Below, in pieces: positions 1 to 64,000 of a DNA stretch of 64,000 nucleotides (the first letter of the stretch is position 1; each line of letters starts with the position of its first letter). This stretch comes from an uncultured Methanosarcinaceae archaeon (GTDB taxonomy: Archaea; Halobacteriota; Methanosarcinia; Methanosarcinales; Methanosarcinaceae), in assembly GCA_963833425.1 (NCBI GenBank), contig CAWHXP010000006.1:96001-160000 (forward strand). The letters run 5' to 3'. The notes under the pieces are model-generated. The model did not search any database and was not told the origin of the DNA. It was given only the letters and a program-made list of their open reading frames with translations. A program made the position numbers and the translations under genes.

Positions 1-170
1 AAAAATTATTTCATGTAGCAAATTTGCAATGAATTACCAGTAAACCAGGTACTTTAGAATTGGTTTTTTGCTCCGAGAACCTTTATCAACTTCAGCGAGT
101 TTAATGATCCGAATTTAATGATGCTTTTTGGATACGCTTTGCTTCTCCCCTATCATACACGATATACAAT

Positions 171-838
171 TTAAATATTCCCCTTTACAGCCGTGCCAAA
201 TACAGGCTTCCCGTATAACGCCTGAATAACCCTTTCTGGATATTTCCCGTTTACAATTAAACACTCCATCCTGTTTTTTTGCAGAAATGGTAGTAAGGCA
301 GGATCGATGCAGCTTACACAACTTCCCTCTAAATCAGTAACAGAAATTTCTCTCATCAGCTTCCCTTCTTTAAATATTCCATCTACATCCGTAGCCTTCA
401 AGAGAATTGCCTCTACTTGCTTCGCAACCCATGCAGCAATGGTGTCAGAGGTCACGTCCCAAGTATGAGGTAGTGGGTCTTCGATTTTGAGAAGCCTATA
501 CGGAAAAAGAATCGACACTCCTTGAGGAATATCTGTTATCGAGTCTGTTGGCACAACGCCGCTTTTATCCTGCAGGTAATAGGCATATTGCTCCATACCA
601 AGTATAGACATCCAGTGAGAAGCATCTGCTCCAAAAGAAAAAATTCTGTCAGCTGACCTCACGGTATCAGTAAATGTCCCACCTCCAGGTACGATAAGAA
701 TGGAACTGTATAAGCTCCCATAAGCTTGCCTGCCTTCGAAAGCCATCGAGTTTTCGGAATTAAATTCTTGTATCAATCTATTCACAAGTTCTGGAGCTTC
801 TTTGAAAAGACTCCCCCTATTTTAATCACCGCCCTCAT
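171..838 (-). pseudogene. mfnE: Amino-acid-kinase family protein, MfnE-like (methanofuran biosynthesis kinase), with a frameshift near the N-terminus
   Basis: Motifs IVPGGGxF, HTWDVTSD, KATDVDGI. ATG at 838 gives MRAVIKIGG, then a G5 run (813-817) is one base short of restoring KIGGSLFKEAPELVNR. Could be a homopolymer sequencing error. Confidence 0.7.
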
Positions 839-998
839 GATTTTAGTCCAGTTGGCATTATAAATAGCCAAGCCCGTGATAAATTACACTCTTATTCGTT
901 CTTCAAATGTTATTATCAATTTTTAGCGTAGATTTTGATTTAGATAGTTGCGTACATTTATAATTAATCAACTTTTCAAGTCTCTTGAATTGATTTAA

Positions 999-1088
999 GA
1001 ATATTTCGAAAACCTCCGATTTCAACAAATTGCTCATTTAGGTTTAAATATAAACAATAGCCAAAAATTGGAGCTTATCGAAATTATC
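999..1088. mobile_element. 90-bp MITE with IS5-type terminal inverted repeats
   Basis: GAATATTTCGAAAACCTCC...GGAGCTTATCGAAATTATC, with TTAA on both sides; ends resemble those of the IS at 1154-2252. Confidence 0.75.
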
Positions 1089-1153
1089 TTAATTAAAATT
1101 ATCTTATTAATTATTTCTCAACTTCGTTCATTACACTTTTCAGATAAATTTAA

Positions 1154-2252
1154 GAGAATTTCGATAAACTTCGGATTTTATTTCTTAGCAGAAATTTCTC
1201 ATATCTTCCCCTCAATTTCTCTATTTAATTCCTCTTTTTGGCTTTACTTATTCACAATTCTTTGATTTTAAAGATAGCTTCCGCTATCTTCAATATACTT
1301 TTTTTATGTTCAATGTCCTCAATTGATGGAGATTATAACAAAAAGCCGTACACAACATTTTTAGATTTACTCTTTTAACAGTAGTAACAAAAACCCTTCC
1401 TTCTTTGAAAATTTCTTTCGTTACTGAATAAATTCTTTCCCCTGTGACTCTTTTTGAGCTAATTCTCTTATTTCTTAATATATCCTTTATTCCCAACGTA
1501 TGTCCTTTGACCGCTCTTTTCATTAACGTTGTGATTTTGCTCCAAAGTATGCTCTGTTGTTATATCTACATACGAATCATGTACTGACGCAGTTGTTGTT
1601 TTGAATCTTCTGATCAGCTCATAATCTCTGTCTATTATATTATGAAGCTTATATCCAAAGTGAGACTTACCTCCCTTTTTTGTCCATGTTCCGTCTCTGC
1701 TTCTTCTTGTTTTTGCCTCATCTCTCTGCTTTTGCATGTCCTGGATCTGAATGGATAAAAGTAGCATCCTGAATAATTCCCTGCTTTATCTGTAAACCCA
1801 GAGTATCAAGTTGGCTTTGCAACTTTCCCCATATTTTCTTTGAAATTCTCGATAATTCTCTCCCTAAATAGCTATACAGTAGTACTGTCAGGTATGCATT
1901 CCGGAAATCCAAGGAATTTCCTAAAAGAAATTCGATCTATACACTGTTTCTCAAGTTCAAAATCAGAGCGCCTATGACATTGTTGTAAAACAAGCATTTT
2001 GAACATCACAATGACATCAGTTTCAGGTCTCCCTCCTGAAACGATTTTGTTAATATACATAGGCTCAAGAATAATACGAAAAGTTTTCCAATCAATTAAG
2101 GAAGCAATTTCAGCAAGCTTATCTCCAACAGATTCAAGACGTTTATACTCTTCTTTAAGAGCAAAATCAGTAAGAGTTTTCATGAATATACATAAATATT
2201 GACAAATTTAAAGCCAACCATGCTCAAGAGCATGGAGGTTATCGAAATTCTC
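1154..2252 (-). mobile_element. IS5-family insertion sequence, inactivated
   Basis: 17-bp TIRs GAGAATTTCGATAAACT / AGGTTATCGAAATTCTC, TTAA flanks, transposase fragments inside. Confidence 0.9.
1290..2183 (-). pseudogene. IS5-family DDE transposase split by a stop and frameshifts
   Basis: ORFs 1872-2183, 1718-1912, 1468-1767 and 1290-1523 carry consecutive motifs: SGGRP, FKMLVLQQ, PDSTTV, IIQDATFI, HFGYKLH, TTASVHDS. Confidence 0.9.
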
Positions 2253-3302
2253 TTAAGTTAATTTAGATCAAGTGAATGAGGTAGCAAAAATACTAATATC
2301 GTATCCAAATTTTTGCCTTTTTTAAGCATAATATCTGCATAATATATTTTTGAGTTATTCAGTAAAAATATAAGATCATGATTATTTTCTCTTTTATTCT
2401 TTCGAAAAATTCGCGCACATTTTTCTCTTCTGGACTTTCTTAAAGATTTTATTCTTTATACCCATTTATAACATAGAATACATTAGCATTATACATTCAC
2501 AATCTAGATATTTATAAATAATTTAAGTTTTGACAAAACAAGCCAGAATGATGAGTTATCTCTTATTTTTGTAGCGAAGATTCATCCAGTATTTTCAAAT
2601 TTCGCAAGTCACAAAACCATTTCTAAAAATTAGAAAATTATAAAACACAATATAAGGTGACAAATTATTTACCACAACGAAACATAACTCCACTTTTTTG
2701 AAGAGCTTCAGCAGATTTACCGCTTGTGCTCAGAAATTATGTGGTATCATTGATAAAATAACTTTACCTGATAAAGAAACCACACAATCAGAAAATATTT
2801 AAGATTTATTTAACGCTGCTATATCTCCCAACAATTCTCTTAGATTTACAACCAGCGATTTAAGGTCAAAAATAAAAATTCCTCAAGATGATACTATTAT
2901 TTGAATACATAAAATCAAATTCTATTGAAAATATTGTCTCTTAATTTAAAAGAATAAAAAGTTAAATTCTTAGATGGCATATCTTACAAAACTAAAATCC
3001 ACTATATTATTGTTTACTTTCAAAGTAATTCCATATCATAGAACCAGAGATTCTCCACGCATAAAGTGGATTAAAATCGAAGAATTGAGAATATTCATCC
3101 TAGATCTTGGATATAATGGCAGCTTTAAGATACATTTGATGTTATTAACATAAATAGATTAAGCAAAAAATATTAGATTCTTCGGAAATCTTACTTAGAA
3201 GCATTGGATAATGAAATAAAAAGTAAGAACCATATCTATATATATGAAAAAGAATTTTTTTAACAGTAAAGTTATTCTCAAAAATTGATGATAAAAACTT
3301 GA

Positions 3303-3391
3303 GGGATCTTTAATAAACCTCACATTTCCATGAGCCATTTTGCATGCCATATATATGCATATAACTAAATTTTGGATTTATCGAAATACTC
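3303..3391. mobile_element. Degenerate 89-bp IS5-type MITE
   Basis: Right end GGATTTATCGAAATACTC, degenerate left end GGGATCTTTAATAAACCTC; same length as 999-1088 and 41576-41664. Confidence 0.55.
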
Positions 3392-3447
3392 TGAAACCTG
3401 TAGTTGCAGCTAAATCAAACAAAATAATTAAAGAAATTTTTGAAAGC

Positions 3448-3493
3448 ATACGAAGTAAAATGGAAATACTATACGAAGTAAAATGGAAATATT
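3448..3493 (+). repeat. 23-bp tandem duplication
   Basis: ATACGAAGTAAAATGGAAATACT followed by ATACGAAGTAAAATGGAAATATT. Confidence 0.85.
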
Positions 3494-4423
3494 CATACTC
3501 TCCTTGAAGATAAATTTAATAAGGTAGGATTTTCAATCACACAGTCTGGAAAAATACTTGATATGGAGTTTTTGTTCCATTTTTATTTTCACTATCCAAT
3601 TTACTCAAAGTATTAAGTAATTTTTCCTTTACCAATATAATCTGTAAATTAAATATCAAAAACTTGATCAAAATTTGAAAAAACTATCAAGGGAAAAAGA
3701 ATGATCTGTCAAAAAAATCGTAAAAACTAATAAAATATTTTTGATCATATTTATTAATCCTTCGTTCATCTCAAATATGAAAATCTCATTTCAACATGAA
3801 AATCAAACTGTCAAATTAAAGTTAAAATCCAGTTTTGCGACATTGCTATTGGTTTCAATTATATTCCATTTATGGAAGAAAAGACACACAAATATGAAGG
3901 AATTGAAGATGATTACAGAAAAATTGAATTAAGATTTATTGATAATTTTTTAGTGAACCATTTAAGAAAAAAAGTATTAACTTAGTAAGATTATTCGATC
4001 ATAACTACAACAAATCGAAATAACTGAATCCATGAAAACACTAATTAGGTTGAGGATTATATCAGCCTGCATCCCATCAACACCGTTAATTATTTGTTGA
4101 GTTGAGAGGGAAATAGAAAAACATAGGTTTTGTCTTTGAGTAATTGATCAAGTATGAAAAATGAACAGATTCTTTATTTTTTGAAAATTTTAGAGAGCGT
4201 CTGATATTTACCATTTCAACAACTAGGAGACAAGACCAAAAAAATAAGACGAAGACATAAGAAAAATAAACATCTTGACAACTAAAGTTTATGACCTCTC
4301 AAGATTCCTGTGAAAACAAAGCTCAATTGGACTAAAACTTTCTGCTTAGGGCTAATCATATATAGTTCCATAGATGGATACAAAAAATGAGATATATAAC
4401 TTTCATAAAGGACGGGGGACGTA

Positions 4424-6205
4424 TTGTCTAAAATAGCTAATAGCATATTAAGTCTTATAGCCTCGATTTCTCTGCTACTACTGGTTTATAGTACTTATAT
4501 TATTAGGGTGATCCCTTCTGAAGGGTACGTAATTAACATCTATAAGCAGCTTCCTTTCCATTTTTATTTAACTTTGCTCTTTTGCTATCTTTCAGCTTGC
4601 GTTCTACTACTCGCATACAGAAAAATTAGTGCAGTTCTTATACTTTTGCTTGTTCACATTATTGTACTGATCATCCCTTACATTCTTGGCTATGTTTCGC
4701 CGAGCAGAGGCGATGAATTCCTATATATAGGACTTGCAGGAAAGAGCGAACTTCTTGAGTTTTCCAATCTTTCTCCAACAGGTCCTCTATTCATTTCAGC
4801 TTTATCTCTTATCACAGGGTTGAATAAGTGGGTACTTTCTTATTTTTTGCCTGTTTTTTTTTCAATTATGTTCATCACTGGAATGTTCCTTTTTTATCGA
4901 ATATTCATGAACCGTGAAAAATTGATCTCAGTAGCTTTTCTTGCATCAATGATTCCTTATTTTGGGCATTTCCAAGTTTCAACATCTGCTTATTACATGT
5001 GCTTTTGCCTTGTGCCTCTTTACCTCTATGTACTGAGGAATGCACTTTCTGGTAGAAATGGAGCCGTTTATATTTGTTCTTTGTTGATGATACTTTTGAT
5101 TCCATTGGCACATCCGTTAATTTTTATATATATAACTTTTTTTTTCTTATCTCTAGTCTTTTCGCTAAAAATGTTAAAGCCCAGTTTTCTCGGTAAAGTC
5201 CTGAGTTTTAATTTCCTTTCCATGAGGTTTCCCAATTATAGAGGAAAAAAAATCCCTTTATCCATCTTTTTGTTATTAACTTTAGGAAGTTTCATACTCA
5301 GCGCAAGATACGCTTCTCAATTTATTGATATTTTTCTTCCAACTCTTGCCTGGCGCACTAAGGCACTAATATCTGAAGGCTTCCCCAGGATACCGGACAC
5401 CGCTAACAATTTTTTTACCTTCATACATCTTTCCAATCTCTATTATGGCAAGTATTACATTCCACTAATTTTTATTTTTATCAACTCAATAATTGTGTGG
5501 CAGAACCGCAAAAGATTTTGTCATCATTTCGTCCACAGATATCCCCGCTTTTTGATTTTATATATCTTCACCTTTTTCCTGGAACTTGTCTTCCTTTTTA
5601 ACCCCTTTATTCCTTATCCTCTGGATAAGTTTGCAAACTTGAGTTTCATCATTTTTGCCCAGATTCCTTTGCTTGGGTATTCTCTCTACGTTATTTTCCT
5701 CAGGAAAGGATACATCTTTGGCCTTGGTTTAACAGTCCTGATTCTCGGCCTTCTCTGGACTCTAGGATTCTTCAATTGCTTCAGTTCACCTTATATTGGC
5801 GGAATTTCGGAAGCACTTTCACAAAACGAGATGGAAGGAATCCACTGGTTATCCAATGTAAAAGAAAACTATCCATACATCATGTCATTTGGAGAGAAAG
5901 TAGAAATTAATTCCTTGACAGGAAACTTTAGTAATAACCTGTACCGACCTGCCGAGTTTGCAGAGGCCTGGCAAAGGCTTCCAATTTATACACTCAAAAG
6001 TGACTCAAAAGTGAATTTCCCCTTAGAGGGTCCAAATGGAAATGAACCTTTCTATCTAGTAGTAACCACCTTTTCAAAGTCTTTGGACCATGATAACCGA
6101 AAATATGATGAAGTGCCAGTTTCCGTCGGATCTAGTCGGAGCAGTTATCCTGCGCACAAGATCTACGACTCTCTTAACATAAAAATTTATGAGAATAAAC
6201 TCTAA
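4424..6205 (+). CDS. Polytopic membrane protein, possibly glycan-related (GT-C/Wzy-like)
   Basis: 593 aa with more than 10 hydrophobic segments and a soluble C-terminal domain ending KIYDSLNIKIY; TTG start after GGGGG. Confidence 0.7.
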   Translation: MSKIANSILSLIASISLLLLVYSTYIIRVIPSEGYVINIYKQLPFHFYLTLLFCYLSACVLLLAYRKISAVLILLLVHIIVLIIPYILGYVSPSRGDEFLYIGLAGKSELLEFSNLSPTGPLFISALSLITGLNKWVLSYFLPVFFSIMFITGMFLFYRIFMNREKLISVAFLASMIPYFGHFQVSTSAYYMCFCLVPLYLYVLRNALSGRNGAVYICSLLMILLIPLAHPLIFIYITFFFLSLVFSLKMLKPSFLGKVLSFNFLSMRFPNYRGKKIPLSIFLLLTLGSFILSARYASQFIDIFLPTLAWRTKALISEGFPRIPDTANNFFTFIHLSNLYYGKYYIPLIFIFINSIIVWQNRKRFCHHFVHRYPRFLILYIFTFFLELVFLFNPFIPYPLDKFANLSFIIFAQIPLLGYSLYVIFLRKGYIFGLGLTVLILGLLWTLGFFNCFSSPYIGGISEALSQNEMEGIHWLSNVKENYPYIMSFGEKVEINSLTGNFSNNLYRPAEFAEAWQRLPIYTLKSDSKVNFPLEGPNGNEPFYLVVTTFSKSLDHDNRKYDEVPVSVGSSRSSYPAHKIYDSLNIKIYENKL

Positions 6206-6357
6206 ATTGACTTTGTCATATTTACCCCATATTACCTTAATATTGTCACATCAAAATTATTTTTGCATACACTACAACCATATTCAAGAAATCAGACAAT
6301 TTAGACAATTTTCACAGATAATTTTCCCTACTATTTTTGCCTTAATCCACTATTTTC

Positions 6358-6895
6358 GGTTCCGTTGCAAAAAATCCTTTCTACTGATACAATAGAATAA
6401 AAAGAAAACCAAAGATAGTAACATGCTATCTAATTCCTTTAAATGGAAGCATTATGAAGGGGAAATTATTCTATTAAATGTAAGATGGTACTTAAAATAT
6501 GCATTAAGTTATAGAAATTTAAAGGAAATGATGGCAGAAAGGGGAGTAAAAGTCTACCATACAACAATCATGAGATGGATACATCAATATTCCCCTGAAA
6601 TAGAAAAGAAGATAAGAAGACATTTAAGACCAACAAATAATTCGTGGAGAGTTGCTGAAACCTATATCAAAATAAAAGGTAAATGGAAATATTTTTACCG
6701 AGCAGTTGACTCAAATGGAGATACAATTGATTTCATGTTAAGTTCAAAACGAAATAGAAAAGCAGCGAATAGATTCTTTAAGAAAGCTTTGAGTTCTAAT
6801 CATAATCAAATTCCAAGAGAAATAACCGTTGATAAGAATCCAGCTTATCCACCTGCTATAGATAAACTGAAAAATGATAAAATACTACCTAAAAA
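6358..6895 (+). mobile_element. IS6-family element, 5' part; transposase (starts 6423) truncated by a MITE
   Basis: TIR GGTTCCGTTGCAAAAAAT at 6358; motifs FKWKHY, RWYLKYALSYRNL, TVDKNPAYP; nearly identical to 41727-42582. Confidence 0.9.
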
Positions 6896-7045
6896 GGTTC
6901 CGTTGCAAAAAATCTGGCTCCCTTACAAAATCAGAAAAAACCTTCACAATTAGGAAAATTAATCATTTTAATTAGAAAGAAAATGACACAGAAAGGTTAG
7001 AATTATAGTGTCAAAATGCAGAAATATTATTTTTGCAACAGAACC
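6896..7045. mobile_element. 150-bp IS6-type MITE
   Basis: GGTTCCGTTGCAAAAA...TTTTTGCAACAGAACC, non-coding interior. Confidence 0.85.
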
Positions 7046-7171
7046 TCTAATCGGATCTGAAAAACGCCTAGTCTTTTGCCCTTAATATTCGAGATATAAG
7101 TACTCGAAAAAAAAAATAGTGAGATCAGAATTCTGAGCTAATAAATGACTTTTTTCAGAAAAATATTCGCT

Positions 7172-7909
7172 TTAAAGTACGTACTTCCAGCCATCTTTTT
7201 TCAGGTCTTTTCTGTGCATTTCGTAGCCAGGCATGAGTTTCTCGACAAGTCTCCAGAACCTTGCAGAATGATTTTTTTCTTTAACGTGACAGAGTTCGTG
7301 TACTACCACGTATTCAAGCTGTTCAGGCGGAGCCATCATAAGCTTGAAATTGATCCTGAGGACGTTATCAGCAGAACAGCTCCCCCAACGCCTGTTTTGA
7401 TATTTGACTTTAAACTCAGGAGGAGTTAACCCAAGCACTTTTGAATAGGCCCTGAGAGTACTCTCAACATTCTCTTCGGTGCGCTCGATATAAAAATTAC
7501 AGATAGCTTTTTTTACCTGAAGAGGAACTAGATATTCTGAAATTTTTGTAGGAACCGCAACCGTAAGTTCAGAATTTTTAACAGAAGCTATAGGCTTTTT
7601 TATACTATCCAGAGATATCATTTTCAGGGGATATTCTCTGCCGAGATAGAGATAGATCTCACCCTCAAAATATTGCTTTTTCTGATCAGGCAGTCTATTT
7701 GTCTCAAACAATTCAAGCTTTTTACAAATCCAGCCTGCCTTCCTGTTAACCATTTTTTTTATGGTTTCAGGATTAAGGCCTTGAGGAGCCCGAAACTCAA
7801 CTTTCAGATTCGGGTGAACTACAATCTCTGCTCTCTTTCTCTTTTTGCTGTAGACTATTTCGTAGTCTATTATTCTGCTATAAGCTTCAATGTTGTCGTT
7901 TTTTCTCAT
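7172..7909 (-). CDS. YgjP/DUF45 (M48/SprT-like) zinc metallopeptidase family protein
   Basis: RRWGSCS and YVVVHELCH..EKNHS motifs. Start set at MRKNDN because the longer ORF begins inside an IS6 end. Confidence 0.85.
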   Translation of the reverse strand: MRKNDNIEAYSRIIDYEIVYSKKRKRAEIVVHPNLKVEFRAPQGLNPETIKKMVNRKAGWICKKLELFETNRLPDQKKQYFEGEIYLYLGREYPLKMISLDSIKKPIASVKNSELTVAVPTKISEYLVPLQVKKAICNFYIERTEENVESTLRAYSKVLGLTPPEFKVKYQNRRWGSCSADNVLRINFKLMMAPPEQLEYVVVHELCHVKEKNHSARFWRLVEKLMPGYEMHRKDLKKDGWKYVL

Positions 7910-7953
7910 CCTTGCTGCCTCTACCAAAGTTTCGAATTTCGCCGACTCTACAT

Positions 7954-8053
7954 GGTTCCGTTGCAAAAAATTCAAAAAAATATGTAAATCTATAAGTGAT
8001 TAATAAAAATCAAAACATTCAAGGAAAATGTACCAACATTATAAAACTATACC
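7954..8053 (-). mobile_element. Isolated 3' end of the IS6 element
   Basis: About 100 bp matching 41727-41827, including the TIR. Confidence 0.85.
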
Positions 8054-8144
8054 ACTTTCCCTCTCAATATGAAAAGATCCTAGACTTTACGTCCCTTTCA
8101 GTGAATGAGCTCTTCAATGATAACAGAACCTTTAGTAAGTATCG

Positions 8145-8293
8145 GGTTCTGTTGCAAAAATAATTTTATTGCCTTTTTAGGCAATAACTAGTGCTTTTTG
8201 TATTATTATTGACATGTTTATGGCATAGAAATATCCCATTTATGATGTTTTCTACCAGTTTTGTAAAATAGCCAGGTTTTTTGCAACGGAACC
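8145..8293. mobile_element. 149-bp IS6-type MITE, inverted relative to 6896-7045
   Basis: GGTTCTGTTGCAAAAA...TTTTTGCAACGGAACC; interior is a diverged homologue of 6896-7045. Confidence 0.85.
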
Positions 8294-8478
8294 CGTTATT
8301 TTCTCTCTAGCCTGCATATCCCCATGCCCATGATTTTTAATGAAATAAAAATATTATAGCTTCTTTTAATACTAGAGAATTTCGATAATACATAATACGT
8401 TAGAAAATTCCAACCGCGTAAGTTTTAATAAAAAACATTTATAACTATAATTTATTAACGCAAGGAAATGACCTCTTC

Positions 8479-10405
8479 ATGAAAGTCAGCCGCAGGTTTT
8501 TTATTCAAATGGTGATGGCTGCCGCCGGAGCCACAGCATTAGGCTGGAATGCAGCTGCAGACATTCTCAAAAACGTGATGTGTTATGAGCAAGAGGCGCC
8601 AAAAAAATTCTGAGCCCCTCAAAAATACCGAAATACGTTAATCAATTAGCGAAGCCTCCATAGTTTATTCCTGATCCAGTAACCGGGAGATTTGACATAT
8701 CAGCGTCTTCATTTACCCAGCAGATACTACCTGTTACTGACAGCTCGGGAAGGCCCACAGGGTATGGACCGACAACAGTTTTCTGGTTTAGTGGCCTTGT
8801 TAAAGATTCAGGTACCGGTAAGCCTACTATCTTTAAAGGTGTACCCGGGGCAACGTTTGAGGCGGCCAGGGGAGAACCGATCGAAGTACGATGGATAAAC
8901 GACATCAATGTACCATTCATGTTACCGGTAGACTCAACGCTTCATTGGACGAATCCAAATAAGATGACCGTGCCAAGGCCGCCCTTCAAGGCGTTCCCAC
9001 CTGGCTACCCGTAAGCGCAACGTCCGGTGCCGATTGTAATAAATTTACACGATGGAGAGACCCCTCCAAAGTATGACGGCAATCCAGGTGCTTGGTTCAC
9101 AGCGAATGGGATCAAAGATCCGGCATTTGTTACCAATAATACATACACATACCTCACAACACCCAGCCTGCGACAACATTATGGTACCACGAACATACCT
9201 TCGGTCTCGTACGCCTTACTGTGTATGCCGGGCTTTACGGATTTTACCTGATCAGAGATCCCAAAGATACTGTCATGCCACTTCTCCCCCATGGTAAATA
9301 CGAAATACCTATGGCCATCCAGGACGTAATGTTTTACGAGACGGATGAGGAGACCGGTAATAACGAGCTATCCTATCCGACGGCGGGCACTGACCCGGAA
9401 TTCCATCCATACTGGGTTTCAGACACATTAAACGATATTATCGTTGTCAATGGCAAGGTATGGCCAAACCTGAATGTCGACAGAGGGCAGTATCTGTTCC
9501 GACTGCTTAACGCTTCAGGTAATCGATTTTATGAGCTATCGTTTTCAAACGGTATGGAGTTCATACAAATAGGTGTCGATGGTGGCTATCTGAGATCTCC
9601 CGTTAAGCTCAAGAAGGTACTGATAGCTCCGGGCGAGAGGGCTGAGATTCTGGTGGATTTTTCTGACAGGAAGCCCGGAGAAAAAAAAATCATTCTTAAG
9701 AATAGCGCGATTGCCACGTACCCCGACGGAACAATTCCTAATCCTGAGACTGTCGGCCAGGTCATGCAGTTCACAGCAATGTACGCCTTGGGCTTCAAGC
9801 CTAATAAGCTTCCAGCTTTCCTGAAACCCATACTTAGGAGAGAGTTCATTTCCTACGCTGAAACCTGGCAAGGTCCAGAGAACGCTTTCGCTGGTTATGG
9901 TCCCGGATGAAATGATCATGCTTCTGGATGGACAATCGTACAGCGCTCCCACATCCGAGATGCCTGTGCTCGGCGAGACAGAGGACTGGGGTATCGTCAA
10001 TGCAGACAACACGACTCATCCCATTCACATGCACCTGTCTATGTTCCAGCTTGTGAACCGGCAGGCGTTCAAAGTGAATGATACCTCGATGCCTGGCTGA
10101 AGGTCAATAATGCTGGCACCCAGGAGCATCCAGAGCTTCCGCTGAAGGAACCGACTGTCAACAGTCCCCTGGAACCGTATTTACTGGGCAGCCAAAGGGT
10201 TCCGGACGAGAACGAGCAAGGATGGAAGGATACAATCAGGATGAACAAAGGCGAGGTCACCAGAGTACGCATCAGCTTTGCCGCTAAGGACGGCTCGCCT
10301 TACCAGTTTGACCCTACAATGGAACCAGGTTACTTTTGGCACTGCCACCTCCTTGACCACGAGGACGGTGAGATGATGAGGCCCTTCAAAGTTGTTAAAA
10401 AATAA
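8479..10405 (+). pseudogene. Multicopper oxidase (CotA/bilirubin oxidase-like) with Tat-type signal, multiply frameshifted
   Basis: N-terminus MKVSRRFFIQ; copper motifs WYHEH, HPIHMHL and WHCHLLDHEDGEMM lie in different frames; first motif degenerate (NLHDG). Confidence 0.9.
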
Positions 10406-11199
10406 AAGCAGATGACCTATTTATTCTGTATGCTGTTTCGCAGCCATCGCGATTGGGTTTCGAATTCAGGGTTTTCGGCGGGCCTATATCCAACTTTGAC
10501 TGAAATTTCGACATTTCATGTAGCAGACTTCAGCGGTAGTAATCCCATCGGCTGATTGAGCGTATAACTCATCAAAATTCATTGTTAGCACTTTGCTAAA
10601 ATCGGTTAAAAATAATTTTCCAGTTGAAAAGTAACTGCACAAATGAATAAATGTCGATAATGAATGTGATTTCCTTAAATAACTGTTTACAAACGTCATA
10701 TATTGTGTCGTATTTAGAAAGTGATTCTAAATTAATCTTAAAATACCGAAAAGGTTTATATTTTTTAATCCAATACTCCAAATCACTTTCTTATGACGTA
10801 ACTCAGTTAGGTGGTTTATATAATGATTCGTTTCCTTATCTGGCTTACACTATTTCTGTAAGTTATTAGTTGACAATATATTACCTTAGGGTAGTAGAAC
10901 GATCATTAGGAAAAAAAGAATGCAAGTCACCGTTTTATTTATGAAATGGTGCAACGAAAGCTTGTTTGTATTAAGGATCAGGGAGAAAGGGTTTTGGGAT
11001 TAGTTCTATTAAAGTAAGGAATATCTTCATCTTAGTACTCATTTTAATTAATTTAGATATTTTGGAGTCTAATGCGAATGGTTACTTTGTTCAACCGCGT
11101 TTTATGCTTGTAGGTGCTCCATGCGTCGTTAGCAGCCTCTGGTTGATACTGGACATCTCTACGGCCATACTGATGGGGTTCTATTCCAACAATATTGTT

Positions 11200-11430
11200 T
11201 TGGGAATGGATATTCCCCTGGCAAGCATGATGGCATACGAACTGGGTGCAGATCAGGCGATTTATTATTGTAGCGGGCATTTTATAGGCAATATATGTTA
11301 TAAATAGACCGTAAGCAGAAATTTTTGATCAGTTGCCGGTAAAAACTGCATTATCGTAGATGATGTTATTACCACCTGTTCAACTAGTATGGAAGTGATT
11401 GAGATGCTTACGAAAATAGGGTTATGGTAC
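11200..11430 (+). pseudogene. PyrE-like phosphoribosyltransferase-fold protein fragment (GfcR-like)
   Basis: IPLASMMAYELGAD, then in another frame [15 protein letters not shown] (PRPP loop). Boundaries approximate. Confidence 0.65.
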
Positions 11431-11545
11431 AAAAATAATATTTCCACAGTTTACTACTCTAATTCTCCTTTGTGTACTATTCTTCAGTATAGATCCACCA
11501 GTTACGTGGAGCAATACGGTTCTATGTAGTTTGCGAGGGTTGAAA

Positions 11546-11989
11546 TTAATATTCAGTAAGCTCTGAAGTCAATTTGGTGATTAACCCCGCAAACGATACA
11601 ATTTTAGTAATACGTGTTAGCAACTGTGTTATAAAGTCACTATTTGAATCATTTTCCAAAGTTCCGACAACAGGAAAGCCCATAAGTGCTCCTGGACCGT
11701 GTGCTGCCTTGCTTATTTCTTCGGTCAGGTCCTTTCCTGCATGGTGTTCCCTCTTATGATCGCCATTTTTCCAAATATCGCTATTAGAGACGTCGTAGAC
11801 AATGCCCTGATAGGCAAAGTAAGCCGCTTTCACATTTTTACCGTTGTACTTTGCAAGTTCTTCAAGTGTAAATTCTTTTATTTTCGGTGTCTTTGTCGCA
11901 TTCTGCATTTCAGCAGCTTGGCATACTATCGCAGAAGTCACTGATACTACAAAAAAGACTTCCAGTAAAATTGTTAATATCCTTTTCAT
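11546..11989 (-). CDS. Cytochrome b5-like heme/steroid-binding domain protein with signal peptide
   Basis: FTLEELAKYNG, VYDVS, WKNGDH, HHAGKDLT, PVVGTL. Confidence 0.9.
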   Translation of the reverse strand: MKRILTILLEVFFVVSVTSAIVCQAAEMQNATKTPKIKEFTLEELAKYNGKNVKAAYFAYQGIVYDVSNSDIWKNGDHKREHHAGKDLTEEISKAAHGPGALMGFPVVGTLENDSNSDFITQLLTRITKIVSFAGLITKLTSELTEY

Positions 11990-12372
11990 TCCATTAGACT
12001 ACTGTTTTAACATTTATATCACTCCTTTATGGTTAAAATTAATAATTACAATGAAATTTGTTTTTGGTAATAATTAGCTATCAAAAATTAGTCGGTTGTA
12101 TTCTATTACACCAAAGAATAATAGAATTCTCAGAGATATAAATAAGTCAACAACTCAAGGACGCAACCTCATTTATGCTCCTTCTTTAAATTTGTTTCAA
12201 ATTGATCAGCTTCAAAATTACCTTCCCTGATTTGTTTAAGCTTGGTTCTTTGCATTAGAAAATCATAGGTCGTTACCGAGACCGAAATGAGTGCAAAGGA
12301 AGCGACAGCAAGTTCAGATGTAATCAGAAATCGTTCATGAATCTCGAGTTTTGGCATCCACAAAAGTTCTTT

Positions 12373-12616
12373 GGCTCTGTAGAAATTTCCTTAAGCCTTG
12401 CATTCCCATATATTTTTATAAATATTGTGCTATAAAATACCCCTATATTTTCTCACAAAAAACGAAGGAACACACACTATTGAAATCGAATAAGTACATC
12501 AAATTTGTTGATACCAGCCTTAATAACTACTCAGTCTTCAGAATTAACAGTTATTCCTGCAAATATTTCAAACATGTTATACCCAGCATCAATTTCTTGC
12601 TCTAATCCTTGTTAAA
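12373..12616 (+). mobile_element. 5' fragment of an IS5/IS4-like element, same family as 45365-46275
   Basis: End GGCTCTGTAGAAAT; peptide NKYIKFVD..SYSCKY.KH..TQHQ matches the decayed N-terminus near 46050-46165. Confidence 0.7.
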
Positions 12617-12752
12617 TTTTGAAAAAATAATGAAATTTATCCAAATTTGATCAATAAATCATGGAAATGACAAAATAACAAGAAAAATAAAATGAAAACT
12701 TGAAGTAAATCAAGAAAAGTAAACATTTTACTAACAAACTCCTTTCTCAAAA

Positions 12753-14468
12753 TTATTTGTGGGCAAAATATACCACAACTTTCTCTTTGTCAACAGTGTC
12801 AACCCTGCAAAAACCGAAGCGTTCGAATTGTACTATTTTGTCAAGCTCGGTTGCAATGCCATGCTCTCCAATCCCTTCTATATCACCATAGAGGCCACGT
12901 ACTTTCACCGAGATTCCATCAATTGGAACCCAATGGATGATTTTTCCCTTCGATTTTTTATGATCTTCGAGGGAAACTGCAGAATGTTTCGCTTGAAAAG
13001 GAACAAGAGACGTAATTTCGATATTGCAGAAATCTTTTAAGCGAAGAACGGACCCCACTTTCAGCTTTTCGGCATCTTCCCTGCAGACAAACATCTTATT
13101 CCTTACACAAATTTCCCTCATACCTCTTGCATGGTCAGTGGGATGAAGCGGAAGTTTTGCAACAGTAGGTTCTAAATTTGTAATTTCCAGCTCCACGGGA
13201 TCCCAAACAAAGAAATAACGATTTGCAATTGGGTCCACTATTTTACGGTTTTCAGCATATAGAGACTTCATACTTATGCTTACGTCAGTAGTTCCAACCC
13301 CCATATCTATCATGAACTTTTTAAGAGCTTCAGCAGTTATTCCGCGGCGGCGGATTGCCAGGATTATGGGCAATCTTGGATCATCCCATCCACTGTATTC
13401 TCCATTCTCAATGGCTTTTCTGAGGCTACTAGTACTGAATTTGCCGAACTCATGGATTTTAACCCTCCCCCAATGAGTTGTCCTTGGATATTTCCAGCCG
13501 AAGTATCTGTAGATATAGTTCTGCCTTTTCTCACTGTCCATAAGATCTTTACCCCGGATGATGTGAGTCGTACCAAGTTCATGATCTTCTATAGCTCCTG
13601 CAAAATCCAGAAGTGGCCAGACACAGTAGTTATATCCGATCACAGATCTTGGATGGTCCATCTTTCTTATCCTAAAGGCTCCCCAATCTCGCAAAGCAGG
13701 ATCTTTGTGTTCGATATCAGTTTTTATTCTTAACACAGCCTGATGATCTTCATATTCTCCAGCAAGCATCCTCTCCCAATGTCTGAGATTTTCTTCAAGG
13801 CTCACTTCCCGATGCTGGCAGGCTTTTTTGGCATCCTTTAATCCTTTAAAATATTCTCCTTTACAAAAACAGACATAGGCTTTGCCCATTTCAATAAGCT
13901 TTTTCGCATAATCGTAATAGATTTGGAAATTGTCAGAAGTATAGACTATCTGATCAGGCACAACCCCGAGCCATTTGAAATCATCAAGATACCATTCATA
14001 TGCCTCAAGCATCGGCCTTTTTATGTCAGGATCGGTATCATCGAAACGTAGAATGAATTTCCCTTTATACATATTTGCGTATTCGGAATTAACTACCATG
14101 CCTCTTGCGCTGCCCAGAGTTGCTGGTCCATTGGGATTTGGGGCAAAACGCATCACAACCTCACCTATTCTGGCTCCTTCCAGGGGTTTTAAGCCTTTAG
14201 AAGGATCTTTCTTCACAGCAAGAGCTTCTACCAGTTCAGGTGCAATTTTAGAAAGTCTGGATTCCCAGGCTTCAGAATTTTCTTTTACGATTTTGGAAAT
14301 AATGCCTTCAAGAGCTTCAGACATCGCACTGGGATCGGATCGGAGTTGAGGGAGCTCCCCCATTAACTTGCCCATCACGGATTTGAGCTGCGGAGCTTTC
14401 CCATATTTTACAGCATTTTGTAAGGCGTATTTTTCTACTGTTTTAAGATCTTCAGAACTTAATGTCAT
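12753..14468 (-). CDS. gltX: Glutamate--tRNA ligase
   Basis: MRFAPNPNG, LRFDDTDP, HIIRGKD, WDDPRLP, QFERFGF. Confidence 0.97.
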   Translation of the reverse strand: MTLSSEDLKTVEKYALQNAVKYGKAPQLKSVMGKLMGELPQLRSDPSAMSEALEGIISKIVKENSEAWESRLSKIAPELVEALAVKKDPSKGLKPLEGARIGEVVMRFAPNPNGPATLGSARGMVVNSEYANMYKGKFILRFDDTDPDIKRPMLEAYEWYLDDFKWLGVVPDQIVYTSDNFQIYYDYAKKLIEMGKAYVCFCKGEYFKGLKDAKKACQHREVSLEENLRHWERMLAGEYEDHQAVLRIKTDIEHKDPALRDWGAFRIRKMDHPRSVIGYNYCVWPLLDFAGAIEDHELGTTHIIRGKDLMDSEKRQNYIYRYFGWKYPRTTHWGRVKIHEFGKFSTSSLRKAIENGEYSGWDDPRLPIILAIRRRGITAEALKKFMIDMGVGTTDVSISMKSLYAENRKIVDPIANRYFFVWDPVELEITNLEPTVAKLPLHPTDHARGMREICVRNKMFVCREDAEKLKVGSVLRLKDFCNIEITSLVPFQAKHSAVSLEDHKKSKGKIIHWVPIDGISVKVRGLYGDIEGIGEHGIATELDKIVQFERFGFCRVDTVDKEKVVVYFAHK

Positions 14469-14699
14469 AGAGGTTCCTCCAAAGAAACGTGGATTGAATG
14501 AGATAAGAATTCAGGCTAAATTTAATTGAGTTAAACTAACGAAGAAGTTAAATATTTCATAAGATAATTTCATAAGCTGAATTCAATGATTGCGGAAAAA
14601 ATTTAAATAGAATTATAAAAAATCACCGAAAACTCGAATCCCCAACAAAATATACAGGTAACATGCCTTTTTTTGAAATGTATTCTGCAAGTAAAAACC

Positions 14700-15008
14700 T
14701 TACTTTTGAATGGAAGCTTCGATTTCCAAAATGCGTAAAACTTTGCTATTGATTTTATCAAGCTCCCATTCAAACTCCTGCAGGAACTTTTGAACAGCAT
14801 CCCCTGGTACTGCACCCTGGGCCGAGGGTTTGATAAGATTAGCTTGTTCAAGGACCCTGAGAGAGTATCGCACTTTATGGTTCTGCATTCCAGTAATTTC
14901 TGCAAGTTTCAGAATCCCAATTGGAGCTTCTTCAATCACTCTTTTGAGCACCAGAAGGTGGCGTTCGGTAAGGTCAAGTTCAGCTCCGATATGTTCAAGC
15001 AGCATCAT
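14700..15008 (-). CDS. Winged-helix transcriptional regulator-like protein
   Basis: PIGILKLAEITG..HKVRYSLRVLE. Confidence 0.8.
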   Translation of the reverse strand: MMLLEHIGAELDLTERHLLVLKRVIEEAPIGILKLAEITGMQNHKVRYSLRVLEQANLIKPSAQGAVPGDAVQKFLQEFEWELDKINSKVLRILEIEASIQK

Positions 15009-15739
15009 AAAACCTCGTTTTTAAGTATTCCGATTCCCTGGATTTCCACTTCCACAATATCCATCCGCTGTAGTTCTCCAACTCCTGAAGGCGTTCCTGT
15101 TGTAATTATATCTCCTACTTCAAGGGTCATTATTTCAGTTATGAATTCAATGAGGTAAGGAATATCAAAAATAAGATTTGAGGTACTGGATTCCTGTTTG
15201 GTTTCCCCATTTACCCTGCAAGCAATTTTTGCAGCCTTAACATCCAGCTCTTCTGGAGATGCCAGATAAGGCCCGAATGCTGCAAAGGTATCAAAACTTT
15301 TTGCCCTTGTCCACTGCCCATCCTTTTGCTGGAGATCCCGTGCAGTCACATCGTTAAAACAAGTATACCCCGCGATTACGTCCTCAGCCTTTGAAGCTGA
15401 AATATTCTTACAACGCTTACCTATAACAACTGCAAGTTCTGCCTCGTAATCTATTCTTGAACTGGATGCCGGATAAATGATCTTGTCTTCATGCCCGATA
15501 ACTGATGACGGCGGCTTTAAAAAAAGGACCGGAGTTTCCGGTATTTCCATGGAAAGCTCTCTGGCATGATCTAGGTAATTAAGGCCAACGCATACAATTT
15601 TCGACGGAGATGCAGGAGGCAGGACACGAAGCTCCGAAAGTTCGAAGATCCCTATATGAAGATCTCCTTTAGGGTATACGCGTCCGTGGTCTATTTCGCC
15701 ATAAAAAATCTCATCTCCGAATCGGAACTTGCCAATCAT
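15005..15739 (-). CDS. Fumarylacetoacetate hydrolase family protein
   Basis: KIVCVGLNY, DYEAELAVVIG, NDVTARD, KSFDTF, TGTP. Confidence 0.95.
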   Translation of the reverse strand: MIGKFRFGDEIFYGEIDHGRVYPKGDLHIGIFELSELRVLPPASPSKIVCVGLNYLDHARELSMEIPETPVLFLKPPSSVIGHEDKIIYPASSSRIDYEAELAVVIGKRCKNISASKAEDVIAGYTCFNDVTARDLQQKDGQWTRAKSFDTFAAFGPYLASPEELDVKAAKIACRVNGETKQESSTSNLIFDIPYLIEFITEIMTLEVGDIITTGTPSGVGELQRMDIVEVEIQGIGILKNEVL

Positions 15740-15805
15740 ATCCTCAAATCCCTCTACTTTTTTAAATATCTTCGCCTGCTCTTTTTTTATAGAATATATC
15801 GAAAC

Positions 15806-16585
15806 TTAAATTTTAACTCTTCGGCCACTGGCATCCCGTTCATATCTTCCAAGTTCAGAATCAAGGATCTGCAAGCCTGAAAAAACAGGTCCGTCCTTGC
15901 AAACCCTTAACCCTGACCTATCTATGCAACATGCTCCGCAGATTCCGATGCCACATTTGAAATAGCGGTGTAGGCTGAATTCAACTTTTTCAAGAATTTT
16001 TTTATCCTTAATAAGCCTGAAGATAGACACCATCATTAATTCCTTGCCACAAATAGCAATCTTGTCATAGGCCGAAAAATCGAGCCCCTTAAGAACATCG
16101 GTCACAAATCCCTTTATACCTTTTGAGCCGTCATCAGTAGAAGTATAAACCTTTCCTGCTCCTAAAAAGCGTTTTTCAAAAATCAGTTCATCTGCACTTC
16201 TGGCTCCAAGGATCGTATGTACTTCAGAGCCAGCGGCATAAGCTGCTTCTGCATAAGGAGAAAGAGGAGCGGCTCCGACACCACCTGCAATAATTAAAAT
16301 TTTTTCATTCTTAGAAGGAAGAGAAAAGCCTCTCCCAAAAGGTCCCCGAAGTCCAAATGAGTCTCCTTCCTTCAGCTCAAAAAGCTTTGAGGTTGTCTCC
16401 CCCACTTTCAGAACAGTTATAGAATTTGTCCTGGAGAGCCCCATGGGTACCTCATCTACGCCTCTTACCCAAACCATTAAGAACTGGCCCGGTTCCATAG
16501 TTTCAAAATTAAGATCAAAGAAAAATGTCCTGACAGAAGGAGATTCTTCAGTTATTTGTAGTATTGTGGCATTAAGGGGAAGCAT
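15806..16585 (-). CDS. pyrK: Dihydroorotate dehydrogenase electron transfer subunit
   Basis: RGPFGRGF, AGGVGAAP, CGIGICGACC, VCKDGPVF. Confidence 0.95.
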   Translation of the reverse strand: MLPLNATILQITEESPSVRTFFFDLNFETMEPGQFLMVWVRGVDEVPMGLSRTNSITVLKVGETTSKLFELKEGDSFGLRGPFGRGFSLPSKNEKILIIAGGVGAAPLSPYAEAAYAAGSEVHTILGARSADELIFEKRFLGAGKVYTSTDDGSKGIKGFVTDVLKGLDFSAYDKIAICGKELMMVSIFRLIKDKKILEKVEFSLHRYFKCGIGICGACCIDRSGLRVCKDGPVFSGLQILDSELGRYERDASGRRVKI

Positions 16586-17490
16586 CAGACCATCTCATGA
16601 GAAAGTCCTATTAATTTTTTTACATTTGAATAACTTTTCCTCTGCAAAAAAGCTTTGATCCCTTTATTAATTTCAGAAAATATATCAATCCTTTCGTACA
16701 CTGCAGATCCAACCTGTACAGCTGCTGCACCTGCCATCATCATTTCTACAGCATCCTGCCAACAAGATACCCCTCCTACTCCTATTACAGGAATTTTGAG
16801 AGTAGTATAAAGGTCATAGATACATTTGACAGCTACAGGCTTGACAGCCTTTCCTGAGAGCCCTCCTGAACGATTTCCAAGAATAGGATAGCCGGATTCT
16901 ATATCAATAGCCATTCCTTTTAAGGTGTTTATTGCAACAACAGCATCCGCACCCCCCGATTCAGCTGCATTCCCTATACACGTAATATCAGAAACATTCG
17001 GAGTAAGCTTAACCCACACAGGCACGTTCACGATATCTTTCACTGCAGCTGTGATTGCTTCTACAAGGCATGGGTCAGAGCCAACAGCAGCCCCGTATCC
17101 CTCGGAATGAGGGCAGCTCACATTAAGTTCGAAAGCATCGGGTTTGCCGGGAAGCAAACCTTCTGCAATTTCCATAAATTCAACTACAGTTCCGCCGAAG
17201 ATGCTCGCAATTACCGGAACCCCAGAATACTTTTTTGCAATTTTGAGTTCCTGCAAGAAGTCCGGATAGGAAGGATTTGGGAGTCCCATAGCATTCAAAA
17301 AACCACACTCAAGCTGAACAATGGTTGGATTTTGATGTCCTTTTTTAGGCATAAAACCTATCGATTTTGTCACAACCGCGTCTGCTCCTCCCTCAAGTGC
17401 AACCCTGCACAGAGATGCTCCTGTTGTGCCAAGAATGCCAGCTGCAAGGATGGTCGGATGTTTCATTTTGAGTCCAGTAAGAGTATACAT
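16585..17490 (-). CDS. pyrD: Dihydroorotate dehydrogenase, catalytic subunit
   Basis: NAMGLPNP, ELNVSCPH, VKLTPN, GGLSG; start set at MYTLTG. Confidence 0.95.
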   Translation of the reverse strand: MYTLTGLKMKHPTILAAGILGTTGASLCRVALEGGADAVVTKSIGFMPKKGHQNPTIVQLECGFLNAMGLPNPSYPDFLQELKIAKKYSGVPVIASIFGGTVVEFMEIAEGLLPGKPDAFELNVSCPHSEGYGAAVGSDPCLVEAITAAVKDIVNVPVWVKLTPNVSDITCIGNAAESGGADAVVAINTLKGMAIDIESGYPILGNRSGGLSGKAVKPVAVKCIYDLYTTLKIPVIGVGGVSCWQDAVEMMMAGAAAVQVGSAVYERIDIFSEINKGIKAFLQRKSYSNVKKLIGLSHEMV

Positions 17491-17524
17491 TATAATTCCT
17501 TTCCTGATCTTGCAAGTTATATCT

Positions 17525-18475
17525 TTAGTCGCATGAATCTTCAAAGTCGTACAAATCTCTTGAAAGCTGTAAGAGGGCTTCTTCAGCTAATTTTTTGCCG
17601 CCCATCTGCACAAGTCTTTGTCCAAGTTCCCTGGCTTTTTCGATACCTTCAGACATGGGGATAAACTCATCTATTTTGACAGTCTCTTGCCCGTTTAGGG
17701 AGAGAACCTCAGCTCGGACACCGATTTGTTTTCCACAAGGTGTAATTTCGGCGTAGGAACCTAAGGGAGTAGTACAGCCCCCTCCAAGTTCTGAAATCAG
17801 GATACGCTCGATTTCAGTAACAATCCTGCTTTCTGGATGATCAAGTTTAGAAGCGGCAATTTCAGCTTCAGTGCCTGCCTTTGTTACTACTGCAACAGTA
17901 CCCTGATTAGGAGGGGGGCAAAAGAGTTCAGGGGACAGAATTTCCCCTTCAACCTCCCAGCCCAAGCGTTCGAGCCCAGCTTTTGCAAGCATTATACCGT
18001 CGTATTGTCCTTCCCTGAGCTTCCTGAGTCTTGTATCGATATTGCCCCTTAAGTCCTGAATGATCAGATCAGGCCTGTAGCGCTTTATTTGAGCAGCCCT
18101 TCTCAGAGAACTGGTCCCTATAATAGCCTGCTCGGATAGTTCGTCAAGTATAGTCCCATCATAAGTGAGAAGAACATCAAACGGCGTATCACGCTTCAGA
18201 ACTGCAGCTGTCGAGAGTAAAGGCGAGCGAACTGTAGGGATGTCTTTCATAGAATGGACAGCTATGTCTATTTGTTCTGCCAGAATAACATCATCCAGCT
18301 CTCTGACAAAAGCCCCAACTCCACTTGAAACGGCGTGCAGAGGGCGGTCAGTAAATATATCTCCCCTAGTACGTATAATCTTTAAGCTAGTTTCAAAACC
18401 CAGGTTTTTCAAGAGGTGGGCAACTTTCTCTGCCTGTGCAATAGCAAGCTTGCTGCCCCGTGTACCTATGATCAT
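17525..18475 (-). CDS. hemC: Hydroxymethylbilane synthase
   Basis: IGTRGSKLA, AVHSMKD, GTSSLRR, LRGNIDTR, GGGC. Confidence 0.97.
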   Translation of the reverse strand: MIIGTRGSKLAIAQAEKVAHLLKNLGFETSLKIIRTRGDIFTDRPLHAVSSGVGAFVRELDDVILAEQIDIAVHSMKDIPTVRSPLLSTAAVLKRDTPFDVLLTYDGTILDELSEQAIIGTSSLRRAAQIKRYRPDLIIQDLRGNIDTRLRKLREGQYDGIMLAKAGLERLGWEVEGEILSPELFCPPPNQGTVAVVTKAGTEAEIAASKLDHPESRIVTEIERILISELGGGCTTPLGSYAEITPCGKQIGVRAEVLSLNGQETVKIDEFIPMSEGIEKARELGQRLVQMGGKKLAEEALLQLSRDLYDFEDSCD

Positions 18476-18490
18476 TTAGAATCCTCTTTT

Positions 18491-19783
18491 TCAAAGACGC
18501 GAATCGATTAAGAGATTTTCAGAATATACTTCGAGGGTGTTTTCGATATCTGCTTCACTATGAGCTGCAGAGATGAAATTAGTCTCATACTGAGAGGGAG
18601 GAAGGAAAACTCCACTTGTAAGCATCCGATGGAAAAAAGCAAGGTAACCATCCTTATCACATTTTAGGGCCTCCTGATAGTTATGAGGTTCCGCTCCGAA
18701 AAAAATCTTGAACATGGAGGCGACCCCACAAACATTATAATGAAGACCTAAATCTTCAATAATTTTTGAGAGAGAATCCCTTAGGTAATTGCCTGTTGAA
18801 TTTAGTTTCTCATGGATATTTTCCTGCTTGAGATAATCAAGTATTGCAATACCAGCAGCCATCGAACACGGGCTTCCGCTGAAAGTTCCTGCCTGGTAGA
18901 TAGCCCCGGACGGGGAAATCGTTTCCATAATTTCCCGACGGCCTCCAAAAACCCCTATAGGTAAGCCTCCACCTATGACCTTCCCCAAAGTGGTTATATC
19001 CGGAATGACGCCAAAGTATTCCTGTGCCCCCCCCATTGCAAGCCTAAACCCTGTAATAACCTCATCAAAAATAAGAAGTACGTCATTTTCCAGGGTGAGT
19101 TCCCTAAGTTCCTCAAGATACCCAATCATAGGGAGAATAGGACCCACATTCCCAAGTACGGGTTCTATTATCACTGCAGCTAGATCGTCCTTATTTTTTT
19201 CTACAAGTCCAGCCATTGTTTCAATATCATTATAAGGAGCCTGAAGGGTATATTTTGTAAAACCGTTAGGGATCCCAAGGGAATCAGGCTCTCCCATGGT
19301 TGTAGCTCCAGAACCTGCTTTTACTAGAACCGCATCATGCGCACCATGAAATCCACCTTCTATTTTGACAAATTTATTTCTGCCTGTAAAGCCGCGAGCA
19401 AGGCGAAGGGCACTCATGGTTGCTTCGGTCCCTGTAGAAACAAAACGAAGCATATCAATACTTGGATAGTACCCTATAATCTTCTCTGCCAACGTTACTT
19501 CAAGCTCTATGGGAGTCCCATAAAGCCAGCCTTTATCCAACTGGGATTTAATGGTTTCCTTTATTACAGGATGATTATGCCCAAGTATCAAAGGACCGTA
19601 GGCCATGCAGTAATCAATATACTCATTACCATCAATGTCTCTTATTTTGGAACCATCAGCTGAAGCTGTATAGAAAGGATAAGGCTTAATTGCACGCACA
19701 GGACTGCTGACCCCACCAGGAATAAGTATCTTTGCTTTCTCGTACATCTGTCTGGATTTCTCAAATATTAGCTCAGATATCAT
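18491..19783 (-). CDS. hemL: Glutamate-1-semialdehyde 2,1-aminomutase
   Basis: [36 protein letters not shown]. Confidence 0.97.
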
Positions 19784-21726
19784 GAATTCTCACCCTATTG
19801 GACTGAAAATTTTCAAAGTTATGAGTTATAAATTAAAAGAAAAGTTTTAATTCCTACTAAAATTGGTTTGTGGCCTAGAATCATTTATTAAATTTGAAAA
19901 ACGAGTATTTCTTTCATTTTTTGAAGAATGTATAGATAGTCTAATGTTTATTATTTTCAACAACTCATGAACACTACCTTAAATTATCATACTGAATTAT
20001 TAAACTGAAATCTGGATTTGCTGAATTTTAAAGTAAAGGCAGTTTTACTTCTTTTCTGTATTTCTATTTCTATCTTTCGAAAAGAGCAACCTATTATTAT
20101 AGTTTTCATTTAAATTGATTACAATTATAAAAAATTATATTCATGCAAACACCTTAAAAATATCTTATTGAACAAAAGATTTCTTTTATTCACTTGATTG
20201 GTGCGTAAGGAGCAACAGAATACTAAAGTTCAACAGAAGTTAGAGAGTATTTTGATAAGCACCTAAATTTTGTCATATATTTATAAATGTAAATAGTATA
20301 AAAACTCATGAAATCAGATGTTTATTGAAATTCATATATGCGTTGTACATACATCTAGAAATTGGCTATAAATTACTCACTTGAAAATACAACCTACATT
20401 CAGAATACAGATATTATGGATTTAATGTTTTCATAATCCTTTTTTAAAAATTCTGTAAAGACTTATTGAGCTTAGAGATAGCTAACCTATGATTCGGATC
20501 TCACAAAGTATAGACTTAATTAATCATATTACAATAGGAATAGTGAGGAAATAATATGTTTTCCCAGCAAAAAAATTGATTCAATGATAATACAAAAAAG
20601 TTATCTGCCGGAAGTAGGGTGAAGAACCCTTAAGTATCGATTCGTAATATATTATTTTGCGAATATTATTTTCAATATGCGCATAATGGCATCTCTTAAT
20701 CAATTTTGCTTCCATCTCAATGAGAGGTTATAACGTACCTACTTCGATAAATGAAAAAGCGAACATTCTCTACACTCGAAATTTAATCATGAAAACATAA
20801 TCATTGAATGAAGGGAGAATTTGAACGCTCTCTGATTCATATAAAAAAAGACTCAAATAAAAGATAAAATAAAATTTGCGGTTGCGTACCCTCGCTACAA
20901 ACAACTGGTAAATGCTCAACCACAATTCTGTATATAAGAGAATTGTTCGAAATCAAATATTTCCATTTTGATTACATGTTTCTTTTTCTTCCTGGCCCCC
21001 TGATTTCCAACATAGCTTTTAATTAAATCAGAATTTGTATCGTCAACCACAATTCCAATACAAACCCTATAATTCAACAATTCGCATCTATAATCTTTTT
21101 TGAGCTCAGATTATTTTAAAGATCCTCTTGCTGTGAGATATTTAATAATCTGTATCACTATGAAGGAAAATATATTGATTCGTAGCCGACGAAAATATAT
21201 ACATCACCACCAATACAATTGCATAAAACTCAAAACAGTGCCTTTTACTAACCTTAAAATCATATATTTCAAATGGTTTGTTATATCATTGTGTAATAGA
21301 AATTTGTCATTGATACTCACACAAGAGAAACATATGATATTCTTTTTATAAATATAATGGTTTACTGAATGTAATTTCATTTTTACAGTACAAACGTAGC
21401 CTAAAATATAATATTAGTTAGTATAACAACGGCTCTATTGAAAGTTTTCATCTCCTCAGCAAGCTGATTAGTATTCGACTGGGATAAAGTCTTCAGTTTT
21501 CTAGTCGGATGAAGACTTCATTACATTTCTTTTAAAAAGTATCCAGCTGAAATGGCAGAATATTAATATTACTTTATTAATATGACTTTTCAAGTTTCAA
21601 TTTCACTAACTTTCGGTAAAATTAAATTCCACCCTATCCATCGTCATATACGATTATTAATTTCTAATATCATTAATTTGCAAACATCATTAAATTTTGA
21701 CTTGTATTAATATAAAGTATTAATTT

Positions 21727-22779
21727 ATGATTACCATGACAAATGCACCAAGGCTTATTGCATGGGAACTAACTGCAGGTTGTAACCTTAACTGCGTACA
21801 CTGCAGAGGAGCTTCCACTTCTTCAGTTCCAGCAGATGAACTCACGACTGATGAAGCTAAACATTTCATTGATGAAGTTTCAGGACTTGGGAAACCAATT
21901 CTTATCTTGAGTGGAGGCGAGCCTCTCACCAGACCTGACGTTTTTGAGATCGCATTGTATGGTACAGATTCTGGATTTCGCATCGTGCTAGCAACAAACG
22001 GAACTCTTCTCACCCCTGAGATTGTGGGGAAATTAAAAGAAGCTGGGGTTCAGCGTCTCAGTATAAGTATCGATGGGGCAGCTGCAATATCTCATGATGA
22101 ATTTCGAGGCAGGCCCGGAGCTTTTGAGAGAACGCTTGCAGGTATTGAAGTCCTTAGGAAAGCAAATTTTCCTTTCCAAATCAACACAATGATTTCAAAT
22201 CGCAACCTTGAAGAAATCCCAAGAACCTTTGAGCTTGCAAAAAAGCTAGGTGCAGTTGCATATCATCTATTTTTCCTTGTGCCCACAGGAAGGGGAGAAG
22301 ACTCCGATGAAGTCTCCCCCGAAGATTACGAACGTGTTCTGCACTGGCTCTATGATATGCAGAAAAAGTCCAAAATTTTATTGAAAGCAACCTGTGCCCC
22401 ACATTATTTCAGGGTTATGCATCAACGGGCAAAAAAGGAAGGAATCGAAATATCGACGAATATTCACGGTTACGAATCAATGACAAAAGGCTGCCTTGGA
22501 GGGACTAGTTTCTGTTTCGTTTCCAGCATAGGTGATGTCTACCCCTGTGGCTACTTACCAGTACTTGCTGGCAATATCAGGAAGCAACCTTTCAGAGATA
22601 TTTGGAAAAATTCAGAGGTCTTCAGAAAACTAAGGGCCTCAGAAGAACTGAAGGGTAAATGCGGCATCTGTGAATATAAAAAAGTATGTTCCGGCTGCAG
22701 AGCAAGAGCATATGCAGCTACAGGTGATTATCTTGATGAAGAGCCCTACTGCATTTATATTCCTGGAAAAAATAAGTGA
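21727..22779 (+). CDS. ahbD: AdoMet-dependent heme synthase (radical SAM/SPASM)
   Basis: CNLNCVHC, SPASM cysteines, adjacent to ahbAB. Confidence 0.9.
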   Translation: MITMTNAPRLIAWELTAGCNLNCVHCRGASTSSVPADELTTDEAKHFIDEVSGLGKPILILSGGEPLTRPDVFEIALYGTDSGFRIVLATNGTLLTPEIVGKLKEAGVQRLSISIDGAAAISHDEFRGRPGAFERTLAGIEVLRKANFPFQINTMISNRNLEEIPRTFELAKKLGAVAYHLFFLVPTGRGEDSDEVSPEDYERVLHWLYDMQKKSKILLKATCAPHYFRVMHQRAKKEGIEISTNIHGYESMTKGCLGGTSFCFVSSIGDVYPCGYLPVLAGNIRKQPFRDIWKNSEVFRKLRASEELKGKCGICEYKKVCSGCRARAYAATGDYLDEEPYCIYIPGKNK

Positions 22780-22784
22780 TATAG

Positions 22785-23333
22785 ATGATTGAACTTGAAG
22801 ATTACAATAGCCGGCTCCAGCAAAAGAAGACCGATTTCACCTTTAAGATGGAACCTTATGGCGAAGAAATTCCTGAATTTGAAATTGATGAGACTGATAA
22901 GAGAATTCTGAATCTGGTACAACAGGAAGTTCCTTTAGAAGTCGAGCCTTTTGAAGAATTAGGTAAAATGCTAAATCTTTCTGAAACCGAGATTCTTGAA
23001 AGGCTGCGCAAACTCAATAGTAAAGGAGCGGTAAGGCGGATAGGACCTATCCTCAGCACTAGGAATATGGGTGGAGTGAGTACTCTTGTGGCACTGAAGG
23101 TATCAGAAACTCGGATTGAGGAAGTTGCAAATTTCATTAATGAGTACCCTGAAGTTTCCCATAATTACCTCCGAAGTGCTGCAAAGTATAATCTCTGGTT
23201 TACAATTTCTGCTCCTGATAAAGATAGACTTGAAGATATAATTTCCGATATTCGAGAAAAAACTGGCTGTCCACTATTAAACCTCCCTACAAAGCGTCTT
23301 TTCAAGATAAATGTAAAGTTTGATATCAGGTGA
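22785..23333 (+). CDS. ahbA: Siroheme decarboxylase subunit alpha
   Basis: Lrp/AsnC-like fold, VSHNYLR..YNLWFT. Confidence 0.92.
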
Positions 23334-23339
23334 AAAAAG

Positions 23340-23798
23340 ATGGATAAAACGGATGTAGAAATACTTAAACTTGTCCAGGATGGGATACCGCTAATTCATT
23401 CTCCGTTCAGGCATCTTGCTACTGAACTTGGGACAAGTGAACAGGAAGTTGTTGAGAGGCTTAAAAACCTCCAGAAAGCTGGGAAAATCCGACGTTTTGC
23501 AGCTTCAATAGGTCATAGGGCAATAGGAATCACATCCAATGCTATGTGTGTCTGGAACGTTCCCAACGAGCGAATAGAAAAGGTAGGAGCAATAATGGCA
23601 GAATTTTCGGAAGTTACTCACTGCTATGAGCGCCCGCGCTATCCTGACTGGCCGTATAATCTTTTCACTATGGTCCATTCATATACTCATGAAGATTGTG
23701 AAAGATTAGCTTTTAGGATTTCAGAAGCTACCGGAATTAAGGAATATACTCTATTCTTCAGTGAACGGGAATTTAAGAAAACAGGTGTCAAGCTGTGA
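23340..23798 (+). CDS. ahbB: Siroheme decarboxylase subunit beta
   Basis: VTHCYERP..WPYNLFTMVH, EFKKT. Confidence 0.92.
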   Translation: MDKTDVEILKLVQDGIPLIHSPFRHLATELGTSEQEVVERLKNLQKAGKIRRFAASIGHRAIGITSNAMCVWNVPNERIEKVGAIMAEFSEVTHCYERPRYPDWPYNLFTMVHSYTHEDCERLAFRISEATGIKEYTLFFSEREFKKTGVKL

Positions 23799-23822
23799 AG
23801 TAATATCTTTAAATATTTTTTT

Positions 23823-24512
23823 ATGAGGTTTTTGAAATTGGCTGAAAAAAAAACTTTTCTTCCTCTCATGATTGATCTTTCTGGCAGAAAGATTGTCATC
23901 TTTGGAGGTGGCTCGGTTGGGGAACGCAAAGCCGAACTTTTCTGTGGATGTGCAGATACTCTTATTGTAAGTCTTGAATTTTCCCAGCGGTTGCAGGAAC
24001 TTGAAACCGCAGGACAAGTTCGACTTGTCAGACTTGATATTCTAACAGCTTCAGATTTTGAACTCCAGAAAATCATATCTGGAGCTTTAATCGTCATTCC
24101 TGCAACTAACGATTTGAAACTTAACCAAAAAATCACTGATATCGCACTTGAAAGCGATATTTTGATAAATCAGGTAAATTCTTTAGGTAGTGTTGTAATT
24201 CCTTCAGTCATAAAAAGAGGAGACCTTATAATAGGGATTTCGACCCTTGGACACAGCCCTGCTGTCTCCAAATATACCCGCAGACAGATAGAAAACCTGA
24301 TAACTCCTGCATATTTCGATATGATTCAGCTTCAGAAAGAACTCAGAAACTACCTCAAAAAGCATATAGCAGAGCAAAAAAAGAGGAAAGAAATCCTTTG
24401 GAATATCCTGGAAAGCGAGATTGTTTGGAAAGGATTTAATGAATCTTATGAAAAAGCAGCTGAAGAGGCATACTATATAATTTCACATTATCTCGAAGAT
24501 TCCGACCAGTAG
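23823..24512 (+). CDS. sirC: Precorrin-2 dehydrogenase (SirC/CysG N-terminal type)
   Basis: FLPLMIDLS, IFGGGSVGERK, ISTLGHSP; true start may be TTG at 23838. Confidence 0.9.
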   Translation: MRFLKLAEKKTFLPLMIDLSGRKIVIFGGGSVGERKAELFCGCADTLIVSLEFSQRLQELETAGQVRLVRLDILTASDFELQKIISGALIVIPATNDLKLNQKITDIALESDILINQVNSLGSVVIPSVIKRGDLIIGISTLGHSPAVSKYTRRQIENLITPAYFDMIQLQKELRNYLKKHIAEQKKRKEILWNILESEIVWKGFNESYEKAAEEAYYIISHYLEDSDQ

Positions 24513-24539
24513 AGCTTGGTAGGAGATGCAGAACTTTTC

Positions 24540-24700
24540 AAAATAAATGATTACTCCATAAATAGAAATGTTCATAAATAAATTATTTACGAATAAAAAG
24601 TCCATAAAAAAATTATTCTGCATACTAGAATGTTCATAAATGAATTATTCTGCAGACAAAATGTTCATGAACATAATTCTTTTGCAAATAGAAATTTCTT
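24540..24700 (+). repeat. Degenerate ~30-bp tandem repeats between sirC and hemA
   Basis: Recurring AATGTTCATAAATGAATTATTCTGCA-like units. Confidence 0.6.
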
Positions 24701-24794
24701 TGATGAAAAAAGGCTAAAGATTCCTAACAAAGTTTAATTTACATCCTTATTTAAATATTCTATTTCCCGTGTTTATCCTATATGGAGGCCCTCT

Positions 24795-26108
24795 GTGACA
24801 GAAATATCAAGTATGGTTATATCCCATAAAAAAGCAAAAGTTGAGGAAATGGAATCAGCTTGGCACGGTGATCTGGACAGTATGCTCCATAACCTGTACA
24901 AGCATGAGTTTGTTCACGAGTGTGTTGTCTTGAAAACCTGTAACCGTGTTGAAATCTACGTTGTTTCCCCTAAAAGCAGCAGTGTACTTTTTTCTTTTGC
25001 AAAGAAAATGGGAGCTTCCACACACATCATCGAATTTTACGGGCACGAGGAATCCCTGGAACATTTGCTAAGACTTGCAGGAGGCCTTGAATCAATGATA
25101 GTAGGGGAGGACCAAATCCTTGGCCAGATGAAGGACCTTTACGCCTATTCTAAAAAAGCTGGAACTACTGGGAAAATAATGGATACTGCCTTTGAAAAGG
25201 CTATTCAGGTTGGAAAACGAATTCGAAATGAAACCAAAATAAACAAAGGTTCGATTTCCATAGGTTCTGCTGCTGTGGATCTGGCAGAGGATATTCTCGA
25301 AGGGCTCACAGGAAAATCCGTACTCGTGATAGGTGCAGGAGAGATAGGAATTCTTGTTGCAAAGGCTCTGGCTGAAAAAGATATAGAAGCAATATACATT
25401 GCTAACCGCACATTCCAGAAAGCTGAAGAAATCGCGTATGAACTTGGAGGGCATGCAGTCAGACTTGATGATGTCAAAACATACCTTAAAGATGCTGATG
25501 TTGTAATCAGTGGTACTGGCGCTCCACATTACATTCTTACTAGGGAAATTGTTGAAAAAGCTATAGAGAACAGAAGCCGTAAACTCCTCCTTATCGACAT
25601 AGCAAATCCCAGGGACATCGAGGAGTCTGTTGTTGAACTTGAGAACGTCGAACTGTGCAATATAGACAATCTTAGGGTTATCAGCGAAAAGACTCTTAAA
25701 ATGCGAAAAGAGGAAGCTAAAAAAGCCGAGGCTATAATTCAGGACGAAATCAAACTTCTAAATCTCCAGTATAAACGCCAGAGAGCCGACCGTCTTCTTG
25801 CTGATCTTTATAGACAGGTGTATGATGTCAGAATAAGAGAAAGACAAAAAGCAGTAAACAAACTTTGCGCCTATCATACTATCGGAGAGATTGAAACCGA
25901 GGTTCTTGATGATCTTACTCATTCAATTGTTAACAAAATTTTGGCCGAGCCTACCAAAGTCCTGCGCCAGGCCGCAGAACTCGGAAACGAAGAGTTTCTC
26001 GATGTGGTTTCAAGGGTTTTCTGCCTCGAAAAGCATCAGTCAAGGATTGAAAAAATAAAACAAAGTTGTGGAAATGAGTTAAATCGGGTCTCAGAAAAAG
26101 GTAATTAA
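24795..26108 (+). CDS. hemA: Glutamyl-tRNA reductase
   Basis: TCNRVEIY, GLESMIVGEDQILGQ, IGAGEIG, DIANPRD. Confidence 0.97.
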   Translation: MTEISSMVISHKKAKVEEMESAWHGDLDSMLHNLYKHEFVHECVVLKTCNRVEIYVVSPKSSSVLFSFAKKMGASTHIIEFYGHEESLEHLLRLAGGLESMIVGEDQILGQMKDLYAYSKKAGTTGKIMDTAFEKAIQVGKRIRNETKINKGSISIGSAAVDLAEDILEGLTGKSVLVIGAGEIGILVAKALAEKDIEAIYIANRTFQKAEEIAYELGGHAVRLDDVKTYLKDADVVISGTGAPHYILTREIVEKAIENRSRKLLLIDIANPRDIEESVVELENVELCNIDNLRVISEKTLKMRKEEAKKAEAIIQDEIKLLNLQYKRQRADRLLADLYRQVYDVRIRERQKAVNKLCAYHTIGEIETEVLDDLTHSIVNKILAEPTKVLRQAAELGNEEFLDVVSRVFCLEKHQSRIEKIKQSCGNELNRVSEKGN

Positions 26109-26408
26109 AGAAAAAATAGGAGATTTTTTAATTTATTCTGAGATCACAAAAATATGCCACAAATCTCACTTTCAACTGATTGTAATCAATCAAAAAGCCC
26201 AAAAAAACAATTAAATGTCGCATTATTAAGGTTGGTGTTTTTAATGACGAGTTCCCAGTGTAGCGAATGTTTGTATTTTCATAAACTAAGGCTGATACTC
26301 TCTAGCTAACCTCAATTAAATTCGGAATAGAATCAAACTGGGATACAACATTATGTATATTTTTAGAGTAGCATCAACCAAAGGATGGAAAAATACAAAA
26401 ATATCTAT

Positions 26409-26717
26409 TCAACACACAGAGTCGTGCATAGCAATTCCAGTCTCTGTAAGACGATACATTCCGTCTTCAAATTTAAGGAATCCTTCTTTGAGTAGGAAAT
26501 CCATATGAAACTTAAAGAAAAAATCGTTTAATCCTGAATCTTCCATTAACTTCTTTTCATCCTTCCCAAATATCCCAATTATTCTAATAAGCTTTCTTCT
26601 TGCAGGATTTATAGAAACTTTTTCCATCATTACATGCTCTAGTTTGATAGCTTCGCCTTCAGTAGGTTCCACTTTCTTGCAAAAATAATCCTCAAGTTCG
26701 TCTATATTCTCGTCCAA
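26409..26717 (-). CDS. Small winged-helix protein
   Basis: INPARRKLI..FKFHMDFLLKEGF..YRLTETG. Confidence 0.7.
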   Translation of the reverse strand: MDENIDELEDYFCKKVEPTEGEAIKLEHVMMEKVSINPARRKLIRIIGIFGKDEKKLMEDSGLNDFFFKFHMDFLLKEGFLKFEDGMYRLTETGIAMHDSVC

Positions 26718-27953
26718 GTCAAAACTCCATCTTTTTTGATATCGAAACCATATTTTTCGAAAAGTTTCGAAGAAGATTAGTGTAATTGCTCTTTTCTATT
26801 TAAGTAGCATATTTGATTATTTGAAGTTATCAATTAATAAATACTATTCGAGGGATGATAGGATAACCACTGCGAACAGAAAAACTATAATTCGCCTTTT
26901 AACTTTGGAAGAGAGAGATATGATACATTTGATTTTGTTCTATTAACCGATAACTGCACATATTCTATTATCTCACGCTTTATAAATTGATTATTAGGAC
27001 AGCTGCTTCTTCACTTGGGAAAGTATCGATTTAAATAAAAGAAACTAAAATATGAAGCAACTCCCGCTACAAAATTGATAGTCTTCTTGCATGAGAATTC
27101 CCTAACCGATGACTATTGGATTTATATTACAATTAGATATTATATATAAATTTTGATAAATTCATTCTCAGGGCACTTTTTTTAGTTACAACTTAAAAAC
27201 TCAATACGATATTGCAGCAACATTTTCGGTAAAACAGTGCCATTTTCAGATTTTACAGTGAATTTTGATAGATTTTCTACTCTTCAAGTAATAAAATAGC
27301 AGTGTTTTGAATAGCAATGTTTTGGCTTTTTGTTGCCTAGCTGATTTTAATAAAATCGATTTATTTTTCAAAAAATTAAGTAAAAATATTCATTTATTTC
27401 GACTGAAACTGAGAAAACATATATCATAAAGTAAAATGTGTGCATCAGTGAATACAAGATAAACAGAAACTATGTCGGCATAATAATCGGCTCTTCACAC
27501 AGGTATATTTTACAGAATTGTTGGTATGCTTTCATAATATGATATATTAAAAAGTTTACTCAAAAGTCAAAATCTGACATTCAAGCAAGTCAACATTAGA
27601 ATTTCAAGGAAGATAATAGGATTCCCGAAGAAAATAAATTGTTTAGTAAGTCAAAGGATTCTCTATGCACACATTTCAATTTCTTTAGAGAATATAGAGG
27701 ATTAACATACATGATGAAAAAGACTTAAATGTAAAAATACACCTACAAGAGAAACAGGAACTACTGAATAAAAATATATTTTAAAGAATTGCTAACATTC
27801 AGGTGTTTCAAAGCATCAATCTTATAAAAACGAATGACCAAAAACTTCATTTAACATGTAATTTTCCCTCTGAAGGAGGAAAGATCGTAATCATTACAAT
27901 GAGATCTGGATAGTTACCTACATTATTTCTTTATTCCTAAAGAAATTTGTTGA

Positions 27954-28439
27954 TCAGGTATCAAAGTTAATCTTTAGTACCTCACATTGCGGCATATTCT
28001 TAATTCGCACACCCTCCAATGTTCCTGTTACTTCCAGGCTATCAAATTCACTTGAACCACATAGTATATCTTGATTAGGGTGCGTGCCAGGTGCGATGTT
28101 GCAGCTTAGAACAGTCTTTTTACCAGCAGACACTACGATTGGAAGCCTTGCTGATGCAGGATGGTTCTTCGGAAGGACTATTAATGGTGACCTGATTTCC
28201 CGAATCATGAAGAGAATGCACTTAAGCCCTTTCTCAGTATTCCTCTCTATCGAAAGCGCAGAAGCGACAATTAGATCATGGGGCTCTAGTCCGAGTACAA
28301 TTTCTTCGCTTTCAGTTTCCAGAAAGAACTGTCCACAATGACCTACTTTCACAATAGCCACAGTTCCTGCCGTGCCGCGCAGAAGAAGCATTTCACTTTC
28401 CTTCAGTGGAATGTCTTTAAAAGAGGTCGATTTTTTCAT
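27954..28439 (-). CDS. Hypothetical protein
   Basis: 161-aa ORF with protein-like composition, 32 nt downstream of the small Zn-ribbon gene. Confidence 0.75.
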   Translation of the reverse strand: MKKSTSFKDIPLKESEMLLLRGTAGTVAIVKVGHCGQFFLETESEEIVLGLEPHDLIVASALSIERNTEKGLKCILFMIREIRSPLIVLPKNHPASARLPIVVSAGKKTVLSCNIAPGTHPNQDILCGSSEFDSLEVTGTLEGVRIKNMPQCEVLKINFDT

Positions 28440-28471
28440 ATTAAAAATAAGTATCTAAAAAATCCAGTCGA

Positions 28472-28630
28472 TTAATTGGATTCTACTACATTTTGAGACT
28501 GGCAAGACGGACACTTCACATTCTTGCCAATACCTTTGAACTTATTTCCACAATCTTTGCATACATAATCTTTAACAGGCAATTTTTCTTCCATATCGAC
28601 ATCAAACGCGTCTCCAACACTACACATCAT
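28472..28630 (-). CDS. 52-aa zinc-ribbon small protein (not in the ORF track)
   Basis: MMCSVGDAFDVDMEEKLPVKDYVCKDCGNKFKGIGKNVKCPSCQSQNVVESN; two CxxC pairs; GAGGT RBS. Confidence 0.85.
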   Translation of the reverse strand: MMCSVGDAFDVDMEEKLPVKDYVCKDCGNKFKGIGKNVKCPSCQSQNVVESN

Positions 28631-29276
28631 TATTACCTCATGGTCTTATCAAGGAGCTTATTAAATTATATAATCTTCATATAATTACTTATAATTCTCC
28701 AATTAATACCTTTCCATACCTCCTAGCAATTTATGACCTCAGTTCTCACATCATGGAAATCATTCCTGCAGAAATATTGTGACGATGGACATTTTTTTAT
28801 TAATCTCTTTGATCGTTATAACTTCGTCACCCAAAAGATGAGTAAATTTTTTGATAATTTTTTTGGCCACGGTACGCACACGTCCCTCATAAATACTGGA
28901 TCCTTGTACATATTCTTCGACAATATATGAGTCATCATAGTGTTTTACTGCTCTAATTAATACCCTTATCAACCATATAACATAAAATCTACCGAATACT
29001 AATAGAGACCGATATAATTGCTCGTCAATTTTTATCCGGTTGATATTATCTAAGACACTCTTAATGAATTCTCTACGACTTTTCCAAATTTCAGTATACT
29101 GAACCTATCTCTTTAGCATATAATGACTCAAACATTCACCACTAAACACAGAAACGTCCACAAATATAGAACATTGTGCCACGATTAACTCTATATCCGT
29201 TTCTTTCACTAAAAAATTCAGAGTCAATGGTTATATTGACAAATCTTCCGTTCTATTATTTTCACTGATGAGAAGG

Positions 29277-29845
29277 TTTTAAGGTAAAATCTATATATTC
29301 AAGAAAGTTAGATATATTCATAATTGGATGGCTTAAAAATAATTCATTTAGTTTCTTCAAAAATAGCAGGATACTTTTCTTTTAATGGTATGCGTAGCTC
29401 TTCATCTAATTTTGCAGCATGAAGTGTTTTCACTTTTGAAAGCTGGTAGAGTGATAAATGCTGAACTCCTTGAATGTCAGCTCTTCAATTTTAGCCTCTT
29501 TAAAGTTCGCCCGTATAAAATAAGTCCATTTAAGATTAGCCTTTGAAAATCAGCTACTTCAAGGAGCTGACATTAATTGGACTTATTTTATACGGGCGAA
29601 CTTTAAAGAGGCTAAAATTGAAGGAGCTGTACTTGAGGGAGCTAATCTTTTAGGAGCTCAGCATTTATCACTCTACCAGCTTTCAAAAGTGAAAACACTT
29701 CATGCTGCAAAATTAGATGAAGAGCTACGCATACCATTAAAAGAAAAGTATCCTGCTATTTTTGAAGAAACTAAATGAATTATTTTTAAGCCATCCAATT
29801 ATGAATATATCTAACTTTCTTGAATATATAGATTTTACCTTAAAA
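29277..29845. repeat. 569-bp quasi-palindrome of two pentapeptide-repeat gene 3' ends
   Basis: Perfect 188-bp arms (29277-29464 / 29658-29845) and perfect 46-bp arms (29483-29528 / 29578-29623). Confidence 0.95.
29557..29778 (+). pseudogene. C-terminal fragment of a pentapeptide-repeat protein
   Basis: LQGADINWTYFIRANFKEAKIEGAVLEGANLLGAQHLSLYQLSKVKTLHAAKLDEELRIPLKEKYPAIFEETK*; no start codon. Confidence 0.85.
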
Positions 29846-30145
29846 TCTCTGCATCAATTAAACATAACCTCTGCTTTTTGTGGTGAAGAAAAGGGATACA
29901 AAGTGATTCAGAGTTTACAGAATTTTCTGTACACCGCCAGTTTCTGATAAAGTGTCTTCAAAATACTTTTTATAGTCAGCACTCTAAATAGAACATATTA
30001 AATACTATTAAATGTCCAGTGCCTTACCGGATATAAGCAATTTGTTGAAATCCGAGGTCAGTTGAAATTTTATATATTTTAGCATGCGATTAATTTGGAC
30101 AAAATATAAAGAATGAAATAAATGTTGAGACAATCATCTAGTAGA

Positions 30146-30451
30146 ATGAAAAAGGTACTTGCGATTTTGCTGGCAGTCCTTTTTGTAGTATCTTTTACAG
30201 CTGTAGCAGCTAGTACTCGCTATGGTGGATATGGCCACCGAAGGTTGATATGGTTTGGGTCCCGGATGGAGCTATGGTACTGTACTGGTTGTGTATGCGT
30301 GAACGGTAATTGGATTTGCCCCTCATACGTCGGAATGCCACACACGATGCAAGCTTCGGCAGCTGCAGCTCTAGCTCCAAGTCCAAATGTTGCAGGACTA
30401 ACTATATTTCCAGAAACATCATCAACATCGACAAATTCTTCAAGTCACTAA
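30146..30451 (+). CDS. Small secreted protein with Gly/Cys-rich segment, possibly decayed
   Basis: Signal peptide MKKVLAILLAVLFVVSFTAVAAS, then CTGCVC..C. Confidence 0.5.
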   Translation: MKKVLAILLAVLFVVSFTAVAASTRYGGYGHRRLIWFGSRMELWYCTGCVCVNGNWICPSYVGMPHTMQASAAAALAPSPNVAGLTIFPETSSTSTNSSSH

Positions 30452-31035
30452 TTGAAGCAATGTCAATAATATCCCCTTTAGTCATCGTTTAGAATTTCGA
30501 TAAAAAAGCATGAGAATTATGAGAAACGAACTCATTTAAAATTCGAAGCTTTTAAAGTAACTATTAAATTAGATTAAGCCACATGTATTATATATATATA
30601 GATATATTCAAACTTAACATTTTATGTATTCTATTCATTTCTTGACTCAGTTCCAAAATCCAATGATAAAATAAGTGTAATACCATAACAAGCCGTCTTC
30701 TATTATCTTGTTAATGTTATTTTCAGAATAGTTTTAAATTTTATCGCCAATTTTTTAGTTCCCCTTTGGTGTGGCAAAGGTATCTGTTTCAATGCATGGA
30801 AATGCAAGAGTTCATTATACTGAATGACTTATCATGAGAATATAACTAGTTAATATGAATGACTTAATTAGATCCAAATTGAGAAGTTAATTAATGGAAT
30901 TAAATGTTAGGAGAAATAATTTATAGAGCTATAACATACTAACACATGTAAATATTTATAATTGTTATTTGACATCATTATGTAATCATTTATTCTGGCT
31001 TTTTAGACTCTTATTTTCAAGGAAAGTGAAACGAC

Positions 31036-32300
31036 ATGATACCCAAAAGAGGCCAAAATGAAAGCCAGATTTCGTATTTAAAGAGACAAAGTTTAAAAAA
31101 GCACATTGAAATTTTAATCCTATATACTTTATTAATCTTTATACTCAACTTATTCTGTAATTTTCAAAATAGGCACGTGTGTCCCGGGAAAAATAGATGC
31201 ATTTCAGTGATAAGAACACTTTGGTATGCGTTAATAGCTATATTCAATCCAAGTCTTACAAAATTAACACATGATTACTTAATTATTCTATTCCTATGAA
31301 ATACCATTGTCACCTTTTCAATGGCGTTTAATCAAATCGTCTCATGCTTATTGTCTATTGTTGTAGACATCTATATGGCACACACTCTACTACGGATATA
31401 CGCATTTATTTATGGAGCAGCTGGAGTAGATGTACTTATAAAAAGTCGAGTGAATAATAATGATTTATAATTAGTAGCCAAACTCGGGTTTGCGTTTTCA
31501 CCGTTTCACTTTGCACATTCTTTTTGGATAATTTTAGAGCAATCAGTATAGAGTGGATACCCTGTTAGCTCATTACTTAATTAAAATATTTAAATAATGG
31601 ATATTCGAAACAGTTTTTTGGGGAATATTCTTTATTCTTGTAGCTGTTAGCGATCTTCAATACATGGTGTTATAGGAGTTTTTGTAATGTTATTATTTTC
31701 GTATGAAATCTACACTTTTTAAGAAATGAAAAAAAGATTGCAAAGAAAGATTAGCACAAATATTTTATAAACAATCATTATTTGGGGCAATTTCACTATT
31801 TGGTCTAATCCCCCTCACAATAGAAAATATTCAAATAGGCATGTTCAGTGAAAACTTTTTAAAATTAAACCCTTCTCGAGTTGTTCATTTCTCAACTTAT
31901 TTACGGAGTTTTTTCCTTCCATTTTTTTACATCCGACATTTGGGAGTTTACAAACAGGATTTTTGACAACAATTTATCTGTAAACATATATGTGGGTACG
32001 ACTTTTATTGGATACGCTGTCATCTTACTCTTTTTATTCGCGACTCGTAGACTAAAAGAAAACAAATCTGTAAAATTTTGGTCAATTTCTGCATTGCTTT
32101 TTTCGTTACTCAGTCTTGTTCCACTTCTTCACTTAAAAGGTAGCAAATAGTTAGCAGTGTCCTGTACCACTATTCTCTTCCATTTTTTGCCTTGTAATAT
32201 TATTCAATCTCTGGATACTTATATGCCGATTTCCAACTAATAATTTCAGTAAAAGGACATATTTATTGCCCTCAGCTATCATTTTTGCCATGATTTATCG
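31036..32300 (+). pseudogene. Heavily decayed polytopic membrane protein gene
   Basis: Hydrophobic fragments in several frames (FAFSPFHFAH, IEWIP, TTFIGYAVILL, FWSISALLFSLLSL). Boundaries approximate. Confidence 0.55.
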
Positions 32301-32694
32301 ATTGATTTATTTCGTTTTCCCATAAAATTGAATTTAAGTCAAGGAAATTAATATTTTATTGTTTTGCATGATTAGGGAAAAAAGGACGATCAAAAATGGT
32401 AAAAAGTCTCATAATATCAATGAAATTTGATAGGCAAAGAAATATGGGCATCTAGCTCGATTAATATACCTATTTAATTATATAACTTGTAATTTGCACT
32501 CAATATTTTAGTGTGGACTGTGCATAATTTTTACTTTAGAGCTCTATAGTACTAAAGGAGGTCCTTACAAAAATGGAATTTAAAGTAAGTATAAATTTTT
32601 TCCGCGAGACTATTAAGGAAAAAAAAAATGATCACATAAATAAAAATTTCCTTGAATTAAAATATATCTGATCTATTGTAGAGGAGCATTTAGT

Positions 32695-34086
32695 CTAAAA
32701 ATCAAAAAGTGAACTCTGACATTTAGAGTTTTCTATTTTTTCATTTTCAAATTCTTCGTTCTTTTTTTCAAAATATTTATCATTTTTTTTCACAGGTTTT
32801 ATTTTTTCCAGGTTCGAAGACAAGATCTGATCTATTTGTTGGGCTTGCACTTCTTTTGAGTATTTTGAGTTTTTTTCTTTTTTGGATCCCTCTTTAATGC
32901 CTGACTCAGAATTTTTCGCTTTAAGGTTTTCAGGCAATTCCAGCCAGCCGTAGTGCCCTCCTCCACCTGGATGAATTATAACATTGCCTTTTCTAAAAGC
33001 AAGTATCGCATTTACTATCCGTTCGTCCACTATTTTTAGGGCCTCAGGTTCTGAATGAATAAGAGCTTCAACCTCGTTTCCAAAATGTTCTACAAGAATA
33101 TTCCAGGCAGTTTTTACACCTTTTGTCTGGACACTTGAATGGCCAAGAGCCATCTGGATTATCTCTGCAAGAGGAATCAAATGGAGGTAAGGGGAGCGAT
33201 GGCCAGGGTGCCTGGGCTCTTTAAAATCTGCGAGTTCTTTGACACGATCTAGAACCCCTTTCTTTATGATGCCTCTACATATCTGGCAGCGCCATTTATG
33301 CTCGACAGCTTCAGGTAGTGAATACTGGGTGAAACACTTAATACAGGCTGAACGGTTGTATTTCCCTTCTTCAGGAAAGAACCCTACATTCAGAATAGCT
33401 CTGTATCCCTGTTCTCTGAGGATTGCTTTTTTCAGGCCATCAAAAGTAATTTCCGGAACATCAAATTGCGTGAACTCCCTGGCAAGTTTATTGGTTGAAG
33501 GAGAATGTGCATCAGAATTTGAAAGAAAAGTAAGTCTATTCAACTCTTCAATTCTATCTGCATAGTCACTATCTGCACTCAGGCCAAGCTCTAGAAAAGA
33601 AACGTAATCTGTCATATGGCCATAACAGCTCTGCAAACTGTCGTGGTAGCCATAAAGTGCTTTCCAGGGAGTAAATGCATGGCAAGGACCTATTAGAGCT
33701 CCAAGGTCTTTTGCGATTTCTGCAATTTCGGTACCATTCAGATTTATAGTGGGACGTCCATCGGCTTCAAGATTCCCAAAGGTCGAAATGCGTTCTGCAA
33801 GGTCTTCAGCTTTAGAAATCGAAGGTAAAATCATAAGGTGGTGTACACCTTTATTATCTTCTATCTCGGTAGTAGGAATGAAATAAATACCTTCGATGCG
33901 GATCTCTTCATTTGAAATGGAAACCCGTTTTATTTCTTCGAGCCATTTCGGATGAATACAGTCCGCAGTACCGAGCAATTCCATTCCTTTTTTTGAAGCT
34001 TCCCTGGCAATCGTTGGAAGTTCCATTTTCCTTGAAGATGCCATTGAGTACTTTGAATGGAGATGGAGGTCCGTATTGACTTTCAT
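32695..34086 (-). CDS. Endonuclease Q family protein (TIGR00375; PHP domain plus Zn ribbon)
   Basis: DLHLHSKYS, ELGLSAD, SNSDAHS, GKY..CxxC..CxxC, KKGV, PGGGG. Confidence 0.92.
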   Translation of the reverse strand: MKVNTDLHLHSKYSMASSRKMELPTIAREASKKGMELLGTADCIHPKWLEEIKRVSISNEEIRIEGIYFIPTTEIEDNKGVHHLMILPSISKAEDLAERISTFGNLEADGRPTINLNGTEIAEIAKDLGALIGPCHAFTPWKALYGYHDSLQSCYGHMTDYVSFLELGLSADSDYADRIEELNRLTFLSNSDAHSPSTNKLAREFTQFDVPEITFDGLKKAILREQGYRAILNVGFFPEEGKYNRSACIKCFTQYSLPEAVEHKWRCQICRGIIKKGVLDRVKELADFKEPRHPGHRSPYLHLIPLAEIIQMALGHSSVQTKGVKTAWNILVEHFGNEVEALIHSEPEALKIVDERIVNAILAFRKGNVIIHPGGGGHYGWLELPENLKAKNSESGIKEGSKKEKNSKYSKEVQAQQIDQILSSNLEKIKPVKKNDKYFEKKNEEFENEKIENSKCQSSLFDF

Positions 34087-34149
34087 TTACTCCCTTTACC
34101 AAAAATTCTACTTTTTCAGTTTATTTTTTCCCATTTTTTTTACTGGCTA

Positions 34150-34920
34150 TCATCCGATATATCGCAGGTCGTCTTCGGTAGGTTTAACTCCCTGGAAGCT
34201 CGATTGCTCTTCTTTTTCTTTCAGCTTTTCCATGATGCTTTCCATTTCCTCGGCTTTTTTCGTGAGCGAGTCCATGTTTACTTTGATCTCAAAGATTTTA
34301 CAAATTAATTTTAAAAGAAACTGGGCACTTTTAGGATCCATTAGATATCCAGGTGTCATGCCCATAAGGCAGGCTGCATCAATGCCACGCATCCTGCTGA
34401 AAGCTATCAGCAAGCCCGAAGCGCCCACAATTCCCCCGCTTGGTTCGAATTCCCTGAACTCTACCCCATACTTTTTGATCTCTTCGATCATTTTAGTATC
34501 GTTCGCGACTCCTAGGACTGTTTCTTCAGAGGCGAGTTTGCCTGTGGGATAACCTCCTAGCGTATAAATTCTTGAAACTTTAAATTCCTCTGCAACATCA
34601 AGGTAAAGAGAGCATAGTTCATAGTGTCCCTGTGAGGTGGTGCTCTGATGATCTCCTACAAGGAAAAGGACATCGTTTCCATTTGCTTTCCCGTGGTATA
34701 TCATATTGCTTACCAAACGGACAGTGCAATCTTTATTAACTAGTACCTGAGGTGGGAAATGTGGAGAATAAACCTCCATAATCTTTTCAGCCTCAAGTTC
34801 GTCTACCAGATGCTCTGCCACTAGCTTACCTACAAGTCCTACTCCTGGAAGTCCGACTAACATCACGGGTTTTTTGATTTCAAGGTCATGTTTCAGGCGG
34901 ACAAGTGTACTTTTTTGCAT
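34150..34920 (-). CDS. Proteasome assembly chaperone (PAC2) family protein
   Basis: GLPGVGLVGKL, FPPQV, YTLGGY, DDLRYIG; conserved context after nop10. Confidence 0.92.
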   Translation of the reverse strand: MQKSTLVRLKHDLEIKKPVMLVGLPGVGLVGKLVAEHLVDELEAEKIMEVYSPHFPPQVLVNKDCTVRLVSNMIYHGKANGNDVLFLVGDHQSTTSQGHYELCSLYLDVAEEFKVSRIYTLGGYPTGKLASEETVLGVANDTKMIEEIKKYGVEFREFEPSGGIVGASGLLIAFSRMRGIDAACLMGMTPGYLMDPKSAQFLLKLICKIFEIKVNMDSLTKKAEEMESIMEKLKEKEEQSSFQGVKPTEDDLRYIG

Positions 34921-35084
34921 AAAATTCCTGATCCTTTCTTTGCTAGTCTGCGGTACCTACCATAAGAGTCCTGTGGAGAAAAGCGAGCCGGAATTACAGG
35001 TGAGGTTTCTTTCTCACAAACCGAACATTTTTCCCTTAAAGTGTACCTGCCGCATTTTTTGCATTTGCGGATCCTTTGTCCCAA
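34893..35084 (-). CDS. nop10: H/ACA RNP protein Nop10
   Basis: KCKKCGRYTL..C..C..PARFSPQD.YGRYR. Confidence 0.93.
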   Translation of the reverse strand: MGQRIRKCKKCGRYTLREKCSVCEKETSPVIPARFSPQDSYGRYRRLAKKGSGILCKKVHLSA

Positions 35085-35090
35085 AGAGCA

Positions 35091-35897
35091 TCACGCCTTT
35101 GTTGATTCGATGTGCCGTTTAAAAGTCCCATGTCCACCAAGTTTGGATATCGTATCGACTGCTGTCTGGGCAGATTTTTTCAGGACTGATTCGGCTTTCT
35201 TATAATCCGGAGCTATTACCTTAATTCTATATCTAGGAGCTCCTGTATAACTCACTTCTAGCCTTACGTCTTTTCCATCCACCTCACTTATAGAATTTGC
35301 AGCACTTAGAGCTTTTTTTATAACCTCTATTCCATTTGGAAGGTTGCAGGTCAGATCCACATAACCTGCAATATCTACAAATGGGAGTTTGATATTTTCC
35401 CCTGCGATCTTGATTATACTCTTCAGGTGTTTCTTATTTATTTTGATTCCTTTGAAGGCTATTTCTCCTTCGACAGCAGCTTCTTCAAAGGCTGAATATG
35501 CACTTCCAAATTCATCTACAAGTTTTTCATTCAATGCGTGTAGGTTATTTTCATCGACCTTTGTCTCTTCAGCTACGAACTGTAGCCATTTGGCGGCTTT
35601 TTGTTCATTTTTCCATTCCTGTATTTTAGCGCGCCTTTGATGCTCGTTAACGTCTTTTAATGACAGATCTATGTGGCCGCGAGAAGGGTCCACGTTTAGA
35701 ACCTTGCAGACGATTTTCTGGCCTTCCCTCACGTAGTCCCTTACGTACTTGACCCAGCCTGCTTTAATTTCGGAGATGTGGATAAATCCCTCTCTTCCCT
35801 CGAATTCCTCAAGCTCTACATAAGCTCCGAAATCCGTCACGTTCTTTACAGTACATACAACAAACTCTCCGACTTCTGGCCAGTTATCGTTTCCCAT
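35091..35897 (-). CDS. eif2a: Translation initiation factor 2 alpha subunit
   Basis: S1 domain (FGAYVEL, IHISEI, HIDLSLK), GAPRYRI. Confidence 0.96.
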   Translation of the reverse strand: MGNDNWPEVGEFVVCTVKNVTDFGAYVELEEFEGREGFIHISEIKAGWVKYVRDYVREGQKIVCKVLNVDPSRGHIDLSLKDVNEHQRRAKIQEWKNEQKAAKWLQFVAEETKVDENNLHALNEKLVDEFGSAYSAFEEAAVEGEIAFKGIKINKKHLKSIIKIAGENIKLPFVDIAGYVDLTCNLPNGIEVIKKALSAANSISEVDGKDVRLEVSYTGAPRYRIKVIAPDYKKAESVLKKSAQTAVDTISKLGGHGTFKRHIESTKA

Positions 35898-35967
35898 TCG
35901 CACCACTTCTCAAGTTTCGTCTTAAATTACTCTCTATTACTTCTGTAAAATGCTTTTAAGTATCCCT

Positions 35968-36471
<504 letters not shown>

Positions 36472-36854
36472 TTATGTAGAACATCTTTCCGGTTTTTGCA
36501 GAAAAGCATTATTATATATAATTATTTAATACAGTGTTAAACATGGTATTTTATTTCGAGAAAGCTCTTGCCTGGGAAGTTTTTGATTCGATAAACTTAA
36601 AATTTTTTAAAATATTTTGTGTCCTTAACATCACGATTGTCAGTCTTGTATCGAAGACAATGTCAGAGCATGCTAACAAGGTTAAGTTACACAGATATAG
36701 CTACACATATATATAGTAATGCTATTTCCTAAATATACTAATAATATTTTTGAAGTTTTCCCCTCTATCTATCATATATGAATTAACATTTTAGGACTTC
36801 TGACCTACCTACTTTCTTTCTCCTAAAGTTAGAATGACTGCAAGCTTTTGACTA

Positions 36855-37562
36855 TTAATTTTTTCCTAAATTTTGCTGGTCAGTAATCAGTTTGGCTGCA
36901 TTTCTTTTAATCAGCCCTGTTGCATTGAGCTGCGGCAAAACAACAACATCTTCAGCACTGACAATATAATTTCTTCCATCTGCACCTGTGAAAGTAGGCA
37001 AGTCTCTCAGTATTCGGACAACAACATAATCCCTATTTATACTTTTTTTTCTTGGCTCTGCTCCTGTTTCTTTATCAGCTTCATTTGTGGGTATCTCTCT
37101 TCTAACCTCAATTTCTCCCCGGATGCTGGGATAAACCTGCCTTTCTGATATACTTTTTTGCTTGAATGCAATCTTTTCTACACCAGGATACAGGATAGGA
37201 CCTAGAAGTTCCATTTTCGCAGTCTCAATTCCCTGGAGCACCTGGTCATAAAGCCTTTTTTCCGCGGGAAGCAATTTTTCAATATCCTTTGAGATAGGTT
37301 TATCTGCGTGAGATTGATTAGTCGCCCTTGTAATAACTTTTCCTATTCGTTTCATGAAGATAGTCTCAAGGTCGGAAAGTGCTTGTTCGTGCTCATCATG
37401 AAGCATCTTAGACTCCGGAGAACGGGAATTTTCGAGTTTAGATATATCTTTTTCAAGATCCCGGATATATTTCTCAGCTTCCAAGTAAAAATCAGCCGGA
37501 ATGGCCTTCAATATCTGGTTTTTTTCCTTATACAAGATCTGGCTGATTTCTTCTATATCCAT
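36855..37562 (-). CDS. DNA replication complex GINS (Gins51-like) protein
   Basis: Downstream of priS; RIGKV in the A domain, C-terminal VRIL..FTGADGRNY..DVVVLP..NA B domain. Confidence 0.85.
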   Translation of the reverse strand: MDIEEISQILYKEKNQILKAIPADFYLEAEKYIRDLEKDISKLENSRSPESKMLHDEHEQALSDLETIFMKRIGKVITRATNQSHADKPISKDIEKLLPAEKRLYDQVLQGIETAKMELLGPILYPGVEKIAFKQKSISERQVYPSIRGEIEVRREIPTNEADKETGAEPRKKSINRDYVVVRILRDLPTFTGADGRNYIVSAEDVVVLPQLNATGLIKRNAAKLITDQQNLGKN

Positions 37563-38772
37563 ACTCTGCAACACCTCTGCAAATCAAATATATTGCCGCG
37601 TACTCAGGAACTTCTTGCATTCCCTCTTTTACCCTTAAATCCTTACCTTTTAACTGTATCGAAAAAGGATTTGAGACAAATATTTTTACTGGTCTCTCCC
37701 CAAAGACAATAGCATCACTAAGCGGATCAAACTTCTCTAGCTCAGATAAAGCAAGTTTCTTAACCAGCATCCCAGATCCACCGTGTAGGGAACCAGGCAC
37801 CCTGATCAAACGCTTAATATCTGCAGTAACAGGTTCATCAACGGCTACTCCAAATCCTTGCAGGAAATCTTCAATCGACTCTCGCATAAAATTGGCAGCA
37901 ATACCCTTAAAGTTTCTGACATCAAAGTCAAGTCTTCCTCTCTCCAGAATATCCTTTAAACCATTTTCGCTATTTGTAACATTAATTAATTTTTTTATTG
38001 TAGTATCTCCAATCTTCTCACACCTGCGAAGCTCAGGAAACATATCTTTTTTGTATCTTTTTTTACATTCAGCTTTCATATAATCCGTCAGGTAGAGTGC
38101 AATCCTCTTTCCCCATCCTGAATCATATCCTACAAGAGTGGACTTAATTGGAACTTTTTTTATCCCTTTGAAAGTCTTTGATCCAATCCCAAATTCCCCA
38201 TCCATTGCAACATCTCTGAATAGGTATTTGAAATCTAGATCTTTGCCGCTTATATAATTTACAATTTCTCTTCTTTCTGCACCCCCTAGAGTCAGGATTT
38301 TCGGGCTTATAACATGGATATGATATCCTCTGCCCCCAGAAAATACTAACTCAATCTCCTGTTCAGAAAATCCAAAATCTTCTAAAATAAAATCCATAAG
38401 CTTAAAAGTTTCCTTTTTCACAAGCTCCATCATATCCGAATAATTTTTAGGGGCATTTGGCAAGTGATCTGCATCAAGGTCAAAAATCAACTCTGCTCCA
38501 AGCCAGATCTTTTCGTTCATTTTTCTGGCATCAGGGTATTCATAGTACGCAGTCGAATTGTAAACATGTGCAGGGGTCATACTATATAGATAATCAAGAA
38601 CATCCCCAGGCGAGCTGAAGGACTTATGCCTATACATCATCTTTTCAGGAACGCTATCATAGAAGATAAAAGCCCATTCTCTGTTAGGCAGGTGGTCAGG
38701 TAGACCTATCTCGGCATTTTTGTAATAATTATGAAAGCGGGATTTTACAAAATTAGTGGTTCGAATGTCCAT
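37528..38772 (-). CDS. priS: DNA primase catalytic subunit
   Basis: REWAF, ELIFDLDADHL, FSGGRGYHIH, DEPVTADIKRLIRVPGSLH. Confidence 0.96.
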   Translation of the reverse strand: MDIRTTNFVKSRFHNYYKNAEIGLPDHLPNREWAFIFYDSVPEKMMYRHKSFSSPGDVLDYLYSMTPAHVYNSTAYYEYPDARKMNEKIWLGAELIFDLDADHLPNAPKNYSDMMELVKKETFKLMDFILEDFGFSEQEIELVFSGGRGYHIHVISPKILTLGGAERREIVNYISGKDLDFKYLFRDVAMDGEFGIGSKTFKGIKKVPIKSTLVGYDSGWGKRIALYLTDYMKAECKKRYKKDMFPELRRCEKIGDTTIKKLINVTNSENGLKDILERGRLDFDVRNFKGIAANFMRESIEDFLQGFGVAVDEPVTADIKRLIRVPGSLHGGSGMLVKKLALSELEKFDPLSDAIVFGERPVKIFVSNPFSIQLKGKDLRVKEGMQEVPEYAAIYLICRGVAEYGYRRNQPDLV

Positions 38773-39596
38773 GTTTTCAGAGCTTTGTGAATTATTGAAT
38801 CTTCGAATTAAGGTTTTAGTTCAAGGTTTTTTTGATACGATAGATCAAGTCATACTTTACTTTTGTTTATATGAATCTTTTTTAGTAACTGTTAAGCCTG
38901 GAAAAAACAATATCAATAACCAACTTTACTAAAATTCAATTAGCAAATTTTGGTGGGCTAGTTATATTTAACTGTCGGCTATTGATCATGTCTTTTATTT
39001 TCCATCATTTGTTAATCAGAAATATCTATTGAGTCAAAAGATGTACAATCAAACTTATTTTGAGTAAGCTTAACAATAAAATATTTAAAATAATTCAACA
39101 ATCGATTAAGAATCAGATAAATTCATTGTATTTTACTGAGATGGATATCTATTTTTAATCCAAGATACATGTAAAGTAAGGTTTAAAATCTTTGACCTAA
39201 AAATAGGAAATACTGTAGAAGGATTTCTAGCTATTGTCCAAAAAATAAAAAAAATATCCCTGTCAACAATAATTAAAACAAATGAAATTTTTTGAATTAA
39301 AGGCGCAAACAAATTAAAGTACTTTTATTTTTTATACCCACATTAAGAAAATTTCATGTTCGTTTTTGAAGAAATTTGACTTCTTGATAAATCGAATGAT
39401 ACTCTATTGTGTACACTTTAACGTCGATATAGATCACAATAGAATTAGAATATTAAGATGAAAAAAGACTATATGAGAGCACACATCTGTAAGAGAGTAT
39501 GGAATTACAGATTTAAAGTAAAAGTCAAGAGATCTACTGACATTCAGATCTATTAAAAAATTAATTATGTTAATATATGACAACAAAAATTTCCAT

Positions 39597-40067
39597 TCAC
39601 AACAAATTTTCAGCTATATATTCAAAAATTGTATGTTCACAATAAAGACAGTTGAGAACCACTCCTTCTTCTGCCGATTGGAGTACGGAAAACTTCGATT
39701 TTATGGGCTCACTGCTGTTAGAAATACAGTTTGAATTAATGCAGCGAACAACGCCCTCAACATAGGAAGGCAGGACGACATCATTTTTTTGAACTACTTC
39801 AAAATCCCTAATAATATTGATGGTGGCTCGCGGAGAGATCAGAGCAATCCTGTTCAACTCTTCGACATTGAGTTCCTTACCCTCTACTTTCACAACATCT
39901 TTTTTGCCTCTAGCTCCTGGAGCATTCATTACAAAACTAATAGTTGCCCGAAAAGCGCTAGAGATTCCAAGTATGCGCAGGACATTTAATGCCTGTCCTG
40001 CCTTTATGTGATCGATGACTGTTCCATTTTCGATCGCCTGGACCTTCAAGTCACGTTTTTCTTTCAT
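39597..40067 (-). CDS. pyrI: Aspartate carbamoyltransferase regulatory chain
   Basis: IENGTVIDHI, KKDVVK, C.NSNCI, CLYCE. Confidence 0.96.
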   Translation of the reverse strand: MKEKRDLKVQAIENGTVIDHIKAGQALNVLRILGISSAFRATISFVMNAPGARGKKDVVKVEGKELNVEELNRIALISPRATINIIRDFEVVQKNDVVLPSYVEGVVRCINSNCISNSSEPIKSKFSVLQSAEEGVVLNCLYCEHTIFEYIAENLL

Positions 40068-40990
40068 TCAACCACTCCCATGGCAAGAGCAAGAAGTGCC
40101 ATCCTAATTGGAACCCCATAGAAAGCCTGCTGGAAGTAACATGCATGTGGAGTTGCATCTACTGCAGTGGAAATTTCATTGACTCGCGGAAGAGGGTGAA
40201 GAATCTTAAGGTTAGAATTCACATTTTTAAGTAGACTGCCTGTAACCTTCAGCCTGTGTTTTACCTTTTCATATTCTTCAGGGTCAAGAAAACGCTCCCT
40301 TTGAACTCTTGTCATGTAGAGTACATCTATATCTCCAATTATTTCCTCAAGAGAATTTGTTTCTTTTACCTTTATCTTATGCTTTTGAAGATCCTTGATT
40401 ATTTCGGAAGGCAAACTGAGCTCTGGAGGCGAAACAAAAGTCATTTCAGCCCCGTAGAGGGAAAGGGCATGGCAAAGGGAATGGACAGTTCTCCCGTATT
40501 TCAAATCCCCGGCCATGGCAATTCTCAGGCTCTCAAGATGGCTTTCCCTGCGGATAGTATAAAGGTCGAGGAAGGTCTGTGTAGGGTGATGGACAGAACC
40601 ATCTCCACCATTGATCACCGGAACGCTGGAAAATTCAGACGCCATCCTTGAAGATCCATCAAGAGGATGGCGCAATACTATAAGATCGGCATAGTTACTG
40701 ATCACGCGAATGGTATCGGCAAGATTTTCCCCTTTCATAACAGAACTTGCCTCTACAGAACCCAGATTTAAAACATGTCCTCCAAGCCTTTGAGTAGCAA
40801 CTTCAAAAGACAGCCGGGTCCTTGTACTTGGTTCAAAAAAAAGAAGGGCAACGATTTTTCCATCCAGCAGCTTAGATCTGTTTTCACCTCTAGCTACAGA
40901 CTCAAGATTTTCTGCAATATCCAGAACGTAGTCGATTTCTTTGCGCGAGAAATCCTTCATTGAGATGACGTGTCGGTTCTTAAATGACAT
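40064..40990 (-). CDS. pyrB: Aspartate carbamoyltransferase catalytic chain
   Basis: FFEPSTRTRLSF, HPTQ, GDLKYGRTVHSL, HPLPR. Confidence 0.97.
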   Translation of the reverse strand: MSFKNRHVISMKDFSRKEIDYVLDIAENLESVARGENRSKLLDGKIVALLFFEPSTRTRLSFEVATQRLGGHVLNLGSVEASSVMKGENLADTIRVISNYADLIVLRHPLDGSSRMASEFSSVPVINGGDGSVHHPTQTFLDLYTIRRESHLESLRIAMAGDLKYGRTVHSLCHALSLYGAEMTFVSPPELSLPSEIIKDLQKHKIKVKETNSLEEIIGDIDVLYMTRVQRERFLDPEEYEKVKHRLKVTGSLLKNVNSNLKILHPLPRVNEISTAVDATPHACYFQQAFYGVPIRMALLALAMGVVE

Positions 40991-41575
40991 CCTGATCAAT
41001 AAATGGTTCTCAAAGATATAACCTTTGCTCCATAAATTTTCTAGATCAGTATGGATGCAATTGAATCCATCTCTGCATCCACTTTAGGGAACGGATTTAG
41101 CTTAATTATTTTCTAAACTTGAACCAAAATTTTGTATTCTTAAACTTAGTTTGAAAGTACAAATTTCAAAGTACATATAATTTAAATAATTAGTTATTTA
41201 ATTGTCTAAAATAAATTTTTCGCAGTACTTCATATGAACCATGTGATATCTTATTTGAGATACACAATGATTTTGATGGAATGGTTACATTTTGTAGTGC
41301 AAAAGTAGATTAAAATATAAATCAGTTAGTCAATGACGGTTCTAGGAAATTGTCCATCCACGTATCATACTGTGGGTATTCGACTGAAATAATCACTTTT
41401 GACAAATCATCACAAATAGCACAAACTTGCAATATGAGGAGGGGATTTTCATGTCAGTATATTTGCCTATAAGGTATAAATATGTTAATGCCAATATCAC
41501 ATTATTTCTTCCTGTGTTTTTCGTTGCTCCCTTTACCAGCAAAGGTTCTTACTGAGTAGATAATTGTGCATTACA

Positions 41576-41664
41576 GTACATTTCGATAAATTTTTGGTTT
41601 TCAAGAATTATTTTTTTATATCATTTTATAAGAATATGATAAAATAAGGTTTATCGAAATACTC
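41576..41664. mobile_element. 89-bp IS5-type MITE
   Basis: GTACATTTCGATAAA...TTTATCGAAATACTC. Confidence 0.65.
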
Positions 41665-41726
41665 GGTGTATCGAGATAGCTTCCATTGTCTAAGCTTCTA
41701 TGACTTGTTCGAGATAAAAAAATTAG

Positions 41727-42582
41727 GGTTCCGTTGCAAAAACTTCAAAAAAATATGTAAATCTATAAGTAATTAATAAAAATCAAAATATTCAAGGAAA
41801 ATGTACTAATATTATAAAACTATACCAAATAATTGATTAATGTATTTGACTTCATTAAGAGCAGAGTAATTTAGATCGATTACTTGTCCTTTTTTGATCA
41901 TATTTATAGCTTCAATTCCTTTTAAAGTCTTATTAGCAGATCGAAAAGACTGAAATCCTAACATTGGATTAACGATTCTCTTTATAGATCTGTGACCTTG
42001 TTCTATGATGTTATTCAAATACTTGATTTGTCGAATGCCTAAGTTTTTAGGTAGTATTTTATCAATTTTTAGTTTATCTATAGCAGGTGGATAAGCTGGA
42101 TTCTTATCAACGGTTATTAATCTTGGAATTTGATTATGATTAGAACTTAAAGCTTTCTTAAAGAATCTCTTCGATGCCTTTCTATCTAGTTTTGAACTTA
42201 ACATGAAATCAATTGTATCTCCATTTGAGTCAACTGCTCGATAAAAATAGTCCCATTTACCTTTTACTTTGATATAGGTTTCAGCAACTCTCCACGAATC
42301 ATTTGTTGGTCTTAAATGTCTTCTTATCTTCTTTTCTATTTCAGGGGAATATTGATGTACCCATCTCATGATTGTTGTATGGTCGACTTTTACTCCCCTT
42401 TCTGCCATCATTTCCTTTAAATTTCTATAACTTAATGCATATTTTAAGTACCATCTTACATTTAATAGGATAATTTTCCCTTATATAATGCTTCCATTTA
42501 AAGGAATTAGATAGCATGTTACTATCTTTGGTTTTCTTTTTATTCTATTGTATCAGTAGAAAGGATTTTTTGCAACGGAACC
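41727..42582 (-). mobile_element. Full-length IS6-family element (856 bp)
   Basis: TIRs GGTTCCGTTGCAAAAA at both ends; 8-bp direct repeat AAAATTAG at 41719-41726 and 42583-42590. Confidence 0.95.
41812..42517 (-). pseudogene. IS6 transposase, frameshifted near codon 12
   Basis: One-base insertion near 42483 relative to the 6423 copy; WRVAETY, TVDKNPAY, IEQGHR. Confidence 0.9.
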
Positions 42583-42778
42583 AAAATTAGTGTATTGTTT
42601 ATAAATAATTTATATAAATGAATTCGTTGAAATAAGAATTATTTACAATATTCCATTTGCTATTGCTTTATAACCAGAAAAAAGATTCATATTGAATAAA
42701 CATGTAGATTTCCAAACATTTATATAATATAATTTCTAACACAATGTTTGATGACAGAATAATACTGGCATCTGATCA

Positions 42779-42895
42779 GGCATCATTCCCAAGATAATTT
42801 CTCACACACCAACCCAAATACCATTATCCATATTCCAGAATCTATGATAAAATCTTAACTTCCCACAAAACGAATTCAATTTCTGGAATGATGCC
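42779..42895. mobile_element. Candidate 117-bp MITE
   Basis: GGCATCATTCC...GGAATGATGCC, perfect 11-bp inverted ends; no target-site duplication seen. Confidence 0.5.
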
Positions 42896-43212
42896 ATATC
42901 TTTTTTATAATCGCGATTTCCAATTTTGCTTCCAAAGATCCTACACTGGACAGCTGTAAATAGGGGTATAAATTTGTTTACCTATTTGCCCACTATAATT
43001 CATTGAGAGTCAGATTAATTTTTAACTTACTGTTGTATTGAGAAAATCGATGGCATTCTTGCGTATATCTATGGAAAGTAAGAAAATATAATTATTACTA
43101 CCAAATAAGACGGAAGAATAATATATTAAAGAAAAACTTATCCTGAAACTGAATATACTGTGCATTATTTTCAAATCAATATATTTATAATATAAACCTC
43201 TGATTATTTCTC

Positions 43213-44259
43213 ATGATAGATCCTGTTAACAATTTTAAAATCCCTCAGAAATGGATCTCCCTAACCAAGCTGTCCAGAGTAGAGCTTGAAGCAAAAATAG
43301 CATCCGGGATGATTGTTATCCTGAGTGACGGGGCTATTCTCAAAAGAGGGTATACTACAGGAACCACAGCAAGTGCCGCTGCGAAAGCCGCGGTCCTTTC
43401 CATCAAGAAAACTATTAACAACGTATCAGTTCCAACTCCTGTGGGCCTAAGAGCTTATATCGATATAAGAGAGTCCTCCCAAGGGCGTGCAGTAGCAAAA
43501 AAGATACCTAATGACCACGAATCCGACATTACGAGGGGTCTTGAATTTGTGGGTGAAGCCAGAGAAGCAAAGGAAATTAGAATTCTTGGAGGAAAAGGTA
43601 TAGGGATTGTAAGAAGGGATGGACTCCCGGTTCCAAGAGACCAGCCTGCAATTAACCCCATACCCATGGATCAAATTCGATCTGCAGTACTTGAAGCGGT
43701 AGAGGAACTTGGCCTACAGGGAGCTGAAGTCATAATCTCCATCCCTGAAGGAGAAATGGTTGGAAAGAAAACTCTGAACAGTAGGATCGGAGTAGAAGGT
43801 GGTATTTCAATTCTTGGAAGTACAGGTTTTGTTGAACCCTGGAATGACCATCTCGGAGAGATGAAAGGAGATCTCATTCGCCGCACTGACAGAGTAGTTC
43901 TGACTACTGGTCGAATAGGTCTGCGTTACTCTCATATGATCTTTCCTTGTCATACCGTAGTAATGATAGGAAGCAGGATATCTGAAGGGCTTAAATCCGC
44001 TTCAGGAGATGTAATTATTTGTGGACTTCCTGGTCTTATCCTCAAATGGGGAAATCCTGAGCTTCTCAAGGACTGTGAGTACTCAACTGTTGTTGAAATG
44101 CTTGAGAAAGCCCCTAAACATGCGCGCTTAAAAGAAGCCTTTGAAATAGCAGTGGAGAAAGGAAAAGGCGCGAGAGTTGTGGTAATTGACAGAAAAGGAA
44201 CTGTTCTCATGGACAGCAAGAGTAAATTTAAACCAGGCAAAAGAGAAGAAAAATTATGA
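43213..44259 (+). CDS. cbiD: Cobalt-precorrin-5B C1-methyltransferase
   Basis: [41 protein letters not shown]. Confidence 0.95.
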
Positions 44260-44843
44260 AAATTGTAGGAGTCGGTGTTGGGCCCGGCATGATTACAGAA
44301 GAAGGGATAAAGGCAATAAGAGAGGCTTTAGTGGTTTATGGTTCAAAAAGAGCACTTGAAATTGCGCAGGAGCATATAGTATGTGAAGCAAAAATAATTA
44401 AGAACTATAAGTCGCTCCATTTACTGCCTTCATATGCAGTTGTCTTATCCACAGGAGATCCTATGTTTTCAGGACTTGGGCAGTTTGCAGGTAAAGAGGA
44501 TACAGTTATTCCTGGGATTTCCTCAATACAAGTAGCTTGTGCTCGTAATAAAGTGAATCTAACAAACTTATGTGCGATTACAGTTCATGGTAGAGGCTTT
44601 GAACTGGCAAAAGCCGAACTGATCCTGGAATTAAAGAATGGAAGAAATATTTTCCTACTCCCGGAAGAGAAATTTGGTTCCCGTGAGGTTGCAGAAATTC
44701 TTAAAGAGCTGGAATTGGAAGCTGAGCTTTATACATGTGAAAAACTCGGTTATCCTGAAGAAAGGATCTCAAAAGGCACTCCTGAAAATCCGCCTATTTC
44801 AAAAACAATTCTCTATGGGTTGCTTGTCGTGCAAAAAAGATAA
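44256..44843 (+). CDS. cbiE: Cobalt-precorrin-7 C5-methyltransferase
   Basis: [36 protein letters not shown]. Confidence 0.92.
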
Positions 44844-45364
44844 ATTTTATTTGAACAAGTAAAAATTATGGATAATTATAATTGCGTGGTCTAGATAAGC
44901 TATTTGAGTTAGAGGAAGTGTATTTGACCTGCATCATGGAAATGATCAATTGTTTACTACCACGAAAATAAAATTTTTTTATATAAAATCTCAATTATAT
45001 ATGTAGGCGCATAAATGAAATATTACTGACTCATAAAAATCGGCGGTTTATCGTAATTCTCTTTCGTTGACTTACGAATTAATTACTGAGAATTTCAATT
45101 AATATGTATGAATTTGAGCATTGATAAGTTTAAAATCTTAACATAACTATCCAAATAGCCTTTTAAGTGAATACACAATTTTTCCTCTGAAGAGGAAAAT
45201 TGGATGCAAAACAAATTGGTTTAATTGTTAATGAAGTATGAAAGAATTCTTGATCTATCTCTATGTGATAAAACTTGTTCTGCTATCATATTAGAGCAGA
45301 AAAAGAATTTTCTGTAATTTAGGGAATTTGAAAATGTGATTCTGGAAAAGTTACTCATTCATCC

Positions 45365-46275
45365 TTAATCCATGTATCGAAATTTTCTTGAACTTAATGT
45401 TTCTCCTAATTTTCTTTTAACTTTAGAAAATATTATCCCCACAATATTTCTTTGATTATATTTAATTTTGTCAAATACCAGATTCAATTGTTTTCTATAT
45501 TTTCCCCTTATTTTCTTCCTTTTTTTCTCTCTTACAGGTATAATTAAATCTGCTTTGATTTATTCTCTAATAATAGAATGTATTTTTTCTGAATCTTACC
45601 CATTATCCGTTGCATAACAATCAGACTTTCTCATTTTATTTGATTGCCTTATCAAAGCATTTACATGTTTGATTTCATAGTCTGCTTTTTGACTAATTTT
45701 CCAGCCCGACATTACCTTTTTACTTGTGTCTATTGATATTGAAGTTCTCATGGAGCTTCTTCGAAGCTTTCCTGTTCTCCTGGAAGAATAATAACCTGCA
45801 TATGAACTGTTAAACCCTGTTGCATCAATCGCTACAACAGAGAAATTATCTCCATATGAGTAAAACAGCTTTAGAATCCTTGACAGAAGAAAGTTAAACA
45901 GAGAGGATGGGACCCTGGTTACAAACTTTTGAAGGGTAGTGAAATGTGAAATCTTATCAAGAGCAAGTTTTTTTATATCGCTCATAAGGTCAATAAGTTC
46001 TACAAAATTTTGATAGTCTGCACTAATATACTCTTTCAATAAAACCAGTACAAGGAGCTGATGTTGGGTATGAACGTGTTTTAATACATGCAGAATAAAG
46101 CTTCAGTCTAGAAGACTGAACCGTTTTCAAGGCTGGAATCAACAAATTTAATGTACTTACTAAATTTCAATAGTGGATATTTCTTCATTTTTAACAAAAA
46201 AATAGAAGAGTATTCTAATGGAATAATTATAATAAAGTAGTGTAAAAGTTCAATTTATAGCATTTTTACAGAGCC
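45365..46275 (-). mobile_element. Decayed IS5/IS4-like DDE element; 3' end not found
   Basis: End GGCTCTGTAAAAAT at 46275; fragments TQHQLLVL, HFTTLQKF, AIDATGF, ATDNG, KRKLGE. Confidence 0.8.
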
Positions 46276-46644
46276 TTCCAATGAAAGATATATATGTAAT
46301 ATAAAGTTCATGATGAATGAAAATTCTATAACAGTTATGAATGTGCTCAACTCTTACAATCCCCATTTCCAGAAAGAATTTAATCACGTTGAAAAGATTA
46401 TAAACATCACTAGACCAAATAGGACTATCAAAATATTGTTAATAGTTCTAAGCTGATATTATTTCTCAACGTTTTTTGGATCTTTTTTGCTTTGACATTG
46501 GAGCAGATTTGGAACGAGGGCAGGAGTTGATGAACGAGTACTAATAAATGGCCCGAAAGCAGCTCCAGTGGGTTATGAATATTTAGTTGTAAGTCTATAT
46601 CTATTTAGTTATGATGATCAAAAAATAACGACAAGCTCAAGTGG

Positions 46645-47175
46645 TTACGAATTTTCACTGTCCATTGTTTGCTGGCCGGTTCCTACCTGATCTGCTTCAC
46701 GCTCACAAACATAAGCGCCACCATTTGTGTTCCCGTACCAGCGTTGACCTTCTCCAACCAGATTAAACTTAGTTAGAATTTCTTTTAGAATGTCATTATT
46801 ATCTGTCATGATTATCTCGACGTTCTGATTAAGATTCTCTGAAATAACATTCGTTTTTCTATATACCCGTCTTCCAAATTCGTCCGGAAACCTCTTTTCC
46901 AATATAAACATGCAAATCCTGCAATCTCCTGCATCTACTGCTTCTTTTATGCGTTCCAAAAGTGCTTTTGCGGCATTAGCGTTCCGCTTTTGGATAAATT
47001 TATAAAAATTAAAATATTTTTCAGAGTTCTCTGTCTTGCCCCTGTTCATATATTGATTGAATGTTTTATACGTTATTCCTGCAGCTTCGGAAGCAAAAGA
47101 ATAGGTGAGTCCCAAAGAGATATTTTCACCAATTCTCTGTTGTATTTCATCGGTTAGTTTACAAGGTCTTGCCAT
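46645..47175 (-). CDS. Terminase small subunit-like HTH protein
   Basis: MARPCKLT..I..GLTY..ASEAAGITYKTF..Y..RG, and ILEKRFPDEFGRR resemble phage TerS-like families; last ~30 aa look unrelated. Confidence 0.6.
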   Translation of the reverse strand: MARPCKLTDEIQQRIGENISLGLTYSFASEAAGITYKTFNQYMNRGKTENSEKYFNFYKFIQKRNANAAKALLERIKEAVDAGDCRICMFILEKRFPDEFGRRVYRKTNVISENLNQNVEIIMTDNNDILKEILTKFNLVGEGQRWYGNTNGGAYVCEREADQVGTGQQTMDSENS

Positions 47176-47542
47176 GGTCACACCGTTTTTTATTCAGTAT
47201 AATTAATATAAGTGGATCTTGTATTTAATATTTAGTTTAGTTCTGTTCGCGGTCGGGGTTTGTACATATCAAATCAGAGCCATTCTCCGGCGCTGTGAGC
47301 CTATTTTTTGAGTAGGGCAATTTTACTTTGAACTTAGGATAAAAGTCTCACCAGTTAGCTCAGAATAAGTCGTTTTCCGACCAAATCAAATCCCCATGAT
47401 TGAAATATCGTTGCACGGTAACTACCTTTAAGATATTTTTTCATAAAATTTTATTACTTTAAAATGATATATATATTAAGTATTGTTGATAGGAAAAACC
47501 TGATAAACCGTGACTATTGTAATATCAAGAGTAGGAGAAGAG

Positions 47543-47885
47543 CGATTGTGGGGAGATTTAAGGCACTTTCTTGATTGAGTTAAGTTATTCACTTCGGGTG
47601 AATTATACGTCTGTTGTAGGGGATGAGAGTAAGTCATCCATTCATTGTCTGATAAAGGTTTCTGTCTATCATAGTTCATGAAATCGGGACTACATAATTT
47701 AATACTAATTACTTTACGTTCGTATAATATATTCAGAAAAGTATATAATTAATTAAATTTAATTTTGTTTAATAAATTTCCCCGTATATCAAATGAATGC
47801 AAAATCTAGCTGTAGGCATCCCCTTCGTCTGCAGCTCATAAGATTACCCTTTTTACATCTAAAATCAGCTGGATCACCTAAGCTA
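47543..47885 (+). repeat. Repeat A copy 1 (TATA-hairpin-oligo(T) module)
   Basis: 27-mer CGATTGTGGGGAGATTTAAGGCACTTT identical to 54149-54175; homologous to 61640-61836. Confidence 0.8.
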
Positions 47886-48030
47886 ATAATATGAATTTGG
47901 ATTCCATAATCATGGAAAATTATACTAAAATATTAAATGAATAAGGGAGATTTTGATTTCCCCACAATTCTTTTAGAACAGGATCGATACAATTTATAAC
48001 AAATTATTTAACAATTCTTCAGTTAGATAT

Positions 48031-48438
48031 CTACAATTTATCTCCATGACCAATTTTTGAATCGGTCAGCAAAAACAAAGGTTTTACTTCTGTATTACCA
48101 TCCTTATCGGTTATAGTGCAACCCAATTCATGAATAACACCAAGTTGTTGATCAAACTCAGCTATTTGCTCTTGCATTGTTTTTTCGTGTGATGTGAAAT
48201 ATCTATGTTTACCTGTTTTGTCAAAAAATACCGGAGTACACAAAAAAGAATGTTTCTCGATTGATGGGTCACAATCTACAATAAGTGCACTTGCGACTTT
48301 CCAAAGCTGTATCGTACCTTCTTCCCATTTACACCGACGATCTTGGAGATAGTCTTCGTTTAATTTCGGCATCATTTGCAATGCAAATTCTGGACTAATT
48401 TCTTGTCTATAGTCGTCAATGAAACTCATTTTACTCAC
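48031..48438 (-). CDS. Hypothetical protein, mobile-element associated
   Basis: 135 aa, overlaps the upstream HTH gene, GGTGA RBS. Confidence 0.7.
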   Translation of the reverse strand: MSKMSFIDDYRQEISPEFALQMMPKLNEDYLQDRRCKWEEGTIQLWKVASALIVDCDPSIEKHSFLCTPVFFDKTGKHRYFTSHEKTMQEQIAEFDQQLGVIHELGCTITDKDGNTEVKPLFLLTDSKIGHGDKL

Positions 48439-48655
48439 CTTTCACTTTCTGCCAACCATAACCGTCGCCTTCAATTTCTATTTTATTTACTTTACCTTCA
48501 TTTACAAGCTTATAAAGCATGTTTTTAGCAGTAGACCTGCTACATCCTACTAGGCTCATAATAGTAGCAGTGGACCTGATTCTATCAATTGATAGAGCAT
48601 TCAGAAACATATCTTCTGTAAATTTCTGTTGAAATCTTGTTTTACCACCTTTCAT
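48431..48655 (-). CDS. Small winged-HTH DNA-binding protein
   Basis: STATIMSLVGCSRSTAKNMLYKLVNEGKV..GYGW. Confidence 0.75.
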   Translation of the reverse strand: MKGGKTRFQQKFTEDMFLNALSIDRIRSTATIMSLVGCSRSTAKNMLYKLVNEGKVNKIEIEGDGYGWQKVKGE

Positions 48656-48870
48656 ATTATTCGATCTACCGCCCGTTAATTTTCAAGAAACTACGCTACT
48701 ATATACGATTTATTAGTATTTATACTTTTATTATCACTTAGTAATGGTAATGGTTATTGATAACATTTTGATGCTTGGATAGCTGGTTATGTAGAAAATT
48801 TTGATGAAAGAAATTTGAACGAAGAAATTTTAAAAATAGAACAGACAAAAAATTGATATTCAGGCTAACT

Positions 48871-49173
48871 CTGTTCGTTATGTATATTTCATATTAGAAG
48901 CAAGCCTTCCGCTATTATATTCCCCAAAGTTCCCAATTATTCCCGTTATTTTCCCATTATATTCCCATTAAAAATAATATAAAAACAATAACAAGGGATT
49001 GGAAAATCATAAAATAAGGGGAATTATATTCCCAAAATAAAAAAATGATATAGGATTTCATAAAGCAATATCTGAAATATTAGAATGTCAAAAAATATAG
49101 TTTTTTATTTCTTTCTTGCATTTTCGGGCTTTTGGGAATAAAATGTCAACTGATTGCGTTTCAATGGGAAAAT
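48871..49173. repeat. Repeat B copy 1 (origin-like iteron module, right array truncated)
   Basis: Five TTCCC units at 48920-48966, central GGGAATTATATTCCC; homologous to copies 2 and 3. Confidence 0.85.
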
Positions 49174-49325
49174 GAACGTCTTTCGCGTATTGAAACGAAA
49201 TCTTACCGTGCTTTCGCTTGCTAGGATGAGAGCTTTAACGACGACAAAACCACAGTGACATACTTTGTCTGATAAAAATATATTTCTCCCCTGAGCATGA
49301 CTGCTCATTGGAAAAGTATACATGG

Positions 49326-51083
49326 TTATTCATACCGATGTGGTGGTAGCAGTAGCCAGGTAATTCGCCCCACTTCATGCTCATTGTAAAGTTGACGAAT
49401 GACAATCTTCTGTGGCGTTTGGTGCAACTCTGTCGGGATTTGTACAAGCATATGGCTTGCGGCCACAGTCCCGGCTGGCAATTCGATTCGGCCAAGATTA
49501 TGACTGCCTTGTGGATGCACCGGTATACGCAAGCGTTGTAGGTTCCCTGGATCCGTTTCCGTGTCCTGGTACTTCTCCATCCGCGAAGGAAGTGGTTCCA
49601 GCCCATTGCCAATCCAATGTGGAACTTGCAGGGCAAGATTGCTTTTCACGGGGAGTTCGGCGTGTGTTTCCAGGGTAAAGGTATGTGGTTGGTCCCAAGC
49701 TCCTGTGATGTGAAAGGGCAGAGGAGTGAAGTTGTTCCAGGGTGGCTTGGGTGAAGGGTGCAGACTCGGAAAGACAACATTGAAATTGCGCCACGTTATG
49801 TTATTGTTAGCATAAATATAGTCCACGAAGTCATTGAAGGTCGCAAAATTCGATGGATTGGGCGCTGGTGCATCGGCATTTCCTACCGTAGCGACGAAAC
49901 AATAGTGGCCTGCACCGGGAACTCGATCTGCCGGCCAGATAATACCGGGATCGGAAACTTCAACTACGCTTCCTGCCGGTACGTCCGGATAATATGCGGA
50001 GCCGATAAGGTTCCATAGGTTCGGAGTTACCAGCGTTGCTGGCGGCGACCAGTAGACCGTTGCAAAGACATTGGATGCATCCGATCCTCGGTTCCAGGCA
50101 CGCACATAAACGTAATTGGCCTGTCCTGTGACGACATTAGTGTCGCTCTCTGTATCGCTGTTGATTGATACTGAGGTTGAGAAGGTCGTCTGAGGATCAG
50201 AAACCGGATTGTTTTTTAGGATGATGTCTGGGCTATCAGATAGAGATCCAGTATGGGACGTACCATCATCGGCAAGGTTGTGGCGGGTAAAGAGAACCGG
50301 AACCTGCAGGGGCTTTGCGCCCAGCGGGAAGGGATCGTCGGTCGGTTCGGGAGACTGACCCAAACTGGTTGGCTGAGATGGCAGACTCGTGCCGGGTGGT
50401 ATGTAAGTTTCAATCAGCGTCGAAAAATTCGGCCATGGGTTTTGCACCCCAAGAATCTCGGCGGTTTCGGCGAGAGTGTTTTTCGTTGGGCCCCCAGCTC
50501 CGATGATGTCCGGCCAACGCAGTTTCACCTGATAGGCAAGGTAGTTCAAAAATAGTGATCCGCAACCTATAGAGACATAATCCTGATCGGTATGAAAGAC
50601 GTTGTCAACCCAGTTCGATCGTGCCGGGTTTTGCGATGTCGAAACACCATTGAGCCAAGAATCACCTGTGCAAAACAGCCAAGCTCGGTTGGGATAGAGA
50701 ATCTGGCCACAAACACGCGAGAGAGCTTCGCCATTGCTCCAAGAGGGAATCCAGCCTTTTGTCTGTTGATTCATAAAGATCTCGGCTTCTTCGGCGGCCA
50801 CCAACCCAGGCAACCCCAATGGCTCAGTGCTCAGATTGCAGTAGCAGTAAATATTATTCAAAAGGTCGTTGCTGGCTCCCCCATTACCTGGAACGAGTTG
50901 GATCTTGATCGGAAGTGACGATGGCATGATATTGCCGAACAGTTTGCTGAGTCGCGCAAGATCATACTCACAATAATCGAGTACGCCTTGTGCCAACGCA
51001 ACGCCGTCCGGTTGTCCACTACCGGTAAAAGAACTGTCATACAAAACAACGAAATTCTTGGTAGTTCCGTAATTTATCATCAT
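49326..51083 (-). CDS. 585-aa foreign-looking protein: degenerate zincin-like N-terminal domain plus beta-rich C-terminal domain
   Basis: Intact ORF, GGAG RBS, visibly GC-richer than the host; AEEAEIF..NGEALSR; SPDI, YVYVRAWNRG, GHYCFV, NNNITWRN. Confidence 0.75.
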   Translation of the reverse strand: MMINYGTTKNFVVLYDSSFTGSGQPDGVALAQGVLDYCEYDLARLSKLFGNIMPSSLPIKIQLVPGNGGASNDLLNNIYCYCNLSTEPLGLPGLVAAEEAEIFMNQQTKGWIPSWSNGEALSRVCGQILYPNRAWLFCTGDSWLNGVSTSQNPARSNWVDNVFHTDQDYVSIGCGSLFLNYLAYQVKLRWPDIIGAGGPTKNTLAETAEILGVQNPWPNFSTLIETYIPPGTSLPSQPTSLGQSPEPTDDPFPLGAKPLQVPVLFTRHNLADDGTSHTGSLSDSPDIILKNNPVSDPQTTFSTSVSINSDTESDTNVVTGQANYVYVRAWNRGSDASNVFATVYWSPPATLVTPNLWNLIGSAYYPDVPAGSVVEVSDPGIIWPADRVPGAGHYCFVATVGNADAPAPNPSNFATFNDFVDYIYANNNITWRNFNVVFPSLHPSPKPPWNNFTPLPFHITGAWDQPHTFTLETHAELPVKSNLALQVPHWIGNGLEPLPSRMEKYQDTETDPGNLQRLRIPVHPQGSHNLGRIELPAGTVAASHMLVQIPTELHQTPQKIVIRQLYNEHEVGRITWLLLPPHRYE

Positions 51084-51393
51084 GATTGACTCTCCTTGTA
51101 TCAGAAATTCCGTTACTAGATTGCTAACAGGCTCGATGTAAATCGCTACCGCAGCATTATTGAGTGGATGATTTCTGCTTAGGTGTGCTCAGCAATTATT
51201 TCAGAACACTATTGGATGTCCGTCGAAATACACAAAATTCACTGATTTGTGAAAAAAGTATAATTTTTAATCTATATAAATAGTAGTTCCGATTTTGCTG
51301 TATTTCCAAAGAACTGGTAGCCCACTTTCATAGAGTTTATATTATATTAATAAACTATAATTATATCTATGGAAAAAGGATCCAAAGCACCGT

Positions 51394-51600
51394 TTACTGA
51401 AGTTGCTTTCCAATTGCAGAAATTATCTTAATGCCACTACCATTTGCTGTTGCATACACTTCATTGGTTACATTACCGGAAAAGAATAGTACTGCCCGGA
51501 GTGACAGGGAAAAATCTTGTGTAGATAGATGTTGTTGTAACACTTTGACCTGGATTAAGACTAGTAATTTCGGGTATGGAGAGATTGAAGGCATTTTGCT
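51394..51600 (-). pseudogene. Fragment of a cell-surface Ig-like (DUF11-like) domain
   Basis: SLNPGQSVTTT..YT and GNVTNEVYATA in adjacent frames. Confidence 0.45.
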
Positions 51601-51710
51601 GAGTCTCATCGGGTATATTGAAGTCTAAAACGAACCGATCGAAAAGATTGAAGAATAATGGTAGCATTTTATTCAGAATTTTTTTTCTTATTATTAGATC
51701 AAAATAATGA

Positions 51711-52290
51711 ATTATAATTTTCAACCCATGAGCGTCTTTAATTTGAGATTTCACATAACAAAAATGGCATACTGCCAATCTAGTTTAAATAAGTTAAATC
51801 ACACTATAAATAGAAAAATGAGATATCTTAGGCTTTATGATTGTTCGTTTATGTCTATTTCTTATTGCAATTGTGTCTTCCGTTATTATATTCCCAATAG
51901 TTCCCAATTATTCCCGCTATTTTCCCATTATATTCCCATTAAAAATAATATAAAAACAATAACAAGGGGATTAAAATCATAAAAAAAAGGTGGATTATTT
52001 TCCCAAAATAAAAAAATGATATAGGATTTCATAAAGTAATATCCAAAATATTAGAATGTCAAAAAGTGTAATTTTCTATTTCTTTCTTGCATTTTGGGGG
52101 TTTTGGGAACAAAATGCCAACTGATTACGTTTTAATGGGAAAATAATGGGAATATTTTGGAAAAAAAGGGAAAATTGGGGAATAAAATAATCAGTTGCCG
52201 TTGTGCATAGATCAAGTATCCTTCAGGAAGATAAATTCCTTATCAAATAAGGACCATAAATTAAACTTTGATGTATCTATGCTGAACTTA
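51711..52290. repeat. Repeat B copy 2 plus 3' remnant of the Rep-like gene
   Basis: TTCCC x5 (51891-51937) and GGGAA-like x5 (52137-52182); minus strand 52212-52289 reads KFSIDTSKFNLWSLFDKEFIFLKDT*. Confidence 0.9.
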
Positions 52291-52904
52291 GTGGGATAAA
52301 TGGTTTAGACCGTATCTTTGGTAGATGATTTTGGTGACCGTGGTGAGTATGGCAGCTGTCGTGATAGATCCCATGACATAGACAATGGCGGATTATGTGG
52401 ATTTGTAGGTCGTATTGATTTATTTGATTGTCTTTCATTAATTATATACATTTTATTTCTATCATTAGATTTTATTCGGAATTATTTGGCATTTTTACTG
52501 ACTAAATCTAATTAATTTTGGGATTTACTTGGTAATTTATAGCCAAGCTTGGTAATTGTTTGATCTAAAATTGAAACACATTGATCTTTATGCTTTAAGT
52601 CAATCAGGCCAATTTTTAACAGAAGCGATAATCAAAGGACTTGGGTTAGTCCAGACTATGCAGGAAGCAACCAATAACAGTAATGAGAAATTATATCTAT
52701 TAGCGCTGCAAGAAGCCAGGATCAGAGAGCCGTAAGGCAAAGCAAAATCAAAGATAACGTATAAATGTCAAAGATAATGATGAACTCTAATAAGCGAGAA
52801 TAGATGCTGAGAACTCCAATCAAAGTACTTCACGGCCAGATGAGCATTAAGGATGAACACCTGCACACCAATGACGAGCAGGTAGAAAAGCTAAATGAGA
52901 ACAT

Positions 52905-53825
52905 TCAGTTATCTGTTTCGAAACTTATCATAATTACTGAAAATAATATCAAAATAGCACCAATAATTTGCCAAAATTTAAGTGATTCTTGTAGAACTAA
53001 AGCCCCCATTAATAAAACGCTAATTGGTTCGACCAGTAACAATATTCCAGCTTGTGATGCTTTTAATCGTTCTAATCCTTTATTAAGGAGGACATAAGGT
53101 AAAAATGTAGCAATAACACTTAAACCAACTAATAAAATCAATGCATTAGAAGGTAATGTAGTTCTAAAATTTATAATAAGTTTTTCACTTGTAATTAGTT
53201 TTATTATTAACCAACTGGGAAATAGCCACATCAATGCAGGAATAAATGACCAAAATGTTGTTGCTACAAAACTATATTCCTTTTTAACTCCTACATAACG
53301 ACCTGAAATTATATATGAAGCATAGAAAAAACCATTTAGAATTGCTAGAAAATAACCTATAAGTTGTTTATTTGCAACTGTATTGATCATCCATATTTGC
53401 AAAATCAATGCAACTCCAATAAGTGACAGAAAAGCTGACGTTAATCGTGTAAATGTGATTTTCTCATCTAAAATATATTTGCTCAATATTATTACAAAAA
53501 AAGGCTGGGTGTATGTCAAAAAGACTGCTTCACTTGCTAAAATTCCCAGTGATATTGAAGATAAATATGTCAAATGCGACATTGTTATAAAAAAACCAAA
53601 ACAAATAAAAGTAGAAACATCTGTTTTTTTTAACTTAATTAATTTATATCCATTAAATATCAATATTAAACATAATAATATTAGTATAGAAATGGCTAGC
53701 CTAAAAAAAACTTGTTGAAATGATGACACTTCAAATAGGCGCAAAAATACTGAGAATATTGGAATCGTCCCAAAAAGGAAACCACTCAACAAAATTTCTA
53801 TTCTGCTATTATTTTTAGAGTTCAT
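52905..53825 (-). CDS. EamA/DMT family transporter
   Basis: About ten TM segments, YTQPFFV..LDEKIT, LLVEPI..VLQESL; very AT-rich. Confidence 0.9.
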   Translation of the reverse strand: MNSKNNSRIEILLSGFLFGTIPIFSVFLRLFEVSSFQQVFFRLAISILILLCLILIFNGYKLIKLKKTDVSTFICFGFFITMSHLTYLSSISLGILASEAVFLTYTQPFFVIILSKYILDEKITFTRLTSAFLSLIGVALILQIWMINTVANKQLIGYFLAILNGFFYASYIISGRYVGVKKEYSFVATTFWSFIPALMWLFPSWLIIKLITSEKLIINFRTTLPSNALILLVGLSVIATFLPYVLLNKGLERLKASQAGILLLVEPISVLLMGALVLQESLKFWQIIGAILILFSVIMISFETDN

Positions 53826-54148
53826 TTAATCTTCCAAATATTATTATAATATTTGTTTAAATTATTACTTACAAGATTTATTAATTCTACTAGATGTGGG
53901 ATTTAGATCCTATTTGAAAAATCATAATAATTAATCAGTCTTGTTTGTCTACACAAAGTTGCAGGAATCTCTGACCAACTAAGCAAATAGGCTGCCGAAC
54001 AAGTCGATGGTTACCTATGCTACCGTTCGGTAATGAATATTTAAAAGAAACGAGAATCAAATTAGAGTATGAATTTCAAGAGCTAATTTGAGATCATATG
54101 CTTAAATACATACTTAAATAAAAGTAATATTATAAAATGTATGAAGAT

Positions 54149-54495
54149 CGATTGTGGGGAGATTTAAGGCACTTTTTCGAGTGAGCTAGGGCATTAACTT
54201 AAAATTAATTATTAGCATGTTGTAGGGCCTGAGATTAATTTATTTATTGAATAGTATTAAACAGCTACCTTATGTTGTAATTGCGAGATATGGAACATGT
54301 AATTTAAATTACTAATTAGTTTAAGGTTCACTATTTAGAGTATGTGGAAAAAATATATAATAAATTAAATTTAGTCCTAATTCAAAGGTCTACCCTCCCT
54401 TCAACCAATCCTTCTATGGACTGCAGGCACTGATTTACTTGCAGTTCATAAAGATCAACTTTTTAAATATTCCTGATCAGGATAAATCCTTAAAG
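54149..54495 (+). repeat. Repeat A copy 2
   Basis: Shared 27-mer, AAAAATATATAA, hairpin 54420-54445, T5 at 54460. Confidence 0.8.
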
Positions 54496-54549
54496 TCCGT
54501 ATAAATCTGTTTCTGCTTATTTTTGTAGTATTAATGTTGGAGATATAGT

Positions 54550-54740
54550 AGGAACCTACAGCGTCTCATTATTGAAGTGTAGAACCCTGTAAAAGCTATC
54601 AGGGAAACAACCAATTTTCAGGGAGACGTTTTCACAAAACCTGTTGCTAAAGCAATGATTGCAATCACTCCAAACGCAGTTCGAAAAAGGAGAGCAAAGC
54701 CACCTACATTTTCTTCCAGAAACAATATTTTGAGATCCGT
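54550..54740 (-). pseudogene. DUF2892/YgaP-like small membrane protein pseudogene
   Basis: (ACG)DLKILFLEENVGGFALLFR..SP*KLVVSL..MRRC; probable start mutation and an internal stop. Confidence 0.6.
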
Positions 54741-54931
54741 CGGATAAACCCCCTTATAATTCGTCCTATTCATATATTATATATCACTTATACAGTGTCT
54801 ATAATGTATAGTGTTATTCTGTTTTGATATGTTCCTGCTCTGTTTGTATTAGGTCTATCAAGAAGAAATGATTATAGGGTTACTTAGGGCATTTTCTAGA
54901 GATTTTCTTTCGATAGTTGCATATATTTTGT

Positions 54932-55993
54932 TCATGAACCGATGTTTTTGGCCTCTTTAAGGTTTTTTTCCTTCAAAGCTTGCTTTATTGGAGGGGTAAT
55001 AAGGGGCTTTTCTTTGATCAATCCATCGGGTTTGTAGTAGAGTATCATCAGCATTATCATTCCAAACAATATATATTCAAGCCAGGTGGCTTCGAAAGGT
55101 AGCTGGAGTATGCTCCTGATCTCAAATTTATATACAGTTAGGGAGACCTTTGTGAGAACAAAAAAGAGTACTCCCAGTGCTACACCCTTATTATTTCCCC
55201 TGCCTCCTAAAAGAACCATGAGGAATGGAAAAAATGTCCATTCAACCCTGGAGAAAGTGGAAGCTATAACATTCATGCTGTAAAAGGAATACAGTGCTCC
55301 AGCTAGTGCTGCTATGCTCGAACCCAGAGCTGCAGTCTTCATTCTGAGAACAAGAATATCCTTGCCAAAAGCCCGAACGACGTCTTCGTTTTCCCTCATT
55401 GCCTTCAAAAGCCTGCCGTAGGGTGAGGTGAGAATTTTGTCTACAAAAAGATAAACTATTAGCGCTGTACCAAAGATCAGAAGTGTAACATAAATGATCC
55501 GCCACTCTCCTGGTATCCATGCTAATACATTAGGAACGCTTACACCATAATAGCCCCCTATTATGGAGGTATCGTAATTTGAGACTTGATATAGAACCTC
55601 ACTCATTGCAAGTAGAGCAATTGAAAGGTACTCATTTTTTAGTTTTGCGCTAGGAAGGATGAAAAGAATACCCGCCATAGCGCCTATAAAAGCAGCTAAC
55701 AGAAGAGAGAGTACAAGAATGCACATTCCCAAAAGCGGATTGTGGGAAATCATCGTATTCATGGTGCTCTTAACAATTCCGCTTGCTTCTACAATTTCTC
55801 CATCTAAGCCCAAAAGGAGCATGAGAACATGATTCATAACATACCCAACAGTTATGGCTCCGATAAGAACAGCCATAGCTCTACCAAAATTGGGAATGCC
55901 AGCGTAACCATACTCAACATTCAGGCTGAGTGCAACTATGAGGTATATGGAGAACCATAGTACTATATCTAAGAAGAAGTATGCCATCTCCAC
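54932..55993 (-). CDS. Branched-chain amino acid ABC permease (LivM-like)
   Basis: LNVEYGYAGIPNFG, SPYGRLLKAMRENE, LGGRGN. Confidence 0.92.
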   Translation of the reverse strand: MEMAYFFLDIVLWFSIYLIVALSLNVEYGYAGIPNFGRAMAVLIGAITVGYVMNHVLMLLLGLDGEIVEASGIVKSTMNTMISHNPLLGMCILVLSLLLAAFIGAMAGILFILPSAKLKNEYLSIALLAMSEVLYQVSNYDTSIIGGYYGVSVPNVLAWIPGEWRIIYVTLLIFGTALIVYLFVDKILTSPYGRLLKAMRENEDVVRAFGKDILVLRMKTAALGSSIAALAGALYSFYSMNVIASTFSRVEWTFFPFLMVLLGGRGNNKGVALGVLFFVLTKVSLTVYKFEIRSILQLPFEATWLEYILFGMIMLMILYYKPDGLIKEKPLITPPIKQALKEKNLKEAKNIGS

Positions 55994-56892
55994 TTTTTAT
56001 TCCTCCATATACTCAGCCCTGCAATTCCCATGGGAGCGATTATTAAAGTTATCACGAGCATAATAAGGGAAACCACTTTGCTATATACCAGAATACCAGA
56101 TCCTAAAAAAGTTGATAGATAAAAAGTTACAAGCGATTCCGACATTCCTATAATATACCCTCCAGCCAAGGCACCGTAGATGCTACTCAAACCGCCCACG
56201 ACGCTTGCCGCAAAAATGGAGACTATTATTATTGTTCCAGTTAAAGGTTCTATCTCTTGACGGAAAGGCAACATGCTCCCCGCAACGGCGGCTAAGGAGC
56301 CGGAGAGGAACCAGGAAAACAGGCGGGTATGCTCTACATTCACCCCCATTATTTCAGCCAGAGTTGGATTTTCCATAGAAGCCCGCAAAGCTATGCCGAA
56401 TTTCGTTCTGTAAAGGAGCAAAAACAAGGCTAGAAGTAGCAATAAAATTATAAAACTTGAAATAACAAGTACTGCTTCTATACCAAAGAGTTTGAAATCG
56501 ATGGGCGTGAAAATGAACTTTGTCGTTGCCATTCGAGTGATGCTACCCAATGTTTCAGAGTATGCACCAAGTATGCCGATAAATATTATATCTACAGCCA
56601 GGGTGGCAATCATAAGCATGACCACTGTCGCCTCTTTTTTTATCATTGGTTTGATAATCAGTACGTAGATCCCCACTCCAATCACACCTCCGAAAATGAA
56701 GGAGAGGGGGAGGGAGTAATAAGGATGCACCCCTAATATACGCCACAAAGTCAAGGAGAGATATGAACCGAATACGGCCATACTTCCTTGTGCAAAATTG
56801 GGTATGCCTGTGGTGATATAAGTGATCGTTAAACCTATGCTCAAAAGAACTAGAAGGTTTGAGTAAACAACTGCTCCTTCTAAAACGGCCAT
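55969..56892 (-). CDS. Branched-chain amino acid ABC permease (LivH-like)
   Basis: IGLT..NFAQG, RTKFGIALRA..N..LA..GVN, VGGLSSIYGA. Confidence 0.92.
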   Translation of the reverse strand: MAVLEGAVVYSNLLVLLSIGLTITYITTGIPNFAQGSMAVFGSYLSLTLWRILGVHPYYSLPLSFIFGGVIGVGIYVLIIKPMIKKEATVVMLMIATLAVDIIFIGILGAYSETLGSITRMATTKFIFTPIDFKLFGIEAVLVISSFIILLLLLALFLLLYRTKFGIALRASMENPTLAEIMGVNVEHTRLFSWFLSGSLAAVAGSMLPFRQEIEPLTGTIIIVSIFAASVVGGLSSIYGALAGGYIIGMSESLVTFYLSTFLGSGILVYSKVVSLIMLVITLIIAPMGIAGLSIWRNKKWRWHTSS

Positions 56893-57284
56893 GTTATCCC
56901 CCACACATTAAAGTATATAAAATTGTCTTATGGTTTAGAAAATAAATATTTACACTTCAATAATTTTTTCGTTTATAGTAAATTCACAAATTAATTCATT
57001 TATATTCGATTAAGACATAAAATACTAAAAAATGTTATTTTTATGCTAAGTATATCTACCATTCAAGTTAAAAAATAACCACACTTGGTATTCAAAGTTG
57101 TGCATAAAATTCATTAACCTATGACAAATGCAAATCGATTACACATTTGAGCAACATATCTGGCATATAACTTGATTTATAACGTGAAAATATTTTTTTG
57201 TGCTTACCATGAAGATGAAAAAATTTAGTTATGGGACTATAGATAAGAAGAGCTAAAGTATAAAAAAGTGAGGATGTATAGAAT

Positions 57285-58553
57285 ATGAGAGGATGGTTTA
57301 AGTTTGCTGCAGCGGTGATAGCTACTGTACTCATCGCTGGTTGTGTGCAGCCGGGAGAAAAAGCTCCTACGAAAGCTGAGGTCGAGGTTCCACTTGGTGT
57401 ACTTATGGATCTTTCTGGACCGCTGACCACACATGGTGAGGACATTAAAAACACGGTTACAATTGCCGCTGAAGATATAAATAAAAAATTTGAAAAGGAT
57501 GGAAAACCGTATAGGGTCAAGCTCTATGTTGAGGATACAAAGGCTGATCCAAAAATAGCCCTGGATAAGATCATGGCGTTGCATACACAGGGCGTGAAGC
57601 TTATCGTTGGACCACAGAGCAGTGGGGAAGTAAAGAATATTATCGGATATGTCGGATCGAACAAGATAATTGTAGCTTCTCCCTCCTCAACTGCAGAAAC
57701 GAAGTATCTAGGTGTGACAGCGCCAGATGAGAAGAAGTATGTTTTCAGGTTCGTACCTACAGACTCTTTTCAGACTAAAGCTATAGCAAAGCTTGCTCAT
57801 GAACTGGGTGTTAAGGCGGTAGTTATAACTTACATTAGCAACGCCTGGGGCAAAGGTCTGGAGGAATTCGGTAAGGAGGAATTTCAAAAGCAAGGAATCG
57901 AAGTAAAGAACTCAGTAGGATATCCCGACCCTACACCTGCGGACTTCACACCATACATAGCCACGATTGAAGGAAATGTAAATGATCTAATGAAAAACTA
58001 CACCAAAGATCAGATTGCAGTTGTGGCTTTCAGCTACGAAGAAATTGCTACTATGCTTGCGCAGACGCAAGATAACTCAGTGCTGCTAAACGTCAAGTGG
58101 ATAGGGTGCGATGGAATAACGAAAAGTAGCAAGATTGTAGCTGATGTTCCTGGGAAAGCGAACAAGATTAAACTTTACAGCACAGTCTCGGAAACAAGGG
58201 GTACAAAAGAATTCGATGATCTGAACAGTACTTACCATCAGCGTATTGGCAGCTCGCCCATGAGCTACGGTTTGAATGCTTATGATGCAACATGGATACT
58301 GGCTCTATCCTTTGCGCAGGTATACGACAAACAGGGTAAGTATAATGATGATGCTATAGCAGAGGCTGTGCCGAAGGTGACGGGTGAATATAGTGCGGGC
58401 AAGTATGGCATATATCCTGTGAGTGGCGCGATAAAATTAAATGAATATAAAGATAGGATTGGCTTGGAGTATAAAATCTATGCCGTCTCTAATGGAAGCT
58501 GGAACGAACGTGGAGCATGGAAGTTTGCTACGAATGAAATAAAGTGGAGTTGA
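57285..58553 (+). CDS. Branched-chain amino acid ABC substrate-binding lipoprotein (LivK-like)
   Basis: Lipobox IAGC, DLSGPL, EDTKADP, SPSSTA, YVFRFVPTD, AYDA. Confidence 0.92.
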   Translation: MRGWFKFAAAVIATVLIAGCVQPGEKAPTKAEVEVPLGVLMDLSGPLTTHGEDIKNTVTIAAEDINKKFEKDGKPYRVKLYVEDTKADPKIALDKIMALHTQGVKLIVGPQSSGEVKNIIGYVGSNKIIVASPSSTAETKYLGVTAPDEKKYVFRFVPTDSFQTKAIAKLAHELGVKAVVITYISNAWGKGLEEFGKEEFQKQGIEVKNSVGYPDPTPADFTPYIATIEGNVNDLMKNYTKDQIAVVAFSYEEIATMLAQTQDNSVLLNVKWIGCDGITKSSKIVADVPGKANKIKLYSTVSETRGTKEFDDLNSTYHQRIGSSPMSYGLNAYDATWILALSFAQVYDKQGKYNDDAIAEAVPKVTGEYSAGKYGIYPVSGAIKLNEYKDRIGLEYKIYAVSNGSWNERGAWKFATNEIKWS

Positions 58554-58577
58554 TGGAAGCTGGAACGAACATGCAGT

Positions 58578-59351
58578 ATGGAAACGCACCAAGGACTAAA
58601 TAAAGTCGAATTAACAACTCAAAAACTCACAAAACGCTTCGGCGAACTTCAAGCTCTCGATGGGGTGAGTATAGAGATTAAAAATTGCATAACGTTAATA
58701 ATCGGGCCTAACGGAGGCGGAAAGACCACACTTATAAACACGGTTACTGGTTTCCTCAGTGCGGATGAAGGTGAAGTTTTTTTCAGGAAGAGGGAGATAA
58801 CAGATCTTTCTCCTCACAAAATTTTTAAACGTGGCATAGTAAGAACCTTCCAGACCCCCAAACCACTTCTAAAACTTACAGTTATTGAGAATCTGCTTAT
58901 AGCGGAAGCAAATTATGGGGAAAGCATAATTCAGAGCTTAGGTAAAAGCTGGCTTGCGAAAGAAGAGATGCTTGTAAAAAAAGCTTTTTCAGTTCTGGAT
59001 TTCTTAGGTTTAGAGCACATGTGGAATGAGTTTGCAATGAACCTGAGTGGAGGGCAGCTAAGGCTTCTTGAGATAGGCAGAGCGCTCATGTGTCAGACGA
59101 AGCTTATTATTATGGATGAGCCTATTGCAGGCATAGCCCCTGATTTGTCCCATGTTATCCTTAAGAAGCTCAGAAAACTTTCAGAGATGGGGATTTCTTT
59201 TCTCATAGTGGAGCATCGGTTAGATATAGTTCTTGAATACGTTGACCATATTTACGTCATGGCAGGAGGAAGAATTATTGCTGAGGGTAGAAGTAAGGAT
59301 ATATTAGAACATCCGGAGGTTATAGAGGTGTATTTGGGTGCTCAGAGTTGA
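58578..59351 (+). CDS. ABC ATPase (LivG-like)
   Basis: [30 protein letters not shown]. Confidence 0.93.
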
Positions 59352-60042
59352 GAACTTTTTTGCAGGTTATAAGGAACTGCGCATCCTATTTGATATAAAT
59401 GCCTTAGTGGAGAAAGGAAAGATTACTACAATTGCAGGACCGAATGGCAGTGGAAAAAGTACGTTTTTAAAGTCTGTTTTTGGCCTTGTTACCATCCAGT
59501 CGGGCAGAGTTCTTTATAAAAGCGAGGACATAACCCTAATTCCACCCCACAAAAAGACCAAGATAGGTATAGCTTACCTCCCACAGGTAGAGAACATTTT
59601 TACTAATCTAACAGTTGAAGAAAACCTCAGAATTGCTGGCTATACTCTTAAAAATGAGGAATACAAGGAGCGGCTGAATTTAGTAAAAGAGATATTTCCT
59701 GAGCTAAAAATGAGGTTAAAACAAAATGGAGGGTCATTAAGTGGTGGCGAGAGACAATTTCTTGCAATAGCCTCAGCTCTTATAAAAAAGGCAGAGCTTC
59801 TCATGCTTGATGAACCCACAGCCATGCTTTCGCCGAGACTTGCAAGTGATACATTCAAAAAAATTTTGGAAATAAAAGAAATGTTTGGACTTACAGTACT
59901 TATAGTGGAGCAAAACGTCAAAAAGGCCCTGGAAATAAGCGATAATGCATACATGCTGATGAATGGAAGGATCGTTTTTGAAGGCAAATCAGAAGAACTA
60001 CTCAATCATGAAAAATTCGAAAGATTTTGCATAGGAATTTAA
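59338..60042 (+). CDS. ABC ATPase (LivF-like)
   Basis: [24 protein letters not shown]. Confidence 0.93.
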
Positions 60043-60971
60043 CCTAATGGCTATCGGCCGGTTTCAACTCGATAATAACTGTAATTAAGATAGTGATTTT
60101 TCCATCATGGAATGAAGACGGTAATTGCGGCAATTGTGGAGCTTGCGGTGCTTACGACCCAAGCGACAAAAAGAAGTTGCGAAAAGAAAGATGAAATAAG
60201 CTGGCTGGTAATTTTTGCACTGGCTTCATTTGCCTCTTTTTCGTTGGAGAACGGTTTCTTCGGTGGGTATGCCCTCCAGTTTTTTGTCCTTCTATAGTAC
60301 TTTCTGCTTTCCGTATAGAAAGAGCGTAGGGAAGTCCCAACGCAACATTGTCACCGATTTGGTGTGTTATTTCTGGAGTTAATTTTGTAGGTCTGCCATA
60401 AATTCAACGTTTTTTACTCTTTATAATAACTGTCAATGAATGTCGTACTTTATACTTACTTAGTTCTCTTAGACACAACGGCGGGTTTATATATGTCAAA
60501 TCGTAACAAAGAACAATTCTCAGCCTTTTTAAGACGTTTTTTTAACTATTATAATGGTATACCGCTGAGAAGGTTGGGCAAAGTCAGAGCTTGAAGCTGT
60601 ATTATTTACTTTATTATATGCTTCTACTCCATAGATAATATAAATCGCTGCCGCTTTACTATGTATCAATGATAGCAGATATTCATCTTTTGCACCTTGC
60701 AAATCAGGCGATACATTGTGCAAATCACTATCATCTATAGCTGCCTGATTATCTGTAGACAAGATACCTCCATACGTAGAAAGTGACGTGAGATCATGGT
60801 TTTTGCTGTGGTAACCATATAGTCATTCTCATTAGCCACTGCGGTGTGTCAGCCACACCTACTGCCTTCCATTTATTGTAAGTTTGATAGGTTACACCAA
60901 CATTTTCGGCAGCAAGAGAATATGAAAGTTCTAAAGCAATATTGTAACCTATTCGTTAGTGTGCGTTTTCA

Positions 60972-61550
60972 TCATTTTGGATTGATTTTCAGAGCAATTT
61001 TATACTGTTCTTCAGCTTCTTCCAAACGCTTCGTTTCTGTTAGTAAATTTCCGTAACTACGATGTATATCTGCATCACTTGGGTCGAGATCCAGAGCAAG
61101 CTTATACTGTTCTTCAGCTTCTTCCCATCTCTCCATTTCTGTTAGTGAATCTCCGTAACTACAATGTATATCTGCATCATTTGAGTCGAGATCCAGAGCA
61201 AGCTTATACTGTTCTTCAGCTTCTTCGCATCGCTCCATTTCTGCTAGTAAATCTCCGTAACTACAATGTATTTCTGCATCATTTGGATTGATTTTCAGAG
61301 CAAGTTTAAACTGTTCTTCAGCTTCTTCCCATCGCTCCACTTCTACTAGTAAATCTCCATAACTACAATGTATATCTGCATCATTTGGATCGATGTCCAG
61401 AGCAAGTTTAAACTGTTCTTCAGCTTCTTCCCATCGCTCCACTTCTACTAGTAAATCTCCATAACTACAATGTATATCTGCATCATTTGGATTGATTTTC
61501 AGAGCAAGTTTAAACTGTTCTTCAGCTTCTTTTGCATTCTTTTCTTCCAT
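60972..61550 (-). CDS. TPR protein, five near-identical 34-aa (102-bp) repeats, probably truncated
   Basis: Unit NDADIHCSYGDLL.E.ERWEEAEEQ.KLAL; ends at an apparent frameshift (AAT CCA AAA TGA). Confidence 0.85.
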   Translation of the reverse strand: MEEKNAKEAEEQFKLALKINPNDADIHCSYGDLLVEVERWEEAEEQFKLALDIDPNDADIHCSYGDLLVEVERWEEAEEQFKLALKINPNDAEIHCSYGDLLAEMERCEEAEEQYKLALDLDSNDADIHCSYGDSLTEMERWEEAEEQYKLALDLDPSDADIHRSYGNLLTETKRLEEAEEQYKIALKINPK

Positions 61551-61639
61551 AACAAAATCCTCAGTTTAATTAAATCACTTAATTGATTATTAAGTATCAT
61601 TTAGAGTAATACAGTGTAATTAAAGTAAGACAGTAAAGA

Positions 61640-61836
61640 CTACGTAATTCTAATACTAATTAGTTTTGGTCAGTACAATTTAGAATTTATACAAAAAATA
61701 TATAACTGATTAAATGTTCTATAATTTAACGGTTTACCAGTATTTTCAAGCAAACCTACCATCTAACTGCAGGCACTACTCACATGCAGTCACAAATCAA
61801 CTTTTTGGTATCTAAGATCAGCCGGGTCATTTAAAT
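61640..61836 (+). repeat. Repeat A copy 3 (partial)
   Basis: TAATACTAATTAG, AAAAATATATAA, hairpin 61766-61790, T5 at 61802. Confidence 0.7.
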
Positions 61837-62150
61837 TAACAAAAACTAAGTTATTGATGGCTTTCGACGATGTATTGGTTGTTATTTACATGCTCGATGA
61901 CAAAATTACGATGAAGCAAGCAGTATATTTTATAGTTAAAATCAGTATTGGCTGTGCATTTTTGGGTATCTTGATAGGAATATTTACTTTGTTTTTCTTA
62001 GTGAAACAGAATTAAAATAAGCACCAGAGAGATTAAACAAGTTCAAAGCACTGATAAAATAAAAATCAGCCCACCGAAATTTGTTCAATTAGTCGCATGA
62101 AGGCGACTATTGGGAATGTTTTTCGCGAGCGGAATAATTGGCTCTTCTAA

Positions 62151-62654
62151 AATATGATTTTCAACCAACTAGAGTCTTCAAATTTGAGATTTCACAGAAC
62201 CAAAACGGCGTACTGCCAATCTACTTAATTAAGTTAGATCACAATCATAAAAAGAAAAATGTGATATTCAGACTTTATGATTGTTCGTTCATACTCATTA
62301 TTTATTACAAGTATGTCTTCTGTTATTTATATTCCCATTAGGTCCAAATTATTCCCACTATTTTCCCATTATATTCCCATTAAAAATAATATAAAAACAA
62401 TAACTAGGGAATTAAAATCATACAAAAAAGGGAATTATATTCCCAAAATAAAAAAAATGATATACGATTTTTTTAAAGTAATATCCGAAATATTAGAATG
62501 TCAAAAAGTGTAATTTTTTATTTCTTTCTTGCATTTTCGGAGTTTTGGGAACAAAATGTCAAATGATTGCGTTTCAATGGGAAAATAATGGGAATATTTT
62601 GGGATAAATGGGAATATTTGGGGAATAAAAGAATCATTTGCCTTTGTACCCTAA
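62151..62654. repeat. Repeat B copy 3 (complete origin-like module)
   Basis: Left TTCCC array 62332-62378, central GGGAATTATATTCCC, right GGGAA array 62579-62625. Confidence 0.9.
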
Positions 62655-63030
62655 TCAGGCGTCGTTCAGGAAGATAAATTCCTTATCAAAGAGTGACCAG
62701 TAATCAAACTTTGATTTATCTATGCTGAACTTAAAAGCCCTATTTCCACTACTGCTTTTTAGCGTTTCTCCATTTCTCTCATATTTTGTATCTGTTTCTT
62801 CTTCCATTTTTAACCCCTTAATCTTGTCAAGGAGTCCACCGGCTTCTCTGTCTTTCCTACCAACTAAGGCTCTTTTCACGCTTTGATAGTTAATGCCTGT
62901 GTGACTTGATATATCATTAATTGTGCATTTCGCTTTACTCGCTATATATTGGATTATCTGCCTTTCGTTTTCGTTCATTTTTGTTACAGTGTTCTCTGAT
63001 AGGACTAGGCTATAGACAGGCTCAATGTAA
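62655..63030 (-). pseudogene. C-terminal winged-helix remnant of a putative Rep/primase-helicase protein
   Basis: Frame stays open upstream of the listed Met (IEPVYSLVLSENTVTKMNENERQII); HTH TINDISSHTGINYQSVKRAL; stop abuts the iteron module. Confidence 0.55.
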
Positions 63031-63399
63031 GGTTTTCATTCGTTGGTAATGATTTTTGTATAATAGTCGCCACAAAATCACTCTTAAAGTCTCTAAAGTA
63101 GTTTCCGTGGGCTTTGCAGACAACTGTTTTTGGTGACCGTTGTGGCTATGTTAGAGATCGTAATAGAGATCATCATATATAGACAATGAAGGTTTATCTG
63201 GATTTGTTGGCCATAGCGAATTATTTGATGATTACTGCCCTAAAGTTGTAGATTTAATTTATTATATAGTTTTTCCATATACTCTAACTATTATATTAAA
63301 AACTATTTGGTATTTTAAAATCACGAAGCTCAAATATGTTAATTTAATATAGGGAAGCTTTTCATGCTAGTCAATAAATGACTATATCTCAGCCTTACA

Positions 63400-64000
63400 G
63401 CATGCTTATAATGCATTCAATAGGAGAACTTTAACCAACTCCTGAAAATGCCTTGAATCGCCACACAATCAACCTTCTTTTCTTTATTTAATTGGTTTAG
63501 GTGGCCCAGGCGCTGATCCAAAATATCGAGGAATTTCAAGCACTATGAATTCATGACTTTATTTCCGATCTCTTCTGCTACCTCTCTTTCAGCTACAGGT
63601 ACTGTGACCATAATTTTTCTAGTTGCCCTATTTTTGCAGAGTTCAATGGCTGCTCTCATGGTAGAATCCATTGCAATACCATCATCTACAAGTATCACGG
63701 TTCTTCCTTTCATATTGCAGGGAATTTCCTCCTCTGAAAGCTTTTATGTGTCTATCGATCTCTGCAATCTGCTGCTGTTTGATTTTCTCAATATTTTCCT
63801 CTGAGAACCAGTAATAAACATTTTCAAAGATGAAAGTGCTTCCATTCTCGACTATTGCCCCAAACCCGGCTTCAGAGTTATCCGGAAAAGACAGTTTCTT
63901 TGTAATGATGAGGGAAAAATATACTTTAAGTTCCTTGCAATCTGCAATCCTACTTCCACTCCCCCACGCGGGATAGCAAGAATGAGAGGGTTTTCTGCCT
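63400..64000 (-). pseudogene. Phosphoribosyltransferase, frameshifted, begins beyond the window
   Basis: LAIPRGGV, KKLSFP.NSEAGFGA, RTVILVDDGIA in different frames. Left boundary approximate. Confidence 0.8.

Follow-up and report, generated by a model that had tools for sequence, protein, structure and literature searches.

Probable relics of small integrative elements with an orphan terminase small subunit gene in a Methanosarcina genome: candidate satellites of tailed archaeal viruses

Phage satellites of the PICI/SaPI type carry an integrase, a primase/helicase Rep, an iteron origin around an AT-rich core, small HTH genes, cargo and an orphan terS, and they lack terL as well as capsid and tail genes. 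P4 lacks terS and is characterised by cos sites and Sid/Psu capsid remodelling. In archaea, the only satellites described, according to the accessible part of a recent preprint (bioRxiv 10.1101/2025.02.15.638363), are pSSVx and pSSVi together with the SRCE of haloarchaeal spindle viruses. The accessible text of PMC4158269 gives prim-pol, helicase-type NTPase and wHTH as the layout of the pRN1-type ORF904 and of pSSVx, and that of 'Dark matter in archaeal genomes' proposes one cryptic integrated element as a possible satellite.

We analysed a 64-kb stretch of DNA (the window) from a Methanosarcina genome. In a reading that has, with packaging by a helper virus included, roughly even odds (about 0.5), the segment at 46.4–63.5 kb is the cbiE-proximal portion of an island made of relics of one Methanosarcina family of small integrative self-replicating elements; that it holds relics of an integrative element family is highly probable. 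The element material consists of relics only (Table 1), namely one 3' half, two stubs of the Rep C-terminus with module B, three incomplete A units and remains of terS. The surviving 3' half runs from half of module B through HTH74, ORF135, module A and terS to the tail, and its ORFs are all open. An earlier note had read the stretch behind the first B copy as a small HTH gene, a hypothetical gene, module A and a TerS-like gene, and this order held. The window terS matched PHROG 4102 (terminase small subunit) at E 1.7e-20 along almost the entire protein (residues 3–131 on profile positions 9–142 of 166).

Table 1. Element relics and interleaved cargo, in window coordinates
Feature	Position	Strand	Description
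Tail module	46413–46654	-	Just downstream of terS; probable distal element end
terS	46645–47181	-	Intact 178-aa orphan terminase small subunit homologue
Module A copy 1	47182–47770	-	Complete conserved non-coding unit of 590 nt, immediately upstream of terS
ORF135	48031–48438	-	Intact element gene, no assigned family
HTH74	48431–48655	-	Small HTH protein; first gene past the origin module
Module B copy 1	48840–49173	-	Truncated; only the HTH74-proximal iteron array (48917–48973)
585-aa cargo gene	49326–51083	-	GC-rich patch; single copy in genome
Module B copy 2	51701–52155	-	Both inverted iteron arrays, 51888–51944 and 52130–52175
Rep C-terminus stub	52155–52290	-	Last 25 codons
Third homology copy 1	52295–52565		Further module of the repeat family
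Module A copy 2	54143–54464	-	Distal part only; terS absent behind it
Liv-type ABC transporter operon	54861–60042		Two permeases, binding protein, two ATPases; Pfam matches
terS remnants, relic 3	60317–60957	-	tblastn and BLASTN
Module A copy 3	61634–61847	-	Short distal unit only, ~170–200 nt
Module B copy 3	62150–62650	-	Complete origin module; arrays 62327–62385 and 62572–62630, 186 nt apart
Rep C-terminal wHTH	62655–62978	-	107-aa ORF, PF13412; then B
Third homology copy 2	63015–63233		Match to copy 1
Module A distal unit, inverted	63249–63478	+	Arms 54303–54373 / 63249–63319, 80% complementary

The repeats claimed in that note, with modules A and B each occurring three times in one orientation and a third homology twice, lay where it had placed them and far exceeded chance. 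Module B was present as three direct copies (48878–49173, 51849–52144 and 62291–62586; ungapped identity 100/87/62%), which were 84–88% identical by BLASTN over 48848–49173, 51701–52290 and 62150–62733. In it, TTCCC iterons phased at 11 nt form two inverted arrays, one on each side of an AT-rich core of ~190 nt. TRF detected one 11-nt-period TTCCC array per copy (48930–48970, 51885–51941 and 62327–62382); the second, inverted array lies about 190–200 nt away in copies 2 and 3, and copy 1 ends at 49173, short of it. The triplet TTCCC-N5-7-TTCCC-N5-7-TTCCC occurred seven times in the window, always within a B copy (expected 0.01; 0 of 100 shuffles reached 7). Module B is found full-length at 9 places in the genome.

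The Rep-like wHTH C-terminus reported directly before B copies 2 and 3 belongs to a Rep of ~748 aa. The 107-aa ORF before copy 3 corresponds to residues 489–595 of a 595-aa open Rep frame on contig C10, and its other copies are 79–86% identical; the stub before copy 2 is 81% identical to 62598–62733, with wHTH residues 83–107 recovered by tblastn at 80% (52215–52289 encodes the last 25 residues). HTH74 matched PF22168 at E 2.4e-5, which is below the curated cut-off, and a PHROG transcriptional regulator at E 0.0017; its copies in other elements are 90–95% identical. The family search with ORF135 gave no match, its copies in the C5, C10 and C20 elements are 82–87% identical, and it adjoins hth74 and terS in 9 metagenome loci. 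There are 23 terS matches in this genome, and the window terS has a dN/dS of 0.25–0.37 against its nearest relatives. In relic 3, tblastn placed terS residues 16–54 at 60839–60955, and by BLASTN the C20 terS region was matched by 60317–60556 and 60868–60957.

For module A, the three sites stood, but the copies are unequal: the full unit is confined to copy 1. A fourth, inverted piece lies at 63249–63319. Identity was 76% between 47537–47642 and 54143–54248 and 78% between 54330–54370 and 61675–61715; copy 2 is 70% identical to 47537–47761 and 82–83% to the C5, C8 and C10 copies, and the short distal unit represented by copy 3 matches many places in the genome. Copy 1 contains two TATA-like boxes and a weakly conserved orf67 (47476–47679), and RNA structure in module A found no support. 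Module A accompanies terS in 68 of 79 metagenome loci. The third homology was 73% identical between 52326–52380 and 63125–63179 (BLASTN 74%, 52326–52428 against 63125–63229); its first copy matches C2:21959-22206 and C5:796-1032 and is present in the liv-operon contig of the genome G164. The tail module recurs elsewhere in the genome at 5 sites, with 79–83% identity, and stands behind terS in 4 of 79 metagenome loci.

Unrelated cargo between the modules, also claimed earlier, was confirmed as the 585-aa gene, EamA, a five-gene Liv-type ABC transporter operon and a TPR gene (the last three by Pfam). The 585-aa gene lies in a patch with a GC content of 0.45–0.51 (~0.32 around it) and is bacterial-type acquired cargo; its protein had 423 homologues (up to 73% identity, the named ones from bacterial MAGs) and no Pfam, PHROG or NCBIfam match. 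The stretch 54861–59880 shares 96% DNA identity with G164 contig C115, compared with 86.5% for cbiDE, and the Liv binding protein was found in 4 of 31 genomes of the genus.

A whole element is 6.5–13 kb on a single strand. Four fuller copies of ~10–13 kb occur in the same genome (C5, C9, C10 and C20), with common homology from -6.8 kb to +3.3 kb around the wHTH and the order tyrosine integrase, small ORFs, Rep, module B, HTH74, ORF135, variable cargo slot, module A and terS; a short tail behind terS is probably the end of the element. They carry an integrase (PF00589, E 1e-20), a Prim-Pol domain (PF09250, E 1e-14) and terS (PHROG 4102, E 5e-22), and contain no capsid or TerL genes. Rep combines PrimPol, a P-loop NTPase and the C-terminal wHTH, and in all four copies it is one frame disrupted by 1-nt indels or stops. 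In genome G136 an intact Rep of 732 aa is followed by similar inverted T-rich CCC repeats. The A-terS cassette was found with three replicon types, all with integrases: the PrimPol Rep (9/79 loci), DUF927 (1/79 loci, plus C7, G120 and G140) and a DnaG-Toprim primase-helicase (L171 and L189). The last two, both metagenome contigs, are compact and apparently intact elements; L171, at 7.1 kb, is inserted between genes for EPSP synthase and a PAS kinase. Together with the four fuller copies, they provide the elements predicted by the earlier note, with integrase, primase/helicase Rep, B and terS and without capsid or tail genes. Its expectation that Rep and TerS relatives would co-occur elsewhere held in metagenome contigs and failed among 151 sampled genomes of the order, where no shared locus was found outside this genome.

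These elements resemble PICI/SaPI in the terminal integrase, Rep followed by an iteron/AT-rich-core origin, small HTH genes, cargo, an orphan terS without terL, capsid or tail genes, a size of ~6.5–13 kb and several relics at one site. They differ in their archaeal host, and the likeness drawn here is one of gene content and layout; neither an Stl-like master repressor nor helper induction nor small-capsid genes came to light, and an att site was likewise not found. L171 and L189 are P4-like in having an integrase and a zinc-ribbon/DnaG-N/Toprim primase that is fused to a helicase or lies next to one, presumably resembling the P4 alpha protein; unlike P4, they carry terS, and cos sites and Sid/Psu capsid remodelling were not seen. 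The element Rep has the same prim-pol, NTPase and wHTH layout as ORF904 and pSSVx, as far as the accessible account of these goes, and a sequence match to any solved structure was not found. Like the Saccharolobus satellites pSSVx and pSSVi, the elements pair a plasmid-like replicon with a borrowed virion-related gene; pSSVx and pSSVi, however, exploit spindle-shaped fuselloviruses and have no TerS, whereas here the borrowed gene comes from head-tailed viruses. The cryptic elements in 'Dark matter in archaeal genomes' likewise are small and combine an integrase with a prim-pol-family Rep without capsid genes, but they are described without a terminase gene, and the paper never uses the word 'terminase', whereas here the elements share the A-terS cassette as their defining module.

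Satellite function, that is, packaging by a helper virus, has somewhat less than an even chance judged from gene content. A rather unlikely alternative is that these are integrative plasmids spread by vesicles, cell fusion or vertical descent, whose TerS-like protein serves as a DNA-binding regulator, an excision/recombination directionality factor or a packaging-blocking decoy that defends against an infecting virus. The plain N-terminal HTH, the HTH_Tnp_1 match of one homologue and the source names of close relatives ('hypothetical protein' or 'transposase', never terminase) would suit such a role, but the likeness to viral TerS spans the full length, beyond the HTH, and members of the viral family sit directly before TerL. 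Among 96 confirmed IMG/VR relatives, 30 loci were examined for context; 27 had an ORF of at least 250 aa just downstream, and this was TerL in 22 of the 27. The family is thus a genuine TerS family. The fold speaks less for it: the model reached a pLDDT of only 60, which is weak, and none of the Foldseek matches was significant, Sf6 TerS ranking only 29th. BREX and GmrSD defence cargo adjoins terS in G120, which favours the plasmid alternative, and the G136 relative lacks terS, so terS is dispensable for the replicon. IMG/VR contained no Rep relatives, and terS was paired with this integrase or Rep in 0 of 80 viral loci, one weak Rep match aside. On the other side, terS always stands last behind the conserved 590-nt unit on three unrelated replicons, which is the layout of a packaging module and not of a regulator, and a median dN/dS of 0.18 (1686 pairs) indicates strong purifying selection on the element TerS copies.

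The relics appear to be part of a ~77-kb same-orientation island adjoining cbiE; the closest relative lacks this island. All 14 module matches on C6 and C20 run in the same direction. The C6–C20 join is indirect: the end of C6 and the start of C20 match neighbouring stretches of C8, and in G164 ~1 kb separates cbiE from the C20 flank. No part of the window matched the integrase-to-Rep half of the C5 element, and the single integrase match on C6 lies outside the window; no tRNA genes were found in the window, and no att site or flanking direct repeat at any element copy, so the reported absence of integrase and att site was borne out. In this reading the array grew as elements integrated next to one already resident, with later recombination, duplication, IS insertion and decay. 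The proposal of repeated insertion and decay fits the same-orientation relics, but in B copies 2 and 3 a single, already truncated fragment appears to have been duplicated rather than two elements separately integrated, because the Rep-C/third-homology junction is common to both, and they differ by one ~430 bp deletion. This junction, the ~40 IS5 and ~70 IS6 copies in the genome and the mosaic element copies (Rep 100% and integrase only 81% identical between C9 and C20) also speak for an improbable alternative that addresses only the origin of the array and not the nature of the elements, namely that a single old insertion underwent local segmental duplication and IS-driven rearrangement, or that repeats were mis-assembled. 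Against it, the window B copies differ by 12–16%, as much as copies on other contigs, so duplications would be old or the copies derived from different elements; their cargo differs, and the repeats are too divergent for assembler collapse or expansion.

Remnants of full tailed proviruses that lost their structural genes and kept the integrase-to-terS half are very improbable: integrase, replication genes and terS do follow the left-half order of many temperate tailed viruses, tblastn found a single broken TerL relic in the assembly (C2:103838-104423) and one metagenome contig (L167) has TerL 2.3 kb from an element terS, but that TerL is on the opposite strand, where a DUF5681 gene of its own takes the place of terS, deletions would give varied end points whereas several loci share the same short tail, host genes bound L171 250 nt past terS, an ORF of at least 300 aa follows terS in only 1 of the 46 metagenome loci whose contigs extend 2 kb or more past the gene (it encodes a PAS/GAF sensor rather than TerL) compared with a large ORF in 53 of 69 viral loci, and the 65 element TerS, including that of the window, form a clade apart from 68 viral ones (support 93.8; identity 53–100% within the element clade, 26–40% to viral TerS).

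An intact helper virus was not found in this genome, whose assembly is only 80% complete by marker genes, and five Pfam families (TerL or HK97 capsid) had no match in the 4.07-Mb assembly. As satellites, the elements would insert and excise through their integrase; the Rep wHTH would bind the iterons and the PrimPol-helicase would then start replication. TerS would mark element DNA, perhaps via module A, and pass it to a tailed helper virus, whose TerL motor and capsids would take it up, in the manner of PICI/SaPI. With their own origin and a virus-type packaging gene but no capsid genes, the elements may thus be regarded, on sequence grounds, as the strongest candidates to date for parasites of the tailed viruses of archaea.

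Module B, the iteron origin module, was present three times in the window, as the earlier note had claimed when it proposed a tandem array of decayed phage-satellite (PICI/SaPI)-like islands at 46645-63240. Copy 3 started directly after the stop codon of a 107-aa wHTH ORF and contained five TTCCC-type iterons at 11-nt spacing, then ~190 nt of AT-rich DNA with additional single GGGAA/TTCCC boxes, and then the iterons inverted; copy 1 ended exactly at the expected start of the second array. Phased TTCCC triplets occurred seven times in the window, every one within module B (0.01 expected). Module A, a non-coding unit upstream of terS, was likewise repeated, but its copies were not equal: one unit was full-length (590 nt) and three were partial. 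A third short homology was confirmed by alignment in the window, and ORF calls with Pfam and PHROG matches gave the same gene order as the earlier note. The guess made there that the 107-aa ORF is the C-terminus of a replication protein (Rep) also held, because the Prim-Pol, P-loop and wHTH parts form one gene. The coordinates of all features are listed in the table.

Coordinates of the modules, genes and element ends (window positions unless a contig or locus is named)
Feature	Position	Strand or orientation	Remark
Module B, copy 1	48840-49173		
Module B, copy 2	51701-52290		
Module B, copy 3	62150-62733	minus	
Module A, full unit	47182-47770		
Module A, partial unit	54143-54464		
Module A, partial unit	61634-61847		
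Module A, partial unit	63249-63478	inverted	
585-aa ORF	49326-51083	minus	
Liv-type ABC transporter operon	54861-59880		
TPR gene	60972-61550	minus	
Expanded insertion sequence	45375-46275		
Expanded insertion sequence	41727-42588		
Flank of C20 element, integrase end	C20:40697-46489		
Palindrome of C5 element	L010 3011-3037		L010, region of the C5 element
KaiC-domain fragments and KaiB gene	L010 2041-2955		adjoin C5 integrase end
TerL piece	C2:103838-104423		broken
BREX (BrxB), Eco57I-type methylase, GmrSD nuclease	L031 9763-19889		L031, contig C9 of genome G120

The window corresponds to C6:96001-160000 of an assembly that comprises 4.07 Mb in 21 contigs (36% GC; 80% complete by marker genes; mcrA present); genomes of the same genus reach 5.8 Mb, and Methanosarcina acetivorans, used as a control genome, answers the same searches. 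These points are the basis for referring to the genome as a Methanosarcina. Genome-wide, module B was found at nine full-length places, the wHTH ORF in seven full copies and one stub, and the small element genes HTH74 and ORF135 five to six times each, while the TerS-like gene gave 37 HSPs by tblastn and 23 matches in the search of 151 genomes. Four wHTH copies, on contigs C5, C10, C20 and C9, shared homology that reached ~6.8 kb upstream and as far as 3.3 kb downstream. These fuller copies carried, on a single strand, a tyrosine integrase of 403-405 aa that includes a zinc ribbon, several small unmatched ORFs, a Prim-Pol domain, a Walker A-like GSGKS part, the wHTH, module B, HTH74, ORF135 and terS. 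The integrase (PF00589) was the end gene in all four and in the metagenome locus L171. Between ORF135 and terS, the C20 and C9 copies held 4-5 kb of unrelated genes, including an MgtE-like protein, a CAAX protease and a Cu/Zn superoxide dismutase, and this position is a cargo slot. The copies were mosaic: C9 and C20 were 100% identical across Rep and 81% identical in the integrase, and for C5 and C10 the identity was 97% over the integrase and 70-76% over the middle part.

Rep was a single gene of ~748 codons that single-base indels or stops break in all four copies, the longest open piece being 595 aa on C10. The decay appears mostly real, because just one indel lies in an A6 run and C5 also carries in-frame stops; with the other indels in runs of 2-3, sequencing error was rejected as the cause. 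Compared with the ORF904-type Rep of pRN1, the element Rep has the prim-pol (PF09250) and wHTH (HTH_24) parts, but its central GSGKS motif has no helicase family match, and no relative was found among solved structures. Rep is followed by the inverted 11-nt iteron arrays ~190 nt apart, the layout of a predicted origin. Searches with Pfam and PHROG returned no capsid, tail, lysis or terL match in the C5 and C10 elements, a related element in genome G136, and the metagenome loci L171 and L189, although novel structural genes may be among the many small ORFs without any match. That these copies are a family of integrative, self-replicating elements whose remains have decayed in the window is well supported, with a probability of about 0.9.

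Each fuller element began, on its integrase side, with an imperfect palindrome, GGTCTATA-N11-TATAGTCC, which precedes the start codon of the integrase by ~50 nt. A genome scan that allowed two mismatches returned the four element ends and about nine other places. The search for att sites by four approaches (alignment of left junctions, a search of the four fuller copies for repeats shared by left junction and right side, a scan of the whole genome for the left-end motif, and repeats across L171 and L189) gave nothing above chance, the longest exact repeat being 10-11 nt. As for empty sites, the C10 and C5 flanks, which consist of accessory or repeated sequence, had no usable match in genomes G164, G063 and G140. 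Two KaiC-domain gene fragments and a KaiB gene adjoin the C5 integrase end, and peat metagenome contigs match the C5 left flank up to L010 position 3008, where they diverge to unlike sequence.

The comparison of synteny beyond cbiE that the earlier note had proposed was made with G164, the closest sampled relative (CbiE 88% identical), in which cbiD-cbiE lies ~1 kb from the equivalent of the C20 flank. The end of C6, the contig of the window, and the beginning of C20 align with adjacent parts of a single region on contig C8 in the same order and orientation, and we infer that C6 and C20 are adjacent. If so, ~77 kb of element-derived and cargo DNA would separate cbiE from the C20 flank, and the ends of this island would be an integrase-bearing element on one side and the module A, terS and tail sequence of the window on the other. 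All 14 module matches on the C6 and C20 stretches had one orientation, as expected from tandem integration beside a resident element. Within the window, copies 2 and 3 of module B have a common junction between the Rep C-terminus and the third homology and differ by one ~430 bp deletion, and thus derive from a single truncated fragment. Between copies 1 and 2 there is an overlap of 300 nt (88.5% identity) around a 585-aa gene, which points to recombination between two elements and not to simple insertion.

That gene, which lies between the two overlapping half-copies of module B, had a GC content of 0.45-0.51 against ~0.32 around it, was present once in the genome and matched no family. Its 423 homologues reached 73% identity, those with names coming from bacterial MAGs (Candidatus Angelobacter, Binataceae), and the archaeon seems to have acquired it from bacteria. 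The Liv-type operon was 96% identical in DNA to a 14-kb G164 contig, whereas cbiD-cbiE was 86.5% identical, and its binding protein was present in just 4 of the 31 genomes from the genus; these values suggest that the operon recently moved between lineages. The TPR gene, situated between module A copy 3 and terS remnants, consists of 5.5 copies of a 102-nt tandem repeat with 90% matches, and a 585-aa TPR protein is also encoded near terS in the metagenome locus L150. Two massively expanded insertion sequences are present in the window. The IS5-family element had dozens of matches genome-wide and the IS6/IS240 family ~70 HSPs, and an IS6 element sits directly after terS at the identical place in the C5 and C10 elements.

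When the 595-aa Rep piece served as query, 33 of the 151 genomes sampled from the order gave a match, the own genome included. G136 contained an intact 732-aa Rep (59% identical) on an 11.7-kb contig with an integrase and a DNA methyltransferase and without terS. On the 3' side of this Rep, T-rich CCC repeats, an AT-rich stretch and inverted repeats follow one another; the origin layout was therefore kept while the sequence diverged. Matches to terS were found in 12 of the 151 genomes, one to three each outside the own genome with its 23. In G120 and G140, terS lay within other small integrated elements whose genes include an integrase and a DUF927 helicase beside defence or other cargo; TerL was absent from them. 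Downstream of the terS-bearing DUF927 element of G120, a related species, BREX, Eco57I-type methylase and GmrSD genes are defence cargo carried beside the putative packaging gene. The co-occurrence of Rep and terS in other genomes, whose lack the earlier note had named as a refutation, was absent from the 151 genomes, where no locus outside the own genome shared both, and was observed in metagenome loci, 9 of 79 having a PrimPol-type Rep.

To the PHROG 4102 profile, the window terS product aligned with E 1.7e-20 (residues 3-131 on profile positions 9-142 of 166), and searches of Pfam and NCBIfam gave no match. With six aligned copies as query, 96 relatives at 26-40% identity were retrieved from IMG/VR. 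We looked at the neighbourhood in 30 of 80 kept IMG/VR loci: an ORF of at least 250 aa started within 1.5 kb downstream in 27, and 22 of these 27 ORFs matched TerL families (Terminase_6N/6C, Terminase_3, TerL_nuclease). The remaining five comprised three without a match at E 1e-5 or better, one RNase_T exonuclease and one AIPR protein. As 22 of 27 downstream ORFs are TerL, this family occupies the terS position in tailed viruses. Judged by profile and gene position, the element gene is a genuine member of the TerS family. The predicted structure showed an HTH and a long helix (residues 54-84) at a mean pLDDT of just 60; with this model, Foldseek returned nothing in the PDB at E 0.001 or better, Sf6 TerS ranking 29th, and a profile search of PDB sequences gave spurious matches only.

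In the metagenome collection, 259 TerS relatives were found, the best 79 loci being 53-77% identical, and the protein database contained 255 homologues at E 0.001 or better, the named ones mostly annotated as 'hypothetical protein' or 'transposase' and never as terminase. Among the best 79 loci, module A was present in 68, HTH74 in 12, an integrase in 10, ORF135 and a PrimPol-type Rep in 9 each, module B in 7, DUF927 in 1 and any TerL-like stretch in 2, in neither case downstream of terS. A same-strand ORF of at least 300 aa that starts within 600 nt after terS was found in 1 of the 46 metagenome loci with at least 2 kb downstream of the gene (a PAS/GAF sensor), compared to 53 of 69 viral loci. 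A quick maximum-likelihood tree separated 65 element and genome TerS rows from 68 viral rows with a support of 93.8, and the median dN/dS among 63 intact element terS genes was 0.18 (1686 usable of 1953 pairs).

Two metagenome loci apparently represent intact elements from the environment. In L171, an insert of 7.1 kb separates EPSP synthase from a PAS histidine kinase and contains an integrase, a primase of the DnaG type spread over three ORFs, a 531-aa ORF (no family match; aligned by tblastn to the Rep queries), module A and terS. L189 encodes a 378-aa ORF (weak tblastn alignment, 29%, to the integrase queries; no Pfam match), a 1094-aa zinc-ribbon/Toprim primase-helicase and terS. Together with the PrimPol and DUF927 loci, these loci show the A-terS cassette riding on three replicon types. 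Module A itself was conserved at ~70-77% across its 68 loci, with two TATA-like boxes and invariant blocks that include ATCATGGGGA and GACTTTTAT, and may hold promoters or a packaging recognition site. A structured RNA was rejected for now, since an Rfam search of window positions 45-64 kb found nothing, RNAalifold predicted 0 pairs in 50 module A sequences, and a helix scan gave AT-rich runs only, without convincing compensatory changes.

Peat and permafrost metagenome contigs covered the C5 element in hundreds of short pieces at 85-99% identity, sediment contigs also contributing. All 30 depth bins of the element were covered in two of four public sequencing runs; these were total metagenomes, no RNA run being among those listed, that each contained at most 0.10 of the sampled words, and the coverage thus shows related variants, not the same strain. 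The listed contig joints at the C5 element had short sides or came from single contigs, so that they do not bear on excision.

For a helper virus, the HK97 capsid and four TerL-domain Pfam families gave no match in the assembly, while control genomes do answer. A tblastn search of the genome with 31 viral TerL and portal-position proteins yielded one broken TerL piece on contig C2, whose identity to the TerL proteins from viral contigs with a related TerS (L051 and L054 among them) was 26-40%. It lies among ordinary host genes without viral neighbours and was rejected as a virus lead. An intact TerL of this kind was present in the metagenome locus L167, 2.3 kb from an element terS, on the opposite strand and with its own DUF5681 gene. 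Viruses with a Terminase_6N-type TerL, whose TerS are among the nearest viral relatives, are a candidate helper lineage. In IMG/VR, 0 of 19 candidate stretches were confirmed as Rep relatives, and none of the 80 loci was element-like. A crude k-mer spacing scan of the genome for CRISPR returned three tandem repeats, the one inspected being a 90-nt coding repeat.

A satellite function, in which a helper would package the elements, is to our minds a possibility at slightly less than even odds. It is favoured by an orphan, selected and clade-specific TerS that is fixed at the element end behind a conserved 590-nt unit and spread over three replicon types, and by the finding of no structural gene. 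It is weakened by the fact that no att site, particle evidence or helper was found, and a TerS-like protein could have another DNA-binding role. By way of working and not of descent, the elements resemble PICI/SaPI islands in having their own Rep with a predicted iteron origin around an AT-rich region, and a TerS-family gene with a predicted packaging role, and no matches to capsid, tail, lysis or terL genes. An integrase lies at their end, but the search for att repeats gave no direct repeat of more than 11 nt at the flanks.

In bacteria, satellites of tailed viruses are known and have been studied in depth. Passages of a preprint state that pSSVx and pSSVi were the only satellites described in Archaea before the SRCE elements, and that those described, the proposed SRCEs included, parasitise spindle-shaped viruses (bioRxiv 10.1101/2025.02.15.638363). 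Part of another article describes small integrated prim-pol elements, one possibly a satellite, and the word 'terminase' occurs 0 times in it (PMC4158269). Our literature search found no PICI-like element of archaeal tailed viruses; supplements, outside its scope, may list overlapping Methanosarcina elements. The broader proposal is slightly more tentative than satellite function itself: the elements would be the first satellites of head-tailed archaeal viruses, with a portable packaging-hijack cassette (A and terS) that has passed between three or more unrelated integrative replicons (PrimPol-Rep, DUF927 and DnaG-Toprim primase-helicase). Under this proposal they would be common and diverse in peat and permafrost Methanosarcina, and would ferry cargo such as bacterial genes and transporters into methanogen chromosomes, piling into accretion islands as beside cbiE.

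With a defined gene set, a defined origin and a terS clade apart from viral terS, the family is a concrete, testable candidate. If the elements are not mobilised, a selected orphan TerS on integrative plasmids needs another explanation, for example defence via packaging interference. If they are mobilised, they would provide a channel for gene flow into methanogens of importance to peat methane emission.
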